In this document: positions 1-64,000 of the stretch, piece after piece | How positions within the stretch are numbered: the stretch's first letter is position 1 | Layout: each line of letters begins with the position of its first letter | From: Botryllus schlosseri | Lineage: Eukaryota | DNA length: 64,000 nt | Direction of reading: 5' to 3' | Assembly: GCA_051294905.1 (NCBI GenBank) | Contig: CM119371.1 | Span: forward strand, 31,684,001-31,748,000 | Notes under the pieces: generated by a model | Seen by the model: the letters and a program-made list of their open reading frames with translations, nothing else | Databases searched by the model: none | Told to the model about the DNA's origin: nothing | Made by a program: the position numbers and the translations under genes

Positions 1-449
1 TTCTAAATCATAATTTTCGAGATGAAGCTAACTATTGCTTTATCAGTGCACTACAGCGAACATGTTAGTACTAGATGGGAGATGATATAAATTAATCTAC
101 GCCCGTATTCACCTTCTCAAGCGCCAGTTAACCTGTATTACCCACAAACATACTATTTTTCATGGCATATGTAGGAAGAGGCGAAATTTCCGAAAATGGA
201 GCCAATTTCACAAAAGTATTGCTATTTTCGGAGTCAACGACCTTGATATACCCCTAAATCTATCTCACATATCATGATATTTGAGAGAAAAAATTCTGTT
301 GCCACGTGTTAGCTGTTAATATCTGCAATAAAGTGTCACTGTGAGAGATTGAGGGAACGCGGATCTGGATGAGCGGGCTTGTTCATAGGAGGGATACTGT
401 CCTTGACGACCCATGGTACACAGATTCATTTTGATCTCGTCCTTCTCAC

Positions 450-589
450 CTGCACATAGTGTGTCAAACTGAGGCACAAATTTCGGCGGCAAAACACAGA
501 TAAACGATCCCATATGTCCACGACAGAGAGTAGCATTGCGATCGTGCGATGAGTTATATCTCCTTAGGGGTGGCTCGTCGGATCCATCC
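450..589 (-). CDS. Gene B exon B7 (DGSDE + Cys loop)
   Basis: ag|G..G|gtgaga; DGSDEPPLRRYNSSHDRNATLCRGHMGSFICVLPPKFVPQFDTLCA. Confidence 0.88.
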
Positions 590-3500
590 CTTAATATTTT
601 ACCGTTAGAAACAGCACACGTAACTATATTTCAGATAATTGAAAGAATGCCTACTAAACATTAGGTATTGCGTATACGGTCTCAGGTTATGAGCTACTTT
701 ACTACAACCAGGGTTGCGAGCTCAAAAGTGGTGGAGGGCCCCATGTCCAGCTTAGTGGAATAGAAGTAATGTGTTGAATATAAGGTAAGCTATCAAGATA
801 AGCGGTGAGCGACTGGTTTCCTAATAAGGTAGCACAGTGGCCATATCACGAGCCTAAATATACGTCTTCGCAGTACATTATACCATAACAGAGCTACCTA
901 TATGCCGGATGCTATCATATGTTTTACTGAGATCTAGATGTGCATGATCATAAGACTGTGCATAACACCTAAAAATAACTGACAAGCGCGCATGCGGGCC
1001 GAAGAAGAGGTAAGTGAAGATCTACACGAACTTTGCAAACAAGTATTTCTGAGATCCCGATACTTTTGTGATCGGGCACTGTCGTTGCTAATCAACGTGT
1101 AGTCAAAGGCGGTATGGACAGGGCTCCAAGAAAAGTCACACGGGTCGCGCTTAGAGTTAATATGATAAACTTGATAGTAGTGATTTCACGTAAAGTAGTA
1201 CTGATTTCACGTAAAGTTGTAGTGATTTCACCTAAAAGTTGGTATTTGTCTATATGTTGAATTTGAATGTGTCGAATAACGAGGTGGGTGGTACGATTTC
1301 CTATTATGCATATTAATGCAGCAAAGTTACAGGGTTCCCACTCGATGATTGAGGGGATTTATTCGTAATCAAGTTGAATTTATTTCGCTCTGTTTGTTCC
1401 GTATGAATGATGACACACAAACTTTTGCTTCACATTTGTCAGTGGTACTTACATGCAATCTGGTTTTCCATTGCAGAATAACCGTCTTGAAATGCACTTC
1501 GAGCCATCAGAACACGAAAACTCCTGGCTTTTGCATGATGAGCCTTACAGAACGTATCAAGCTTATAGATCCCCTTACTCAACCACTAAACGATACTAGA
1601 GTGTAGTTAACAGTTCTCCGTAATCAAAGAATCTCGAGATTCCTCCTACTTGTAAAACAAATACACTGCGGATATTACGTATAGCCTAACTAACTTCTAA
1701 AGTGAGAAAATGATGCCTCAGTTCAATAATTCCAGTCTGTTTTTTCGTTTGTGTTATTCATGGTGTTTGTTGACTACTATAGTCATTTACACCTGACCGA
1801 TATTCTTTACTTCTACTCCGTAACTACCGACTTGTACCACGGCCTAATTCTAGGCTTTTTGTAAGACACCACTTACGCGGAGAGGGCGAGGAAGAGCCTA
1901 GATCAGGGGGGTCAAACATACGGTCCGGGGGCCGCATCCGGCCCGCCAGGCGATTTTATCCGGCCAGCGAAGCAATTCTGAGTAGATTGAAAAATGTTTG
2001 TATGTTTGTATTATCCAGCACGTTTCTAACAAAGGTTTGAATTTTCAGTAAGTATTACTTCTATTGAATAATACCTTACGACAGCAAATGTAGATTATAT
2101 ATATTCATATGCCACATTTTAACCATACGACAGCAGTGCATGTCGCTAACATTGAAACCCTATTCCGAGATAAGGACAAAAAGTGCATACAGAGTTCAGA
2201 GTTTTCTGAAAAAGGGAGCGAAAACTAGAGAACAGAAGCGAAAACACCAATGCGAAAGCGTTATATGTAGGAGATATTGTAAGAATTTCATAGAAACGTA
2301 ATTCAGATATCTGTGATCACACTGTTGCATCACTTCTAACTCAAATGGTCCCCGGCCTCGAGATAAATCCGTATCGCGATTTGATAATCATGGAGCGAAT
2401 TCCTGCGTCCGCGTTTACTGTTAAATCTCTTGCATTCCTCACAACGCAACGAGTTGGCCCCAGTATAGACTAAAACAAAGGGAGCATGAAATATGACATA
2501 TATATTGGGGTGGGCCACAGCCACTATTCCCTCTAAGCTGTGCGCGTGCGCGGAGGCGCACTGCTTTTAAAGTCGCCCCACACAGAAAAACGTCTGCCGT
2601 GCACAGTGATGACCTAGTTTTAGTCGTTGCGCACTTTTGTCCAAGGGACCGCGCAATGAGTTGCTGATTGCGCGCAGACTCGTGAAAAATTGGAGGTAAC
2701 ATTGGCCACAACGCTATTTGCAAAATTGTGTGTTTAGTGAAAGTTTACTTATATTTGTAATGTTATTTGCTCTAAACATATATTCATATCATCAAAAATG
2801 ATGCCACGGTTCAATAATTCCAGTCAGTGTCATTACACAACCTTTATCCGCTAATATAGGCTAATTGACGATACGTTCCAATAAGCAGAAGAGCGTTTGA
2901 TGACAAAAAATTATCGAAATTCTGTGCTAGAATCTTATCAGCAACAACTAATCTCACCGTCACATAATTTTTCATGTAGTGATGTCAGCCTCTTTGGTAA
3001 CATACAAACAAATTTTCCGACTTTTAAATTCCTTGATTTCCCGCGACAAGCAATATCGTGATGACTATACGATGCGTTGAATTGCCTCAATGGCGGCTCA
3101 TCCGATCCGTCCCTTAATACATTTAAGATATTACAGTTAGAACGACCATATTCATGAGGTTTGATGTGTCCTAACAGACCAGTGGTTTTCTGGAACCTTT
3201 CCGGGGGAGTTCTCTAGAATAAGCCCGGTGTGCACGCATCCACCAAAACATTTAGCGGTAAGATACATTTATGGAAGGCAACAACACTCTATTGTAGTGG
3301 TTCTCAACCTTCTTCAGACACGCCCCTCTTCATGATAGTGAAAAATTTCGCGCCCCGCTTATCGTCATATCACAAAATCAAACCGGGATGAACCGGGATG
3401 CTAGCAACCCCAACAGACTGTTTGATGGCATAGCAGATTATGACTGTTGATAAAAGAATTAAAATATGTGAAATGCAGTCTATATTGAGAGAAACACAAC

Positions 3501-6500
3501 TAAGGGGGGCACGCACCCAGGTTGAGTACCACTGATTGATTGCAGCAGGTATGGTCAAAGTGCTAGTCATTAAATCTCAACTAGTGGAAATTGCATGAAT
3601 TCTCATCACGTATACAAAAAAAAATCAGCTGAAATCCGTCAAGTAAAATTCGATAACGACATATCTGAAAAGTATTCAAGTTAATCGAATAAATCGTTCT
3701 AAAAGTGCGTTCACACGAGGCGGTCAAATACTATTCAAAACGGCACGTAAAAGACGAATATCCAAGACATTAAAGCTACATATTCGATGGTGATACCAAT
3801 AGGAGCAATATCTAAATTATACTATTTAGTTGTAAATACCCCCGGCTATTATGACGAGTTCATACATATGAGAAAAACCTCTTGAAAACTAGATTTCATT
3901 CGACAAATACAATGTTACCTAACCCCCGAATTGCATTTACTGATCACTACAATACTTACTCACCTGCAATCCCAATTTCCATTACAAAACAACCTAATTG
4001 CAATGCATCTTGAACCATCTTCACACGCAAACTCATTCACTTTGCACGACGAACCTACATTGAATTTGACACAAGTTGAAGTGTGATTGCAAATTCAAAT
4101 TAAAACATAGGGGTTTCCGCGATCGTTCTGAACACGCGCGTTAGCTATAAAAACCTTGGTAATTAGGAGCAGCCCGCGTTGGCAAAATATCCTTAGTAGG
4201 TTCCACTACATAGGCGTCTAAGAGAAATTTTATATTTTCACATGAATTTTAACGTTTTAGATCCTGAATTTCAATTTCCAATAACTGGATTGCAGTGGCA
4301 GTAAGATACGGAACGCAACATGACGCCACAGTTAACATTAATGGCCTGTAGCTATACCTTTCGCAAAAAAAATAGTTTGGAACATTACGCTATGTGAGAT
4401 GCAAATAACGACTTGCATCGCTTGTGCTATATGCTTTGGCTGCAAAACGGGTCGTAGCGTGACTATGAGCCGATATCCCTGAGAAGTAGCCTACTAGAGC
4501 GAATATTAGATTAAAACACACACGGCCTTTTGGTGTCAACATTTATGCATAGTCCTCATCTTCTACAGAGGTTTGCTGTATGCATACTCGTAAAACTTAC
4601 TGCATACTCCTAAAACGAATAATATTTTGAACCGCGTGCTATGGAGTTTACCGGACATTTCGTGACGTTTTCTGTTGCTATCGTAATTCAATTGTTGACC
4701 GGATCACCACATAAAAGTCGTAGATTCTTAAATGGGAATCAGTTTGATTGCGTTAAATCATATCAGGCTTTAGTACCGCTGCCAAGCCGTTTACCTTCCA
4801 TATGAAGTGATCTCGAAAATTGCCAAATGTATGAAGCGGATGCAATCTACCGGCGCTAAAGGATTCGCTATAGAAAGTGTCTGATTCGACGACATTCTGT
4901 GACTTCCCGCGAGATATGTTGCAATAAGCGGTAATAGACAATCAGAGATATTCAACAGCGCTCGAGAGGGAGAGAGTCGTTGATGCTTCGTCGGTGTCTG
5001 AAGACCATACTTGGAAGCAATCGAATGGAATCACATACCTGCACATATCTCTTCTTTGTATCGTACATGATGAGGTGACAGTACGCAGACCGAACTTACG
5101 CGAGCTGATCGTAATTTTCTACTTCGACCGAAGATTACGTCGTCGTCGTATCTCATTGTATTGTTCCTTAATGGCGGTTCGTCGGATCCATCCCTATCAG
5201 ACATATGAGAATGTTCTAATCTCAATCTTCCTAGTCAACAAAATCGAATCCGATCTCCCTACGTGTTATGCACATTCGATGTCAAAATGATGCTTCAAAA
5301 GATACAATGATCGCATTTCATCCGCAGATTCATTAACCCTTTCACTGCTGCACCTTACAACCGCTAGTAATCCTGTCGTCACTTGGAGCATTGTTGACGT
5401 CTGGCATATATATTATGCTCGGTGACCTGGACTCGGACTTGACTCAATGGTGAATTGAAAATGAATTGTTTTGACTCTATTCAAAACCATGAAAGTTGGA
5501 TTGACTGGTGAGTCGGAGCCTTTTGACTTGGTTACAGAGCTGATATATAACATACACGTGATCAGATTTCCTGCTGGAGCTCCTTGAAATTTAGGACACC
5601 CATTCCGTTTCGGCAACATTGCACCAAGTTTAACAAGTCTTTTTTAGATCGGGTAGCTGTTCACTAAAAATAAAGCAAGGCTAGCGATCTCTTTGACTTG
5701 AATCGATGACGTTGGAATATTTTGTCACTGTCTGAATATGATGATTTGAAAATATAAGATGAATACTTTCACCAGAGGCCTTGTGATAGATTCCGCATAA
5801 CATTTGCTCGCTGAGGATATATTTGACTGATAGGCCGTCGCTGGCCGACAAAAATCTCTTGTGAACTGCAGCACATCTGAACTAGTTCAATAAAAATAGA
5901 AGGGGGAATTTTTATGTGAAAAAGAGATTTCAAATAGCATTTGAACATACTTTCAGCAAAAAACAGCCGTAAGGAGCATGCGCTGGGATATACCTGGTTG
6001 ACTACATGACAGTTCGGACATGAACAATTTGGGAAATCCGTTACAATTCTAAAGTGGAATTCCTGCCTGCAAAATGCAAAATTCCACCTAAATTCCTCCC
6101 TGGTAGGGAACAACCGCACTATGACATCACAATTACTCCATGCTCAAGTGCTCACAAACCTGACAAAGACAGACGGTAGATAAGACGCCGTGTAGTCACA
6201 TGATAATTTATGATATTTGATTGGTTAATAACGTTACCAACAATCTGTCCGATGGAGAGAAGAACAATAGATGTTTCGAATTCGACACCAATCAGTTTTG
6301 TACATGCAAGGTGCCGCCTAATCACCATAGTGTTAAAACCAGGGCTTTGGAGCCGGAGCCTGGAGCCGGAGCCGTACATTTTCACCGGAGCTGGAGCCGG
6401 AGCCGGAGCTCTAAATAAAATTCAGCCGGAGCCGGAGCAGGAGCTCGTTGTTTGAGGAGTAGCTCCGGCTCCGACCTATTTCAGAAGATGCTATTATATA

Positions 6501-9500
6501 TGCAACAACCACATCTGCTGATTTATCATAATTCAACAGCAGGCCTGAATTTTAATGCTGTGCACAGCAATGGCATATAGTAAAGTGCCTTCTGCTGCAA
6601 CTATGATGTTGTCGACAATTGACAAGTATTCAATATGAAGTCACAAGCCGGCACAGCGGCACCTATATGTCTTCGTTGCTACATCGGATATTACTGACGG
6701 CTGAGAGACTTTAGATTACTATAGATAAGTAATCTATGGGTAGATTAGTAATCTATATAGACCAGGAATGGCCAACCTCTTCGGCTAAAGGGGCAAATGC
6801 AAGTGACGACTGAGTGCGCGGTCCACTACCCGCGCCAAGCGGGTAAGATATTCTAAGTTTATAAATAAACTAGGTGAGTATTGCGGGTCTATTGTATACC
6901 ACCTGCTAGGCTTAGTTTGCAAGGACACGTCTATTCGGCGTCTGGACACATCGATATCGAAGGTCTCCGATTATATGCGACAATCATTTTGTGCCTACAT
7001 TTCACTGTCGACGATTTTTATGCGGGCGCAAACGCGAAAAGACTTTCACCCGTAATTGCGAATACAGTTGGACTCAATCGGGTAAATTAGGCGTTTTTTC
7101 ATTTTCAGTAGGGGGTAGGCTACCAACCAAGAAATCGAGTGACAATTAAACACGCGAAGCGCTACTATTTTAGTTTATTTTAATTTACGACGATTTACTG
7201 AAAATGTGACTCGACCCTGGATCTGTCAATGCCTCGGAACTGATATTTTGGTCATCAATATCCCAAGTGTCGCATCCAGAATTGTAATTTTTGGTTGGCA
7301 TTGCAATTTCACAATCTGAGCAATTCATTTTCGCTAGTATAATAGGAAATTACCTCGCGGGCCACGCAAAACCCTCTCGCGGGCCACATTTGGCCCGCGG
7401 GTTGGCCACTCCTGATATAGACAGGGCCATTCGATAATTTAAGAGCCGGAACCGGAGCTGGAGCCGGAGCAGTGGTAATAATGCGGCTCCGGAGCTGGAG
7501 CCGGAGCTAATGTATGGTAGAAGAGAGCTCCGGAGCCGGAGCTGGAGCAGTTTAAATTTATGCCTGTTCCAAAGCCCTGGTTAAAACAGATGTGATCCTT
7601 TCTCTCCTTTACTATCTTCGCGTGGTTCGACATTAAATAGACACACTTTTGTTGACTAGGTTGTTTCAATTTGTTCTGTTTAGTGTACGCCTAAAATATA
7701 TATCACTCACAACAACCGTACATATGATTGTGTCTGTATCTTGACACCGTATTCATCCTTGTGTCACAAACTTTATCTTACCTTTGGTGTATAAATTGCG
7801 AGCTGTGAGCTTAAATTGATAAAGTTTCAGGTGATATACGTCCTACCTAATTAACCATGAATGACGATGGACTATCAGGTCTATCGATTCTTTCTGCAGA
7901 TAGAGACTACGTTCAAAAACTTTATTTCGGAGATATGATCGCTGTTTTTCTTTGACGAAGGCTCAAAAAGTTCAATTTTGAAGCGGCTATTGATCTTTTA
8001 TTGCCTAATACACTTGTTCTACATTTTTCCTGTTATTTTTGGCCTAACACTGAGACAGTGAGACTTCTTTCTCAAGCAATATAGAATTTCTGAAACGTAA
8101 CACATTATTTGCAATTACTTTATTAAAAATATTGCTTGAACATGAAACTATTTTAAAAATTTGCTGCAGTCTACTTGAGGTAGCATTTTCAACGAAAGCC
8201 ATGGGCGGCAGCATGTGATCCAACGCCACAGGGTAAATGTGCCGTGGTCACCGATTTATTCACTTTACCGAAGTCCTTGTCGCCACACCCTACCATATCG
8301 GTACCGTCATTGTGCCCGTAGGAACGGAGCCGCCAACTAGTAGAGTATGATGTGTGCTTTACCGAATCGGCGCTCCAACCACTGTGCTAAGTACGCCGGT
8401 TTCCCCAGCTACCATAACTCTACTTACCGGCAATCGATTTTTTCATCGCAAAACTTTTCGCGTTCAATGCATTGTGAGCCGTCCAGGCATGAAAATTCAC
8501 CATTTATACAATCTGAATCTGAATAACATCCAATGGTAAGGCCACACAGATTGTGTAAATTATGAAAATAAAAATTCCTATCCTATAAAGTATTGGTTCT
8601 AACAAGAGGCCGAGTGACCCATTGGGATACGAAACACCGATCAGTGGTACGACATGCATTGTGAAGAGTAGAGACTAGAGCCAAAAATTATTTTGCAAAG
8701 CACCATAAAGATATCGTTTCTAGGCAGACTTATTAAACTCGAAAATCACATCTACGCTTCACGCGATTTCATATCGATGCATTTATTTTCATATTATTAT
8801 CACTAACGGGCAAATGCAAACAAGATGAGCGCTATTTAAGCTTTTTGATTTGATTATGTATATCACCTTCTCAAAAATAGTGATATAGGGATGGTGTGAA
8901 CCTCTGAAAGGTTCAGGTTCGTGTGAACGTGAACCTTTTTGAAAGGTTCTGTGTGAACACGAACGTGAACCTCATGACGTCACGTGACGTCATATTGCTA
9001 ATTTAAACCCCATATTTCAATTAGGTGATTGCCTACTGTACGCGATACCGAGCGACGACTCGAGGCCACATAATAGCTCAGTACTCAAGTACATATTGAA
9101 GTTTGAAACGTTGACAAATGTATCAACTGGGGTAAATAAATGATATAATAATCCCATAAAGTCAGTATCTTGCGTCGCTTTGCCAACAATTTCGACCTGG
9201 TCGGACAATGTATTCGGCGTCTGAGTATTGCCACATGGATATTTAGCAGAGTGTAAAATGGGTTTCTATTCTTGCTACCGATTAACAAGTTATACAGCAG
9301 TATAGCCAACACCCCAGTCACACGGATTTGGTTTTTATGATACAGTATACATATGTAGTCAAGATTGACCCCGTACGGCTGCTAGATTTTTACAGCAGAA
9401 GACGATATCAATCTCATTGATTGGTTGAATAAGGATCATTTGTTGACAAAACACAATGTATTTCGCTCTTGATGTCATGCGATTGCGGGTCAAGCTCACA

Positions 9501-12500
9501 GCACAGAGACACTAAATATGCACAAACGGAAAGCTGGAGTATTCTAGCAAACTTTTGAAACAATACAAGTAAATTTTTGAGATTGTCAAGGGCATGCTCG
9601 TTTAGTGTTGAATGTTTATGTTGCCAGCTCCATGCATAGAGTGGCCCGCAGTTGAAAGTCAATAAAGTTGAACCAAATATGTTACAATGAAGTGAAAATT
9701 GCAATATATGAAAAAGGTTCACAGTGCAGAACCTACCAAGGTTCTGTTGTGAACGCGAACCTCAAATTTGCCGAGGTTCACACACAGAACACGAACGTGA
9801 ACCTCACGTTCACACCATCCCTAGTGATAATATCAAAAACGAAACATGCTCATAGCTTTCCGAAATGAGTCAAGCCGTCTTCGCAAGTATTAGGGATCGG
9901 TATGTTTCTGGGATCGCTTGGGGTCATTGGGGTGCATAAGTGCATTATTCCCCCAGCAGTCAAATTGCCGCTGCCTGATTGCCGCTCAGTAGAAATGCAA
10001 CGCGCAGCGATAAGTCTTGCGTTCGTGAATTAATAAAATTTTAAACTTCTACTCCAGTGTATGCTATTGTCGATAGTCGTTATGTAGCGTGAATCGTGAT
10101 CTGAAGATAAGACACCACAGATAGGCATGAGTATCTACTGGAAATACGTGTCTTGCATAATCATGCGACCTAGCAGAACGCATTGTCGGTGCGACTATAT
10201 CAGGGGTTTATCTGGGTTCGTCATGATGATCCATCAAGGTGTCGCAAAAGCTCAGAGACAGAGTAATCAACGCATCAGCGGCCAGAAGGTTGCGAAGACA
10301 ATGACACTGAATTGTAAAAATGTCGATGTTACAGTAAATTAAATATTGACGTCGAAAACAAAATATTCCGGGAACCGCTGCCTCGTGTACAACTACCTCT
10401 GCTTATGGTAGAAATTTCACAAAAATAAACATACTCTCACTTTTACACGGCATGATTTCGGCAGCTTCTGTGGAGACCATACACACGTTCACAGTGTCAG
10501 AATAGATCCACCCCCCACGACAAGAAGTCAAATTATTACTGTACACGTCGGAGTGGTAGCGCAGTATTTCATCCGAGCCATCACTAAACATAGGCAATCA
10601 TCGTTACAACAAAATACGGCGAAATAATCCTGTGTTGTATAATGTTTGATTGGTGATTACTAGGGTTGCATTTAAAACAAAAATCAATTTAAAACAAACA
10701 TGTTTAAAACAAGGCCCTTGTTTAAAACATGTTTTTTTATTGTTTTTGTTTGTATTTTTAAAACCCATGACGTCACGAATATTCAATTGTGACGTCATGG
10801 TGAAATAAAATTGCCAATTGAAAATATAGGGTAAATATGGCTCCTTTGACGACATACCTACGTACTATAGCTGTTGAGCCGACTATACTTTGAGGGTTGC
10901 AACCATCCCATACCGTATACGTCGGCTATATCGCGGGTGATACTTGTCCGTATAGGTTCATACAATGTGTTTTTTGAAAGTATTTAGACAATTGTTGCAC
11001 GATTTCACAACTTAAAAAAACACAATTTCTTTTTAAAGGCCTTTGTTTAAAACATTGTTTTAAATAACCATTTGTTTGAATGCAACCTTAGTGATTACAA
11101 TGAATTGTGAAATCCGTAAGTGACCTGATAATAACAACTTACTACCCACCAACAACAAATGCCCCTGTATGCAGGACTAGGCTGAACAGTTAGAGTTAAA
11201 ATGAACAAAATGAATCGCAACAACCGGAAGTGTTCAGGTTCGCTAACTAGTTTGATTGGGAGTAGGCCTACTGCCCTTGCTAAATTCAAAACCTACTGTC
11301 AGTTCTACATCGCATGGATACAGATCGTGTGGGCATTCGTCGTCTGAGTAGCTATGGGCAACACCGGAAAACAAAATGTTCTAAAATATTCGCTGCATCC
11401 TAATTATGGGCATCCTATGCGAAATATTGCAGTGTCCAAGCCTATTACAATCTTCAGGTTGAACGTCAATCACATTTTAATATGGGCGCGCGCTTATGGT
11501 TGCTTCGTGAATCACGTTTTTTTGTGTGTCGGTTTGTATATGGATACAGGCTGCCTTATTGGCTTCCCCATTTTATTCGATCATCGTTACGGATATTCGC
11601 TGAGCCGTACCTGTCTTTACTTGTCACTGGGATTTATTGTGGATAACCACTATCGAACAAAAACCTATACCACAATGGTCGGGAGTATGGACCAAAAGCA
11701 ATACTAGTTTACGGCAATACGTGCCGTAAGCCTCGTTTCCCTGCTAGCAATTAATCGTGAAACAGATTTCAGCGACATTAATTTTGATTGGAGCGCGATG
11801 TTGGACAGTTTGTTTTTGTGCATCTTAAAATTTGAATTAATTTCCTTCTCCATTTTAGCTTTGTGAACGTTGATTGAAAACTTCAATCCAGCTCGATTAT
11901 AATCAGCAAACATTTGCCGCGACGCAAGCTATAATCGTAACCCCTTTGTGTACGACGTAAAAGACGAATTACTGCTTGAAAAACGATTTCTCATTTACAA
12001 TATTCCATCACATGTTTTGTCTGCTCGATACATTCGTTTTCGCGAATTGTCACGCAATTTCACGTGTAGGTTGGGACGAACAGTCTTAGAGTATCAATAA
12101 ACGATCCAGAAAAAAAAAAAAATCGGTATGATCACTGATAATAATGGAAGTCCTACTTGCTACATTATCCATCGCAATACTGAGCCACAAATGGCCGAGA
12201 ACTGTTCGCACTCAGTCTCATCCACATGGCAAAAAAAGGAAGAATATACTGTGCAGAAGATATTTTAAGGCGATAACTGAATATATATATATATTTATAC
12301 TATACTGTATGTGACCCATTATTATTATTACCGCTACCATTACGCGAGGGAATAAATGAAAAAAAAAAGACAAATGAAACTATCGATACCTAGACAAATA
12401 ACTATGGATACCACGCCCAACAGTATAGTAAGGCCCATCACTCTACTTCAATTTAAAGAGGAGCGGTAAGGGATGCTCGAAATACTATTTTAAATCAAAG

Positions 12501-15500
12501 TGAACCTAATTACATGAAATAATTAAAAAACGAAACAAACGTATTCATTTCTTTCACCGTTCTCTAGCAAGGAGATTGATTTTTAATCATGGATACTTAC
12601 TCGCAATCTGCAATGCCGTTGCAAAACTTTTCGTATAGTACGCATTGAGAGCCATCCAAACATGAGAATTCACCTTCGCTGCAGGTTGATCCTGTCGGAT
12701 GCAATTGGTCGTTTATGAAGATAAAATGATCGACATTCAACTTTGTATATTTTAAAGTGGATAAATTACCGTCCAGTAAATTGAGCGATCAATTGCCGGC
12801 TTAATCGGAATCTGCTAAATTTCCTTTTTTTTTTTACCTTAATTTTATCACTTCGTGACAGACGACTAGACCATGTAGTTAATCGTATCGACACCCCTTA
12901 TCTCCTTGTATGATTGCATCCTGCTATGTCCATAATATGACTCCTAATGAATAGCGTATACTTGTGGCATAAAATGAAATAAGGTTGGAGCAGCGATGCA
13001 TTCACGATTAGACATTATTGCTATCCTAGCAGTTTCATCATAGATCTCAATTTCCACATGTTCTGCGTTACAGCTCATTGTAAATAAAAATATTTTAATC
13101 TGATGAAGATAATATGATAATTCGAAATATCGCAAGATATTCGCTTCACTAACAACAATGCCACGCCGCAGCATATCCTCGAGAATAATCTCATCAATTC
13201 TGATAAGATTGCAAACTGCATAGCCACTGTAGGCTCCAACGGCACCTTCGAAGAATCGAATGCCACGACACGGGTTTATGCGATACGCGCGATATCGACG
13301 ACACGGTCGAGCACTTTTTAATTGATTGCAAACGCTATTCGACTCATCGCGATCACTTGAAGACGACAGCGGCGAATCGGCCCTGTCGATATAAAGCTGT
13401 ATCAGCTATATCAGCAGTATCAGCTGTATCAGCTGTATCACCCTGTGGATATGAAGCTGTATCAGTTGTACCAGACTGCGGATATAACGCTTTATCAGCT
13501 GTATCACAGCCCTATCAGCTGTATCACTCTACCTGTATGGAATCGGTGTCTTGTGTTCAAAAAATTCTCGATTTTTTATTATTATTGTTTTAATACTTTG
13601 AGAATCATCGCTGCTCCCATGTTATATAAGACAAACCGTGCCGAGATTCACCCGGGTATCACTCTGCAATAAGTATCACGTCTATACTATGTCTGAGATG
13701 CGCGAAATAGTCTAGTATAGGCTATCACTCAAGTATCAACCATGTCACTCAGGTATGAACTGTATCACTCAATTATCAGCTTTATCATCCAGGTTTCTCT
13801 CTGCATAAAAAGTATCACACCAAGACTACGTCTGGGATGCAATATAGCCAGGTATCGGAACACAATGGTATCGTCCCCTACAGTGATTATGCAAACACGC
13901 AATGTCAGACGTAAACCAGATCATCATCATCATTGGTTTATTAGCATTATCAGGACGCATTATAGCCAGGGCCGTAACAGGACTTCGTCAGCCCTCCCCC
14001 CAAAAAAAACGTTGGTCTCGGGCCCCCTACAGCGTGATAAACCGACCCCCCTCAGGCTATATACGCTGTTTATCGCTACATATCATCTACATTGGGTGTC
14101 CATTTAGTGACTCAGCTCTTCTCGCCTAAACGCGCAAAGCAAGAGAAATTTCTATATTTCATAATCGAGTCGGTCAATATATGATCAAGAATTGCATATA
14201 GATTGCTATCAATTTTTTTCCTCTCTCTGCTCATGCTACCGACCGGTAGAGCTGAATGAGGTGTGTTTGAAAAGGTAGGACCCCTCGAACAATAATCAGG
14301 AACGAAACAGCACTTCGTCAAGCTCCGCAAAAAACCTTGAGTCTTGGCCTCCTATAGGGTGATAAACCGTCCCCCATCACGTTGTTTGCTTTTGCCATGA
14401 AATTATTGTTGTACTGTTTAGTGAGCCAGCGTGAAGCGCGAAAATTGTTGATAATTCATGCTACAGCTGATATATGAGTGAGACAGCTGCGATACAACTG
14501 ATACAGCTGTGATACAGCTTTATATCCACATGGTGGTACAGCTGATACAGCTTTATATCCACAGTCTGATACAGCTTTATATCCACAGGGTGATACAGCT
14601 GATACAGCTGATACTGCTGATACAGCTTTATATCCACAGGGTGATACAGCTGATACAGCTTTATATCCACAGGGCCCGGCAAATCTAGGCATACCGTTTC
14701 AATTCAAACCTGTTATCAGATCTACGAAATTTACTACCAGTAGCTGAATTCGTTAACCTAACCGGCAGACAGTTGTAACGCTAATGAATTTCTCAGACTC
14801 TTTGGACCAGGTGCAAAAGGCCATAGTAGCCGATCACCATATATTACAATACTAACAAGTAACAAAAACCAACCCTGCTAATGGCAAATCCAGTGACCTG
14901 TTTAGCTACATCAGTATACGTTTGGACTCGACCTTTGCGCTACCGCCCCTGGCAGCGATCTTTTTTTCGGAATATGACGGAATTACCCAAAAGAAAAATG
15001 GCATAGCCAGTGTTTGGATCATGTTCATACCTTCGAGTCATCGCGCATTTTGACTCGACTCAAGTCAATTCAAGTCATTCGATTTTTTGAGAATATATTA
15101 TCCGATCTGGCCTCGGCCGTAAAGCTTATATTCTGTTGCAAGTCCTCGACGAAATTGTTGGCAAAGCGACGGACGATATTGATTTTATGGGAATAATATA
15201 GCATTTGATTGCTTTCGTTCAGGAATCGACAAAACCCAGCACGCTTGCCATTTGTGGCACGCGAGATGATTTGACGAACACAACCTATTATGACCATGTT
15301 TGTTGCAAAATATGTCACATGTGTTGTCAAAATGGAAAAAAGCTAAAATTATTTGATAAATCAACATAATATAGAGTTTTAGTTATCCTCGACATATTAT
15401 TTCTAGCTCCTCGCGATTTACCGAGATCTGACTTCTTGATTTTGGGAGACCCACAAAAATATAGTCACGGCAACCTAATATCGTATGAAACCGTTTGGAG

Positions 15501-18500
15501 GCTTTAGTCTAGGAGTGTTCATATGTGCAGTATGCGCACTGTGCAGCCTGTGGGATCGGGAATAGTTTATAGGAACCAGTATTTTGACCCAGGGCATTTC
15601 CACGATACGAGACATGCGTTCAGCAACACGCGACTCCGTGCGCTCTGTGCGTTGCAAAAATGATTTGCAGGGGTTGGCACATTTTTATCATTTTTATCTT
15701 TGATGGACCTGTCAGTTATCGGCCATGGTACCGAACACCGTATACTTGGAAACGATCAAGGCAACCACAGAACATCGACCATTACGCGACTAAATTTAAA
15801 TGGTAGGTCTAGTGCAGTAGCAATTTCTACTAAACCTCGCTCGGCTAGATCCGACATCTGGCCGGAGAGATATCGCCGATCGCGGTCCCGTGTATCGAAC
15901 TCGTATAGCCCCATGCGTTTCTTATGGGGATTTACGCGATTTTGGAATCGACGATTACAGCTCGCTCCGATCGTATCGCATCGATTCAGGTATCGGCTTA
16001 AGTGGCGCGCCGAAACGAACGCGGTTATACCAGATTCGGCTCGATCGAGCCTTTCTCGGTGGTATCAATTCTCGGTTTTGTCGATTCTCGGTAATGGTCA
16101 TTCTCCGTAATGGTATTCTCGGTAATAGCCATTCTCGGTAATAGTTTTCTCGGTATTATCCATTCTCGGTAATGGTCATTCTCGGTAATAGTATTCTCGG
16201 TAATAATATTTTCGGTAATGTTCATTCTCCGTAATAGTATTTTCGGTAATATAAATTATCGGTAATGTCCATTCTCGGTAATCGCATTCTCGATATTGTC
16301 TGTTCTCGGTAATGTCTATTCCCGGTATTGACCGGTCCCGCCGAAATTTATACACTTTGCGACCAATATACTGAAAGAATCACTGACGTAACCGATGGCG
16401 TTCCCAGCTACAGATATGTGGTTGCTGTGATTCCTTACTTGAAATGCTAAATATGACAAAATTAAAAATGGTTGGCACGCCAGTTGGTAATAGTATACAA
16501 TTATTTGGTATCCTGGCACGCTGCATACGAAAGGTTGTCGACCCCTGCTTTAGTTGATACATTTGCTGACGTTTAATAAGTCAGCATGTTCCTCAGCATT
16601 GTGGCAGAATGTGGGCTGAGTCGTCGCTATAGGTATCTGGCACTGGTATAACAGGGTTACCCTATAACAGGGTTGTAATGAGTCGAGTCACGATTTTTAA
16701 GCGAGTCGACTCGACTCGAGTCATTTTTTGTATTGACAAGACTTGTACTCGAGTCATTATGCATGACTCGAACCAAGTCATATGACTCGAGATTAGGACG
16801 GCCCATACAGATATTTCATTGTAATTTCGAAGAATAGTAAAGTCACCATATTATTGGTATCGATCGTCGATCAGTCCTGATACTTGTGAAATAGGGTCAG
16901 CAACTGTTAGAAATGAAGAAAATGACGGTATTATGAATGCGAGTCATATAACTCGAGCAGAGTTTAAAGAGTGGGCTGATACGGATGTTGCGGTCGCTGA
17001 ACTGCCTGCTGTCTTCCCTTCAACCGACAGCGCCGCAAAGTCTTACATAAATTTCCCGATGTAAATATACGAGAGCTTGAAGTACGGTAGAAACCGTGTA
17101 TTGCTCGAAGTTCCAATAGATCAAATTTCCTTATATCCAAATTATAATACGACACAGCCGTAGCACGAATAAGATATTGACTGAACAAGATCGTTAGATA
17201 CAGTGGGGGAACGTCCGGTGGGCCAACGTCCGGTGGGCCAATTACTATTATTGATACACACAGTAGCCTACCCTATCACAGCTATATCCAGAATATTCCC
17301 TTAGACCAGACCAGGAAGTGTCGTCAAGCATACGCCATCTAGCGAATACAGGTATGGCTCCTAAATTATTGAACCCCCCAAAATTAACATGATGTCCCAC
17401 AGTAACACTGGATTGAACTCAAAACTGAACAGTGAACACAATGACTTGGACTCAGACTCGAGTCACAACACTAAGACTCGCAATCAACCCTCTCCTCAAT
17501 GACTTGGACTCGGACTTGACTCGATGTTGAATTGAAAATATCTCGACTTGACTTGAGTCAAAACTATAAAAGTGACATTGACTTTTCACTCGCAACCATG
17601 TGACTTGGTTACAACCCTGCCCCATTAACAAGTTATACAGTAGCCAACATCGCAATAGTACAGATTGGGTTTTTGTGATACAGTAAACATATCAAATGAA
17701 GATATACTCCTACGCACGCAGGATTTTTTTACATTAGACAACGACGTATTCTTTATATCGATTTCAATGATTGGTTGAATAGGCACCATTCCCTGAATAC
17801 CTATATGTAGTGTATTTCGTTCTGGATGTTGTGTGATTGCGGGTCAAGCTCTCAGCCGAGAATCACTAAATATTCACAAACAGAAAGCTGAATATTATGA
17901 GCAAACCTTTGTGAAAAAGCAAGTAAAAATTCGGATATTGGAAAGGTGCATCATCGTTTAGTGTTGAGTTTTTTTATACTGCCAGCACTTTGCATCGAAT
18001 GGTCCAAAGGTGAATTACGAAGAATTTAAACTAAGTACGTTATAATGAAGTGTAAAATTGTAGTACATTAAATAGGTTTCCAGTCCGGAACCCACCAAGG
18101 GTCGTTTGTGAACTGAACCTCTAAATTTATGCGATTCACACACATAGCGCGAACCTGAACCTCACGTTCACACCATCCGTACTTCATATATACACGGTAT
18201 ATAAAACATGTTTTATTGGAGGTAGCCTACACTTATATTGAAGCAAATTGAAGTACGTATTTATGCATACATACAGCTAGCTGCATGCAGTATTGCCTCT
18301 GTTTTTACGCAGTAGTATTCTACTATATATTTCTAAAGTCAATATACCATATTCTCAATATTATTTGCCGACCGCACAACGCAACTATACAATAACCAAT
18401 TTAAATTCGCCGTGTCGCCAATCGCATAGAGGCGGTATGGCGATATGGTGGTTTGAGCACGTCCGCAAAGATTGTTATGGTAACCCAAAATGTGTTTCAA

Positions 18501-21500
18501 CCATTTTCTAGACCAGCGCAAAAACCCGGATTATAAACTTTCATCATGTCGATTGCAGAATGGCACCGATGCTATGAGGACACCAAGCCATGAAAATCCC
18601 TAAAAGGGTGTGCTGGCGAAGATGCTTTTAAATAACCGTGATCTAAATAAAATTATTAAAAAAATCCATAGTGATAAAGTTCCTCTCACCCTGACATATG
18701 TCTGACTCGACCGGTTCAAGATTTTGCGATAACAGGCAAATCCGTGTACCCCAACCCTTTTGTTGTCGTCCAGCAATCACGTGGTACCCCCATGAGATTC
18801 CGTGGCAAATTCGAGTATTTGGATCGTAACTGGTGTTTCTGTATCTATAAGGAGGCTCGTCTGATCCGTCCCTAAATATACATAATATAATTCCCAAGCA
18901 GAAAGAGCACAGGGTAGATCGTCATGAATTAAGATACGAAGCTTCGAACTCTGCTTTGCAATAATATTTATATACTTTATATACATAATGAAATGAGTTT
19001 ATTCCCGACGGTAAGGATGCTGATGGGTTGGGACATAGCAGGACGAATTCGTGTTCATCGTTACTTCATAGTTTCATCAACAATGAAGGAACACTGAAAA
19101 CTCGCTATCTTGTAGTAAAATCACTACAAACTGTAACAGGTCGCACAAAAACCGCAATACAATTTCCTCAATAAATCAGACATACCCGCAATCAGTTATT
19201 CCATCGCAAAATCGTATGTCATCGATACACCCGTGACCGTCCTGGCAAGCGAATGAGGTCGATGCACAATTATCGCCTGAAATTTACATCATTCAATATG
19301 CGCCCATTAGGTATTTTACTGTAACGATTGAGCAACACACACCGCGAATGTTTCATCGGTGAAGGCGACCCTATACCCAGAGGTCAGGATCCTTTTTAGT
19401 CAAGAGAGCCATATTTGCCTTATATTTTCAATTTGAATTTTCAAAGAGCCATACGTCATGTTACGTCACAATCGAAGTTTCGTGACCTCATGGCGACACG
19501 ATATGGAATTTCATCACGAGCGATTCGTCGAGTGAGCCATATTTTCTATTAAAAAACTGATGGGATGTTATACGACTCACACTTATCAAGCCGTTTGCCC
19601 GACATTTGAGCATGTGTCACACTGAAAAAGAATAGTTGAGCGTCAGGCATTATAGCTCAGCTAACGTGTCTTGAAGCTTGAGGGGATTGCAATGTAAATA
19701 TACGAGAAAGATAAGCAATTCTAGATAGAACTAAAAGTTACGCGTCTTTCACAAGAATCCGTGCAGCATACACGTGCGTGGCCATACCTCAATTGATCAG
19801 CTGGGAGTCAAGAGCCAATCAGTTCCCCTAAGCAGGGATAATAACTTTAGCGACGGAGAATATTGTTAGATGATATCATTTAGAAAAAACACAACGCTAC
19901 AAGCCTACATTTGAGCTACAGTAACAGAATGCCGGACAAACCACCTAACAATCAGGAATGTAGATTATGCAATTTGAATTTGTGATCGGTAATGTCCCTT
20001 CTACGAGATTTCATTTCTAGCCGATGATCGAGAAGACAATGTGGATTTGCATTGCCATACAGGTGTCGCCATATCGACTGTTCAAAAATAACTATTATAT
20101 TGGATTGAGAAATTAGCAATTATAAGCAGGCAACATAACAATGAATTTTAGGTTTTTATAAGGAAGGTTTTTCGAGTCCCTAGAACCAATGAAAACACTG
20201 CTTGGGCATCAAAAGGACATGACGGAGCTACCACAACAATAATCATTCTGACAATTATGCCACAATATTGCTAAATAAGATACGAATTCAGTGTCAAGTT
20301 AAAAGTCTATCAGAGAGCCATATAATATTACCGAAAAGGGTAACAGGCTCCCGTCTTCGGCGATAAACTAGAAACGTGAAACGTGTATTACGCCGATTCC
20401 CAAATTATCATAGGGCACAAAGTATGTAAACGGCAATTCACGGTGTAGAACTTTACTTTCACACCAATTTAACAGAACGAAAACCAGTCACATATAACAA
20501 GGCCAAGGGACATTTATCCTGTGGTCGGATTCAGCTGACTCGCACTGGGTATATCGAACCGTATAAAGCAATTTTATGAGATCAGCAAACCTGTTAGCAT
20601 CACTTGTTACAGTCACTCACCATTTGCACGATAACAGGCTAAAACATTTTTAATTTTGAGTTAAACCGGATAGGAACAAATATGATAATAATAAATTAAA
20701 CGTAAGACTGCAACTGATAAGATTTTACAATGTTGAAATCGCGGCAAAACAGCAATGTTCGAAGTACGTAACAACAGAATGCGATTATATCTTGAAACGC
20801 CATACTAAGAATGATCAAGATTAATTTCGATTTTAGGTGGTATTATGCTATTATTGATAATGTATCAATGCTTTATGGACATTGGAATGACAACACTAAA
20901 AATTTCATCGAACATTCGCGGACCCCTTTTCAGTAGTTCGTGAACCGCCAGGGAGTCTGTGAACTTTAGGAGCTTTTGTCTGGTTAAAAAATTTTAGCGT
21001 CTCCACACAGCGTAATTTCAGTTAAATTGATAAGGACTGTATCTATCAGTGTTGGGATCAAGTCACTACCTTCGAGTCACGAGTCATTTCGAGTCATTGC
21101 ACATTTTGACTCGAGTCAAGTCAAGTCAATCGATTTTCAAAGGTGACTCGAGTCAAGTCAAGTCACTAGATTTTTGGAGGTGACTAGAGTAAAGTCGAGT
21201 CAAGTCAAGTCAAGTCACGAGTCAAGTCACAATTCAAGTCAAGTTGCCTTTTCGAAGTATGAGGCATGCTTACGTCATTGCATATTGCTAGCTGTCTGAA
21301 ATACATATTGAGTGGTCATTGATTCCGAGCCGATGAACGAATATAGAGTTAAATAAACACGCAAGAATGCGCTGTATCGCTCACGCGTGGAACTGCTAAA
21401 CTACGTAAGTAATCACATAGCCTCAGTTTATAGTTACCAGCCAAAATGAAGAATATAGAAACGAAAGAAATTTACAAATCGATATGATACAATTCGAGCC

Positions 21501-24500
21501 TGGGCCAACGCACTGTATAAACTATATTCGAATTCAAGTTCAACACAATAGGTTATGTTAAGGTAAGAATATAGAACAGAAATAGACAGTTTACCATTTT
21601 ATTATTTTACTACTAGCTTACGACAACGTAGCCTGTAAGCTTCGATCACTTCGTTTTGCGATCAATTTATTTGTGAGAGAACAATGGAGGCTCAGTCAAA
21701 CGCACGATTATTGAATGATTGGTCGCTTTCACGGGTTGCACCAGCGTTTCGCGAACAATCCCGACATATGCAAGATGCATTGATTATTATCGACACCGAT
21801 TACTTGATGACTTGAAATTGACTCGTGAATTTTGCTCCGAGTCACGAGTCAATCCACATTTCTGATACGACGAGTCAAGTCAAGTCAAGTCATTTTAGCA
21901 AAGTGACTCGAGTCAAGTCAAGTCATACGAAGAAGGTGACTCGAGTCTGACTCGAGTCAAGTCATGACTCGAGTCATCCCAACACTGGTATCTATGTGCA
22001 CGGAACATAAACAGTTAGGTTGATAATTCAACATCGTAAGGTCCACGTTCGATTGATCTGTTCATTATAAACTATTTTCAAATTTACGTCCACATAAAAT
22101 TGACCGCATTTTGCGTTATCGCGAGCATGGCCGAATCATTAAGGAAATATAATGTGCAGACAGGACGATAATAGGAACATCCTAATGTCACCAGAAATGA
22201 TGGGTCTCGGATATGCACTGTGCGCGTACTTATATGATAATAGTATAAGTGCAAATACTTTCGCAAAATAATTCTTTGTCTTTTATAAATGGAGTTGTAA
22301 TATTGCAGGTTCTGTCGTTTCTGCGGCACATCGTGGCGCTGAGCTTACCACCGAAAGAGCTGCTGTAGTGATATATTTCGTCCGATCTGTCACTAAACGA
22401 GTAGAAGGCAGATGAATAAAGAAACAGATATGAAATGACTTCGATTCATTATTATGAGGGGCTCAAATCCTTATATGTTCGAACGTCATTTGTCAGAGCG
22501 AAGAGATGTTGTCGATGCGCAGTAAATTGTTTACCAGACCGATTTAGCTAGGCCTCCCATATTTTTAGAAATCACAAGATGACTTTTTGCTGGCAAGTAA
22601 AACGAAATTAGTATTGGTTGATTTTAGTTGTATGATATTTTACAATTCCCTGGTAGTTGCACGCAAAACTTGCCAAAACAAGGCAAAGAAAAATTTACAC
22701 AACCGGACACAGAAACAACAAATCAAATTCAGTTTTTTTATTCAGCCCATGAAACATTTGATGTTCTGTCATCTTTTGCCAATAAGGAATGATCATTGAT
22801 ATCGCGGACATGAAATTGTTTAAAGTATACATAATAAATCATAACAAATAAATACGTATCGCCTAAGAGCGTAGATCAAAATATAAGCAAGTTACTACTT
22901 TTAAGGATACATCCATATCAAAACTTTCAATGCATTCAGCAGTCGTACTGAAGATTGTGGTTTTCCGTCTCGACAAGTTCTATGTGTTGATAATTATAGG
23001 ACAGGGCGTGAATAATATTAATATCCATGTTTATTAGGGTTGTCCAAAATTTGGAAAATCTCAAAAAGTCTCCGTGATTGTGTCTCATTCTATAGATTAT
23101 TGATAAAAAACAACAATTAGCCTGAAAGAAGCTTACAGGAAAGCCGTTAAGATTTCGGTCAAAGCGTTTGAAAGTAGCTGGTCAAGAATGGGCGTGCCAC
23201 TGACCATAGAACGGCGAGAAGACTAGTAATCAAATAACCACGGCTCTTGATTGGCTAATCGGCTATGCTTCAATGACCACGGCAGCAGCAGCTTGCTGAT
23301 CAGGTGTTCAAGAAGTCTGCTACCGGCGGGGATTCTGAGTGCGCATTGTTAGTAGTTTGGCAGGTGACGATTTAAGATTAATTCAGGACATGTTGAGGTA
23401 CGAAATACATGATGAACAAACAACACCTGCTTCACAGAAGCTTTTACAGCATGACTGCTTCATTGTGAAGGAAACGGCTGAAGCCTACATGTCGTGTTTT
23501 CATCGAGAGAAAGCAAAGGCGCTTATGCAAGTGTTGAGCGAATTCACCGTTTCAGTACGGATCCACCATCAGAGAATACAAATATATAAAGCTTAACAAT
23601 GACACTATACTTTGTGTGATCTTATTGGATCCCAGTTGTAGTATATAGTGAAGCATTGAAGGTTCTAGGGATCGAATGAATCGGCCGGTTATGCTTGTCA
23701 GTTATACTTACAGCAAATTGAATTCACTTATAAGAGTTGTCAAAGACCAAATCCATGTTACTGATCTTATAGATACTATTGATCGTACATACCTAACAAA
23801 ATGTTCAATTTGCAACTGCACAAGGCCATCGTAAGTAAACATATTGCCTTGTTTGACACTTCTCATAGAAACGCGATTTCTCTTGTTGCTTCATTTCATA
23901 TAAATTTGAAACGTGTTCTACACATCGAATGTTTGATACAGGTTCGTCAGGATATGGGCATATGATCAACATCTATTCATTGAAGTCTACAGTCACTTCG
24001 TATAACTTATAAAACGGATGATTCAACTGTCTGTATGATGTTGTTATTACAGGCGCGAGTACTGTACAGTCGCGCCAACTTACACACCCATGTCTGCAGT
24101 GTTTAGCACTGGCGTCGTGTAACGTATATAAGACCAACCTTCGTGATACTGATCTTGTTGAAGTGTTATGGACTGCATCTAACTATGTGTGTGACATTCA
24201 ACTGTATAAGACAATCGTAAGTGAATGTATATGGCCTTATGCGGCAATGCTCATACGTGCGCGGCATTTTTCACGTAACAGCATATTGCTTTATTTCACA
24301 CCAAGTTGAAGCGTGTTCTATCCAACTAATTCTCGATATTATGGTTGCAATGAACTCTTGCGATCAACAACTACTCTAAAACGACAACTGTGTCTGCTTA
24401 CGACGTGTAGAACGGAAGATATAAGGAATTATAAGATTAGCGTTCATTCAGGCGAACTGAGCTACACATTGTATTTTGCGGGAAACGTTTTCCTGTATTC

Positions 24501-27500
24501 AATCTGAATTTTGGACAGGTTATGCCATAAGGCAATCGGTTATATATAGCTGGTCGTATGCGTATCGACAATCGCTACTTATAGACGATCATTGTAACCG
24601 TTTATGACCCCTACAACGCAAGATGTCGTTAATTGATTGAAGCGTGTTTGTGGAAAACTGTGCATGGATCCTCCAGGATGCACCCGCGGCGAAAGGGTTA
24701 ATGATGCTGCAGAAAAGAGGTTTAAGGTAAGCACAGGCTATGCTGGATACTATTTGCAGCGTAGTCTGTGCTTTTCTTTACACCTCTTTTCTGCGGGATC
24801 AATAGAGACTTTGACATACCATATCCAGCACAGCCTTTGCGAGTGTGCGTACATTGCCACCTCTTTTATGCGTTATTATTAAGGACTTTACCAACGCCTA
24901 CAAGTGCATTCAATTTGTTATAAGCATCTGATAAGGGCCAAGCATAACCGGCTGATTCCGCCGATCCCTAGAGCCTTCAAAACGTCACCTATATACTACA
25001 GCTTTAGCCCAATAAGATCACACAACGTATAGTGTCATTGCTAAGCATTATATATTTGTATTCACTGATAGTGGATCCGTACTGAAACGGTGAATTCGCT
25101 CAACACTTGCATAAGCGCCTTTGCTTTCTCTCGATGAAAACACGACATGTAGGCTTCAGCCGTTTCCTTCACAATGAAGCAGTCATGCTGTAAAAGCTTC
25201 TGTGAAGCAGGTGTTGTTTGTTCATCATGTATTTCGTACCTCAACATGTCCTGAATTAATCTTAAATCATCACCTGCCAAACTACTAACAATGCGCACTA
25301 AGAATCCCCGCCGGTAGCAGACTTCTTGAACACCAGATCAGCAAGCTGCTGCTGCCGTGGTCATTGAAGCATAGCCGATTAGCCAATCAAGAGCCGTGGT
25401 TGTTTGATTACTAGTCTTCTCGCCGTTCTATGGTCAGTGGCACGCCCATTATTGACCAGCTACTTTCAAACGCTTTGACCGAAATCTTAACGGCTTTCCT
25501 GTAAGCTTCTTTGAGGCTAATTGTTGTTTTTTATCAATAATCTATAGAATGAGACACAATCACAGAGACCTTTTTAAATTTTCCAAATTTTGGACAACCC
25601 TAATGTTTATATTGTTTCCATGGTTTGCTCTCAATCACATAAGGATTAAACATGTGAAGTGCATATGTCACACTTGGCAAACGGATGCTAGTATAATATT
25701 TATAAACTCCCCCAAAACGTTCGAGTTTAACACTGATAGGTAGGTATGAATTACAGGGTTTTGGGGCTCAACTACTAGGCTTTTTGCCCGAGAATATAAA
25801 GCGATAATGACACTTGCGTGAGAATACTCAACCGCTTATATACTTATTGCGGTCTACTTACAGGCAGTTTGCCATCCCGTTGCAGAAGCCTGATTTCGGT
25901 ATGCATTGTGAGCCGTCCGCGCATGGAAATTCATGCAGGAATTTACACGTTGAACCTGAAAACATGTGAAATATTGACGGGATTTCAGTCTAAACGAGTC
26001 AAACTACGGATTCGAATCAGATTGTCGCTGTCATCCTCAAAGGTCATGCGTTGTGAAATTTGCGTGACTAGGTCTTTCCAGTTGGATGTATCGATGGATG
26101 CAAGTGCAAAATGTGTATTCAAATTAAATCGATATGTTTCTACACTACAAAATAGCACACTTTCGGATTGAGGACACGACCGCCTACAGTGATATGAGGC
26201 CGGCTTGATATCGATCATGTTGTGACAAGTCACGTATTTCTGCGTATACTACAATATATTTTCACACTTATAGCCTATACTCAGATATACCTTGACAAAG
26301 CTCATCTTTGTGTGCGTAAAGCTGAGATGGCAATATGCAAACTCTCCGAGTAAACATAGACGTTTTCCTGCCACATACGATTATGCTAGAACTAGCACTG
26401 ATATTTGAAGTCCGGTACGGCTCGTCTGATCCATCTCTAGAACACATTAATTGCAAATGCAGTGATGAACATTGTTACGAAGTCAGGATATTCATATGTA
26501 CAGTTATAAAATCAAATTCCCATTCAATCTCAATCTGTTCATCGATCATGCGCAGAGAACAGACTTAAATTGAATTATAATTTAGTCGATTTTTTGAAAA
26601 ATGTCCATTGCGACGTCCCGTAAAAACAAGTGAATTCACTGTTACCAAGCTGCTGCGCCTTGCGCTAAAATTCAATCATAATATGTTCACTGAAGACTGG
26701 TCATGAATTGGAAGCTGCGACTTCATTTACTTATACCAGGGGTGTCTAACATACGGCCTGCCGGCCGCATCCGGCCCTCAGATGATTTCATCCGGCCCGC
26801 GAGGCAATTCTGAGTAGATTGACCTATCCCTGTATTATCCAATGCATTTTTAACAAATGTTGAGATATGCTACTAATATCGTAAGAAATTCTTCCCACAA
26901 ACAAGGCAGGAAATGTTAAGATCAGAGGCCAGATTATAATTATATGGAAGCGGTGACGTGTTTTGATCATAAGTCATCATAAGGAGGTGGTCGGGAACCT
27001 TTTTCGACAGAAGGGCAATATTAACCCAATATTTCCAATTGTAACTCTCAAAGGGCCATAAATATCAATCGACTTTTACGTCACAATTGAAAATTCGTGA
27101 AGTATTGATAGCACTAATTTATGGGATTCGTACTGTGCGCCATATTTTTCTGCCCACATGCCTAGGTGGAGCCAAACGTGGTCACTACAGCAATGCATAC
27201 CCACTGCAGGGGGTGATACGTCAGTGAGGTGGGGTTAGAGGAGGCAAGTGAGGCAGTGCCTCACTTGTCGTCAGGGATGAGCGAGGGAAAATTGTGAAAC
27301 CTTCAACGAATATTATTGGCATTTTTATCGATGTTCATAAATGATTAGATTTTGAACATTTCTATTCCCAAAATCACGTAATTTTCATATTTGTTGTTCG
27401 AAAATAAAGCACGAAAGGAGAGTAAAGGCACAGCTGAGGCACAGACGGTCCAAGCTTCACCTGTGATAGCGCAGCTCTTCGTAAACATACCTTATATCAT

Positions 27501-30500
27501 TGAAATTATTCAAATGAAATTGTCGTGCTGATTCCGAAAATCTAATATTGATTGACTCGTTAAGTACTCGTCGTAACATAACACTACACAACACACCTTC
27601 ATTCTACGGCTGTCATAGAAAGCTACTTACGTTACCAATCAATAACGTGGATAGCTATGGCGTTGTTTTTAATTTGAAATTGTATTTGGTAATTTCATTT
27701 CCAAGGAAGTTTATTTGTCGTCGTAGATCTAGAAGACAACGAGTATTTGAAAACTGCATTGTCCTACAGGCGTCGCTATGTCAAGGTATCAATCAAGGTA
27801 TCGTGCTATCCAAGATTTCGAGGCGCGCGATGGCTGGTACATCCAATTCGCCAGTGGTGTTAGCCGCCGGCATGACAGCAACCTAAATTTGAGGATTTTT
27901 AAAAGGGGGGTCCGAGCCCCTAACCCTGGTTAACCCACTGTCTTGACCTCTCAAAGGCATGTCTATGCTGCCACGGAAATAATTATTCAGGCCGTCATGA
28001 AAATTTACAAAGAAGTTGCTGCAATATTGATAAATTCAGTACCAAATTAAAAATTTGTCAAAGAGCCATATCTTATACCGAAAAGAGCCATATATGGCAC
28101 TCGAGCCATAGGTTCCCGACCACTGCCATAAGGGATAAGTTAGCAGAGGTGGTCAGGAACGAATTTCTTCAACTTTTCCGAAGTTATCAAGTAGTTTTCC
28201 TCTACTTCTGGTATTTACTCAAGTAGACCTTTTTTTCGCTACTTCTACTTCTACCTTGCACTATTTTATGAACTACTAACTTACTTTTCGCTATTTTAGT
28301 TTGTCAAGTAGAAGTAGTTTAATCCCCGAGTTAAAAAGTTAGCCTAAGGATTTTCGGGGCTGTTTTTACGAAGTACCAATATTTAATTTTCATAAAAGTC
28401 ATGTAATTCCCAGAATTTTCCTCCGCTTCGCACACAGTAGTGGTGTGACATATATGTTTTACCGGAAATGTCACTGAATATAACTTAGATGACGGGTTGC
28501 GTGGTTCCGTTCACACCGCATTGTCGCCTATATCAAATATTTCATCACAGTAAGTATCGACCCCCATAACGTTTGAAACTATCGTTTCGCAATCTAGCAA
28601 TAACCTATTGTACCTAGCAGCCCAAGACGTGTCCTAATCTGGAAAAGTGGACTTCGACCCTTTTTTAACGTTAGACCTGTTGTAGCTGACCACCGTTGAT
28701 ACTTTCTGGATAAAAGACATGAAATATATTTCCGGTTTTTAGAAGTAGCATTTGTATATTTCTTTCAATTACGAGTATTATACGTTGAGCTCTAATCATA
28801 GGTTCCGTTCTTTTGTCTGGAAAACATACATGTTGAAGTAAAAAGGCAAGTTTAGTAATGCCTTATATTTTCCAAAAATAAAGCTATACACTACATGGCA
28901 ATTTCACGATTTGTCATATTTTTAATTAACAAATACTAATCGCGCTAGCTATTAAAGCCGTATCCGACACAACTTCTCCGTATTGCTCTTCAACTGAACT
29001 AGGGGCCTTATAACATGGGGGAGGGCGCCATGCCATGATATTCTCTAAAACGGGGTGTTCGATTAAACAAAGAATTAGTATTGCATTCCATATCAATACT
29101 ATCATTTGCCTCCCATGATATGGACGACTGCTTATTCTGTCAAAAATTGATACCTCCTGGAATGCATCAATATGAATCACGCTCTATACACCTTCCGCAT
29201 ACCTTAATTTGCAGTTTTTGACAGTCCATGCGAACGAATTAGGACCGTTTTCAAAAATACTTATTTACTTGAGCAGATTTAAATTCAGTCAATTTTACTT
29301 CTACTTCAAGTAGTTTTGGGGGGCTTAGGAAAGAAGTACTTCTACTTGTACTTGAGTAGATTTTTTTCGTCGCTACTTCTACTTCCACTTGAGTAGCTTT
29401 CTTGACTACTTTGACCACCTCTGTAAGTTAGTGACACTGACATCCAATTTCCAAAACTCAAAAAGTTCACACTGCGTTCAGGAAAAAACAGGCAAAAAGT
29501 AGTTATCCGCGAAGCGAAAAGTCAAAGCTAAACTCTTATATTCAGGTTGCATGGAGAATATAACAGTAACAAAATATTGTAATTCAAATCTATTTGGTCG
29601 AACTGCTGTATCTGTCCTGACTCAAATGGTTCCAGACAGACAGAGAAACCCGTATCGCACGATTAGTGAGAATGGGCCAAATTTTACCGACCGCGTTTTC
29701 AGTTAAACTCCTCACAACGCATTTGCAGTCAGGTTGCATTCAACACAAAAATCATTTCAAAACAAACATGTTTAAAACATGATCCTCATTTAGAATATGT
29801 TTGTTCTGTTTGTTTTGATTTTTAGCCATGACGTCACTAATATTTAATTGTAACACCACAATGGATTGACATTGGCAATTGAAAATATTGGGTGAATAAG
29901 GCTCCTTCGACGAAAAGGGCTTCCGACCACTGTCATCAACAGACCAAAGTATCTTTAAACAGGACTACATCGTTATACAGCATTTTTACGATCGGCGATC
30001 ATCATCATCAAAACACCTATTCCGTACCAATTATTTATATCTACTTGGTATAACTGTCGCACCAATACAATTTTGAGGGCTCTAGCCACTCTATATCGTA
30101 TACGTAGGCTAAATTAGGTGCAAATCGTCAGTAGGCTACATGCTTTCCTAACGTATTTACACAATTATGACATAATTATACAACGTCTGAAAAAAACACC
30201 AATTCGTGTTTTCAAAAAAACATTGGTTTTAAATCACCGTTTTTTTTTAGTGCAACCCCATTATGCAGCGTTAACGCCAGATTACTACTAAAACAGAGAG
30301 ATAATAGACGATTGCCAACTTATTCCGTCGTTAGCGTCGGTGTTTTAGCGGTTGAATTGATACGAACAATCTTCGAATTTTGCCTAAACTTTCCGTTGTT
30401 TGCGAATATAGGCGTTGCTAGAATATAAACCTATGATCCGTAATGTAATGTACTATACAATTATGTACACAGGATTGATAATAATAATATAGTATTCTGG

Positions 30501-31123
30501 CGAAAAACAAGGGTTTGGATTTTGAGGTAACATATTGGAACCCGTTGACTGATCCGGCCCGCAAGTGGTTTGGAGGTTTGAATCTGGCCCGCGACGCAAG
30601 TTGAGTTTGACACCCCTGGTTGTAGAGATATAAAATCGATATATGATACTCTCAGCATAGGTCTGGTGAAAAGACCAATAGAAATTGAGCAGCAATATAA
30701 AACTCATACAACATCAACAACTCCTGGTTTATACCATAAACGTTAAAATCGATATTCTTCAAATACATTTGAACCACCTTCCGATATCACTCCCATACTC
30801 CAATTTCTATTCTGCCTACGGTTCCGCCCATAAATAATCAATAATTTCTTTTTTTCGGACATAGCATGCAGCATATTGTAATACTTACACACAATCCTTT
30901 GAGCCGTCACAAAATTTCGATATTGGAATACATCTTTCGTCATCCGAGCACGCAAATTGTCTGCTCTCGCATGCTAAGCCTGAAATGCATTTGATACTGA
31001 ATTGCCTAAAAAATGTCGAATATTCTTCAGTAATAAAAAATTACCGTCACTGATGTTGAATATCAGCGTCATAGCTACCGTTGGAATGTAAATACAGATG
31101 GCTTTGAATCCCAGGCTTTGCAT
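450..31123 (-). CDS. Gene B (3'-partial, spliced): signal peptide + >=7 tandem atypical LDLa/Cys-loop modules; probable LDLa-repeat GPCR paralog of gene A, continues past the left edge
   Basis: 15 exons with GT-AG boundaries and compatible phases: 31045-31123, 30889-30979, 26291-26436, 25862-25955, 22259-22392, 19186-19276, 18690-18871, 12601-12691, 10441-10583, 8428-8518, 5039-5193, 3964-4054, 2958-3112, 1453-1543, 450-589. Spliced ORF of ~591 aa with no stop. Each junction rebuilds C(D/N)GxxDC|xD(G/R)SDE. Confidence 0.88.
1453..1543 (-). CDS. Gene B exon A7 (LDLa N-half, 91 nt)
   Basis: GSSCKSQEFSCSDGSKCISRRLFCNGKPDC; donor gtaagt. Confidence 0.9.
2522..2704. mobile_element. Short MITE
   Basis: Ends CACTATTCCCTCTAAG / GGAGGTAACATTG; TSD GCCACAGC/GCCACAAC; copy at 32989-33154 (TSD GAAAGGAT/GAAAGGAC). 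Confidence 0.75.
2958..3112 (-). CDS. Gene B exon B6
   Basis: DGSDEPPLRQFNASYSHHDIACRGKSRNLKVGKFVCMLPKRLTSLHEKLCD; donor gtgaga. Confidence 0.88.
3964..4054 (-). CDS. Gene B exon A6 (LDLa N-half, 91 nt)
   Basis: GSSCKVNEFACEDGSRCIAIRLFCNGNWDC; donor gtgagt. Confidence 0.9.
5039..5193 (-). CDS. Gene B exon B5
   Basis: DGSDEPPLRNNTMRYDDDVIFGRSRKLRSARVSSVCVLSPHHVRYKEEICA; donor gtatgt. Confidence 0.86.
6340..7579. mobile_element. hAT-like MITE with GGAGCC/GGAGCT subterminal repeats
   Basis: TIR CAGGGCTTTGG / CCAAAGCCCTG; exact 8-bp TSD GTTAAAAC. Confidence 0.9.
6763..7414. mobile_element. hAT-like MITE nested in 6340-7579
   Basis: TIR CAGGAATGGCCAACC / GGTTGGCCACTCCTG; exact TSD ATATAGAC; related copy at 50395-51109. 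Confidence 0.9.
8428..8518 (-). CDS. Gene B exon A5 (LDLa N-half, 91 nt)
   Basis: NSDCINGEFSCLDGSQCIEREKFCDEKIDC; donor gtaagt. Confidence 0.9.
8886..9823. mobile_element. MITE with GTGAAC/GTTCAC subterminal motifs
   Basis: TIR TAGGGATGGTGTGAAC / GTTCACACCATCCCTA; flanked by GTGATA; partial copy at ~17620-18181. Confidence 0.85.
10441..10583 (-). CDS. Gene B exon B4
   Basis: DGSDEILRYHSDVYSNNLTSCRGGWIYSDTVNVCMVSTEAAEIMPCK; donor gtgaga. Confidence 0.86.
10661..11090. mobile_element. MITE (TAGGGTTGCATT family)
   Basis: TIR TAGGGTTGCATT / AATGCAACCTTA; exact TSD GTGATTAC; copies at 29729-30260 and 40536-40975. Confidence 0.88.
12601..12691 (-). CDS. Gene B exon A4 (LDLa N-half, 91 nt)
   Basis: GSTCSEGEFSCLDGSQCVLYEKFCNGIADC; donor gtaagt. 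Confidence 0.9.
13379..14676. mobile_element. Foldback/Mutator-like element with inverted minisatellite arms
   Basis: Left arm GGCCCTGT+(GCTGTATCA)n-like, right arm (TGATACAGC)n+ACAGGGCC; 9-bp TSD CGGCGAATC/CGGCAAATC; contains a fragment (~13967-14450) related to 61793-63360. Confidence 0.8.
16064..16325. repeat. Minisatellite, ~15-bp unit ATTCTCGGTAATNGT
   Basis: Roughly 17 degenerate tandem units visible. Confidence 0.9.
16668..17619. mobile_element. MITE of the GACTCGAGTC-rich family
   Basis: TIR CAGGGTTGTAA / TTACAACCCTG; many GACTCGAGTC/GACTTGACT motifs; relatives at 35452-36013, 51121-51475, 51601-52157, 54190-54312 and 5420-5541. Confidence 0.8.
18690..18871 (-). CDS. Gene B exon B3
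   Basis: DGSDEPPYRYRNTSYDPNTRICHGISWGYHVIAGRQQKGWGTRICLLSQNLEPVESDICQ; donor gtgaga. Confidence 0.88.
19186..19276 (-). CDS. Gene B exon A3 (LDLa N-half, 91 nt)
   Basis: SDNCASTSFACQDGHGCIDDIRFCDGITDC; donor gtatgt. Confidence 0.9.
21047..21987. mobile_element. hAT-like MITE with (AGTCA)n / GACTCGAGTC subterminal arrays
   Basis: TIR CAGTGTTGGGAT / ATCCCAACACTG; exact TSD GTATCTAT. Confidence 0.9.
22259..22392 (-). CDS. Gene B exon B2
   Basis: DRSDEIYHYSSSFGGKLSATMCRRNDRTCNITTPFIKDKELFCE; acceptor tttag, donor gtattt. Confidence 0.8.
23035..25602. mobile_element. Non-autonomous DNA transposon with ~660-bp terminal inverted arms (foldback-like)
   Basis: Termini TAGGGTTGTCCAAAATTTGGAAAA / TTTTCCAAATTTTGGACAACCCTA; exact 8-bp TSD ATGTTTAT (23027-23034, 25603-25610); arms ~23035-23697 and ~24938-25602. 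Confidence 0.92.
25862..25955 (-). CDS. Gene B exon A2 (LDLa N-half, 94 nt)
   Basis: GSTCKFLHEFPCADGSQCIPKSGFCNGMANC; donor gtaagt. Confidence 0.9.
26291..26436 (-). CDS. Gene B exon B1
   Basis: DGSDEPYRTSNISASSSIIVCGRKTSMFTRRVCILPSQLYAHKDELCQ. Confidence 0.88.
26985..28125. mobile_element. hAT-like MITE (GGGAACC / GAGCCATA family)
   Basis: Ends AGGTGGTCGGGAACC / GGTTCCCGACCACTG; TSD TCATAAGG/CCATAAGG; related ends at ~19378 and ~55841. Confidence 0.72.
28144..29423. mobile_element. hAT-like MITE with AAGTAG/CTACTT subterminal repeats
   Basis: TIR CAGAGGTGGTCA / TGACCACCTCTG; exact TSD TAAGTTAG; inverted copy at 52395-53693. Confidence 0.9.
29729..30260. mobile_element. MITE (same family as 10661-11090), nested
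   Basis: Ends (T)CAGGTTGCATT / TGCAACCCCA; degenerate TSD ATTTGCAG/TTATGCAG. Confidence 0.75.
30889..30979 (-). CDS. Gene B exon A1 (LDLa N-half, 91 nt)
   Basis: GLACESRQFACSDDERCIPISKFCDGSKDC; donor gtaagt. Confidence 0.9.
31045..31123 (-). CDS. Gene B first coding exon, signal-peptide-like
   Basis: ATG preceded by an in-frame TAG; MQSLGFKAICIYIPTVAMTLIFNISD then a phase-1 donor (gtaatt) matching exon A1. Confidence 0.72.
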
Positions 31124-34100
31124 ATTTGTGCATGCCCCTATCCACGATAATAATATTGTACAAGACTATATAGTAAACCTACAGGAAATATCCGATTATG
31201 AAGCGAAATCATTGCATTTTGACTTTCAACAACTGGACATGGCATGTTATGTGATAACCGCCGCTATCACGATTTTACCAATAATAATAACTGCACCGCA
31301 ACCGACTATTACTCACGTTGTAATGAGAAAAGATAAACTCCACACTTCATGACCATTAAAAGACACATATGCGTGATTTGATGATATTCATAATGACGAA
31401 ATAATCCAAAACTGCACATATACCCTGTTCAACAGGGCCTATTGTGAATGTGGAACGACAATATTATGATAACCATTTCGAAATGTCGAATGTTAAATTT
31501 CACGCAGCTACACGAAATTACTAATAATAAACGATAATACTTCTACAATGAAACGTACTTCATATTGAAAGAATGCTTCAGGGGCTCGGCTCAATTATGG
31601 AAAATATGATCAGTCCCTATAGCGACTATTCAATATCTACAGTATTATAATATAATATACCTAAATTCGAGGGTCTGCCAGAGTTGATCCAAGTCATAAG
31701 AAACCGACTAACTAAATCCAGTATGCACATATATTCACAACACCCGATCGAATATGTTTAAATGTCTACTGGATTCTGTTAATGTCACTCACAAACATAC
31801 AATAAATATATCCCTATAGCATAATTTGAACAGTCTAAGAAATACATAGGATATTAAGATTCTTCATGATTATTATTATCTCATATCGCGGAAGTATCAA
31901 CTACCCGGCCCGTTTAAGAATTTCGGCAGACGCTTGGAAAAGCCGTTCATAATTGTTAACTTACTATTTCAATGTTGTAACATGGTACTTTTCCGAGTAC
32001 GCAGTTATAATCGTTAGACATGCTTCACGCCAACTTGACGTCGGTCACATGCTGGCGAAAGCGATACTTCCTGAGGAATCGACTGATGAATTATGAATAT
32101 TCTATATAATGAATGTAAATCAACAGCAAAGCTTGCCAGTTTACAACACGCAAATCTATACAAAACATTCTCTGCCAAATGCCCATGTATTAAGAGGTAA
32201 ACTTGAACGGATTGTTCATTTGTAGTCAACCAATATCAAACGCAAATCACGGTGCAATTATTCGTTCCGGTTAGTAAACACCCCATTTTAATAGAATTGC
32301 GTAAATCAGCAAAAAATATATCGCTGATTCCGTTACTGCATGAAATGGTATGAGAACAATTTTCTGACTTTCTCTCTACAATGAGCGATTTACATTTGCT
32401 GCGACGCATTCCCATTTCACGATGTGATCAATCAATCACACTAAGAAATCACGTCGTGAAATCGTGCATGGTAATCCAGCAGAGCCGAGATTTCTTTGGC
32501 AAACAAAGCGTTGATGTCATAACTGCGTCTACCTCGAACATGATTATTAGGGCAAGTTTTTGTTACAGAAAAATCGTGAGAAAGTTGCACTTAATTTCAA
32601 GAAAGGGTATGAGATACTCGTAAGGTTCGGTTGTATGACCCAGCAGTTTAGGATTTGCAGGTTATGTTCTTGTTTCGTTTCATCGTTCGGTATTCAATAG
32701 ATCATGCATACACTTTTGTGTTCTTCAGGTTTGAAACCAGCATAACATTATTTCGGTATCAGCTTCTGCAGCGATGTCAAATTTGGTACTTTCTCATTGC
32801 ACGGACGACCTGGCAAAAAGCCAAACAAATACCACACCCTCAACCCCCTAGGTCTGCAAACTTGACCCAGGGTATTGCAGCAAAAGTCTGTGTTCACGAC
32901 TTAAACAAATCAATATCATGAAAAGGTCACCGAGTGAGAATGTAATTTTCGGTGGTCTCGTTTTGGCGTCCGTGAAATGGGAAAGGATCAATATTCCTTC
33001 CAAGCTGTGCGCGTGTGCAATCGAGAAGTGCTGACACGCTCTCTGCGCACAAAAAAGTGATGACTTTTTATTAGTGGTTACGCACTGTTGTCCAAGGGAC
33101 CGCGCAGTGATTGGTGAGTACGCGCAGAATCGTGGAAAATTATAGGAAACATTGGAAAGGACCTCACATTTTAACGACAGTGAACGAATCAATCAATCTA
33201 TTTTTTTACAGTTCAGGCACTGTCGTGCTTGGCTGGGGTTTTCGGACTTCTAATTTACAAGCCATTGCATCATAGATTACATTGAGATGCGGCTAATCCA
33301 TAACATAGCTGTTTGTTAAGCGAATCAAAGAGGAAATCATATTAGAATTAGTTTTAAAGCATGCTATTTAAATCACTCCTTTACATTTTGCTCAATACTC
33401 AATAAAAGTTGTAGTAAAAACTTGCATGAAAAATAGGAAAAGTTGCAAAAAGTTGAAACATAAACTTCCTACAAACAGCTTGAAACATAATGCTCCGTAA
33501 ATTCTGAGTATTTAGGAAGCATTAAAATTAGTGGAAAAAGTTGAAAAAACTTTGATTTGATATAAATGATATCAATTACATCACTTTTCTGAGATCACTT
33601 ATTTTCCAGAATGACCGAGAGACTACGATCACCTTTCCGGAATGAAACAATAACGCAAAGTTGTGCGTAACTAATTTGATTGCTAAGGTAGCAGCTCAGC
33701 ACCATCAGAACAGGTAAAGGCCGTGAATACTGCCATTGGCTAACATTTGTCGGATAAATCTGTTTGTGCGAAAACTTTCCGATACGACAGAATTCGCGTC
33801 GTCGGGAGAGGCCGCTCAAACCTTCATATGTGTGCTTTGGAGTCGACTTTTATCAAAATATGCCAACAGAAAGAGTCCGTGTACCATCTGAAAACAGTAC
33901 ATTATTGAGCTTAATCGATGTCTTCGGCTCGATTATACGAAAATTCACGCCGACGACGTCATATTTGGTGATACGATTGTTGATATACAGTGTTCTTCAC
34001 TTTTATCTGCTAGTTTCTGACGATTACCCCAGACGATTGCCAATCGAATATTTCCGGATTTATTTCAATATAAATATATTATTCAATTGTGTATTGAAGC

Positions 34101-35244
34101 TCTGTACCTCGAAGAAGCTCTTAAAATTTTCCAATTTGTCTGTAATATTGTTTTTATATGGATGGTATGATTACTGTGGGTCGTGCGAAAGATTCTTCTA
34201 ATGCCGAACCCTGCATCTGGACAAGGTACAGATGTGTAATATACTTGAGAATGACCGACGGATAAGTTTTCTAACGTGCAACAACGACATTTTGAAGTAA
34301 ACTATGTCATGAAATTGCAATGACTGGATCATCAGTGGATCTTAACCTTTACTAACCTTCTCAACAATGGTTACCATATTATGGAGTTGAAAAAAGTCGA
34401 TTTCGCTTTTATTGCTCTAAAAGTTGGTGAGTTGACTAAAAAAAGGTCATCACTTTTGTTCAATTCCCGATTTAGAGACTTCTGGGATTTTGTGGTCTTG
34501 ACTAAAAAAAAGCTCGTCACTTCCGTTCAAGCCGCAAATTTTCCGCTGTAACGTATTTAGCGTCATTTATGTCCATTTTCACTCCAATCTGTCCATTATC
34601 CTAACTGTAAAAGCTTTAAAATGAGGACGATTTGTCAAAAAGGAGGACATTTAGGCGTCATCCGAGGACAGTTTCAAAAACCTGAAAAAGGAGGAAAGAT
34701 CCTCCTAAGGGAGGACGTATTGTAACCCTATTCTCAACCGTTACACTAATCGGCAATCATCAAGTGTCCACCGAGCCACAAAATAAAAATCAATCACGTG
34801 ATACATACGCTACCCTATAACACTAGTGCACTCAATGAACTGTGTGTGCATCGACAACAGTGTCGACTGAGCAAAAAATAATTCCGCAGTTCCCTTTTAA
34901 AGACCAGCATAAAAAACCGAGGCTTCGCCTGGGTAAATCAATCACCGTTGTATTGTTCGGTGGCACCGCAACGGTCCGATACAACTGCAAAGGAAACAGC
35001 CGAGCTAGAGAATATGGCAGATGACATCGAGATTTCAGAAGGACGGGGTATCGATTTCTGATTCGAGCCTCCGCTTCCCACGACGTATTACCAAAACAGT
35101 CACAGTTCGACTATACTACTCTGGTACCTGCAACCAATGATGGTCAAATTAGACGTGTCATCACATAGGCTATCAAGTGTAAGAGTTTAATGTCACGAGC
35201 CACCGATAAACTTAGTTTTGTTTTACTTAATAATTTGTGTATTT

Positions 35245-35445
35245 TTTAAGGTTGCTGGTTCAAGTTCTAGTTGAAGTTGCGAGTTCCAAAAGTAAGCAAT
35301 TATATTACACGATAGAGCTGCGAGTTCGAAATAGTCAGTGGTTATAGTTACAGCTCTATTTGCGAGTTTAAAAAAGTTAGTAGTTATCGTTCTAGTTCTA
35401 GTTGCGGATTTCAAAAAGTGAGTAGGTATAGCTCTAGTTCTGGTT
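35245..35445. repeat. Degenerate ~41-bp tandem repeat (GTTGCGAGTT..AAAAAGT..)
   Basis: GTTGCGAGTTCCAAAAG, CTGCGAGTTCGAAATAG, TTGCGAGTTTAAAAAAG and GTTGCGGATTTCAAAAAG recur at ~41-nt spacing. Confidence 0.65.
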
Positions 35446-35451
35446 GCACAT

Positions 35452-36013
35452 CAGCGTTGTAATAACTCGAGTTGACTCGAGTTACGATTGTTTGGTAACT
35501 CGACTTGACTCGATTCATTTTTTCACATGGGAAAAATGACTCGACTCGAGTCAATTTGTGTATCGGCTCGACTTGTAGTCGAGTCATCGTGCATGAATCG
35601 AACTAAGTCATATTACTCGACAATGGGACGGCCAAGACAGACATTTCATTGTAACATCGACGAATAGTAAAGTCACCCATTATTGGTATTTCCTCTATCA
35701 GTCATGATAATGTAAAAATAGGGCCGGAAACTGGTAAGACTGAGGGAAATTACTATATTATGAATACGAGCCAATATATATCACTCGAGCAGAATTTAAA
35801 AAAAGTGTGTTGAACCGGATTGACCTCAAAACTGAACTGTAGACGCAGTGACATGGACTCGGACTCGATTCGCAACACTATGACTCCGATTTGATCCTCT
35901 ATACTCACTGACTTTGACTCGGACTTGAATCGATGGTGAATTAAAAATTACTCGACTTGACTCGAGTCAAAACTATCAAAGTGGGATTGACTTGTGACAT
36001 TGTTACAACACTG
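35452..36013. mobile_element. MITE of the GACTCGAGTC-rich family
   Basis: TIR CAGCGTTGTAA / TTACAACACTG; exact TSD TTGCACAT. Confidence 0.87.
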
Positions 36014-36093
36014 TTGCACATTTCGAAAATTCAGCCGTTAGTACATGTCTTGATACGAATCCATCTTGTAGGAATGCGCTTTTTGCCGTGTAA

Positions 36094-37284
36094 TGTACGG
36101 CCTTCGGATTCCGATCCAACCACAACACCAACCATGCAATACTATCAATTGTAACGGACTATTACAAAACCATCAAGCAAAAAGAAAATGGCTGCAGCAT
36201 TTTTATCGATCTCCGCAAAGCTTTCGACACAGTTAACCACAGAATCTTAAGATACAAGCTAGAACACTATGGAATCAGGAGTATTGCAGCAACTCTACTT
36301 GAAAGCTACCTGGCAAACCGCAAACAATTTGTTAAACTGGGGACATTAAGAACGACTACCAGAGATATAACTTGTGGAGTGCCACAAGGCTCAGTCCTTG
36401 GACCGACTTTTTTCCTCATTTATATTAACGACATTGTTAATGCATCTTTATTCCGCACAACGCTATTTGGTGATGATACTCACCTCTTCATAACCTCCAG
36501 CACTGTCGATGGTTTGCATGCATCTGTGAATAGGGAACTCCCAAAAGTGTCGAGATGGCTCCAAGCAAACAAACTAAGTTTGAATGCAGATAAGACCGAG
36601 ATGCTCGTTTTAAATAATGCCAGTCATAATTTCACTGTGAACATCAATCATAAACAAATTTCAATATGTGACTCGGCAAAATATCTCGGCGTCACCATTG
36701 ATTCCAAATTGTCTTGGAAGCAGCATATTGAATGCACAATATCAAAACTAGCTCGGTGTGTGGGAATAATGACCCGTCTCCAATCTTTGGTTTCCAGACC
36801 AGTACTACGAACCATCTACTTCTCTCTTTTCCACTCTCATCTGCAATATGGAATCGTGGTATGGGGAAATGCATACACAACATTTTTGTGCAGAATTCGA
36901 ACCCTGCAAAACCGTGCGATACGGCTGATATCATCTGTACCTTTACGTACCAATTTATCGCCTTACTACCGTAAGCATCGAATTTTGCGAGTTGATGAAC
37001 TATATCGCTTCGAAGTATCAAAAGTTGTTCACAAATATTTTTCCAATAGTCTGCCTCCTGTGTTTGATGACTTTTTCATACCTGCTAAACATGTCCATTC
37101 CCATTACACGAGATCATCGTCTAAAGGAAACATCTACTTACCCCCACCCAATAGCAACCTAACTAAGAGATCTATCGACTACTCGGGACCTATCATCTGG
37201 AATGCATTACCACCACATATCCGTGAATTGCCTTATAATCGATTCAAAAAAGCCCTACTTGACCACCTCTTGTCGTTACACTAA
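36094..37284 (+). CDS. Reverse transcriptase ORF2 fragment of LINE (no endonuclease, no natural start)
   Basis: Uninterrupted ~396 codons; the ORF track shows only the 301-aa part from an internal GTG. Confidence 0.85.
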   Translation, partial: CTAFGFRSNHNTNHAILSIVTDYYKTIKQKENGCSIFIDLRKAFDTVNHRILRYKLEHYGIRSIAATLLESYLANRKQFVKLGTLRTTTRDITCGVPQGSVLGPTFFLIYINDIVNASLFRTTLFGDDTHLFITSSTVDGLHASVNRELPKVSRWLQANKLSLNADKTEMLVLNNASHNFTVNINHKQISICDSAKYLGVTIDSKLSWKQHIECTISKLARCVGIMTRLQSLVSRPVLRTIYFSLFHSHLQYGIVVWGNAYTTFLCRIRTLQNRAIRLISSVPLRTNLSPYYRKHRILRVDELYRFEVSKVVHKYFSNSLPPVFDDFFIPAKHVHSHYTRSSSKGNIYLPPPNSNLTKRSIDYSGPIIWNALPPHIRELPYNRFKKALLDHLLSLH

Positions 37285-37581
37285 CACTGTTGCCCTACCT
37301 CGCCCAGACATTGCTTCATTGATCATTTGCTACCATTGTTTGATTTTTTTGCTATTTTCCTTTCTTAACTAAACAATTTTTACAGCCAGACTGTTCAGAG
37401 TCAAGTGTACCTGTTTGATGCTGGTGTGATCAGACTAGATGACCTTCACGGTCTTATCGATCATTCCTATCTAATACCGAATACTGTGCACGCATATTTT
37501 CTGTACCACCATCACTGCCGTTTGTTATGTATTTTGGTTCGATGAAAATAAAGACTCTCTCTCTTTCTCTCTCTCTCTCTC
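36103..37581 (+). mobile_element. 5'-truncated non-LTR retrotransposon (CR1/L2/Crack-group LINE)
   Basis: Open frame 36094-37284 with RT motifs FGFRSNHNTNHA, FIDLRKAFDTVNH, GVPQGSVLGP, LFGDDT, KYLGVTIDSKLSWKQH and GPIIWNALP. 3' UTR ends in AATAAA plus (CT)n tail at ~37546-37581. Confidence 0.93.
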
Positions 37582-39217
37582 TTGTCTGTGGCAGTCATTC
37601 AGAACGATCGCTCTGCTTCCACTACAACTGCGTGAGCACTGCACTGGCGACATTTTGATAGCACACTAAACAATGCGATTAAATACAGTTTTGTAAGACC
37701 TGGGAGCAAGAATACGAATCGGGTATTAATTGTATTTATTCAAGTCGAGTAGTGACTGACTATATTTGCAAGTACCGAAATTAGACACCTCTTTCCACGA
37801 AAACGAGGATAACAGTTTCGATATTTCTCCCTTACGCGAAAGCCTTGATGCCCCGAGTCATCATATCACAACATCCCGAACATTTAGCACAAAGCTTCGC
37901 ACGTAGCGTAATTGGCATTTCTGTGACGTCGTGATCTTCCCGCAACATTATTGCAGAGTCCAATGGAATAAGTGTGATTGAAAAGTATTGTCGTGACCTT
38001 TCGAGTAAAACCAACCAATTGACAGGCTTTTACTGATAAACGGTGTAGACCAGGGGTGTCAAACTCAAGTTGCGTCGCGCGCCGGATTCAGAACTTCAAA
38101 TCACTCGTGGGCTGGACCAGAAACATAATTCTGAAATGCTACCCATGCCCGTGTTGGCCAGTTGAATACTCAACAGCCCATGAATTATAGCGCTCTATTC
38201 TATCAACATCTTTATTCGCGGGCGAGATAGCAGCGTAGTGGTATAATCCACAGCTGCAACCCCAATGGGCTGTGGGTTCAAGTCCGACTCCAGAATTCCT
38301 ACCTAAGTGTTGGAGGTTTATCTAGACTCCTCCCCGCCATATCATCCGATGATTGCATGGTTGGTTGAATACAATTATATAAATTGCTAAAACAGTGACT
38401 TTAACGACGATGATATACGTTGGCATATTGCTAATATGGCTTTGTCTTAGTCGTAATCTGGCAATAGTCCTGTGTATGCGTTCTTATGAGGGGTACACGA
38501 TATTTAACTGTAAACACAAACGTTGAAATTTGTTTCATTATTATTATTATTATTATTATACCGCGATTGACTTTTTTTCTGGACGTTGAGGAACAAGTCA
38601 TAAGTGGACATGAATTGCGAACACAGTTTATTTTTAATATATCAATTATGTTATCCATGTAGCCTGCATATACCGGTTTGTAATTGGCGTTTTCACTTCT
38701 GTGAATAACTACGTTTAGGTCCATTTTCCCACAAAACTCTGAGCTCAGTGTGCACCTTTTTATTCTCGGAATTAGGTGTCAATGGTTGAGCCTTGTTGCT
38801 TATGGTCATTACAGTGAAACCGTAACACCACTGTCGAATGGTTATAATGTGGCCTATGAACATACTCTACATTTTCTGTCTTGAGGGATGATTTAATGAA
38901 AGTATTTCGTAATATAATTCTCAAAATTTGTGTGAAATGTACAGGATAATACAGCTCATTTGCAAAACCGCTTCGCTAGCCGGATGAAATCGTATGGCGG
39001 GCCGGATGCGGCCCGAGGGCCGTATGTTTGACACCCCTATGCTGTAGGCTATGCTACGAAGAATATAAACGTCATAACAGAAGTAAATCAGGAGGCAGAA
39101 CGCCCTACACCAGAATGATGAACTAACAGATGGACAAACGGACGAAATAATTACTAGCGGAAATGAAGAGAAGGTATGCAACTAACGGACAATATAACAC
39201 CACAAGTATCAAATGTC

Positions 39218-39223
39218 TTTATT
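39218..39223 (-). promoter_or_regulatory. Candidate polyadenylation signal of gene A
   Basis: AATAAA on the minus strand ~450 nt downstream of the stop codon. Confidence 0.3.
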
Positions 39224-39671
39224 TGGTGTTGTAGACTTTGGAACTATTTTGTTAGTTGTCGTAGTTTTCATTCCGTATGCATGCCTCCTCTTCACATCGC
39301 CTAGTCCCGGATGGATGTCTGATTTCAAAGACACTCCAAGTCGTTTCCAGGCCTTCCTATCTTTTCATTGTATCGCGGTATCGTGGTGTTTTGCATTGAT
39401 GAGAAATTCCTAATAAACTGAGCTGAAAATGGTACATATATTTTCGGTTTCGACTCCATCGACACTCGCATCGCAAATGCCCGAATATTCGACTTGAAAT
39501 CGAATCACTCAGCTGGTATACCATCTTTACCAGCCCTAATTAAAATGTGATGTTTATCCTGAGGTAGTGATGCACGACGCAGAATTATGCAATGTCAATG
39601 TTCGTTGATGAGCATTCGATACAAATGGTATATGTGGACAACATTTAGAATATTCGTGGGCATGACAGCTA

Positions 39672-39874
39672 TTAGGACGACAGAACTGCTCTCTCCGTCA
39701 TTTCCAACGGTTCAGATTGTCTCGCCGGTATGGCGGTTGAGGACCCGCAAATCCTCCGAAGCTTTTCCCAGACGATTTCAGGCAAATCCGAATAAAGCAG
39801 AGGATTCAATGCGCTGTTTATCGGCACGATGAGCAAACCGGCCGGCAGATAGACATCTTTTGGTATATCGACTC
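39672..39874 (-). CDS. Gene A terminal exon: ECL3, TM7, C-tail, stop
   Basis: GVDIPKDVYLPAGLLIVPINSALNPLLYSDLPEIVWEKLRRICGSSTAIPARQSEPLEMTERAVLSS*. Confidence 0.93.
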
Positions 39875-42800
39875 CTGCATATGAAATTTGAACACATATA
39901 TTTTCCGCAGTGTGTTATCTATTGCGAGTTTGGGAAAAGTGTACGTTACTATCTCGCACTGCTGATCACGACTTTAAAAATGATAAAATGAAGTGTTTGA
40001 AATGAGAAGATTTGTGGACGAATTCATTGCCGCCCATCTCTGCGATATATCTGTGAATTGGTGAGATGTGAGCTTATATCATGCGTTGAGATGATGTAAA
40101 TATATACCAATATGTTAGGATTTACTGAGAGATGCATCATCCGATTTTACTACCTCGCTTGGGCCGAGGTGAGGTTTAGGACAAACCATATCCATTTCCA
40201 TATGCGTCCTTATAGCTTATGGTATTGGAATATTATGAGTCGTATGAGATACTGATGTTTCGCAGTGATCAGCTGCAGACGGATTTATTCAATTCTCCTA
40301 CTTTTTGCTTGCTATGGTATTATGACAAAAATAGTTTCATGAATCTTACAATACTGCTAAAACTCCATAGGTTGGAGTCATTTTGTCGGTCGTTACATGA
40401 TACCACTAAAATATTACAAATTGCAAAAGTATGATATTTGACTTGCAGTGGAAACCGGAAATGTGAAGCATGTTAACACCTTATCATACGTCCCATCATC
40501 TTATTGATGTAAGCTACCTGTAACTGACTAATGACTAGGGTTGCATTCAAAATAAAAATCAATTTAAACCACACATATTTAGAACGATGCCCTTGTTTAA
40601 AACATATGTTTTTTGTATTTTTTTTTCAAGCTATGACGTCAGGAATATTAAATTATGACTTCATAGTAGATTGACATTGACAATAAAAAATATAGGGTAA
40701 ATATAGCTCATTTGACGAAATATCTACGTACTATAGCTATTGAACCGACTATTTTGAGGGTTCCAACCAACGCGTAGAGTATACGTCGGCTATATCGGGT
40801 AGTAATCGTCCGTGGACTCATACAACATGTTTTTTATAAAGCATTTACACAATTATGTCATAATTATAAAACGAAATAAAATCTTCTTTTTTCAAAGGCC
40901 TTTGTTTAAAACACCGTTTAAAACATGTTTCAGACAAAGTGTGTTAAACAACCATTTGTTTCAAATGCAACCCCACTGATGACCATGAAAATGTGTTTCC
41001 GGATGACTGCCAGCAGTGTCATGTCGAATATCTTCTGTTTCATTTATACATAGCCGACTTGCTTAAAAGTATTATCCTATAATAAATCATCTTATAGCTG
41101 GACTTCATAACTCACCATTGAAAGTCAAGAAACCCATGATACAAATCGGTATCCAACATAGAAAATCCGTTACGACGATTCTTGTCAGCTTACGTTGCAG
41201 TTTCCGGTTTGCTTCGTTATATTTCTCATCGCCAGCATGTGAATTCGCGCCGGTTAGATTCGCCGTGGCCTGTCTAGTGAAGAATAACTTCAAAAACTTC
41301 AAAATATGCGGTTGATCACAATTTCACCGATATTCTATTTCAAAAATGCAAAGTTAGCAAATACATTTCACTTAAAAGTAGATGACGGAGTTCCGACAAG
41401 TAGCTACTCACGTAAATTTGACAAAGTAGATTTAGTCGACCGGTGGTATTAATTTGGCAGTAGTTAATCAGAAGATGAGTTATTTTCAAAACGCAATATG
41501 TATACATTCATGGCTAACGTGGAACAACAAATACACAACAAATATACGGCCAATTTCCGAAAATCTAGTCAGCTACCCTGATTCGAGGGATCCTTCACCC
41601 AGTTGTCATGACAATTTCCCTTGAAAAATTTATGCATTTCCCATAAGTGCTAGTGATTTTGCAAAATCAAAAGTGTAACAAGTAAGTAGCTTTGCCTAAA
41701 ATACATGGAAAAGAAAGTAGTCTATATATACAACCAATTAAGTTATTATTACTACACATAGGTCAATACTACTTATACTCGACCATCTTTGATGTCACCA
41801 AGTCATCTTCTCAAAAATCCATGAGCAAAAGTGGGCTGCTGTAAACGTATAGATCTACTAACGATTTGATACACTCAAACTCTAACAGTAACATCAGATC
41901 AAATCAAGTTCTGAAAATCATGGAATCGGAAGTACCTGAACAGCAGCACATAGCAGATAGACATGTACAGAAAAGCCAGAAAATTGACAAGTAAGAGGAA
42001 GAATGAATATCTCCATGTCCTGTCTGTCGATGGATCGGGAAAAAACGTCGGCAGACAAACGCCGTGACTTGAATAGTAGCCAAATTCGTAAGTAACAGAT
42101 ATGTTCGGGTTCACGCCATGAATCATATTCTTCAATTGGCTCCATTCAGTAGACCTGCGTATTGTTTTTCGAAAACTTGATCCAAATGAATACTTTAATT
42201 CCCATTTGATGATATAGTCTACGTACCCATATCGTGACATGTGTGTGACGTTCATAATACTGAGCCAGTTCTTGGTGTACTGAATTTCATGATAATACAT
42301 GACTTTGAAGATTCGGTTTTCGTTGAACCTGATATAAATACAACGAATACAGTATACAACAAATCTAACACTGTAATCCGAGTCGTGATTGAAGTGCGAT
42401 ATTTCTAGACCAGTGATTTCCAGCCTCTGCTTTCTGAGCCGTATGCGGATCCACGATATCAATCTTGTTCCTCTCATTGACCCATAAAAATCCCCCCAAA
42501 ATAATTTGACATTTGTTGTTTTCTATCAATAATTCGCGTCAATTTATATATATCAAGGCTAAACTAACGGGCATTAGTTATATCTAAGCCGCTCAAGGCC
42601 GCTTACAACAAGCGGGAAGACGATTCCTACGGGCTCGCGTCAAACGGATTTATGAATTAGAGGTCGCCCTATATCATTTTTTTGCAGGTCGATACCGATA
42701 CCGATTATCGACACACTCACAAGGCCGATAACCGTTATCATTGGCCGATATCAATATGGAAGGAGCAAGGAACCATATATCGCTAAAGATATTACATATT

Positions 42801-45800
42801 AGGCAAGATGGCACTTGTAAATGCCACAGAAAGCTGAACAATAAACGAGAAAAAGAGTTATTGCTGAATTGTGCATATTTATTGAAATTTCGGATAACTC
42901 AAAAAGCTAAACGCGACATAGAATTGCAGATCAGTCCAGTAGATGTAGATGGTATTGCAGGAAGTATATTTTCTCTGCATTCCCGCCCAGTTAAACTCGT
43001 CCTGCAATGTAAATCTGACAGGTATCACCCTTTGCGTCTTCGATTTCTTGAGATTAACAACACGGAGCTTTGAATTTCCAATATTTAAAAAAAAAAATTT
43101 ATACATAATATATCGGCCAGGTCGATAATCGGTCGACCTCTAGTATGAATACCAGTCACATAACGGAATCTTGCGTTCAAATAGCAATAGACCTGATATA
43201 TTGTTTCTGTGATGAGCGCAGGTACTTGCCAATACAGTTTTACTAAGTGCCAACAATAAACTGCGTTAATTAGCCGGCTAATATTAATTAGTATTGACGA
43301 CTGTTGCTCGTTAATACAATACTTCCCTTCTATACCATGATATGTGTCATTCGTGGGTTCTTTCCGATTTTTTTTGTACTCATGTCGTAAAAACACCGCC
43401 GGCTTAGCGGAGGAGAAACCGACATAAACCTCTCACACTCCAAAGAGTAATAACGTCGACACTCCGATCGGAATCCCATCAAAAAACTACGTTAACTCCC
43501 TCGCCGAGTCATAAGTTTGATAGCACATGATAAAGAGGCTCCTGTTCGCTACTTACGCAACGCTGCTTACAAAGTAATCTTCAAGTTGTGGTATAAGCGG
43601 AATTGTGCCGAGTAATATCGATATCACCCATGCAAGCGAAATGGCAAACGTCGTGCCGGTAAGGTGTGGCCGGGATAATGGCCTGGCAAGAATATGAAAA
43701 CAACTAAATGATAACGTTACACACATAGGTAATTAAGTATAGGTGAAAGATACGCAGAAAATACATTTGGAAACTAGCGGAAGAGAAAAATGAATTTTTT
43801 CCCCTGGTACTCCAGTGAGTCGTTTAAAATAGTAGACGTGGTCGATGGGCCGCACACTTTTGGCAGGTTTCAAATTCTAAATTTGTAATATGTATCTTTT
43901 TGACCAACACAAACTCCTAATGAAAAATAGATGCAATCTTCTAATACAGTGGTTCTCAAACTGGGAGGCGCCACCCTTTGGGGAGTAAAGGCACTTGAAG
44001 AGGGGGGTAGTCGCCTCAAAGAAATTATGTTTCTTGAACTTGTAATAGGTGTATTTGTGCTGGAATTTCCGAGTACATTAAGAATTTAAATGTCATAATT
44101 GCGTCGTATCCTCCATACACCGTTGCTATATATTGACTGATGCCGCATCTTGCACTGATCAGAAGATATCTATCAATTAAGTGTAACTGGTGAATACGTG
44201 CAGCTGATATCTGACGCGGGGCCTACGTACGCCCCGGCTGATGCTTTTATAGCATGTGCACCAAGCATATATGCACAGTGAATGTAGAGGCACAAAGTTA
44301 CCGAGAAGAGAATTCATTATAAAATTATGTCATAATGCCTTTTGAATCTAATAAATAATGATTTAAATCGCAGTGACCAACAACGTCGAATAAACGACTC
44401 CGAGTATAGCCTACTCAATTACGACCGATTGTGTTAAATGTTACCCTTAATTAGCGTATTTTATGACAGCCCAAAAGTACTCGATTAAGTTATTCACTTG
44501 TTAGACACCTGCGAACCGAAAGGAAAAATTATTTGTCACGTGAGAAATTGACAAGTTCGAACGACGTGGACCCCGCACCATTACTTTTTATATATCTTAT
44601 GGTGAGGTACGAGCTAAGCTTAAGAAGGCCATAGAAGTAATTAGAAACGAGATAACTAAAATAGGTATGCTATGTGCTACTATTGCGCATGATTCTTTTT
44701 GCTCAAATAAAGTAAACTGGAAATTTTTTCGCGCTTCGCGTGATTTCCTTCCATCTTGTAAATATTGCTCTGCGGTGTCCGAATTCCGTATTTGAGAAGT
44801 CTCTCGACAGTCATTGACTTCCATGGCAACAGATCATGGAATATGATTGCAAACATTGCAGATGCTCTTTTCAAAAAAAGGTGCGCGACACTTTTCACTG
44901 TCATCAACGGGACATGTTTTAAAAAGTTTTTACAACCGCTATTCTAATATAAATTTGCTTGCCGAGATATAGGAGATATTTCACGTGTATTTTATGGAGA
45001 TTTCACTCTTGATAGTGATGAAAAGTCTTATAAATTTAAATTATAAAATATGAGCATTTTGCTAATAAAAGTATTCAAGTAGGAGTGGAAGGGATTGAGA
45101 GGCTATGATACGCAAGTCATTATCTGAACCCTTGCTAAGCTAACAACTACTCATCTGTCTGAATATATAAATCAATAGTAAGACTGTGAATAGTAAGATA
45201 TCTTGAAAGAGGTGAATAGTTACCTATGTAGGACAGCAGAGCCAGTGCTTACAAGTGACTTATATATTTTGCATGTTACGAGTTCGTCTTCTTATCGAAC
45301 CCATCCATTTATTCCAATATAATTTAGTTACTATGGATTCGCTCGAATAAAAGAATTACCTCATCGCAGAGTGTAGTCTCTGGGTTGCAATGATTGCCAT
45401 CGTGAACACCGACTGCTCGGAACCAATAACCATGATTGCGCCCAACGCAGCACAAGTGCTGCTACTCCGCCATTCACGGTCGACATGACAGTAGTCCGTA
45501 TCATTTCGAGAAGCCTTTATGCATATCGAAAATGCGTATACCTGCAAGTCGTAAAGTTGCTTGCGTATATCTAGAAGCTGAGGAAATTCATGTCTAACTC
45601 ACGCCTACGATCATATCAGAAAATGATAGGCTTAATATCAGCCTGCGTATAATCTTGTTGCGCGTCGAAGTGCTCGTCACGTGATTAGACAATAAAGGTT
45701 TGATCATCGTCCGTAGGGTTATAGCAATTACACCTGTACAGCCGATGATTGCCGCCAAACCTGGAATAAATGAAAAGAAATTGGCAATGGCACAAGCATG

Positions 45801-48800
45801 GCACGAAACGTGAAGCTATATACTCAACGATTGAAAAAACGTACGACGTGAATGCATTATTGCAGATGTAAGTGTTAATTTACGGAGCAATCAAGTCTCA
45901 AAGCCGATGACAAAACAATGGATCGCTGTTCGGAAGAGAAAAAATTGATCACTCATTTTTCGGTTTAGAATATTCGGCTTTGAGTAAGCGGAAAATATAC
46001 TAAGCATAAAACTGAACTCGTTAGCTGCTAAATAACACCAAATCATTCGATTTACTTATTATCCAGCTTATCGCGAGGATAGCCTCGCTGGCGATCAGTG
46101 ACTTTTCATCGGAGAACGCGCTTTTAACACAGCCTGCCTGGCACTCGTCAACTCCCGACTTGCAATCTTTAATTCCGTCGCATACCTGCAATGGTGATGT
46201 GCAGTGGTGGGTGGGTGGTAGGTGGGGCCATATTTTGCAGAATTGACCTTTACTTTTCAAATTCTCACCGAGACCCCACCAGGACTTAAATCTGGGCCGT
46301 TCCAGTTTAAAAGTGGGCGGAGAATAGCCCTCTACCGATTCCACTCTTGATCGACACCCCATGACATGTCTGAGGTTTTTTAATGAGTTTAAATAAACAA
46401 ACTTTTTCTCCACAAAAATCTCTCTCTATCTCTCAATTTTCAAGGCTGACCTTCAGTATGGCGTCAGAGAGAGGAATATGATGCTTCAGTGCGTAGCCAC
46501 TGTTGCCTGGTTTCAAACAAGCCGCCAAACATGGTTATAGACCGCGCGGCTCGTCAGATATCGAAAAATGGAAAATACATTTAAAATATACAAATGGGCG
46601 TGGTCAGTGAGTGGTCATTGAACTCAAGTTCATGATCAAGATTCAATCAGCCCCTGCAGTCCGGTCTATGGCATAAAACAACGCGATATGTTTTCTCTGG
46701 TCATATCCAACCATTTGCAGGCATAGTAAACCTGTTTATGACTCATATGCCGAATGAATTTGCACTTGAACTTGACCTAGATTTTAAAATCACTGAAGCG
46801 TGATCAAAATTACCGAATCCCCCTCCGAAAACTCTCCAGAACACGTTTTGATGTTTGAAACGGTGAAAATTTACACAGAACACCCTCATGTCGACTTCTG
46901 ATGTTCTGACAGATTTTCCGACAATATTTCCCACTCGGAAAATATCTGGAAATTTTAGGTGATAACCATATTTTCAGTTATTTTTTATTTATTTTTACAA
47001 ACCGCAATTTTTGAGTACGGTTCCAAATGCATCGGAAAAGTCTCAGCTTTTCAAAAAACGTACTGACCGATGTCTAGGGCGGGGCGTGTCAACATGGAGA
47101 AATCGGTGTCGGAGACATGCCATATCATATATGATACACCCATCTCGTAAGAATTAAGTAAGAAAGAGAGTAAAAGAGAAATATAATATATTAGTTTGCA
47201 TATTCATTCAAAATGCCTTCGACGTTACATGCACCATTTTATGATTGTACACTTGAGAGCAATTTCGCAAAGTTCTTAATTCATAACGTCTTACCGCATT
47301 CTGAGAAATATATTGCAAAATTCCATCATCTTTGCAACTAAAATGCGGACAGTCAGCCTCGTCAGTTCCACTATCGCAGTCCTTAATTAAGATTGACATA
47401 TAAAATGTAAGCATACGATTTGCGGATAGTTTAAAGTCAAAATTCATACGGCCTGCATGTCACATTTTTTCTCAATCGCAATGTTCGGCAAGGGTTGATC
47501 AGAGCAGTAAAACCTGTAAGAATTGTTCGATAAATAGCCTTCCTAGGGTAACCTTTTTTTAGCGGAAACACAAACCTGCCGTTAATGAGTTATGTTGCTT
47601 AATTCATTTTACAAAGTTTTTCTTGGAAAATAGGTATCGTTTCCATAAATTTAGCGCAATGCCGTTGATATAGAATATAGATCGATGATTTGTCATGCTA
47701 TTTCAAACTATAGCAACGTTAATTGCAATATCTATCAGCGGTCTGACTCATATGTGATCTAATTAGGGGCATAAATTCCAAAGTGCTGAAAGTGTTGTCA
47801 CTCAAACGGGCCCGACGTTACGCCTGCTGAGATACATTGAGTAGCTGTTAGCATGAGTTACCTTGATTTACAACCGAGTTCGTCCGCATATTGTTCGCAT
47901 TGACTCATGCCATCGCATACTTCGTCGAGAGTAACATCTATCGGTGATCCCGTTTCGAAGTGTCGACACCTTGAAATGAATACGGCCATGTTGGTTATTC
48001 TCCATCTCAATCATTTATGTCTACTTCATTGGTTATCGAGCCACCGTGCAACGAGTACCTTCGAGGTATATAGTAAGAATCAGTTGGTCAAACTGGCTAT
48101 ATCCTATGAATTTAGAAATTTATCATTGGTCTGAAGACAGTACGAGAATTTCTATCCGAATTAATAACGCCTTGGAAATTTTCAGCGCCGTTTCAAGCGA
48201 TAACTCAACAAGGTTGTTTGTTTTGGGGTATTCATGGAGTTTGTCGACTACTATGGTCATTTACACCAGGCCGATATTCTTCTTATTTTCCGTAACTGCC
48301 GACTTATAGCACGGCCCACCTCTAGGCTTTTGTAAGACACCACTGACGCGGATGAGGTGGCGAGGAGGAGCCTAGGTAAACCTCCGACACTTAGGTATCG
48401 GAATTCTGAAGTCGACCTCGGTTGGACTCGAACCCGCACCCATTGGTGTTGCAGCCGCGGATTATACCACTGCCAATTAACTCGGCAAAGTCGAAGCTGG
48501 TATTTATGGCGGTAGACGCTTGGTTAATGTACGGTACAGCAATTACATTGTCTTCCATTATTGGAAATTTCTAGTAGGACGTGCGGCTCCCATGCATTTT
48601 CCCTTCACCAGATTTCGTGAACCAAGCGTAAATGGTAGGCCTACATTAAATTACATTTTCCCGATGTTTGTGGAATCAAGGTCCCGATAAATAAGGCCTA
48701 TACTTGGAAATTATACATTGAATACCCCTATTATTGATGCTGCGGCCCGCGGCGTCATCATAAACTGGGGAATTGGCCAACGAATATATTTAGGTTTGAG

Positions 48801-51800
48801 ATCCCTGCCTTAAATACTCCAGAAAAGTACTAGAATCTCATTACCAATGACATCTGTATGTAATAGAGGGATGATGATATATCTAGCTTGATAAGGGGGT
48901 GAGAAGTCAAACACATTCTGGGAGTCACCTTCTCAAACCTAGGAACTATGGTCGAGACAGATCGAGATTAGATTAATGGTGAGGTCGCAGATGAGTGCGA
49001 AACGGGTCTTTCCCGTACCGACTCCAAGTGAACCCCTATGAATGTTACAGGCTCATTGCAGATGCAATACCTGAATTCACAGTTGGGCGTTAAGCCTAAT
49101 TGCCTTCCAAATCTGGAGTTAGAATGAGAATTCAAGTTTTGCAATAGCCTGCAACTAGAATAATATTATTGAATATACACTGTATGACATGAGGGAGTAA
49201 TTTCTAATATTGTCGGATTCAAACGTGACGACAAGTACGTTTCAACTTACTTTGGTCTGTGATCTTGATAGTGAAGATAATCTGTAAAATCATAGTCGTA
49301 CACGACGATATGGTCACAAAAACCCGGTTCCGTCTCGCAATTGCATTCTTCGTCCATGAAATCGTTGCATTCTGGTATACCGTCGCACGCTGTGCCATCT
49401 GATTTCGAGGCAAAATACGGGTACACGAATTCATGAAGTTGAGTTAGAAATGTACCGTAGTTCGGTAGATAGAAAGAGATTGAAAAATATGTAACTCACT
49501 TCGTCATGAGCACGACGTTATCGAATATTGATTTTGCGGGGGTTGGGAACAATTCCAGAGTGCTTAGAATCAATAACAAGTAATCTTACTCGGCACTGCA
49601 TCGTCGCGAAATGGCTATACCTTACACATACGATGGATATTTAACTATTGAACTCACACTTCCCAGGAGGTTCGTAGCATTTATAATCCAGTACTCTGTC
49701 GCTTGGAGACATTCTTTGTCTTGATTCTGAAATTCGCAATGTATTGCAAAATTATCTAGGAAAATGTCATCATATGCACCCTGCCTTTCTGGGCAGAGTT
49801 CATCGGTAGACTAACGTGGGTCACTTTAATTTTGATGGAGTGTGGATTTAAACAGGCTGACATCGTAACGATAATGCTCCCCATCGGAAAAATGCCACAA
49901 ATTTGGAACCCGATGACTAAATAACACGGTGTTGCGGCTTCAATTCTACATGTGCGTGATAATGGATAGTATTTAGTGATAAATATGAATAGCATTATGT
50001 TATAGCAGTGCCGGTCAAAGTAGCCAGCGTTCCTACTCAAGTAGAAGTAAAGGTAACGCCTACTAATTATCAGCAGAAGTAGCGGTTTCGACGTCTTTGC
50101 AAAACTACAACAAATGAAAATAGAGAAAGGAAGGCTGAAATTTAATCCGTCACTGGTACTGGCTTCTTCCCAAATTCAGAGATTTATCATCGGGACTCTC
50201 AGAAGTCGACTAATGACAGTATCCAGTTCCTGTGATACAATGACTATTCCATGTGGATTTTATGACAAATTCACTCTCAAAAGAGACGCAAACTTACCCC
50301 TTGACCACTTTCAGCTTTCAAAGATTCAAAGTGCAATAGTTGAAAAGTTTTTCCAAAATATCTGTTCGATTAGAAGTAGACGTATAGTCTAAAACAGGGC
50401 TGGCCAACCTTTTCAGCCAAAGGGCCACATTCGATTGACGAACTATTGCGCGGGCCACTAGCCGCGCGAATCGCGAAAAATTTTCGAAGTTCATAATTCA
50501 ATAATATTGTTACTTGACTATATTGCGGGCCTGTTGTATATCGCTGGGCTCAGTTTGTGAGGACTGGGCTATTCGGCGCATGGACATAGCGATATCGAAA
50601 GCTGCGACCAAAATGCGTCAATCATTTCGTGCCTAGGTTTCATAGTCGGCGGTCTGACTGCGAGCGCAAACGCAATGTCGCATGGGCTATGTTGAACGAC
50701 ACTTTGTCTCGTAATCGCGAATATAGCTAGACTCAATCTGATACATTAGGTATTTTTCCATTTTCACAAATGAGCAACAATATTAAAAGCAAGAAATCGA
50801 GTGACAAGATGTTGCACCAAGCTTGTAGAAAAATTTTACCTTTGATAAATCTATCGCAAATTATTCTGCTTTATTGTGGTGTACGAAGATATACCAATAA
50901 GTGAATGGCTGATGGATCTGTCAATGCGTCGGAACTGAAATTTTAGTCATCACATCTCAAGTGTTGCGACCAGACTAATCAAATTTTTTGTTCGCCTTGC
51001 AAGTTCACAATCTGTGCATGCAATCCATTTTTGATGATATTAGAAATTGCGGAAATGACCTCGCGGGCCACTCAAAACCTTCTCGCGGGCCACGGGTTGG
51101 CCGGCCCTGGTCTAAAACAACAAGGGTTGTAATGACTCGAGTCCAACTGGAATAAATTTTTCTAATAACTTTACTTGTACTCGAGTCATTGTGCATGACT
51201 TGAACCAAGTCATATGACCCGAGACTGGGACGGCCAAGACAGGCATTTCATTGTAACTTCGAAGCATAGTAAAGTTACCACGTTGTTGGTATTTCGTCTA
51301 TCAGTCAAACTTGAAAAATAACGCCATAAACTGTTAAGACCGGGGAAAATTACTATATCACTCGAGCAGTGTTGAAAATTTTGGTTCCACGGGATTGAAC
51401 TGAAGACTGAATAGTGAGCATAATGACTTGGACTCGGACTCGAGTCAAAACACTTTGACTCGGACTCGACCCTCTACTACAGGGATATCAAACATGCGGC
51501 TCGCCAGACGATTTCATCCGGCACGCGAAGCAATTCTGAGTATTCCTTAAGGAAATGCCTGTATCATCCAGCACATCTCTAACAATTATTGAGAAATGCA
51601 CAGGGTTGTAACCAAGTCACAAGGCACCGAGTCACAAGTCAATCTCAGTTTTATAGTTTTGACTCGAGTCAAGTCGAGTCATTTTCAATTCACCACCGAG
51701 TCAAGTCCGAGTCCAAGTCAGCGAAAAGAGGGTCGAGTCCGAGTGACGGCATTATGACTCGAGTCGAGTCTGAGTCATTATGTTGACTGCTCAGTTTGCT

Positions 51801-54800
51801 GGTAATGTCTTGTTAAACCCACTTTTTATAACTCTGTTTGGTAATATAGAATGGTGGTTCGCATTTATAATATACTACTTTTCATCACTTTTAGCAGTTT
51901 CTGGTCGCATTTTCAGGGACCAGTACCAATAGATGAAATCCCATTAGTGGGATTACTTTACTATTCTTCGAAATTTCAATCAGATGTTGGTCTTGGCCGC
52001 CTGCGTCTCGAGTCATGCGCAATGACTCGAGTCCAAGTCGAGTCAAGACACAGATTGACTCGAGTCGATTCATTTCCATATTATCCGAAAACGACTCGAG
52101 TCAAGTCGAGTCAAGTCGCGTCCGACTCGAGTCACGACTCGAGTCATTACGACCCTGGAAATACACCTATTAAAAATTATCTCAAGGCAGAAAATGCTGT
52201 GTGTGTTCAATTGTTCATTTTAATATGCCTCGTTATAACCATCAGGCAGCGGTGTTCAGATGTCTTTCTGTTCACCATTAGGAACGAGTCGCTGACATTG
52301 ACACACAATCCTGGAAGGTCCAAAAGTGAACACTGATGTCAGATTTTTATGGAGAAAATGACCAAAACGTAGTTATTCACAGACGCAAAAACACCAGAGG
52401 TGGTCAAAGTAGTCAAGAAAGCTACTCAAGTAGAAGTAGAAGTAGCGAAGAAAAAATCTACTCAAGTATGAGTAGAAGTACTTCTTCCATAAGCAACCTA
52501 AAACTACTTGAAGTAGAAGTAGAATTTACTGACTTTAAAAGTACTCAAGTAAGTAAGTAGTTGTGAAAACGATCCTAATTCGTTCATATGGATTGTAAAA
52601 AGGTGCAAATTGAGCTATGCGAAAGGTGACGAGCTTGATTCATATTGATCCATACCAGCAGGTATCCAATTCTCGATAGCATAAGCATTCGTCCACATCA
52701 TAGGATGAAAATGATAGTATTATTATGGAAATGTGATACTTATCCTGTTTTCTCGAACAGCACGTTTTAGAAAATAGCATGTTATGGCGCCATCCCCCAT
52801 ATTATAAGGTCCGTAGTTTAGTCGAAGAGCAATACGGAGAAATTGTATAGGATACGGCGTAAACACTTTGCACGTTTAGTAAACGTTAATAAAAAAATGG
52901 GAGACCGTAAAAATGCCATATTGTGTAGCTTTATTTCCGGAAATTAGAGGCATTACTACACTTGCTTTTATACTTCAACATGTATTTTATCCAGACAAAA
53001 GAACTGATATTAATTATAACTCAAAATATATGATACTGGGGATTGAAAATAAAACATAAATACTACTTGTAAAAGCAGAACACATTTTTCATGCCTTCAG
53101 TCCAGAAAATTTCAAAGGCGGTATGCTAAAACAGAACTAAAACTAACAAAAAAGTCAGAGTCCACTTTTCCAGGTTAGGACGTACCATGGACCTGCTAGA
53201 GTACGATATGACAAGTAAATGACAGATTGCGAAACATCAGTTTCAAACAATATGATGAGCCATATATGTGATGAATTATTTCATATGGACGAAGGGCGAC
53301 AATGTGTCGTGAACGCAGGGATATCTAGTTCTAGATATCCCTGCGTGAACGGAATCACGCCAACCCGCTACCTAAATTATATTCATCGATACTTTCGTAA
53401 AATCATACTGGTAACTCCGTATTCACTGCGGGCGAAGCGCGAAGAAAATTCTGAGCTTTACTCTACTTTTATGAAAATTAAATGTTGATGCTCCGTGAAA
53501 ACAGTACCTGATTGGAGGATTGAACTACTTCTACTTGACAAACTGAAAATAGCGAAAAGTAAGTAAGTAGATCACAAAATATTACGAAGTAGAAGTAGCG
53601 GAAATCAGATCTACTTGAGTAAGTACCAGAAGTAGAGGAAAACTACTTGAGTACTTCGAAAAAGTAGAAGTACTTCGTTACTGACCACCTCTGGAAAACA
53701 CCAATTCGAAACCGTTATATGCAGGTTACATCGGGGATGTAATAGTTACACAAAGATGGACTTCAAATATCTGTGGCCGCATATCACATCTGACTTCTGA
53801 CAAAGATTCGTGGTCTCCCGAGAAACCCGAATCTCAAATAAATAATACGCCCGCCTTTCCAGTTACGTCTTTTGCATTGCTGTCAACGCATACGCAGGAC
53901 TGCCGCCCGAGAAAGACTGAAACAAGAGAAGTATAAACATATTCCAGCTTATATCGTCGTTAGAGCCAAGTTTTTGCTGATTATAAACGGTCAATCTTCG
54001 TATTACTTCCGATTCCATTGTTTGGTAATAAAGTTGTTGCGTAATTTAATGTAGTTATCTATACCATTCTATAAATTAGGTATTTTTAATAAAGTATACA
54101 CGTGAAAAACAATGGCATTGACTTTGAAGTCACGCCTTGGAATCACTTGACTGGTGGACGCCAGTTGAGTTTGACATCCCTGCTCTACGAGCTGACTTGG
54201 ATTCGGACTGGACTCGGTGATGAATTGAAAATGATTCGACTTCATTTGAGTCAAAACTATAAAAGTGAGATTGACTTGTCGCTCGGAACCATGAGACTTG
54301 GTTAGAGCCCTGCGCCAAGGATATAAAATTAAATCGCGACTGCGCCCGAGCGATCTGTTATTATGTATGTAGTATTTGCTGAATTTCTTGTAACAAGAGA
54401 GTTTCTTCACGCTTCGCGCGATCTCCTCTGGGTAGTTTGTGAGTGTCCAAAGTCATTGTGTTTGGTACTAAGTTCTATAAGCGAGGCACGTATTACGCAA
54501 ATTGGTCGGACCAGTTAATCTCGATTGCTCCTCAATTTTAAATTGCAAGCGTCACACATGCGTCGTAGCGCTTGTTGTCTGCGTATTTCATATTTTACCG
54601 TAAAAACGTACTAAACTAACATTATAAATGCATTATTAAATAAGTCGCGAGATTCCAACAAAACTCAGAGTTTGGTCGCAGTGTGAAAAGATTAAAAACC
54701 TAGGTTCTAAAATATTACCCAGTATGCACAACTTACGCGAGTACTCCAAAGAATTAGATCTTACAACAGTGGAGTAGTAGTAACAATACAGTAGTAGCAG

Positions 54801-57800
54801 AAAAGTACTTTGTTACTGACCACTTCCTGTGCTATCTGAGTATTTGGAAAATCGAACTGCGAATCAATGATCAAAACATCACATGGAACAAATATTTTAT
54901 GAACAATATCGTGTATTGCAGTGGTGCAGTGGTGCAGTGGAGTAATATATGTCTCTTTTAGGTATAAGATATGGCTCTTTGCCAAATATTAATTTTTGTA
55001 CGGAATTGTTCAATATTTCAGCGACTTGTTAGATTTTTCTCACGACCAGAATAATTATTCTCGTGGCAGTATAAATATGTTTTTGAGCGGTAAAGACAGT
55101 GCCGTCTTCAGGTGTAGGGGCTCTGACCTCATCTTTTCAAAATCCTCAAATTTTAGTTACTGTCGCACCGGCGACCAATTATCCCTCGCGAATAAGAGGT
55201 ACCCGATTCGAAATCTTGGATTGCGCGATACCTTGATTAATCGAAGAGCGTAGCAGAAATGGCGACGCCAATATCACAACGCAGTTTTCAAATACACATT
55301 GTCGTCCTGATCCACGGCGCGAAATGAACTGTCGTGGACGTAACATTCACAATTACAAACTCGAATTACAAACAACGCCATAGCTATCCACGTTCTTGAT
55401 TGGTAAGTATCTCCGGGGTAAAATGTGCGCGTGTAGCGCAGAGTCATGTTACCGCCGAAGACTTTGAGAATTGAGAAGTCGATCAGTATATAGATTTTCG
55501 GTATCAATGTGACAGTTACATTTGGTAATTATCAGTTATAATAAATTCTAAGCTATTAGAGATGAATTGCGTTTGCAATGGTGAGGCTTGACCCGTCTGT
55601 GCTTTACCTTTCGATTCGAGCTTCAGTTTCTAACAATAAATACCAGTTTTTACAGAGAAAATGTGGTGTACAGTACGGATCACATGTAGTGAGTTCGAAT
55701 AAGTGCATAAGTGCTATCATGACGTCACGAAATGTCCATTGTGGCGTAGCAGTTGATTGGCATGTATGGCTCTTTGGGAGTTAAAATGAAAAAAAATAGG
55801 GCCAATATGGCTCTTCGCACAAAAAAGGTTCCCGACCCCTGGTGTATTGGATGCATTTTTTCAGTGAATTGCACAATTCCGGTGCTCCAATTAGACATTG
55901 TCATCGGCCGTCACGATCCCACTTATTTTAACCATCAACCAATATCTATCTGGGATTAGGGCGTTCATACCGGCTGTCCGCGGTTGCGATTACGCGTCTA
56001 CACAATATACATATATCGTGCATGTCCTTTTACCGTGAAAAAAGAATGTGACATACCTGTTAGCTGACAATATTCCTCGTCTTCACGTTTAGGACAATCC
56101 CACCTGTGCACAAAAATTTTAATTTACTGATATCTGTGATGTTCCCCAGTCAATTGCCTTCTTAGAGTCACATGCCTAACGCTGAGGTGAGACAACCATC
56201 ATGGATACAAGCCATGTGGTTGGCTTGTGATGCCGTGAACGTCTCTATAATGAATTTTCCTGTATCCAAGCACATATTCGCACTTTTGTGAAACCGTACT
56301 AATGACTCTTCAATGATGGTAACATATTACATGTTCATTGCGAATTCGCGATACTATTGTCGTCGGCGTTCGTGCAAACCTTCGTGGTCGCGTTCTTGCT
56401 CGGATTTGCTCAACCTAGCCCAATATTTTTAACTGTGTGATGAGTAGGCTATTACATGCGTTGTTCGTACTCGTGATTTCCGTTCGAAATTATATTTAGT
56501 CTTCTTTCCCGTGTTAACGCAGAATAAAGAAGTCATATAAGCCAGATTTCCAACGACTGTCACCCAATTCTCCAAATCTATCTCTTTCGAAATAGTTGCA
56601 ACTTTTAGCATTTTGTAGGCTGAAACAGTAATGGATGAATCGAGATCATTCTGCTGCACCTGCAGTAAATGAAATGTTAGCATCATCGATTATCTGGATG
56701 TTGATTGAATAATATTTGTTTCGAATTATATATTCAAACTTGTCATCACGCGGGAAAAGTTGTGAGTGTCTGCTGCAGGCCTGTCGATCTAATGGCTCCT
56801 TGACGCTATTTACTGCTCGTAACGAATACAAATTATCGACTCAAATTTGTCCATTCAAATTTCTATGCTTCTCCATTCGTTCGCGGTTAAATAATCCCGT
56901 TATTGACCTTTTTCAATGTGACGTGGGATTATTAATAAATGAAATAACAAACAGCCGTAATGCCGAGATTTATCAACACAATCAATTACTCTCAATGGTG
57001 AATGTACGAACACGACAGGTATTGGCCGTATGTGATTACCCGAAGGTATTTAACTGAACTCATTTGGATTTTTTTTATCTTGGCCGTTAGAAGAAAGCAT
57101 CGTATAACGATCAATATATGTTCGGGCATATCCAGCACGCCGACGATTTTATTGTAATGAACAGCATGAATAACTCCCTCCTCCTACCTGAGCATGTAGG
57201 CTCGTTTCATCATTCAAAACAGCTACTTACGCATTCTGCAAATTGATGTTACAAGCGCATGGACCACACTGTAAGTACCATAAGTTCACATAATGATACC
57301 ATGGTCAGTAACTACATTAATCGCTGCTTTCCGCAATAATTGTCATTGGTCGATGGTCATTCTTTTGTAGCGTACCTGCCATCGCAGACTTTCCAGGCGC
57401 CAATCAGTTTTCTAGACGTATACTCCTCACCATCGCATTTCATTGACGGCAGTCGTATATATCCAGTTTCGTTCGATTCTGTGGATTAAGCACAAATATT
57501 TTCATCACATAAAAATAATTGAATTGGGAAGACAGAGCATACCCCAAACGAATTTTTCACACAGTTTTGGTCGAATTGTCGGCGAACAGAGACATTCGTC
57601 AGTGAGGTCACGACAGTCGAATTCACCGTTACATAACTTCGAAATCGGTAGAACCACGAGTGGATCAGTCAAGCAACGGAAACAGTTGTTGTCCGAATAG
57701 TCTGATATAAGACATGGAAACGTTAATAACATATACAAATTCGAATGAATGCTACCTACAATTCTTGTTTTCTCCACAGAGGCACTCGTCGATATCTGTA

Positions 57801-60800
57801 TATAAATAAATCCACCATTTTGTTGTTGGGTTTGTGGTATTCATTGTGTGTGTTCGACTGCAACGCTCATCTTTAAAAGGCTGGCTATCTTTATTTGGAT
57901 TCCGTAATGCCGACTTATAGAACGGCCCATTTCTTGGCTTTTTCAAGACACAACTTGCGCCTACTTTTACTTATAATTGGGTATATAGAGATATGGCGTT
58001 TCTTCTACTTCTATTTATGTAACAATGATGAATATCTTGACCGCCTCTGAGGCACTCTAATACTGAAGAAAGACGGTTTCTTTTCGTGGCGTTCGGAGTT
58101 ATAAAGGGGCCAAATAGTCAATCAGAACACTATTTTCCTGCCCATGCCATTCTTTACTACCTATCAAGGGAACCAGGCTAGATCGACCGAACTTACAGCC
58201 TACCGATCACGAAACGTACTGCACATGCGACGCATGTAAATGCCTCCATACACCTACCGAAGTCGCAAAATGGAACTCCATCGCATATATTGGAAATCGG
58301 TATCAAACACTGTCTTCCATTGCGAGGGCATAGTCTGTCCGACATATTTGTTGCGTCTGAAACGGTTACTTCGTCGCTCCCGTCACTGCAAATAGAGCAG
58401 ATAAACGTGAATCATAAAAAGAGATACGCTCCCTGATGTAGCAGTATGTTTGCTGAGATTGAACAGATTTTTAAACATTATATCATTTATTTTGTTCTAT
58501 TCGATGCTGGTCAGTCACAAACAAATTTTATTGACAAAAAGGGAACATGCGGTCGTAATGTAATTCCATCATCAGAAATCAAGCCAGCTATGATACCAAC
58601 AGTGCCTTTGTATGGAAAGTCCGTTGTATCCAGAGTAGAATCCTTTAGAAGTAGACAGAGACGGGCAGTAACAGAGTAGTTCTACTTTACCGAATTTCTC
58701 GCCTACGTTTTGTCCCCATGCACTACTTTCCAAGTAGATACGTTGTAGAACAATTTCACCCGATCTGCTGGTTTCGGGAAAAATTACTTAGATTTTAAAT
58801 TTGGTTGGATGGTTGGTTGGTTAAATAGTTGCTGATTCGAGTCTCGGTTCTGCCATGTTTCTATGTGTCGGAGGCTTATCTGGTCTCCTCATCGTCGATC
58901 CCTCTGTATTTACAACGCCTTGAAAAGCCCAGAGGAGGAGAGAGTCGAACTCTGTAAAGAGGACCGCTAAATACCAGAAAAAGAAAGCAAGACTGCAAAT
59001 ATATTGATGTTACTGCAATTACCGTGTTGGGCGCAAATAACCTTATAGGCGATAAGCGCCAATGTTGTGAATAAAATAAAACAAATCAAACTGACAAAAG
59101 TATGAGAACCTTCGAACCCCACGTAGCCTTTTGTTTTATTTTTGTTCGCAACATTGACGCTCATCACCTATAACGTCACTCTCGCCCAGCACGGTAATTT
59201 CATTAATATCCGTGTCTTCGTGGTATTTTTCGTCATATTATGGACGATTTCCATGGTCGAGCGACCCATCATCGGCCGTTCTCGTTTTTCGTGCCTCCGT
59301 ATTTAGAGTCTTTGCAGCCGACTTTTTGGCTCAGCTCCCCTTCCTTCGCTATTTCATACACCGCAGCCAGGATAGCAATGAGGCGTCTAGATAAGTCTCC
59401 GAATGGCGTTGGTGTCGTGACGCAGGCGCTTAACCCTCTGTGCCACTCGCTCCCCCAAACTACTTGGTAGCTAATTAGTTGATTACTTTCAAGACCTTTT
59501 ACTTTTTTACTTGAAACGGTTTGGACATCTTTTGGAATTCGGTAATTCTGATTGTAATCGAGTTGAAATTTTTGATGCTTCTTCGAATTCTACTTGAGGA
59601 CCAATGCTGACTACTTTGACAACCTTTCCAATTGTATTGCTTGTAACTTAATACTTTGTACACGGCTTGCGTCAGACTTAAATCGAGAATTAAGGTCTGA
59701 ATTCGTAACCGCATTTAGCGACGCAAGTTCGAATTATCATTGAAATAATGGTGTCGACGTTCCTACAGCTAATACCCACTCGCAATCTGCAGTTCCATCG
59801 CAAAACTTGTATTCTAAAATGCAAAGCGCTCCGTTGGCACAGGCAAATTCGTTCGACGTACATTCTGAGCCTGCAAGGACAGAAGTGTCATTTTATGAAG
59901 TAGGTTACCATATTTTGAAATCGGGAAAGGGGTACACTTGTACCAAATCTTAAAAGTTATTTGACCTGCATTGAAAACCTGCATTGAAAACAGCCGATTT
60001 TGTGATATGTACCGGAAATCTGGTTGTTTTGCCTAAAAAGAGGGTCATCACTTCGACTCGATTCCCGGTTTACCCACTTTTTACACTTATTATGTGCTGT
60101 TGACTTAAAAAAAGGCTGTCACTTTCATTTGACTCCCGAAGGACACGCTCGAACGTCTTTATTACTTATTTTACGTCATTTATCCTGATTTTCGGTGGAC
60201 TCTATCCATTATCCTAGCTTTAAAAGCTGTTAAGGTGGACGAAATGCCAAAATTGAAGATATTTTCACCTCCTTGAAAAAAACGACGAATCCTCATTAGA
60301 GCAGGTTTGGTAACCCGATATAAATGTCAAATATATGTTACACCGCGACACATATATATGTGTCGTACTGCTGAACATGGGGCTTTAGCGCGTCACACGT
60401 ATGCTGCTAGTAAGAAACCATGGGGCGTAATGTGAAATATACGTTACGGTGATATTTGAATTAAAATGAATACAAGCCCTCGTATAAGCCAGGGCTCCCT
60501 GATATAAATCCGGTGACGATCCTGTTAATCAGTGTAGAACACGTAACGACTCATTAGCATTCGATTGCTATCAAAGGTTGGGTGGATAACATTGACGTGT
60601 GCGTCTTATACACATTTGTCTGGCGCACTTGGCTAAATTGTGTATTATTTCAGTTCGGAACAATTATCAGCATCAAATGCATGACAACCGTCAGTATGGC
60701 CCATTCAGACGATTTCATCAGTATTTTGTAAACATCGAAACAAAGTATACTCAAACAACAGAAAAATTATGTTTGGGCAGTTTTGTGTGCACGCTGCCGG

Positions 60801-61323
60801 TCGCACATATCCTGGTGGGTATAGGTGATTTTAGATATCTGGCAAAACATTTGTAGCACCCTTCCTTCATACTAAAAGTCACTCTTATCATAGCCTTTAA
60901 AGTCGCTGACATATCTCTTACTATGCGGGCCCGGAGAAGTAGCGACCAGCTATAATCATGTCACAATACGAAAAGGATAAACAATTTAGGCATTAACCTA
61001 TGGATACGCCACTTGCGAAAAGTCCTAGCCTCATTTCAAGACCCAGGAATTGATCTTCCCGGCTGCAAGCGGGACCGTGGTCGCACTTTGAAGCCAAGTG
61101 GAAATTGCTACACGAATGAATTCTAATCGTGGAGAACAAGACGATAAATATTTAGTCGACATCCTTACCTTCACACATTTCGTTCTTGTAAGGTACTAGA
61201 TTCGCTGGCAATTGGCATATTGAACGTTTGAAGTTATAGCCGTCATTTCTCCATTTCATGCGGCAAAATGTAGCATTGCTACCAATACCTTCATCTCGCA
61301 GTGGCTTCTCATCCGTACCATCC
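39672..61323 (-). CDS. Gene A (5'-partial, spliced): LDLa-repeat-containing rhodopsin-class GPCR (LGR/RXFP/GRL101-related 7TM, no LRRs seen)
   Basis: 20 phase-compatible GT-AG exons: 61169-61323, 59780-59870, 58258-58385, 57760-57795, 57543-57701, 57376-57478, 56057-56103, 49658-49726, 49251-49398, 47862-47969, 47450-47513, 47295-47381, 46056-46185, 45603-45760, 45360-45541, 43557-43682, 42227-42328, 41936-42154, 41116-41273, 39672-39874. About 8 LDLa-like modules, then LSFSDMIVG (TM2), WRSSSTC (ECL1/TM3), YYSSHGVCLP (ECL2), TDFLCWIPI (TM6), PINSALNPLLYS (TM7), and stop TAA at 39672-39674. Confidence 0.92.
40536..40975. mobile_element. MITE (same family as 10661-11090)
   Basis: Colinear similarity to 10661-11090; TSD CTAATGAC/CTGATGAC. 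Confidence 0.85.
41116..41273 (-). CDS. Gene A exon: ICL3 + TM6
   Basis: QATANLTGANSHAGDEKYNEANRKLQRKLTRIVVTDFLCWIPICIMGFLTFN; donor gtgagt. Confidence 0.93.
41936..42154 (-). CDS. Gene A exon: ECL2 C-part + TM5
   Basis: STEWSQLKNMIHGVNPNISVTYEFGYYSSHGVCLPTFFPDPSTDRTWRYSFFLLLVNFLAFLYMSICYVLLFR. Confidence 0.92.
42227..42328 (-). CDS. Gene A exon: ECL2 N-part
   Basis: FNENRIFKVMYYHEIQYTKNWLSIMNVTHMSRYG; phase 2-2, acceptor atcag, donor gtacgt. Confidence 0.75.
42658..43142. mobile_element. MITE with CCGATA subterminal motifs
   Basis: TIR TAGAGGTCG / CGACCTCTA; TSD TTATGAAT/GTATGAAT. Confidence 0.78.
43557..43682 (-). CDS. Gene A exon: TM4
   Basis: PLSRPHLTGTTFAISLAWVISILLGTIPLIPQLEDYFVSSVA; donor gtaagt. 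Confidence 0.92.
45360..45541 (-). CDS. Gene A exon: TM2 end, ECL1, TM3
   Basis: VYAFSICIKASRNDTDYCHVDREWRSSSTCAALGAIMVIGSEQSVFTMAIIATQRLHSAMR. Confidence 0.93.
45603..45760 (-). CDS. Gene A exon: TM1-TM2
   Basis: LAAIIGCTGVIAITLRTMIKPLLSNHVTSTSTRNKIIRRLILSLSFSDMIVG; donor gtgagt. Confidence 0.92.
46056..46185 (-). CDS. Gene A exon: last LDLa + hinge + start of TM1
   Basis: VCDGIKDCKSGVDECQAGCVKSAFSDEKSLIASEAILAISWII. Confidence 0.92.
47295..47969 (-). CDS. Gene A three LDLa exons (47862-47969, 47450-47513, 47295-47381)
   Basis: CRHFETGSPIDVTLDEVCDGMSQCEQYADELGCKSR|FYCSDQPLPNIAIEKKCDMQA|DCDSGTDEADCPHFSCKDDGILQYISQNA. Confidence 0.9.
48213..48475 (-). mobile_element. tRNA-derived SINE (most complete copy)
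   Basis: Minus strand: GGCAGTGGTATAATCCGCGGCTGCAACACC...GGTTCGAGTCC (pol III A/B boxes), then a tRNA-unrelated body and A-rich tail; fragments at ~1741-1902(-), ~38228-38345(+), ~57818-57950(-) and ~58835-58935(+). Confidence 0.75.
49251..49726 (-). CDS. Gene A two exons (49658-49726, 49251-49398), LDLa-like
   Basis: ESRQRMSPSDRVLDYKCYEPPGK|YGTACDGIPECNDFMDEECNCETEPGFCDHIVVYDYDFTDYLHYQDHRPK; the first exon is less certain. Confidence 0.82.
50395..51109. mobile_element. hAT-like MITE (same family as 6763-7414)
   Basis: TIR CAGGGCTGGCCAACC / GGTTGGCCGGCCCTG; exact TSD GTCTAAAA; internal similarity to 6763-7414. Confidence 0.9.
51601..52157. mobile_element. MITE of the GACTCGAGTC-rich family (opposite orientation)
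   Basis: TIR CAGGGTTGTAA / TTACGACCCTG; TSD GAAATGCA/GAAATACA. Confidence 0.85.
52395..53693. mobile_element. hAT-like MITE (same family as 28144-29423)
   Basis: Same TIR; TSD AAAAACAC/GAAAACAC; reverse-complement similarity along its length. Confidence 0.88.
56057..58385 (-). CDS. Gene A five LDLa exons (58258-58385, 57760-57795, 57543-57701, 57376-57478, 56057-56103)
   Basis: DGSDEVTV...CLIPISNICDGVPFCDF|DIDECLCGENKN|YYSDNNCFRC...LCNGEFDCRDLTDECLC...|...WKVCDGR|WDCPKREDEEYCQLT; all phases compatible. Confidence 0.88.
59780..59870 (-). CDS. Gene A 91-nt LDLa half-exon (A-type)
   Basis: GSECTSNEFACANGALCILEYKFCDGTADC; same length and phases as gene B A-exons. Confidence 0.9.
61169..61323 (-). 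CDS. Gene A B-type exon (most 5' exon visible)
   Basis: DGTDEKPLRDEGIGSNATFCRMKWRNDGYNFKRSICQLPANLVPYKNEMCE; phase 2-1, donor gtaagg. Confidence 0.88.
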
Positions 61324-61468
61324 CTGACCAAGTAGAAAACGATTGATTGTAGCTTTATGCTATATATATATATATATGTATACATGATTTAATTGCTAAA
61401 CATAGTGTAGGTATCTGTTGACCCTAGACTCCGGTCGAGGTCGAAGCGTCACTGGTAAATATTTAGAG

Positions 61469-64000
61469 CAGTGGTTCTCAACCGGGGGTCTGCGGACCCG
61501 TGGGGGTCCACGAAGCATTTTCAGGGGGTCCGCGAGACCTCCAAATTTAAAAAATGATTAATAGACTAATTTGTATTTTTTCAATAAGGTAAATCACGAG
61601 ACAGATTCGCTTCATAACTGGTAAAACTTCACGACTCACATAACAAAAATGGCCATCGGAAATGAAGCATCATACTATACAAACTCATTTTTATTGATAA
61701 ATTTACAGCAGCCTAATGATACAAACATATATTGCTATTTGAAGATGTTTTATCGGGGTCTTCTCTAAAATATAAAGTCAGACTAGTAAGATCAGGGCCG
61801 TAACAGCACTTCGTCAGGCCCCCCCCCCCCAAAACTTTGATCTTGGGCCCCCCAGACCCCCCTCCGCCGATACACTGTTTACCACTATTCATCATATTCA
61901 TTGGGAGTTTCTTTAGTGCGACAGCTTTTGTCGCCTAAGCGCGCGAAGCGCGCAAAATTTCTAGAATACATGATTTCATCGGTCAGTATGATCGGGAATT
62001 GCATACATTGCTATCAATTTTTATCTTCTCTCTGCTCACGTAATCAGATTTGCCGGTAGAGCTGAGTGAGGTGTGTTTAAAAAGGTAGGACCACTCAATA
62101 ATAATTAAACATCTTCGGGCGTATACCCGTTGGCAGGAACAAAACAGCACCTCGTCAGGCCCCCAAAAACGTGGGTCTTGGGCTCCCATAGGGTGATAAA
62201 ACGACCCCCTCCATCACGTTGTTTGCGTTTGTCACGAAATTACCCGTACTGTATAGTGAGCCAGCGCGAAGCGCGAAAATTTTCGATAATTTATGATAAA
62301 ATCGGTCAATCAGATCGGCGACTGCATATATAATATGCTATCAATATATTGTCCTCTCTACTCACGTAATCAGATTTGCCGGTAGAGCTGAGTGAGGTGT
62401 GTTTGAAAAGGTAGGACCACTCAATAATAATTAAAAATCTTCGGGCGTATACCCGTTGGCAGGAACGAAACAGCACCTCGTCAGGCCCCCAAAACGTGGG
62501 TGTTGGGCTCCCATAGGGTGATAAAACGACCCCCCCCCCATCACGTTGTTCGCGTTTGTCACGAAATTACCCGTACGGTATTGAGAACCAGCGCGAAGCG
62601 CGAAAATTTTCGATAATTTATGATAAAATCGGTAAATCAGATCGGCGACTGCATATATAATATGCTATCAATTTATTGTCCTCTCTACTCACGTAATGAG
62701 ATTTACCGGTAGAGCTGAGTGAAGTGTCTTGAAAACGGGAGGGCCCGTAAATAATGATTAAACATCTTCGGGCGGGCGGAACCGTTGATATGACTTCGTT
62801 ACATGATGTTATTTCGTGACTTCAAGTCTGCTATATCAAAAAATATAGAACCGCCCAAACGTAGGCTTCTAAACTAAGAGAAGCACACGATTTAAAATTG
62901 GTATTTCTGCACTGGCATAAAATTTTTCCCAGCGGGATGGTATTTGTCTTGTGAGGTTCAGATTGCAAAGACAGAAACATTCGGCGCCAGTCATTTAGGC
63001 GCCTATGGACAATTTAACCTATATGTATTTTGTATATATAACGAAGTCTTTGATCTGCATAAGGGCATAGACCTTTTCTCGCTGCCAATCGTTCTGGCAC
63101 ACTTCTTGGAGTCGCATGTTATATGGCCTAAAACTTGATTGTATGTCTTGGTGGGTCGTGTCGCGGTAATGGCCCAATACCCAACAGGAATGATAAACGG
63201 CTACGTGAATTCGCGCGCAGCGCGAAAAAATTTTGAAAAATTGCATAAATTTTCAAAAAATACTCTATGATTTTTGCTAATTCACGAAATAATTTTGGGC
63301 CCCCGTCGAGCTCGGGCCCCCCCCAATTGGGGGGTTTGGGGTGCGGCAGTTACGGTGCTGAGTAAGATCAATCACGGTGACTTCGAGATGTTTGTAAGTT
63401 GGCAGTCTCAGTAATATAGTCAGCAGTCGCAAGAAATGGAAATTTTTGATCCATTTTCTTCTGTATACCTAACCACTATTCAAGTATAATTGCAAGTTGA
63501 TCTGCTAGATAGGAATGGCTAGGCTGGACTTTCACTCAAAAAACTGTTTCTAAATTTTGGAGCCTTATACGGTGTCGTCGGAAGCGTTACGAGTTAATAT
63601 TACATTCACCGCCACCTGTCTTTGAGGAAGTGGATTTTCAGCACTCGTTTACAGCAAATCAGAAGCGCGGGTTTCAAGACATGACCATAAATTTCAATAA
63701 ATGTACCTGAAATATTCGCTTTGAAATAATAAAAATTGATACACTTTCCACATAATGTATGATATTATTTATAGGATCAGTCAATTTGTTGCTATTTATC
63801 ACTGCAATTTCTACATAATGTATGATAATATCTATAAGATAGGCCATTTTGCTGGTGTTTATCAATATCCCACAGTTAAATTTTGCAGACATCATATCAC
63901 GGTTGCGCGATAATTGAGCTAAATTTAAACGAAAACTTGAGGGGGTCCGCGGCGCTCCCTGACGGCCGAAAGGGGTCCGCGAGGACAAAAAGGTTGAGAA
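61469..64000. mobile_element. hAT-like MITE (CAGTGGTTCTCAAC) enclosing a nested element; right TIR cut by the window edge
   Basis: Left CAGTGGTTCTCAACC with GGGGTCC motifs; the window ends in GGGGTCCGCG...GGTTGAGAA. Confidence 0.78.
61793..63360. mobile_element. Nested MITE with internal ~327-bp tandem repeat
   Basis: Ends CAGGGCCGTAAC / GTTACGGTGCTG; exact TSD AGTAAGAT; units start near 62009, 62335 and 62663. Confidence 0.85.

Follow-up and report, generated by a model that had tools for sequence, protein, structure and literature searches.

An iterated eight-cysteine module with an LDLa core in a Botryllus gene of the ascidian LDLa-repeat LGR-like receptor cluster

Seven consecutive two-exon units on the minus strand of a 64,000-nucleotide stretch of Botryllus schlosseri DNA (the window, meaning the whole stretch analysed) are the first seven ectodomain modules of a single gene, gene 2, which is a paralogue in a tandem cluster of ascidian LGR-like GPCR genes with LDLa repeats. 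The cluster is assigned to the 'LDLRR-GPCR' family, as that family is set out in the parts of the Ciona study drawn on here (Kamesh et al. 2008; PMC2396169). For Ciona, those parts of PMC2396169 already describe the receptor family, and the new part is the iterated module with eight Cys. Among the openly accessible papers searched, PMC2396169 was the only one found on the receptor family, and neither the parts of it drawn on nor any other paper gave a description of an eight- or ten-Cys composite.

The LDLa domain is among the best-known extracellular building blocks, and the array illustrates one way of rebuilding it and multiplying the rebuilt form as an exon pair, within an entirely orphan receptor family and with no Pfam model for the result. 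A definition of the module would improve tunicate gene models that are now named 'uncharacterized', 'CD320-like' or 'GRL101-like', and would give a handle on the ligands of ascidian LDLa-GPCRs, 18 years after the family was described. Taken as a whole, the explanation we judge best, at a probability of about 0.65, combines this identity with the origin and the working of the module proposed below and with a gene 2 that encodes an ectodomain only.

Exons and frame of the array

A regular-expression scan of both strands of the window for LDLa cores gave eight matches, every one of them on the minus strand. Seven lie in 450-30979, the remaining one at 59862-59782, and after each of the seven the next exon begins D(G/R)SDE. 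Unit 1 joins an exon A at 30889..30979 (91 nt, phase 1 to 2, with LDLa Cys1-Cys5) to an exon B at 26291..26436 (146 nt, phase 2 to 1, DGSDE and a three-Cys extension, without a Pfam match). Unit 2 consists of 25862..25955 (94 nt) and 22259..22392 (134 nt), the latter starting with DRSDE and having the shortest Cys6-Cys7 loop, of 6 residues; unit 3 consists of 19186..19276 (91 nt) and 18690..18871 (182 nt), with the longest such loop, of 22 residues. There follow unit 4 at 12601..12691 (91 nt) and 10441..10583 (143 nt, with the D(G/R)SDE start), unit 5 at 8428..8518 (91 nt) and 5039..5193 (155 nt), unit 6 at 3964..4054 (91 nt) and 2958..3112 (155 nt), and unit 7 at 1453..1543 (91 nt) and 450..589 (140 nt), the A exons of all seven units being matches of the LDLa core scan.

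The seven consecutive pairs of exons A and B, claimed in an earlier note on this DNA, are real. Each of the 17 exons examined (the 14 of the array and three upstream) is bounded by AG at its acceptor and GT at its donor, the phases are 1 to 2 in the A exons and 2 to 1 in the B exons, all compatible, and the 14 spliced exons (1695 nt) give a stop-free frame of 564 aa with 55 Cys. Chance as the source of the array is excluded by the Pfam E-values of 1e-8 to 3e-7, the open 14-exon frame and the homologues. Other details of the earlier note needed correction: it counted 15 exons where the array has 14, and it ended the array at 450, whereas more A/B exons lie past the window start at -1812, -3247, -9081, -9428, -14173 and -15914, and gene 2 has at least ten modules plus a hinge. 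The eight Cys that it gave to every unit are found in six; unit 5 has Gly at the position of Cys6 and therefore seven Cys, although Cys6 is present in the paralogues and in the within-gene duplicate at window -3247.

At the 5' end, the minus-strand ORF at 31793..31847 is a candidate first coding exon of the array gene, with Met, a hydrophobic stretch and a phase-1 GTGAGT donor; it is the only one with such a donor among the four Met-initiated hydrophobic ORFs listed in 30980-39760.

An LDLa core with a conserved extension

The three array A exons tested against Pfam all match PF00057 significantly and above its cut-off of 24.1 bits (E 3.3e-7 for unit 1, 9e-8 for unit 6 and 1.3e-8 for unit 7). 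Taken by itself, exon A covers profile positions 2-28 of 37; spliced relatives, which have 7-14 PF00057 stretches per protein, cover 2-34/35 of 37, in line with the earlier note's expectation that LDLa would match exon A and DxSDE only. The core comprises Cys1-Cys5 with D/N-G-x-x-D/N-C-x-D-G-S-D-E and is cut by a phase-2 intron directly past Cys5, and by sequence the Ca-cage acidic residues (D/N after Cys4, D/N before Cys5 and D-x-S-D-E) are found in all seven units. The canonical sixth LDLa Cys, 2-3 residues after SDE at profile positions 35-37, is absent from the 27 B exons with three Cys, in which the next Cys stands 14-16 residues past DGSDE. These features support the reading of exon A plus DGSDE as a putative LDLa Ca-cage module without the canonical sixth Cys.

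Compared with canonical LDLa (PF00057; VLDLR LA1, PDB 8ua4), the module shares the spacing of Cys1-Cys5, an aromatic residue and the acidic motif of the Ca cage, but the Cys after SDE is displaced past a sequon and followed by two more. The core as modelled in the relative P0010 fits VLDLR LA1 at 1.6 A across 36 residues. At ~75-90 aa the module is also doubled in length. Moreover, the conserved aromatic of canonical LDLa lies two residues before Cys4, whereas that of the array lies immediately before it.

Exon B is a conserved, tunicate-specific mini-domain rather than two freely varying loops. Past DGSDE come 14-16 residues with an N-glycosylation sequon (26 of 28 B exons), Cys6 in F-C-R-G, 6-22 loop residues, Cys7 in I-C-x-L-P, and 11-13 residues, predicted to be helical, before Cys8 in C-(D/E/Q)-G. 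PPLR, Y, F-C-R-G, I-C-x-L-P and L-C-D-G are conserved motifs, and length variation is confined to the Cys6-Cys7 loop, the other two stretches being nearly fixed. These spacings, in the 27 three-Cys B exons, are as the earlier note gave them, and its placing of exon B outside known domain families agrees with nine translations of which none matches any Pfam family at E<=0.1; of its picture of a conserved scaffold with variable loops, the varying length of the Cys6-Cys7 loop remains, but exon B keeps its motifs and its sequon.

An alignment of 36 rows gave an AF2 model of the relative P0010 with a mean pLDDT of 72.3 (85-89 in the core, 74-81 in the extension), in which the extension forms a beta hairpin bearing Cys6 and Cys7 and then a helix ending at Cys8. 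All 36 residues of VLDLR LA1 superpose on this model at 1.6 A, over model residues 27..74, whereas the alignments of other LDLa chains cover residues 25..63 and do not jump to Cys6; Cys pairings, among them the partner of Cys4 in the LDLa pattern 1-3, 2-5, 4-6, are putative and can be read only from the modelled secondary structure and these alignment ranges. Fold searches with the P0010 model (Foldseek against PDB; VIA-align against 48,161 chains), in which the extension was searched together with the core, returned LDLa proteins only, and none of the 48,161 chains reached Z>=5 in VIA-align. In ESM Atlas, P0010 residues 55-99 scored 0.83 at best, under the lead threshold of 0.9, with LDLa clusters as the matches. 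A model from a seven-row alignment was discarded (mean pLDDT 45.2), and alignments A3, A4 and A6 were rejected, since MAFFT had put exon-B F-C-R-G on exon-A F-C-D-G or had misplaced DGSDE; the columns of alignment A7 were checked one by one ahead of folding.

The lineage restriction that had been proposed for the module is borne out by an exhaustive search with an exon-B profile, which gave 14 matches among 1.84e9 representative proteins at E<=1e-3, with Styela clava as the only named species. One of the 14, P0005, is a false match to low-complexity sequence. A word-index search for longer proteins with a profile of nine B exons scored none of 3103 candidates; the exhaustive search then found the family. 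P0027 (ENA, E 1e-73) was rejected as a member, its LDLa array being of the canonical type with six Cys.

Comparison of matching units in paralogous genes gives dN/dS values of 0.24 (exon A) and 0.23, 0.41 and 0.38 (successive B segments), which are rough because dS between paralogues (0.8-1.2) is near saturation. The loops (0.23-0.41) compared with exon A therefore give no sign of diversifying selection, and, judged from these alignments, exons A and B are under purifying selection with the loops moderately faster at most. The loops outpace the scaffold only mildly, in two segments (0.41 and 0.38 against 0.24) and not in the first (0.23), with all values below 1. Selection for diversity of hypervariable loops on a fixed scaffold, as in allorecognition, gamete recognition or similar non-self discrimination, would be consistent with a Cys6-Cys7 loop whose length ranges between 6 and 22 residues and whose dN/dS (0.41) is the highest, with a large, tandemly amplified family and with Ciona family ESTs that come mostly from blood cells according to the parts of PMC2396169 used here. 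However, every segment and group is well below a dN/dS of 1 (0.08-0.78, pooled 0.23-0.41), the first B segment is constrained like exon A (0.23 vs 0.24) and two of the three loops are nearly constant in length, and we consider selection for diversity very unlikely.

Gene 1, related receptors and the origin of the module

The window also holds what is, by comparison with relatives, the 3' end of gene 1 (61323..39762, minus strand), an LDLa-array receptor with 7TM exons. The one and a half units at 61323-58258 are part of this upstream gene and separate from the array gene. They comprise the last B exon of the gene 1 array (61323-61169), then an A exon at 59870-59780 and, at 58385-58258, a transition B exon that continues at its tail as an LDLa-like second half. 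This array end (58258..61323) is colinear with P0016 of Styela. Cys-rich hinge and LDLa-like exons follow at 47447..57840 (tblastn against P0016 residues 422-472), with ORFs at 57840-57508, 52801-52643, 49495-49250, 48010-47861 and 47542-47447 and weak Pfam LDLa matches (E 0.017 and 0.024). The LGR-type rhodopsin 7TM domain occupies six exons in 39762..46188 (46188-46054, 45541-45359, 43672-43559, 42171-41935, 41305-41114 and 39875-39762, limits being those of tblastn matches to P0016 residues 667-1057). The six exons taken singly give only weak Pfam matches to 7tm_1 (E 0.037 and 0.095); the 7TM claim is based on tblastn against P0016, with E from 1e-7 to 3e-17 and one weak match at 0.002.

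P0016 itself combines a signal peptide and five eight-Cys modules with a transition module, a hinge, more LDLa modules and 7tm_1 (E 2.5e-19), and the closest solved relatives of its 7TM domain are LHCGR, TSHR, FSHR, RXFP1 and LGR4. P0017 (Clavelina) and P0022 (Phallusia) likewise combine LDLa with 7tm_1, and the Pfam content of all three ectodomains is Ldl_recept_a alone, the same as in the window array. In the Botryllus genome a 7TM exon has 84 matches, six of them nearby on the same strand at 74-80% identity. Of the matches of two B-exon queries, 22 of 22 and 26 of 29 fall within the stretch from 29.8 to 31.77 Mb of contig C1, and the 22 matches of unit 6 exon B are all on the minus strand of C1. 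The multi-module ectodomain of the earlier note is confirmed and is carried on a GPCR in full-length relatives and in gene 1; its suggestion of a recognition or chemosensory receptor points in the right direction for that reason, although the 70 kb below the window start show no 7TM exons for the array gene itself.

According to the parts of PMC2396169 drawn on, the Ciona LDLRR-GPCRs are rhodopsin-type GPCRs with relaxin/LGR-like TM regions, have 1-10 N-terminal LDL-A repeats and no LRRs, and form a lineage-specific expansion, in an ascidian, of 14 genes for orphan receptors. Gene 1 and P0016 have the same build, whereas gene 2 has tandem N-terminal LDL-A repeats and no LRR but seemingly no 7TM domain in the same gene. 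The family is also far larger here (84 matches to one 7TM exon vs 14 genes), and the eight-Cys unit is iterated from seven to at least ten times as an A and B pair. Most Ciona LDL-A repeats are stated in that paper, as drawn on here, to be classical six-Cys repeats; the Ciona member P0110 shares the LDLa core without a sixth Cys, the linker and C...C-x-LP. GRL101 of Lymnaea, of the type C2 LGRs (named in PMC2396169 and PMC4079206), and RXFP1/2 resemble the family in having LDLa ahead of an LGR-type 7TM domain, and the relative P0015 is named 'GRL101-like' at NCBI. However, Pfam at E<=0.001 finds no LRR family in P0016, P0017, P0022 or P0015, and hence none between LDLa and 7TM, and the LDLa modules of the relatives are of the modified type. 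CD320, the transcobalamin receptor and NCBI name for P0010, has a similar pair of LDLa modules plus linker (Foldseek probability 0.96-0.98, target-normalised TM-score 0.36-0.40), but the similarity is limited to the two LDLa cores, and orthology and cobalamin-carrier binding are unsupported.

Receptors of Ciona, Clavelina and Phallusia, together with some of those of Styela, carry a ten-Cys composite, recognised by eye in P0110 (Ciona), P0130, P0042, P0017 and P0022. It consists of an LDLa core without the sixth Cys, the same linker, C...C-x-LP...C-D-G and finally the second half of another LDLa (C...DE-C). We infer that the eight-Cys unit may be this composite cut past C-D-G and then multiplied as a pair of exons A and B. 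In hhalign, exon B without DGSDE against exon A gives a probability of 1.1%, which leaves homology unsupported, and because no similarity between the two exons is found, a 'second half-LDLa' origin draws solely on the motifs and the ten-Cys forms.

In the working we propose, each core would bind Ca2+ and present the usual acidic pocket to basic side chains on its protein ligand, the extension with its glycan and disulfide staples would stiffen and space the cores, the Cys6-Cys7 loop would contribute module-specific surface, and in full-length paralogues such as gene 1 the array would feed the LGR-type 7TM domain. The specifics of the Ca2+ cores, the stiffening extension and the loop surface are tentative, and we regard them as rather doubtful in this form. 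Wider still is the idea that the modules are the ligand-binding arrays of a large, fast-duplicating repertoire (dozens of LGR-like GPCR genes plus soluble members) for chemosensory or blood-cell surveillance of proteins, with specificity set by the Cys6-Cys7 loop, which we think decidedly unlikely; Ciona has no vertebrate-type odorant receptors, according to the same parts of PMC2396169.

Gene 2, its transcripts and its hinge

The region searched for gene 2 extends to 70 kb below the window start; it contains counterparts of the hinge exons, whereas for the six 7TM exons there is none, and in the last recognisable exon of the gene the open frame stops. If functional at all, the product of gene 2 is most likely a secreted, ectodomain-only protein, either a soluble binder or a decoy; the gene may, however, be decaying.

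That exons A and B are joined in mRNA is suggested by relatives and by contig ends in run X1. Contiguous A-B modules are encoded by P0002, a protein of 715 aa from a 2316-nt contig, and by P0003, of 794 aa from a contig of 3100 nt; with at most 54% and 68% identity to this genome, the two are evidence from relatives only. A 287-nt contig of X1 matches 450-589, the unit 7 exon B, with 0 differences, its other 12 + 135 letters lying elsewhere, and a second X1 contig matches 5037-5189 and then departs from the genome; in both, the match ends at the predicted B-exon borders, as it would for spliced RNA.

It is possible, though to our mind somewhat unlikely, that the array is a decaying truncated duplicate without a function of its own, left by a segmental duplication that copied the ectodomain exons without the 7TM domain. 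The hinge with no 7TM exons behind it would be consistent with this, as would the loss of Cys6 from unit 5 alone among its counterparts, and another fragment just downstream of gene 2 has only one signal-peptide plus A exon, a transition B and a hinge. Two recent internal copies of a B exon in gene 2 have a dN/dS of 0.51, although this is based on about 22 differences (7.7 synonymous and 14.3 nonsynonymous). Near-zero exon depth in three bulk RNA runs (X5, X7 and X9, 6-13% of each sampled) points the same way but is uninformative on silence. Against decay, all 14 exons retain AG/GT, phases and the open 564-aa frame, the X1 contigs match two B exons to their borders, and ectodomain-only forms recur elsewhere (the P0002 transcript, P0010/P0015).

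Another arrangement, in which the array serves as a variable 5' cassette and is joined by long-distance splicing to the 7TM exons of the next member, as in clustered protocadherin or UGT1, would make use of the one strand common to all cluster members, of the absence of 7TM exons from gene 2 and the fragment that follows it, and of the next same-strand 7TM exon at C1:31548233, ~136 kb downstream of the window start. We consider it extremely improbable: in gene 1 and the other members, an array lies 25-60 kb upstream of the 7TM exon of the same gene, gene 2 has a complete hinge and a last exon in which the frame stops, and no read or contig covering window 400-19400 makes such a join. The read matches of X5, X7 and X9 are partial and fall on intronic repeats.

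Exon structure and coding content of the array

A six-frame scan of the window for the LDLa core pattern gave eight matches, all on the minus strand, seven of which lie within 450-30979. Going downstream on the minus strand, an open stretch that starts with D(G/R)SDE comes 0.3-4.4 kb after each of these seven array cores. The array is thereby placed on the minus strand, which clarifies the description in the earlier note. All 17 exons read (14 of the array and three upstream) are flanked by AG at the acceptor and GT at the donor site. The A exons, which carry LDLa Cys1 to Cys5, start in phase 1, end in phase 2 and measure 91 nt, with one of 94 nt; the B exons, carrying DGSDE and a three-cysteine extension, have the opposite phases, 2 at the start and 1 at the end, and measure 134-182 nt. 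This border reading bears out the proposed module and its exon lengths, although we count 14 exons rather than 15, and the array does not end at 450, as further A and B exons lie past the window start. Spliced together, the 14 exons give 1695 nt, or 564 codons without a stop, with 55 Cys, one fewer than seven units of eight would give; the 8-Cys description holds for the array in general but not for unit 5, where Gly replaces Cys6.

Two contigs from sequencing run X1 touch the array. One, of 287 nt, matches 450-589 exactly (0 differences) and has 12 + 135 further letters that are located elsewhere; in the other, 216 nt long, 63 letters lie outside the match to 5037-5189. Both depart from the genome at predicted B-exon borders, as spliced RNA would.

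The Pfam family Ldl_recept_a was matched by all three array A exons tested (E 1e-8 to 3e-7, profile positions 2-28 of 37) and no Pfam family was matched by any of nine B-exon translations at E<=0.1, in agreement with the proposal that exon A is LDLa-type and exon B belongs to no known family. In spliced relatives the LDLa match stops at profile position 34/35 of 37, and the sixth Cys is therefore absent. Among 28 B exons from this genome, the motifs P-P-L-R, a Tyr, (T)-F-C-R-G, (R)-x-I-C-x-L-P and L-C-(D)-G are conserved, an N-x-S/T sequon stands between DGSDE and Cys6 in 26, and the spacers measure, in order, 14-16, 6-22 and 11-13 residues, with length variation confined to the Cys6-Cys7 loop. 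Exon B is hence not the pair of free variable loops that had been envisaged. Judging from its sequence, the extension is probably glycosylated. In another member of the cluster a B exon (L043:1995-2135; G000:C1:30985552-30985692, minus strand) has Tyr at the Cys7 position, a second single-Cys loss from the extension besides that in unit 5.

Predicted fold, origin and variability of the 8-Cys module

An AF2 model from a seven-row alignment had a pLDDT of 45; with a checked alignment of 36 rows, combining full-length relatives with separate A and B exon rows, the mean pLDDT was 72.3 (the LDLa core scoring 85-89 and the extension 74-81). The model gives the extension a beta hairpin, with Cys6 and Cys7 on facing strands, and then a helix of ~11 residues ending at Cys8; this arrangement recurs in the second module of the target. 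Fold searches of the model returned LDLa proteins only. By sequence and by predicted fold, the 8-Cys module has an LDLa Ca-cage core, to which the conserved extension is joined.

The earlier note had also proposed that one Cys is displaced and two are added. All 36 residues of VLDLR LA1 align at 1.6 A to model residues 27..74, skipping the insert to near Cys6, as do several other LDLa chains, and this jump favours Cys6 as the displaced partner of Cys4, with Cys7-Cys8 as a predicted added bridge. Other chains, however, align straight through to residue 61-63, and the pairing may instead be Cys4-Cys8 with Cys6-Cys7, or Cys4-Cys7 with Cys6-Cys8.

In receptors of Ciona, Clavelina and Phallusia, in some of Styela, and in each array's transition module, the extension continues past C-D-G as x3-C-x-x-G-x-D-E-C (read by eye), giving a 10-Cys composite. 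Its motif marks the stretch after C-D-G as the latter half of a further LDLa. The 8-Cys unit resembles a shortened form of this composite, ending at C-D-G and amplified as a pair of exons. When the profiles of exons B and A were compared, the probability was 1.1%, which lends a composite origin no support, and it is therefore from the motifs that we infer it.

The order of unit types is kept among paralogous genes, so that corresponding units can be compared between them; the dN/dS values are rough, since dS between paralogues is 0.8-1.2 and near saturation. Pooled Nei-Gojobori estimates were 0.24 for exon A (three groups, 15 sequences), 0.28 overall for exon B without DGSDE, and 0.23, 0.41 and 0.38 for the three B segments in order (four groups, 20 sequences). 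The expectation that the loops vary more than the scaffold is consequently upheld for the two later segments, which evolve faster than exon A, but not for the first; none is near neutrality, and this crude pooled test gave no sign of diversifying selection. Between two recently duplicated B exons of gene 2, the gene that contains the array (5193-5039 and -3247, the latter beyond the window start), dN/dS is 0.51, with ~22 differences.

Relatives among tunicates and the receptor family

A word-index search with the exon B profile returned no match, and an exhaustive search of 1.84 billion representatives returned 14 proteins at E<=1e-3: one low-complexity false match, so judged by inspection (P0005), nine single B exons from translated genomic contigs and four multi-module proteins. 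The best relatives found are in Styela, and the named proteins among the 14 are gene predictions from Styela clava that bear the labels 'uncharacterized', 'CD320 antigen-like' and 'GRL101-like'. The relatives P0002 (715 aa on 2316 nt) and P0003 (794 aa on 3100 nt) come from contigs that barely exceed their reading frames; they are spliced transcripts that carry A directly joined to B, and nearly all of their parsable modules have 8 Cys. The full-length Styela receptor P0016 opens with a signal peptide, which is followed by five 8-Cys modules and a transition module, then by a Cys-rich hinge and more LDLa modules, and last by a 7TM domain of the rhodopsin type (7tm_1 in Pfam, E 2.5e-19), whose closest solved relatives are LHCGR, TSHR, FSHR, RXFP1 and LGR4. 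In full-length members, then, the modules are arrayed ahead of an LGR-type 7TM domain, and searches from P0002 and P0016 found LDLa plus 7tm_1 proteins in Clavelina, Phallusia and Ciona as well.

Kamesh et al. (PMC2396169) describe 14 Ciona genes for 'LDLRR-GPCRs' with 1-10 LDL-A repeats, most of them classical according to the authors, no LRR, relaxin-receptor-like TM regions, unknown ligands, and ESTs mostly from blood cells. On that description receptors of the P0016 type belong to the same family. Besides this paper, our literature search found nothing on the LDLRR-GPCR family and nothing on the modified module. The observation in the earlier note is confirmed: the 8-Cys module is a real and tunicate-restricted LDLa variant, apparently undescribed. 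Its interpretation as a lineage-specific recognition module is supported in part; the receptor family that holds it was known before from Ciona, and hypervariability of the module's loops is not demonstrated. By analogy with established LDLa biology, each core would bind Ca2+ and dock basic side chains of protein ligands, an array of modules would allow multivalent binding, and the extension might space and stiffen the cores, with the variable loop adding specificity.

Within this genome, B-exon matches fall almost exclusively on contig C1 at 29.8-31.77 Mb (22/22 in one search and 26/29 in another), and those of this cluster are on the minus strand, with one exception. A single 7TM exon matches 84 places in the genome; six of these are 74-80% identical, nearby and on the same strand, and each lies 25-60 kb downstream of its own B-exon group. 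The near confinement of B exons to the C1 cluster, set beside the 84 7TM matches, means that the 8-Cys array is the mark of one tandemly amplified subfamily within a much larger receptor family. A compact locus of ~7 kb (G000:C13:4072130-4079234, plus strand) matches the multi-module P0003 exon by exon at 45-68% identity, showing that the module is not confined to the C1 cluster; stops within 5/8 of these matches may be intron read-through or damage. At G000:C3:18667905-18669959 (minus strand) an 828-codon open frame with hinge and LDLa matches (P0002 residues 397-711) and a 7TM exon match is apparently an intronless member of the same family, possibly a retrocopy, and similar long open frames occur on C12, on C14, and on C1 near 17.8-18.0 Mb.

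Gene 1, gene 2 and their introns

Searching with P0016 by tblastn showed 61323-39762 (minus strand) to be the 3' part of a receptor gene, gene 1, containing the final modules of its array, a transition B exon (58385-58258), hinge exons and, between 46188 and 39762, six 7TM exons, all on the minus strand. The array begins ~9 kb past gene 1 on that strand and is a separate paralogue, gene 2, for which a candidate first exon (Met-initiated, hydrophobic, with a strong phase-1 donor) lies at 31847-31793 (minus strand). Gene 2 extends past the window start, where it has further A/B pairs, a transition B exon and hinge exons 46-58% identical to those of gene 1, and the open frame of its last recognisable exon terminates in a stop; no counterparts of the six gene 1 7TM exons were found in the 70 kb examined downstream of the window start.

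Lacking 7TM exons, gene 2 can be read as encoding a secreted ectodomain-only product or as a decaying duplicate. The former, a binder or decoy, is the most likely reading (probability about 0.55). Decay of the duplicate is a possible, if clearly less probable, explanation of the same absence, and long-range splicing to the 7TM exons of another member is very unlikely. Adjoining gene 2 downstream is a short third copy (window -28211 to -33525; G000:C1:31650476-31655790, minus strand), with one signal-peptide and A-module exon, then a transition B exon, then a hinge exon, and neither array nor 7TM exons in the 36 kb examined beyond.

The A-to-B intron of unit 7 is 863 nt in the window and 65-71 nt in four paralogues (L035, L038, L039 and L040), and intron size therefore differs strongly among recent copies. 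Between exon A at 25955-25862 and exon B at 22392-22259 lie two identical, inverted 33-codon open frames, 23386-23484 (minus) and 25153-25251 (plus), ~1.7 kb apart, probably the two arms of an inverted repeat or of a transposon. A repeated short peptide unit, Ser-Ala-Val-rich with Pro-Cys-Gly-Tyr-Lys, occurs in open frames at 13207-13590 (plus) and 14459-14698 (minus) of one intron, where RNA reads of run X9 have joints that go back, which suggests a tandem repeat or mobile element. Partial matches of contigs and RNA reads pile up to high depth in the introns at 8642-9909, 10544-11177, 14348-14981 and 16250-17600, and 95-97% of the mapped reads of runs X5, X7 and X9 continue unlike the window; these stretches are dispersed repeats transcribed elsewhere, and the same repeat families are found in introns of both gene 1 and gene 2.

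What the first reader, a model, noticed from the sequence alone, without database searches (positions are those of the whole stretch)
450..61323. Head-to-tail paralog cluster with variable ectodomain module number
Seen: gene A's most 5' exons (61169-61323 B-type, 59780-59870 A-type) match gene B's modules in length, phase and motif (DGTDEKPLR…NATFCR…CQLP…MCEG versus B7 DGSDEPPLR…NATLCR…CVLP…LCAG). Gene B's ATG lies ~8.5 kb downstream of gene A's stop on the same strand. Inference: a tandemly expanded receptor family whose members share a membrane-proximal LDLa/7TM core and differ in the number and sequence of N-terminal modules. Gene B could alternatively be a secreted, TM-less decoy.
Basis: partly seen in the sequence, partly recalled or inferred. 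Interest (0 to 1): 0.72.

Follow-up and report, generated by a model that had tools for sequence, protein, structure and literature searches.

The report
Tandem sea-squirt LDLa-arm GPCR genes
Two neighbouring, spliced genes of a likely sea squirt share a repeated eight-cysteine LDL-receptor-type module; one encodes a relaxin-receptor-like GPCR without leucine-rich repeats and the other likely does too, so this is a real but largely known orphan receptor family, and neither gene's module count can be read from this window.

Summary
Gene A (minus strand, 19 exons, 61323-39673, open 847 aa) is an LDLa-chain 7TM receptor with no LRR. Gene B starts 8,549 nt after A's stop with a signal-like exon and seven two-exon modules. 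A's two 5' exons are the only further strong matches to profiles built from B's exons. Spliced contigs confirm 8 of A's 18 introns and 2 of B's 14, and show B running on into an eighth LDLa exon outside the window. The family is the Ciona LDLRR-GPCRs (PMC2396169), already described with 1-10 repeats. Styela receptors join 3 or 4 of these modules to the same core and group with gene A, so B is probably a receptor (about 0.85), not a decoy. Different module numbers in A and B are not shown: both genes are cut by the window. Not found in print: the eight-cysteine module, and a 60-90 residue insert in extracellular loop 2 with an altered ECL2 motif (13 of 13 sequences). This scan noted the module and such clusters before, on other DNA of this genome.

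The parts
61169..61323 (-). Gene A exon 1 (first visible): B-type tail exon (acidic motif + 3 Cys), 155 nt, phase 2-1; upstream exons lie beyond 64000
   Evidence: splice to next exon in X10 contig
59780..59870 (-). Gene A exon 2: A-type LDLa head (5 Cys), 91 nt, phase 1-2
   Evidence: Pfam PF00057 E 7.7e-8; both junctions in X10
57760..58385 (-). Gene A exons 3-4 (58385-58258, 57795-57760): acidic motif plus a second LDLa lacking its first Cys, completing the ten-cysteine fused double unit that opens the core
   Evidence: junctions in X10 and X6
56057..57701 (-). Gene A exons 5-7 (57701-57543, 57478-57376, 56103-56057): core LDLa modules
   Evidence: junctions in X10, some in X6
49251..49726 (-). 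Gene A exons 8-9 (49726-49658, 49398-49251): degenerate LDLa
   Evidence: junction 56057/49726 in X10; intron 8 by sequence only
47295..47969 (-). Gene A exons 10-12 (47969-47862, 47513-47450, 47381-47295): membrane-proximal LDLa modules
   Evidence: weak PF00057 match for exon 10; junctions not among the joints listed
46056..46185 (-). Gene A exon 13: last LDLa half, hinge motif and start of TM1
45360..45760 (-). Gene A exons 14-15 (45760-45603, 45541-45360): TM1-TM3
   Evidence: junction in X10 and X6
43557..43682 (-). Gene A exon 16: TM4
41936..42328 (-). Gene A exon 17 (393 nt): long ECL2 insert, ECL2 cysteine motif and TM5
41116..41273 (-). Gene A exon 18: ICL3 and TM6
39673..39874 (-). 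Gene A exon 19: TM7, C-tail, stop follows at 39672
31045..31123 (-). Gene B exon 1: ATG and hydrophobic signal-like segment (inferred start, no RNA laid here)
30889..30979 (-). Gene B A1 (91 nt)
26291..26436 (-). Gene B B1 (146 nt)
25862..25955 (-). Gene B A2 (94 nt)
22259..22392 (-). Gene B B2 (134 nt)
19186..19276 (-). Gene B A3 (91 nt)
18690..18871 (-). Gene B B3 (182 nt, longest loop)
12601..12691 (-). Gene B A4 (91 nt)
10441..10583 (-). Gene B B4 (143 nt)
8428..8518 (-). Gene B A5 (91 nt)
5039..5193 (-). Gene B B5 (155 nt; lacks the first tail cysteine, so module 5 has 7 Cys)
3964..4054 (-). Gene B A6 (91 nt)
2958..3112 (-). Gene B B6 (155 nt)
   Evidence: its last 30 nt are the loose end of the X8 contig at A7
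1453..1543 (-). Gene B A7 (91 nt)
   Evidence: in X8 contig with 0 differences
450..589 (-). Gene B B7 (140 nt); spliced on to an eighth A-type exon left of position 1

Best explanation
Gene A is a spliced, LRR-less, relaxin-receptor-like GPCR with an ectodomain of LDLa modules, and gene B is a neighbouring spliced gene built from the same eight-cysteine module that likely ends in the same core and 7TM, the two likely being old tandem duplicates that would signal when a large extracellular ligand engages the module arm. Shown: both exon chains, part of their splicing, gene A's 7TM and hinge, the shared module, and full-length Styela relatives that join 3 or 4 modules to the same core. Inferred: (1) the module arose by fusing one LDLa (5 Cys plus acidic calcium motif) to a cut-down second one, and was then multiplied as a symmetric phase 1-1 exon pair, which lets copy number change without a frame shift; (2) the arm is a calcium-stiffened string in which acidic heads and variable, mostly basic, glycosylated tail loops give multivalent binding to a protein or particle; (3) binding would move the retained hinge (equivalent to RXFP1 I396-S397, L402-L403) against ECL2, and the family's folded ECL2 insert would take over the restraining or docking role that the LRRs play in RXFP1. 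My odds: identity of A 0.97; B has a 7TM 0.85; the arm binds the ligand and acts through hinge and ECL2 0.4.
For: Open GT-AG models of 847 and 591 aa. 8 of 18 gene A introns in contigs of X10, 4 of them also in X6, two studies. X8 contig joins B6-A7-B7 with 0 differences in A7 and B7 and runs 279 nt on into an LDLa-type exon not in the window. Gene A's TM region is 41% identical to P0018 (E 3e-98) and groups with it (96/95) inside a starred clade with P0017 and P0001 (100/100) among 13 rows; P0017 and P0018 are the only full-length relatives with arrays of the module. P0003 and P0016 also lead from modules into the core. The model of P0001 (pLDDT 76, pTM 0.73) matches RXFP1 best: 7tmw Z 28.9, rmsd 3.7, 272 aligned, tied with TSHR Z 28.1. 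Profile match of 43 array tails to 13 fused-double tails: probability 95%, E 3.9e-8, 37 columns. The acidic motif is kept in 7 of 7 B modules. Hinge pattern, altered ECL2 motif and insert in 13 of 13 sequences against 16 residues in RXFP1; the insert is predicted folded (block pLDDT 64-92). RXFP1 mechanism from 10.1101/2022.01.22.477343 (passages).
Against: Gene B's 3' part was not seen. 3 of the 5 stored module proteins without a 7TM (P0002, P0004, P0011) end with no core either. Only 1,720 of B's roughly 30,700 bases were laid with RNA, so its start exon is unconfirmed. Only 6 of 13 double tails beat all 50 cysteine-fixed shuffles, and gene A's own did not (5 of 50 reached it). The model of the module-bearing P0016 is weak (mean pLDDT 51) and gave no disulfide pairing. 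The Ciona model ci0100130612 shows no ECL2 insert (by eye). Gene A's branch is long (1.48) and the tree has no outgroup. No ligand, binding or signalling data exist for any member, so steps 2 and 3 rest on analogy.
Confidence: 0.7

Rival explanations
1. Gene B, or a main isoform of it, is a secreted or otherwise TM-less module array acting as a decoy or scavenger beside the receptor gene.
For: No TM segment in the 591 visible residues apart from the signal-like start. P0002 (13 modules), P0004 (9) and P0011 end without core or 7TM.
Against: The transcript does not stop at B7 but splices on. P0011 clusters with the longer P0016, which reaches the core. P0002 ends inside a module and P0004 ends in non-family sequence, as truncated or intron-retaining models would (by eye). 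P0017 and P0018 carry arrays on a 7TM.
Confidence: 0.12
2. Both are receptors, but the module array is only a spacer or stalk whose copy number and loops drift nearly neutrally; ligand recognition lies in the conserved core or the ECL2 insert.
For: Loop length between the first two tail cysteines runs from 6 to 22 residues; module 5 has lost a cysteine; relatives with 0 modules keep the full core. A second B7 form differs at 5 non-synonymous and 4 synonymous codons against about 99 and 30 sites, which is no excess of replacement.
Against: Cysteine spacing (13 residues in 37 of 43 tails) and the acidic motif are held across species, and each of the 7 eight-cysteine tails in the window keeps an N-glycosylation sequon. 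That fits a constrained fold, though also a structural stalk.
Confidence: 0.35
3. The 8.5-kb gap is an intron and the B modules belong to gene A's transcript, or the two units are an assembly duplication of one gene.
For: Same strand and shared module; no RNA was laid over the gap.
Against: Gene A ends with TM7, a C-tail and a stop, with polyadenylation-like hexamers from 39223. B begins with its own ATG and hydrophobic segment. Modules are only 23-69% identical, and the blastn self-comparison showed no pairing of the module exons.
Confidence: 0.02

Closest known systems
LDLRR-GPCRs of Ciona intestinalis (Kamesh, Aradhyam and Manoj 2008, PMC2396169; seen: passages, section 14, supplement 3 text, part 1 of 9 and passages of supplement 1, four heading rows of supplement 2)
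   Same: Rhodopsin-class 7TM like INSL3/relaxin receptors, LDLa repeats singly or in 2-10 copies, no LRR, lineage-specific expansion (14 members), orphan. Core motifs of ci0100130612 match gene A by eye. Four Ciona models show the fused unit once (by eye).
   Different: The paper says most repeats are classical six-cysteine LDLa; in the parts read it does not describe the eight-cysteine two-exon module, its arrays, genomic clustering or the ECL2 insert.
Styela clava receptors LOC120346100 (P0018) and LOC120327042 (P0017); array fragment XP_077966781.1 (P0002)
   Same: Same module in 4, 3 and 13 copies; same fused double unit, core, hinge, ECL2 insert and 7TM in P0017 and P0018; closest 7TM to gene A.
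   Different: Uncharacterised gene models. Gene A's TM region is only 35-41% identical and its ECL2 is longer (104 against 80-82 residues). The window's modules form their own weakly supported group (64/77).
Human RXFP1 (PDB 7tmw; 10.1101/2022.01.22.477343, passages seen) and glycoprotein hormone receptors
   Same: 7TM fold, hinge spacing, TM6 and TM7 motifs, ECL2 cysteine followed by a hydrophobic residue and proline.
   Different: No LRR; many LDLa instead of one; fourth ECL2 motif position is Arg or Thr instead of hydrophobic; ECL2 is 60-90 residues longer.
LDL-receptor class A module (Pfam PF00057)
   Same: A exons match PF00057 (E 1e-8 to 3e-7 for the 3 tested); structural hits of the P0016 model are LDLa modules (best Z 4.8, rmsd 2.1, 41 aligned).
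   Different: The sixth cysteine after the acidic motif is missing; a 44-60 residue tail with three cysteines follows; no Pfam match for the 4 B exons tested.

Membership tests
LDLRR-GPCR (gene A) | Rhodopsin-class 7TM similar to INSL3/relaxin receptors | tested here: met
   6 hydrophobic segments above threshold plus the TM7 motif; blastp E 3e-98 to P0018; relative P0001 matches LHCGR and RXFP1 best by sequence and RXFP1 by fold
LDLRR-GPCR (gene A) | One or more LDLa modules in the N-terminus | tested here: met
   PF00057 on exon 2 above cut-off, weak on exons 5, 10, 13
LDLRR-GPCR (gene A) | No leucine-rich repeats between LDLa and TM1 | tested here: met
   Continuous exon model from LDLa to TM1, no LRR pattern; no LRR family in 9 relatives scanned. 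The part beyond 64000 was not seen, and introns 8-13 are not among the RNA joints listed.
LDLRR-GPCR (gene A) | Groups with the published Ciona members in a TM tree | tested here: inconclusive
   The paper's sequences were only read by eye; the tree holds Styela, Clavelina, Phallusia and unnamed relatives, no outgroup
LDLRR-GPCR (gene B) | LDLa modules in the N-terminus, no LRR | tested here: met
   7 modules after a signal-like exon, visible part only
LDLRR-GPCR (gene B) | Relaxin-receptor-like 7TM | not testable with these tools
   Lies left of position 1; no genome held; the RNA contig shows only the next exon's first 30 nt
Type C LGR (RXFP1/2, GRL101) | LRR domain in the ectodomain | tested here: not met
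Type C LGR (RXFP1/2, GRL101) | Cys-hydrophobic-Pro-hydrophobic motif in ECL2, said to be shared by all LGRs (10.1101/2022.01.22.477343) | tested here: not met
   Fourth position is Arg (11) or Thr (2) in 13 of 13 sequences
Canonical LDLa module | Six cysteines with the acidic motif between C5 and C6 | tested here: not met
   No cysteine within 15 residues after the acidic motif in 7 of 7 B modules; 8 Cys in 6 of 7 modules, 7 in one
Canonical LDLa module | Acidic calcium-binding motif (ligand positions recalled from general knowledge) | tested here: met
   D-G/R-S-D-E kept in 7 of 7 B modules and in A's; some first ligands are Asn. Binding itself not tested.

The most novel reading that the evidence does not exclude
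Stolidobranch sea squirts rebuilt a relaxin-type receptor into a family of modular sensors: the LRR brake was replaced by a new folded domain inside ECL2, and an exon-pair cassette with a variable loop was multiplied into long, polymorphic arms that recognise foreign or non-self surfaces on blood cells, giving an immune or allorecognition repertoire that signals directly through G proteins.
Probability: 0.12. Interest if true: 0.8.

Novelty: new variant of a known kind. Interest (0 to 1): 0.36.

Why it matters
The receptor family, its expansion and its variable LDLa count have been known since 2008, so the cluster itself is ordinary. Two details add value. The eight-cysteine two-exon cassette shows how the arm length can change without frame shifts. 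The loss of the LRR, the altered ECL2 motif and the folded ECL2 insert offer a natural test of the RXFP1 model, in which LRRs restrain a self-activating ECL2: these receptors must restrain or trigger it another way. The ligand is still unknown; Ciona ESTs were mostly from blood cells (PMC2396169, section 14).

Tried and rejected
No genome is held, so the flanks could not be extended or loci counted. A protein search with gene A's ECL2-TM5 exon found 0 of 26 candidates; the ESM Atlas gave no usable hit for the ECL2 insert and only generic LDLa clusters for the module array. No RNA holder was listed on record for 39400-48100. Raw-read runs X13 and X17 (6% and 13% read) showed none of the exon joints; X7 laid nothing and X10 did not cover A7 or B7; none of this is evidence of silence or of differential expression. 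No module-skipping joint was seen, but only 15 of 284 joints were shown and only A7-B7 was laid for gene B. P0006 (Toxocara repeat protein) was dropped from the 14 profile hits as unrelated repeat noise; 9 more are single-exon genomic fragments and were not counted. The census pattern scored 1 module in P0024 and P0025, but by eye these are a different core unit; they were not counted as arrays. The module tree used 31 of 40 units (9 near-copies of P0002 left out) and has no starred branch. Fold searches with the weak P0016 model found only LDLa chains, no match for the tail, which is inconclusive. No further A or B exon was found in 61324-64000 or in B's long introns. Diversifying selection on B7 was not supported by the one variant seen. 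Look-ups of earlier findings near the window, by sequence, and for the ECL2 insert returned nothing. No complex was predicted, because no binding partner is claimed.
Full report
1. Observation. The window is animal DNA of about 40% G+C with small exons on the minus strand. I built two gene models by coordinates. Gene A has 19 exons from 61323 to 39673, all introns GT-AG, 847 codons without a stop, then a stop. Gene B has an ATG at 31123, a 79-nt exon with a hydrophobic segment, a 65-nt intron and seven pairs of an A exon (91 nt, once 94; phase 1-2) and a B exon (134-182 nt; phase 2-1), 591 codons without a stop, running off the window at 450. The gap from A's stop to B's ATG is 8,549 nt. Profiles built from gene B's exons alone pick gene A's two 5' exons as the only further strong matches among 2,946 six-frame pieces (E 7e-12 and 1.6e-8; next pieces 0.004 and 0.057). 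The match is far beyond chance, and no further module is hidden in the window.

2. Transcription. Contigs of run X10 join 8 of gene A's 18 introns at the modelled sites, including B exon to A exon and A exon to the core; X6, from another study, shows 4 of them (15 of 284 joints were displayed). For gene B only bases 1-1720 were laid. A 770-nt contig of X8 holds A7 and B7 without a difference, its upstream loose end equals the last 30 nt of B6, and it runs 279 nt beyond B7 into sequence that is not in the window and translates like the start of another A exon. Gene B therefore has at least an eighth LDLa head. Its start exon and its 3' end were not tested with RNA.

3. What it is. Gene A's membrane part is a rhodopsin-class 7TM. 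Its TM6 exon found P0001, and P0001 found 11 receptors of 864-1145 aa, those with names from Styela, Clavelina and Phallusia, all annotated with LDLa and 7tm_1. P0001 matches LHCGR and RXFP1 best among solved structures by sequence. Its model (pLDDT 76, pTM 0.73) matches RXFP1 best by fold (Z 28.9, rmsd 3.7, 272 aligned, tied with TSHR). No LRR lies between the LDLa chain and TM1 in gene A or in the relatives scanned. This is the architecture of the Ciona LDLRR-GPCRs: 14 members, LDLa singly or in 2-10 repeats, no LRR, ligand unknown, ESTs mostly from blood cells (PMC2396169). The organism is likely a stolidobranch ascidian; this is inferred from the nearest named relatives.

4. The module. 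Each unit is 74-89 residues with 8 cysteines (6 of 7 in gene B; one has 7). The A exon gives LDLa cysteines 1-5; the B exon gives the acidic motif, no sixth cysteine, and a tail with three cysteines. A profile of the 8 B exons run on 1.84 billion proteins gave 14 hits: P0002 (Styela, 13 modules), P0003 (6), P0004 (9), P0011 (Styela), 9 single-exon fragments and one unrelated repeat protein that I dropped. Following a lead from earlier notes, I tested whether the tail is a cut-down second LDLa. The core of gene A and of most relatives opens with a ten-cysteine fused double unit, and the 43 array tails align with 13 such double tails at 95% probability (E 3.9e-8, 37 columns). Only 6 of 13 beat all 50 cysteine-fixed shuffles one by one, and gene A's did not. 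The loop between the first two tail cysteines is 6-22 residues, and the next spacing is 13 in 37 of 43. The P0016 model is weak (pLDDT 51); it shows an LDLa head, a hairpin carrying the first two tail cysteines and a helix, and its structural hits are LDLa chains only. The disulfide pairing is my inference.

5. Is gene B a receptor? Not visible here. For: full-length Styela P0017 and P0018 carry 3 and 4 modules, then the double unit, core and 7TM; P0003 and P0016 run from modules into the core; gene A groups with P0018 (96/95) in a starred clade with P0017 and P0001, apart from the array-less receptors (13 rows, no outgroup, long branch for gene A). Against: P0002, P0004 and P0011 end without core or TM, though they look truncated or intron-retaining. 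I put the receptor reading at 0.85.

6. Variable number and clustering. Across relatives the count differs (0, 3, 4, 6 or more, 9 or more, 13 or more). An A+B pair is phase 1-1, so it can be duplicated or lost in frame; this follows. Between A and B the difference is not shown. Unchecked notes of this scan report 8.5 modules starting 324 nt beyond the right end (e1-9813305), a three-gene array 433 kb to the left (e1-9026264) and further loci at about 200 kb, 695 kb and 6 Mb. They are leads that I could not test, and they show that the scan has met this family many times. B's modules are old (23-69% identity per exon), and the window's units group together only weakly (64/77).

7. How it likely works. 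In RXFP1, ECL2 fills the agonist pocket, two hinge leucines assist it, and the LRRs with two more hinge residues hold it off until ligand binds; the paper states that all LGRs share a Cys-hydrophobic-Pro-hydrophobic ECL2 motif (10.1101/2022.01.22.477343, passages). In gene A and 12 relatives the hinge spacing is kept in 13 of 13, the motif's fourth residue is Arg or Thr in 13 of 13, and ECL2 is 75-104 residues before its cysteine against 16 in RXFP1, with a predicted fold. One published Ciona model lacks the insert, which may be a modelling gap. I therefore infer a receptor whose calcium-stiffened LDLa arm binds a large ligand by several modules at once and passes the movement through core and hinge to ECL2, the insert standing in for the lost LRRs. 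This step is by analogy only (0.4). The main rival is that the arm is a drifting spacer (0.35); the one B7 variant seen shows no excess of replacement changes (5 non-synonymous, 4 synonymous codons).

8. Novelty. The family and its variable repeat count are known. Searches of the held library returned no paper describing the eight-cysteine module, its arrays, the clusters or the ECL2 insert; 'LDLRR-GPCR' occurs in one paper only. Subscription journals are not covered, the other listed papers were seen as listings only, and I read 1 of 9 parts plus passages of the 2008 sequence supplement; its domain drawings and tree files could not be read. Verdict: real feature, new variant of a known kind, already noted by this scan on other DNA; interest 0.36.

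Noticed in passing
window 41936-42328 (-), and P0001, P0017-P0027: ECL2 is 75-104 residues from the TM4 proline to the ECL2 cysteine in 13 of 13 sequences, against 16 in RXFP1; the insert is predicted to fold (small sheet plus helices), and the ECL2 motif ends in Arg or Thr.
   Followed up: partly
window 450-589 (-): A second B7 form, spliced in X8 and unspliced in X6, differs at 13 of 131 and 15 of 134 nt, while a neighbouring intron contig differs at 7 of 236; a diverged allele or a close paralog.
   Followed up: partly
window 5039-5193 (-): B5 lacks the first tail cysteine, leaving module 5 with an odd number of cysteines; whether this is polymorphic was not tested.
   Followed up: no
window 36094-37281 (+): 396-codon open frame with a reverse-transcriptase domain (PF00078, E 7.5e-25) in the gap between the two genes, likely part of a non-LTR retroelement.
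   Followed up: partly
window 23033-23748 and 24883-25604: Long inverted repeat in gene B's intron (616 nt at 97% complementarity, 1,340 nt apart), possibly a foldback element or an inverted insertion.
   Followed up: partly
P0002 (Styela clava XP_077966781.1): Its 13 modules repeat with a four-module period and near-identical copies, a recent higher-order duplication, unlike the old, diverged modules of gene B.
   Followed up: no
window 62009-62774 and 16068-16327: Tandem repeats with periods of 327 nt (2.3 copies) and 16 nt (16.6 copies).
   Followed up: no
window 45603-45760 (-): The X10 contig differs from the window at 12 of 158 nt in this TM1-TM2 exon but at 0 in exons 5 and 6: uneven polymorphism along gene A.
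   Followed up: no

What the first reader, a model, noticed from the sequence alone, without database searches (positions are those of the whole stretch)
46056..47381. LGR/RXFP-type 7TM fused directly to LDLa repeats with no leucine-rich repeats
Seen: the final LDLa (…ISQNA|VCDGIKDCKSGVDECQAGC), the hinge (VKSAFSDEKSLI) and the start of TM1 (…AISWII) lie in one exon. The preceding intron splits a single LDLa, so there is no place for LRR exons between the LDLa string and the membrane. Established: RXFP1/2 (one LDLa + LRRs) and GRL101 (many LDLa + LRRs) place LRRs there, and LRRs are the hormone-binding surface in LGRs. I recall LDLa-only LGR-like receptors being noted in ascidian GPCR surveys, but cannot verify that here. 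Inference: ligand binding must rely on the LDLa/Cys modules, so this is an orphan receptor with a different activation mode.
Basis: partly seen in the sequence, partly recalled or inferred. Interest (0 to 1): 0.75.

Follow-up and report, generated by a model that had tools for sequence, protein, structure and literature searches.

The report
Sea-squirt LDLa receptor, stapled, no LRRs
This is a real, spliced gene, likely a sea squirt's, for one more member of a receptor family described in 2008 that lacks the usual hormone-binding repeats; its last cysteine-rich module is likely fixed to the membrane part by a disulfide bond and would pass a ligand's signal on in their place.

Summary
Observation confirmed. 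Spliced contigs from 2 of 4 runs join 47295 directly to 46185. An 18-exon open frame gives eight LDLa-type modules, an RXFP-type hinge and a 7TM, with no LRR. The architecture is in print: it is the Ciona LDLRR-GPCR family (Kamesh 2008, PMC2396169), and the window's protein groups with Styela members. This scan has found other copies in the same genome, and had already noted the long second loop and the ctenophore relatives. Added here: a cysteine right after the last module's Asp-Glu and a cysteine in extracellular loop 1 are both present or both absent in 144 of 144 family sequences. That predicts a disulfide staple where RXFP1's LRRs sit, but it rests on only about four evolutionary changes. 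RXFP1's hinge switch is kept, its loop-2 agonist motif is half changed, and the acid of the DRY motif is lost family-wide. This copy alone has Cys for the conserved TM1 Asn. The ligand and signalling are untested. Verdict: new member of a known, undeorphanized family.

The parts
61169..61323 (-). Likely upstream exon: second half of an LDLa module plus Cys-rich spacer; the gene likely continues beyond 64000
   Evidence: AG/GT ends, phase fits the next exon; join not seen in RNA
59780..59870 (-). Exon: first half of LDLa module 1 of the model
   Evidence: Pfam Ldl_recept_a 32.9 bits; splice sites; join not seen in RNA
58258..58385 (-). LDLa exon
   Evidence: X1 record 6 covers it but runs on into the upstream intron
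57760..57795 (-). 36-nt micro-exon
   Evidence: fits the 36-letter gap in X1 record 6
57543..57701 (-). LDLa exon
   Evidence: contig pieces in X1 and X2; Pfam E 0.0028
57376..57478 (-). LDLa-region exon
   Evidence: length fits X2 record 14
56057..56103 (-). LDLa-region exon (47 nt)
   Evidence: same length check
49658..49726 (-). 69-nt exon
   Evidence: one of 3 Cys-bearing candidates, chosen because it closes the 367-nt gap in X2 record 14
49251..49398 (-). LDLa exon
   Evidence: tblastn with family members
47862..47969 (-). LDLa exon
   Evidence: 348-nt joint in X1 and X2; Pfam E 0.0057
47450..47513 (-). First half of the second-last LDLa
   Evidence: joints on both sides in X1 and X2
47295..47381 (-). 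End of the second-last LDLa and first half of the last LDLa
   Evidence: joints in X1 and X2
46186..47294 (-). 1109-nt phase-0 intron inside the last LDLa; holds repeat DNA and no LRR motif
46056..46185 (-). Second half of the last LDLa (predicted staple Cys at 46143-46141), RXFP-type hinge (46116-46093), start of TM1
45603..45760 (-). TM1 (Cys at 1.50, 45740-45738), ICL1, TM2
45360..45541 (-). TM2 end, ECL1 (predicted staple partner Cys at 45490-45488), TM3
43557..43682 (-). ICL2, TM4, start of ECL2
   Evidence: loose ends at 45359 in X1 and X24 resemble its start
41936..42328 (-). ECL2 insert, ECL2 Cys motif (42057-42043), TM5
41116..41273 (-). ICL3, TM6
39672..39874 (-). TM7, C-terminal tail, stop
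   Evidence: contigs cover 39500-39779

Best explanation
This is a spliced gene for an LGR/RXFP-type G-protein-coupled receptor whose chain of LDLa modules runs straight into the hinge with no LRRs; the last module is likely disulfide-stapled to extracellular loop 1 and would, with a predicted folded insert in loop 2, form the cap that restrains an RXFP1-like built-in switch until a large ligand, probably a protein or lipoprotein, binds the LDLa chain. Shown: gene structure, absence of LRRs, kept hinge residues, the insert, the cysteine covariation. Inferred: the disulfide, the cap's restraining role, the ligand class and G-protein signalling.
For: Structure. Staple: of 144 distinct family last-module sequences, 111 have both the Cys after Asp-Glu and the ECL1 Cys, 33 have neither and none has one only; 0 of 19 GRL101 rows have the ECL1 Cys. 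Switch: residues matching RXFP1 Ile396/Ser397 are kept in 97 of 110 non-ctenophore sequences. The Leu402/Leu403 pair is hydrophobic in 55 of 56 tunicate-side rows, and the Phe564 position in 56 of 56. The window has Phe-Ser ... Leu-Ile at RXFP1's spacing. In RXFP1 the LRRs sit above ECL1 and restrain the hinge/ECL2 agonist, and removing them gives 70% basal activity (10.1101/2022.01.22.477343, passages and section 9). The AlphaFold model of Styela relative P0007 (pLDDT 85) orders the insert as helix, two strands, helices, strand. Large-ligand idea: PMC2396169 section 14.
Against: The covariation reflects only 4 changes on the tree, with 2 independent pairs on well-supported branches (sign test p 0.5). 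RXFP1's second agonist residue (Leu566) is not hydrophobic in any of 56 tunicate-side rows (Lys/Arg in 42; Thr in the window), so the C-phi-P-phi motif is broken. 33 of 144 relatives lack the staple, so it is not required family-wide. This copy has Cys at 1.50 where 54 of 56 rows have Asn. No ligand, expression site or signalling was tested.
Confidence: 0.45

Rival explanations
1. The receptor is largely always on: with the restraining LRRs gone, the hinge and ECL2 drive tonic signalling, and ligands on the LDLa chain tune it down or set its location.
For: RXFP1's 7TM without LRRs signals at 70% of maximum. The acid at 3.49 is absent in 56 of 56 tunicate-side and 21 of 21 ctenophore-side rows but present in 16 of 19 GRL101; that loss raises basal activity in other class A receptors (recalled, not from a call).
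Against: The inhibitory hinge Ser and hydrophobic residue are kept, as are the TM6 Asp and TM7 Asn. The ECL2 agonist motif is half lost.
Confidence: 0.2
2. The ligand binds the ECL2 insert or the pocket beneath it (a basic residue in place of RXFP1 Leu566 would suit an acidic ligand), and the LDLa chain only presents or concentrates it.
For: The insert is 55-86 residues in all 77 LRR-less rows against 2-3 in 19 GRL101. It is predicted folded in two models and varies strongly between paralogs. Lys/Arg stands at Cys+3 in 42 of 56 and 21 of 21 rows.
Against: The window has Thr at that position. No known binding domain matched the insert (Atlas; Pfam). The LDLa modules keep their acidic motifs.
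Confidence: 0.2
3. This copy signals poorly and acts as a capture, uptake or decoy receptor.
For: Private Asn1.50-to-Cys change, a long branch of 0.8-0.87, and a long LDLa array like those of endocytic LDL receptors.
Against: Asp2.50, Arg3.50, Trp6.48, Asn7.49 and Tyr7.53 are intact, and the frame is open over 18 exons.
Confidence: 0.12
4. LRR exons exist and were missed, making it an ordinary GRL101/RXFP receptor.
For: The 5' end lies outside the window and was not examined.
Against: Direct joint in 2 of 4 runs, no LRR hit in the window, and 0 of 33 relatives with an LRR Pfam match.
Confidence: 0.02

Closest known systems
Ciona LDLRR-GPCRs (Kamesh, Aradhyam, Manoj 2008, PMC2396169) and unnamed Styela clava relatives such as XP_039271686.2 (P0008) and XP_077970539.1 (P0102)
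   Same: LDLa array, RXFP-like 7TM, no LRRs. 37% identity over 785 columns to P0008; 49% in the 7TM core to P0102; clade with Styela rows at 100/99.
   Different: Longer ECL2 insert (86 against 55-78 in 38 named tunicate rows), Cys at 1.50, and likely a longer ectodomain. The paper's main text has no hit for 'disulfide', 'insertion' or 'ctenophore'.
RXFP1 (type C1 LGR; PDB 7TMW)
   Same: Best solved sequence match to the family profile; hinge residue spacing; ECL2 Cys followed by a hydrophobic residue and Pro.
   Different: RXFP1 has one N-terminal LDLa plus LRRs, no ECL2 insert, no ECL1 Cys at this place (alignment), and Leu at Cys+3.
GRL101 (type C2 LGR)
   Same: Many LDLa modules, LGR-type 7TM, hydrophobic hinge pair (19 of 19).
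   Different: LRR motif present in 19 of 19 against 0 of 77; no insert; no ECL1 Cys; a separate side of the tree at 100/99.
Mnemiopsis leidyi LDLa-7TM proteins (P0191, P0199, P0201, P0202; hypothetical proteins)
   Same: No LRR, last LDLa directly before TM1, ECL2 insert of 61-66 residues, ECL1 Cys, basic Cys+3, no acid at 3.49, same order of predicted secondary structure in the insert of clade member P0081.
   Different: Shorter hinge without the Phe-Ser pair (0 of 34), Phe instead of Pro at Cys+2, own clade on a long stem, and only weak sequence likeness of the insert.

Membership tests
LDLRR-GPCR (Kamesh 2008) | One to ten or more LDL-A repeats in the N-terminal part | tested here: met
   Eight LDLa-type motifs in the model. 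Single-exon Pfam: 1 of 17 exons above the cut-off and 3 more weak. 30 of 33 relatives have the Pfam match.
LDLRR-GPCR (Kamesh 2008) | No LRRs | tested here: met
   for the part inside the window; the far N-terminus was not examined.
LDLRR-GPCR (Kamesh 2008) | 7TM similar to INSL3/relaxin receptors | tested here: met
   Family profile ranks RXFP1 first among solved chains. The P0007 model's first 30 listed fold matches are all LGR-class. A single window exon hits LHCGR best at E 0.005.
LDLRR-GPCR (Kamesh 2008) | Groups with ascidian members in a 7TM tree | tested here: met
   With Styela rows at 100/99. The paper's own ci0100 models were not placed; current Ciona proteins were used.
LDLRR-GPCR (Kamesh 2008) | Expression mainly in blood cells (EST observation) | not testable with these tools
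   Run and tissue names are coded.
RXFP1/2 (type C1 LGR) | Single LDLa followed by LRRs | tested here: not met
RXFP1/2 (type C1 LGR) | C-phi-P-phi motif in ECL2 | tested here: not met
   Window has Cys-Leu-Pro-Thr; fourth place hydrophobic in 0 of 56; motif.
RXFP1/2 (type C1 LGR) | Hinge Ile-Ser ... Leu-Leu switch before TM1 | tested here: met
GRL101 (type C2 LGR) | Many LDLa plus LRRs | tested here: not met
   LRRs absent; outside the GRL101 group.
LGR superfamily | Placement in a rooted tree with type A, B and C1 receptors and non-LGR outgroups | not tested
   No such sequences were returned as usable proteins; the last protein search gave GRL101-type receptors only.

The most novel reading that the evidence does not exclude
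The LRR-less LDLa receptors of tunicates and ctenophores are one ancient fourth structural class of LGR, kept in these two distant lineages. An LDLa module disulfide-stapled to ECL1 and a folded ECL2 domain replace the LRR ectodomain as the control cap, and the built-in agonist is rewired (basic residue for RXFP1's Leu566, no DRY acid).
Probability: 0.4. Interest if true: 0.72.

Novelty: new member of a known kind. Interest (0 to 1): 0.4.

Why it matters
The family has been an orphan since 2008; in the library searched, 'LDLRR' with 'GPCR' occurs in that one paper only. RXFP1 work shows that the LRRs are the brake on the receptor, so a natural LGR without them must use another brake or be always on. 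The predicted staple gives two single-cysteine mutants that test this directly. If the ctenophore receptors share the origin, an LRR-less LGR class dates to the root of animals, which bears on whether LRRs were lost from, or added to, relaxin-type receptors. As a single gene it is one of many copies and not surprising to a tunicate GPCR specialist.

Tried and rejected
No whole genome is held, so the gene's 5' end and the paralog count were not examined. The run search listed no holder on record as RNA. Raw reads of X5 and X9 gave no depth in the bins from 43502 to 46169 and X7 none on the exons; this says nothing on expression. A word-based search with the ECL2-TM5 exon found nothing; the HMMER search did (86 hits). 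Atlas search of the insert: no usable hit. A viral carrier for the family: 54 pattern matches, none confirmed. Horizontal transfer from tunicates to ctenophores: the quick tree nested ctenophores among tunicates without a star, but the careful tree put tunicates on one side at 71/72, so it is not supported; no AU test was run. Contamination of the Mnemiopsis entries is unlikely, as they lie on four contigs of 14.9-18.5 Mb. Sequence homology of the tunicate and ctenophore inserts is inconclusive: a tunicate HMM scored the four Mnemiopsis inserts 3.6-7.0 bits against shuffled maxima of 3.1-5.2, and the window's own insert only 6.4; profile-profile score 15.2, probability 8%, against 13.3 reversed and 11.8 best of 40 shuffles. 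A first parity count had 4 exceptions of 144 caused by extra cysteines; the position-specific count replaced it (one search had a pattern error). The window's own spliced protein was not folded; relatives P0007 and P0081 stood in.

Full report
Observation. The finding lies in a minus-strand gene. Eighteen exons from 59870 to 39672, all with AG/GT ends, give one open frame of 796 codons ending in a stop. A further exon at 61323-61169 fits in phase, and no signal-peptide exon was found, so the gene likely starts beyond the window. Contigs from runs X1 and X2 skip the 1109-nt intron 46186-47294 with CT..AC ends and 37-54 letters on the short side; X24 and X7 do not show it (2 of 4 runs). The same call shows joints for the introns of 68, 348, 295 and 62 nt nearby; the 295-nt one has only 20-21 letters on its short side. 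One X2 contig of 1003 letters and depth 5.85, which I take to be the same record, leaves 367 letters between exons 47969 and 57543. The four modelled exons there sum to 367, but one of them (69 nt) was picked from three candidates to fit. So there is no room for an LRR block next to the membrane or in the preceding modules. tblastn with four LRR-bearing GRL101 proteins found no LRR exon anywhere in the window.

What it is. The model has eight LDLa-type motifs, a hinge and a 7TM with LGR hallmarks. An HMMER search with the ECL2-TM5 exon gave 86 relatives. I scanned 33 of the longer ones: 33 have 7tm_1, 30 have Ldl_recept_a and none has an LRR family. Ten looked up by name are Styela clava (8) and Ciona intestinalis (2) proteins. 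A family profile ranks RXFP1 first among solved chains, then glycoprotein-hormone receptors, LGR4 and somatostatin receptors. In a 43-row tree without the ECL2 insert, the window's protein sits with three Styela proteins at 100/99. The host is therefore likely a stolidobranch ascidian (inference). Kamesh et al. 2008 (PMC2396169; passages, section 14 and a term search of 4 supplements seen) describe 14 Ciona LDLRR-GPCRs with this architecture, suggest lipoprotein or large-protein ligands, and report mostly blood-cell ESTs. Searches for 'LDLRR'+'GPCR' and 'GRL101'+'ascidian' return only this paper; the library lacks most subscription journals.

How it likely works. For RXFP1 (10.1101/2022.01.22.477343; passages and section 9 seen), ECL2 is a built-in agonist (Phe564, Leu566), hinge Leu402/Leu403 are needed, and the LRRs with Ile396/Ser397 hold it off. 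The LRRs sit above ECL1, and a construct without them signals at 70%. I scored 56 tunicate-side rows (38 named, 17 unnamed placed by tree, and the window), 21 ctenophore-side rows (4 named, 17 unnamed) and 19 GRL101 rows. The hinge pair is hydrophobic in 55, 20-21 and 19. The Phe564 place is hydrophobic in 56, 20 and 19. The Leu566 place is hydrophobic in 0, 0 and 19, and Lys/Arg in 42, 21 and 0 (Thr in the window). The acid at 3.49 is present in 0, 0 and 16. An ECL1 cysteine is present in 43, 21 and 0. The ECL2 insert is 55-86 residues in all 77 LRR-less rows and 2-3 in GRL101. AlphaFold models of Styela P0007 (pLDDT 85) and ctenophore-clade P0081 (pLDDT 80.5) give it the same order of helices and strands.

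The staple. The window's last module carries five cysteines, an odd number. I took the 236 LRR-less family sequences in hand; 144 had a complete and distinct last module and ECL1, and the rest were dropped as fragments, duplicates or non-matches. Of the 144, 111 have both a Cys directly after the module's Asp-Glu and a Cys six places before the ECL1 Trp position, 33 have neither, and none has one only. In members with three cysteines in the module, that Cys is the only one left without its usual partner (LDLa pairing recalled from general knowledge), which points to it as the ECL1 partner. Both traits change four times on a FastTree tree, with only 2 independent pairs on starred branches (p 0.5), so the count is much weaker than 144 of 144 sounds. 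The reading is that the last LDLa is fixed on ECL1, where RXFP1's LRRs rest, and with the ECL2 insert forms the cap over the switch; ligand binding along the LDLa chain would move the cap. Confidence 0.45. Rivals are tonic activity (0.2), binding at the insert or pocket (0.2), a decoy role for this copy, which alone has Cys at 1.50 (54 of 56 rows Asn; 0.12), and missed LRR exons (0.02).

Ctenophore link. Of 120 listed hits (310 in all) of the family profile among longer proteins, 5 carry LRR families and 4 are Mnemiopsis leidyi proteins with LDLa and 7tm_1 only. They share the characters above, but lack the hinge Phe-Ser pair (0 of 34) and the ECL2 Pro. Sequence likeness of the inserts is inconclusive. 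Trees give a firm ctenophore clade and a weak tunicate side (71/72). With GRL101 as the only other group, they cannot tell one origin from convergence. The passages seen in Roch and Sherwood 2014 (PMC4079206) describe comb-jelly LGRs with LRRs only, and those in PMC12716839 do not mention this build; searches listed no paper that evidently does. The supplements of these two papers were not read and may bear on this.

Earlier notes of this scan. Other windows of the same genome were given the same family call, with the ECL2 domain and the ctenophore relatives. I had reached these points before looking and do not count the notes as support. One unreviewed note places a 54-kb run of two-exon LDLa units 324 letters beyond this window's end, which may be this gene's front part; I could not check it.

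Verdict. Real and correctly described, a new member of a published but undeorphanized family, with a testable structural prediction added. Interest 0.4.

Noticed in passing
window 589-30982, minus strand: A second gene front built from a repeated two-exon unit: seven LDLa first-half exons (near 30980, 25960, 19280, 12695, 8530, 4058, 1547) and seven second-half exons with AG acceptors (26436, 22392, 18871, 10583, 5193, 3112, 589). It resembles the N-terminal part of Styela P0008 and is likely a tandem paralog whose 7TM lies left of the window.
   Followed up: partly
window 58258-58740: X1 contigs run on from the LDLa exon into the upstream intron (to 58548 and 58740): unspliced RNA, a retained intron or an alternative 5' end.
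   Followed up: no
window 46185 (loose ends): Contigs of X2 and X24 match the hinge exon but continue with related, different upstream sequence, pointing to paralog transcripts with the same LDLa-splitting junction.
   Followed up: partly
window 45740-45738: Cys at TM1 position 1.50, where 54 of 56 tunicate-side, 21 of 21 ctenophore-side and 19 of 19 GRL101 rows have Asn.
   Followed up: partly
window 52660-52705, minus strand: An intronic stretch reads like the 36-nt micro-exon's Cys motif but lacks an AG acceptor; possibly a decayed exon copy.
   Followed up: no
window 48171-48837, 50172-54173, 58824-59499: High-copy interspersed repeats in the introns; the one near 48250-48520 looks tRNA-derived (SINE-like) by eye.
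   Followed up: no
P0106-P0219 (unnamed ENA/JGI proteins): Many unnamed relatives of 800-1400 residues come from metagenome-type assemblies; if those were called without splicing, many tunicate and ctenophore members would be intronless, unlike this gene of 18 or more exons.
   Followed up: no
P0040, P0041, P0044, P0058, P0076: Weak multi-stretch hits to the ECL2 exon that do not align with the receptor model; likely unrelated repeat proteins.
   Followed up: no
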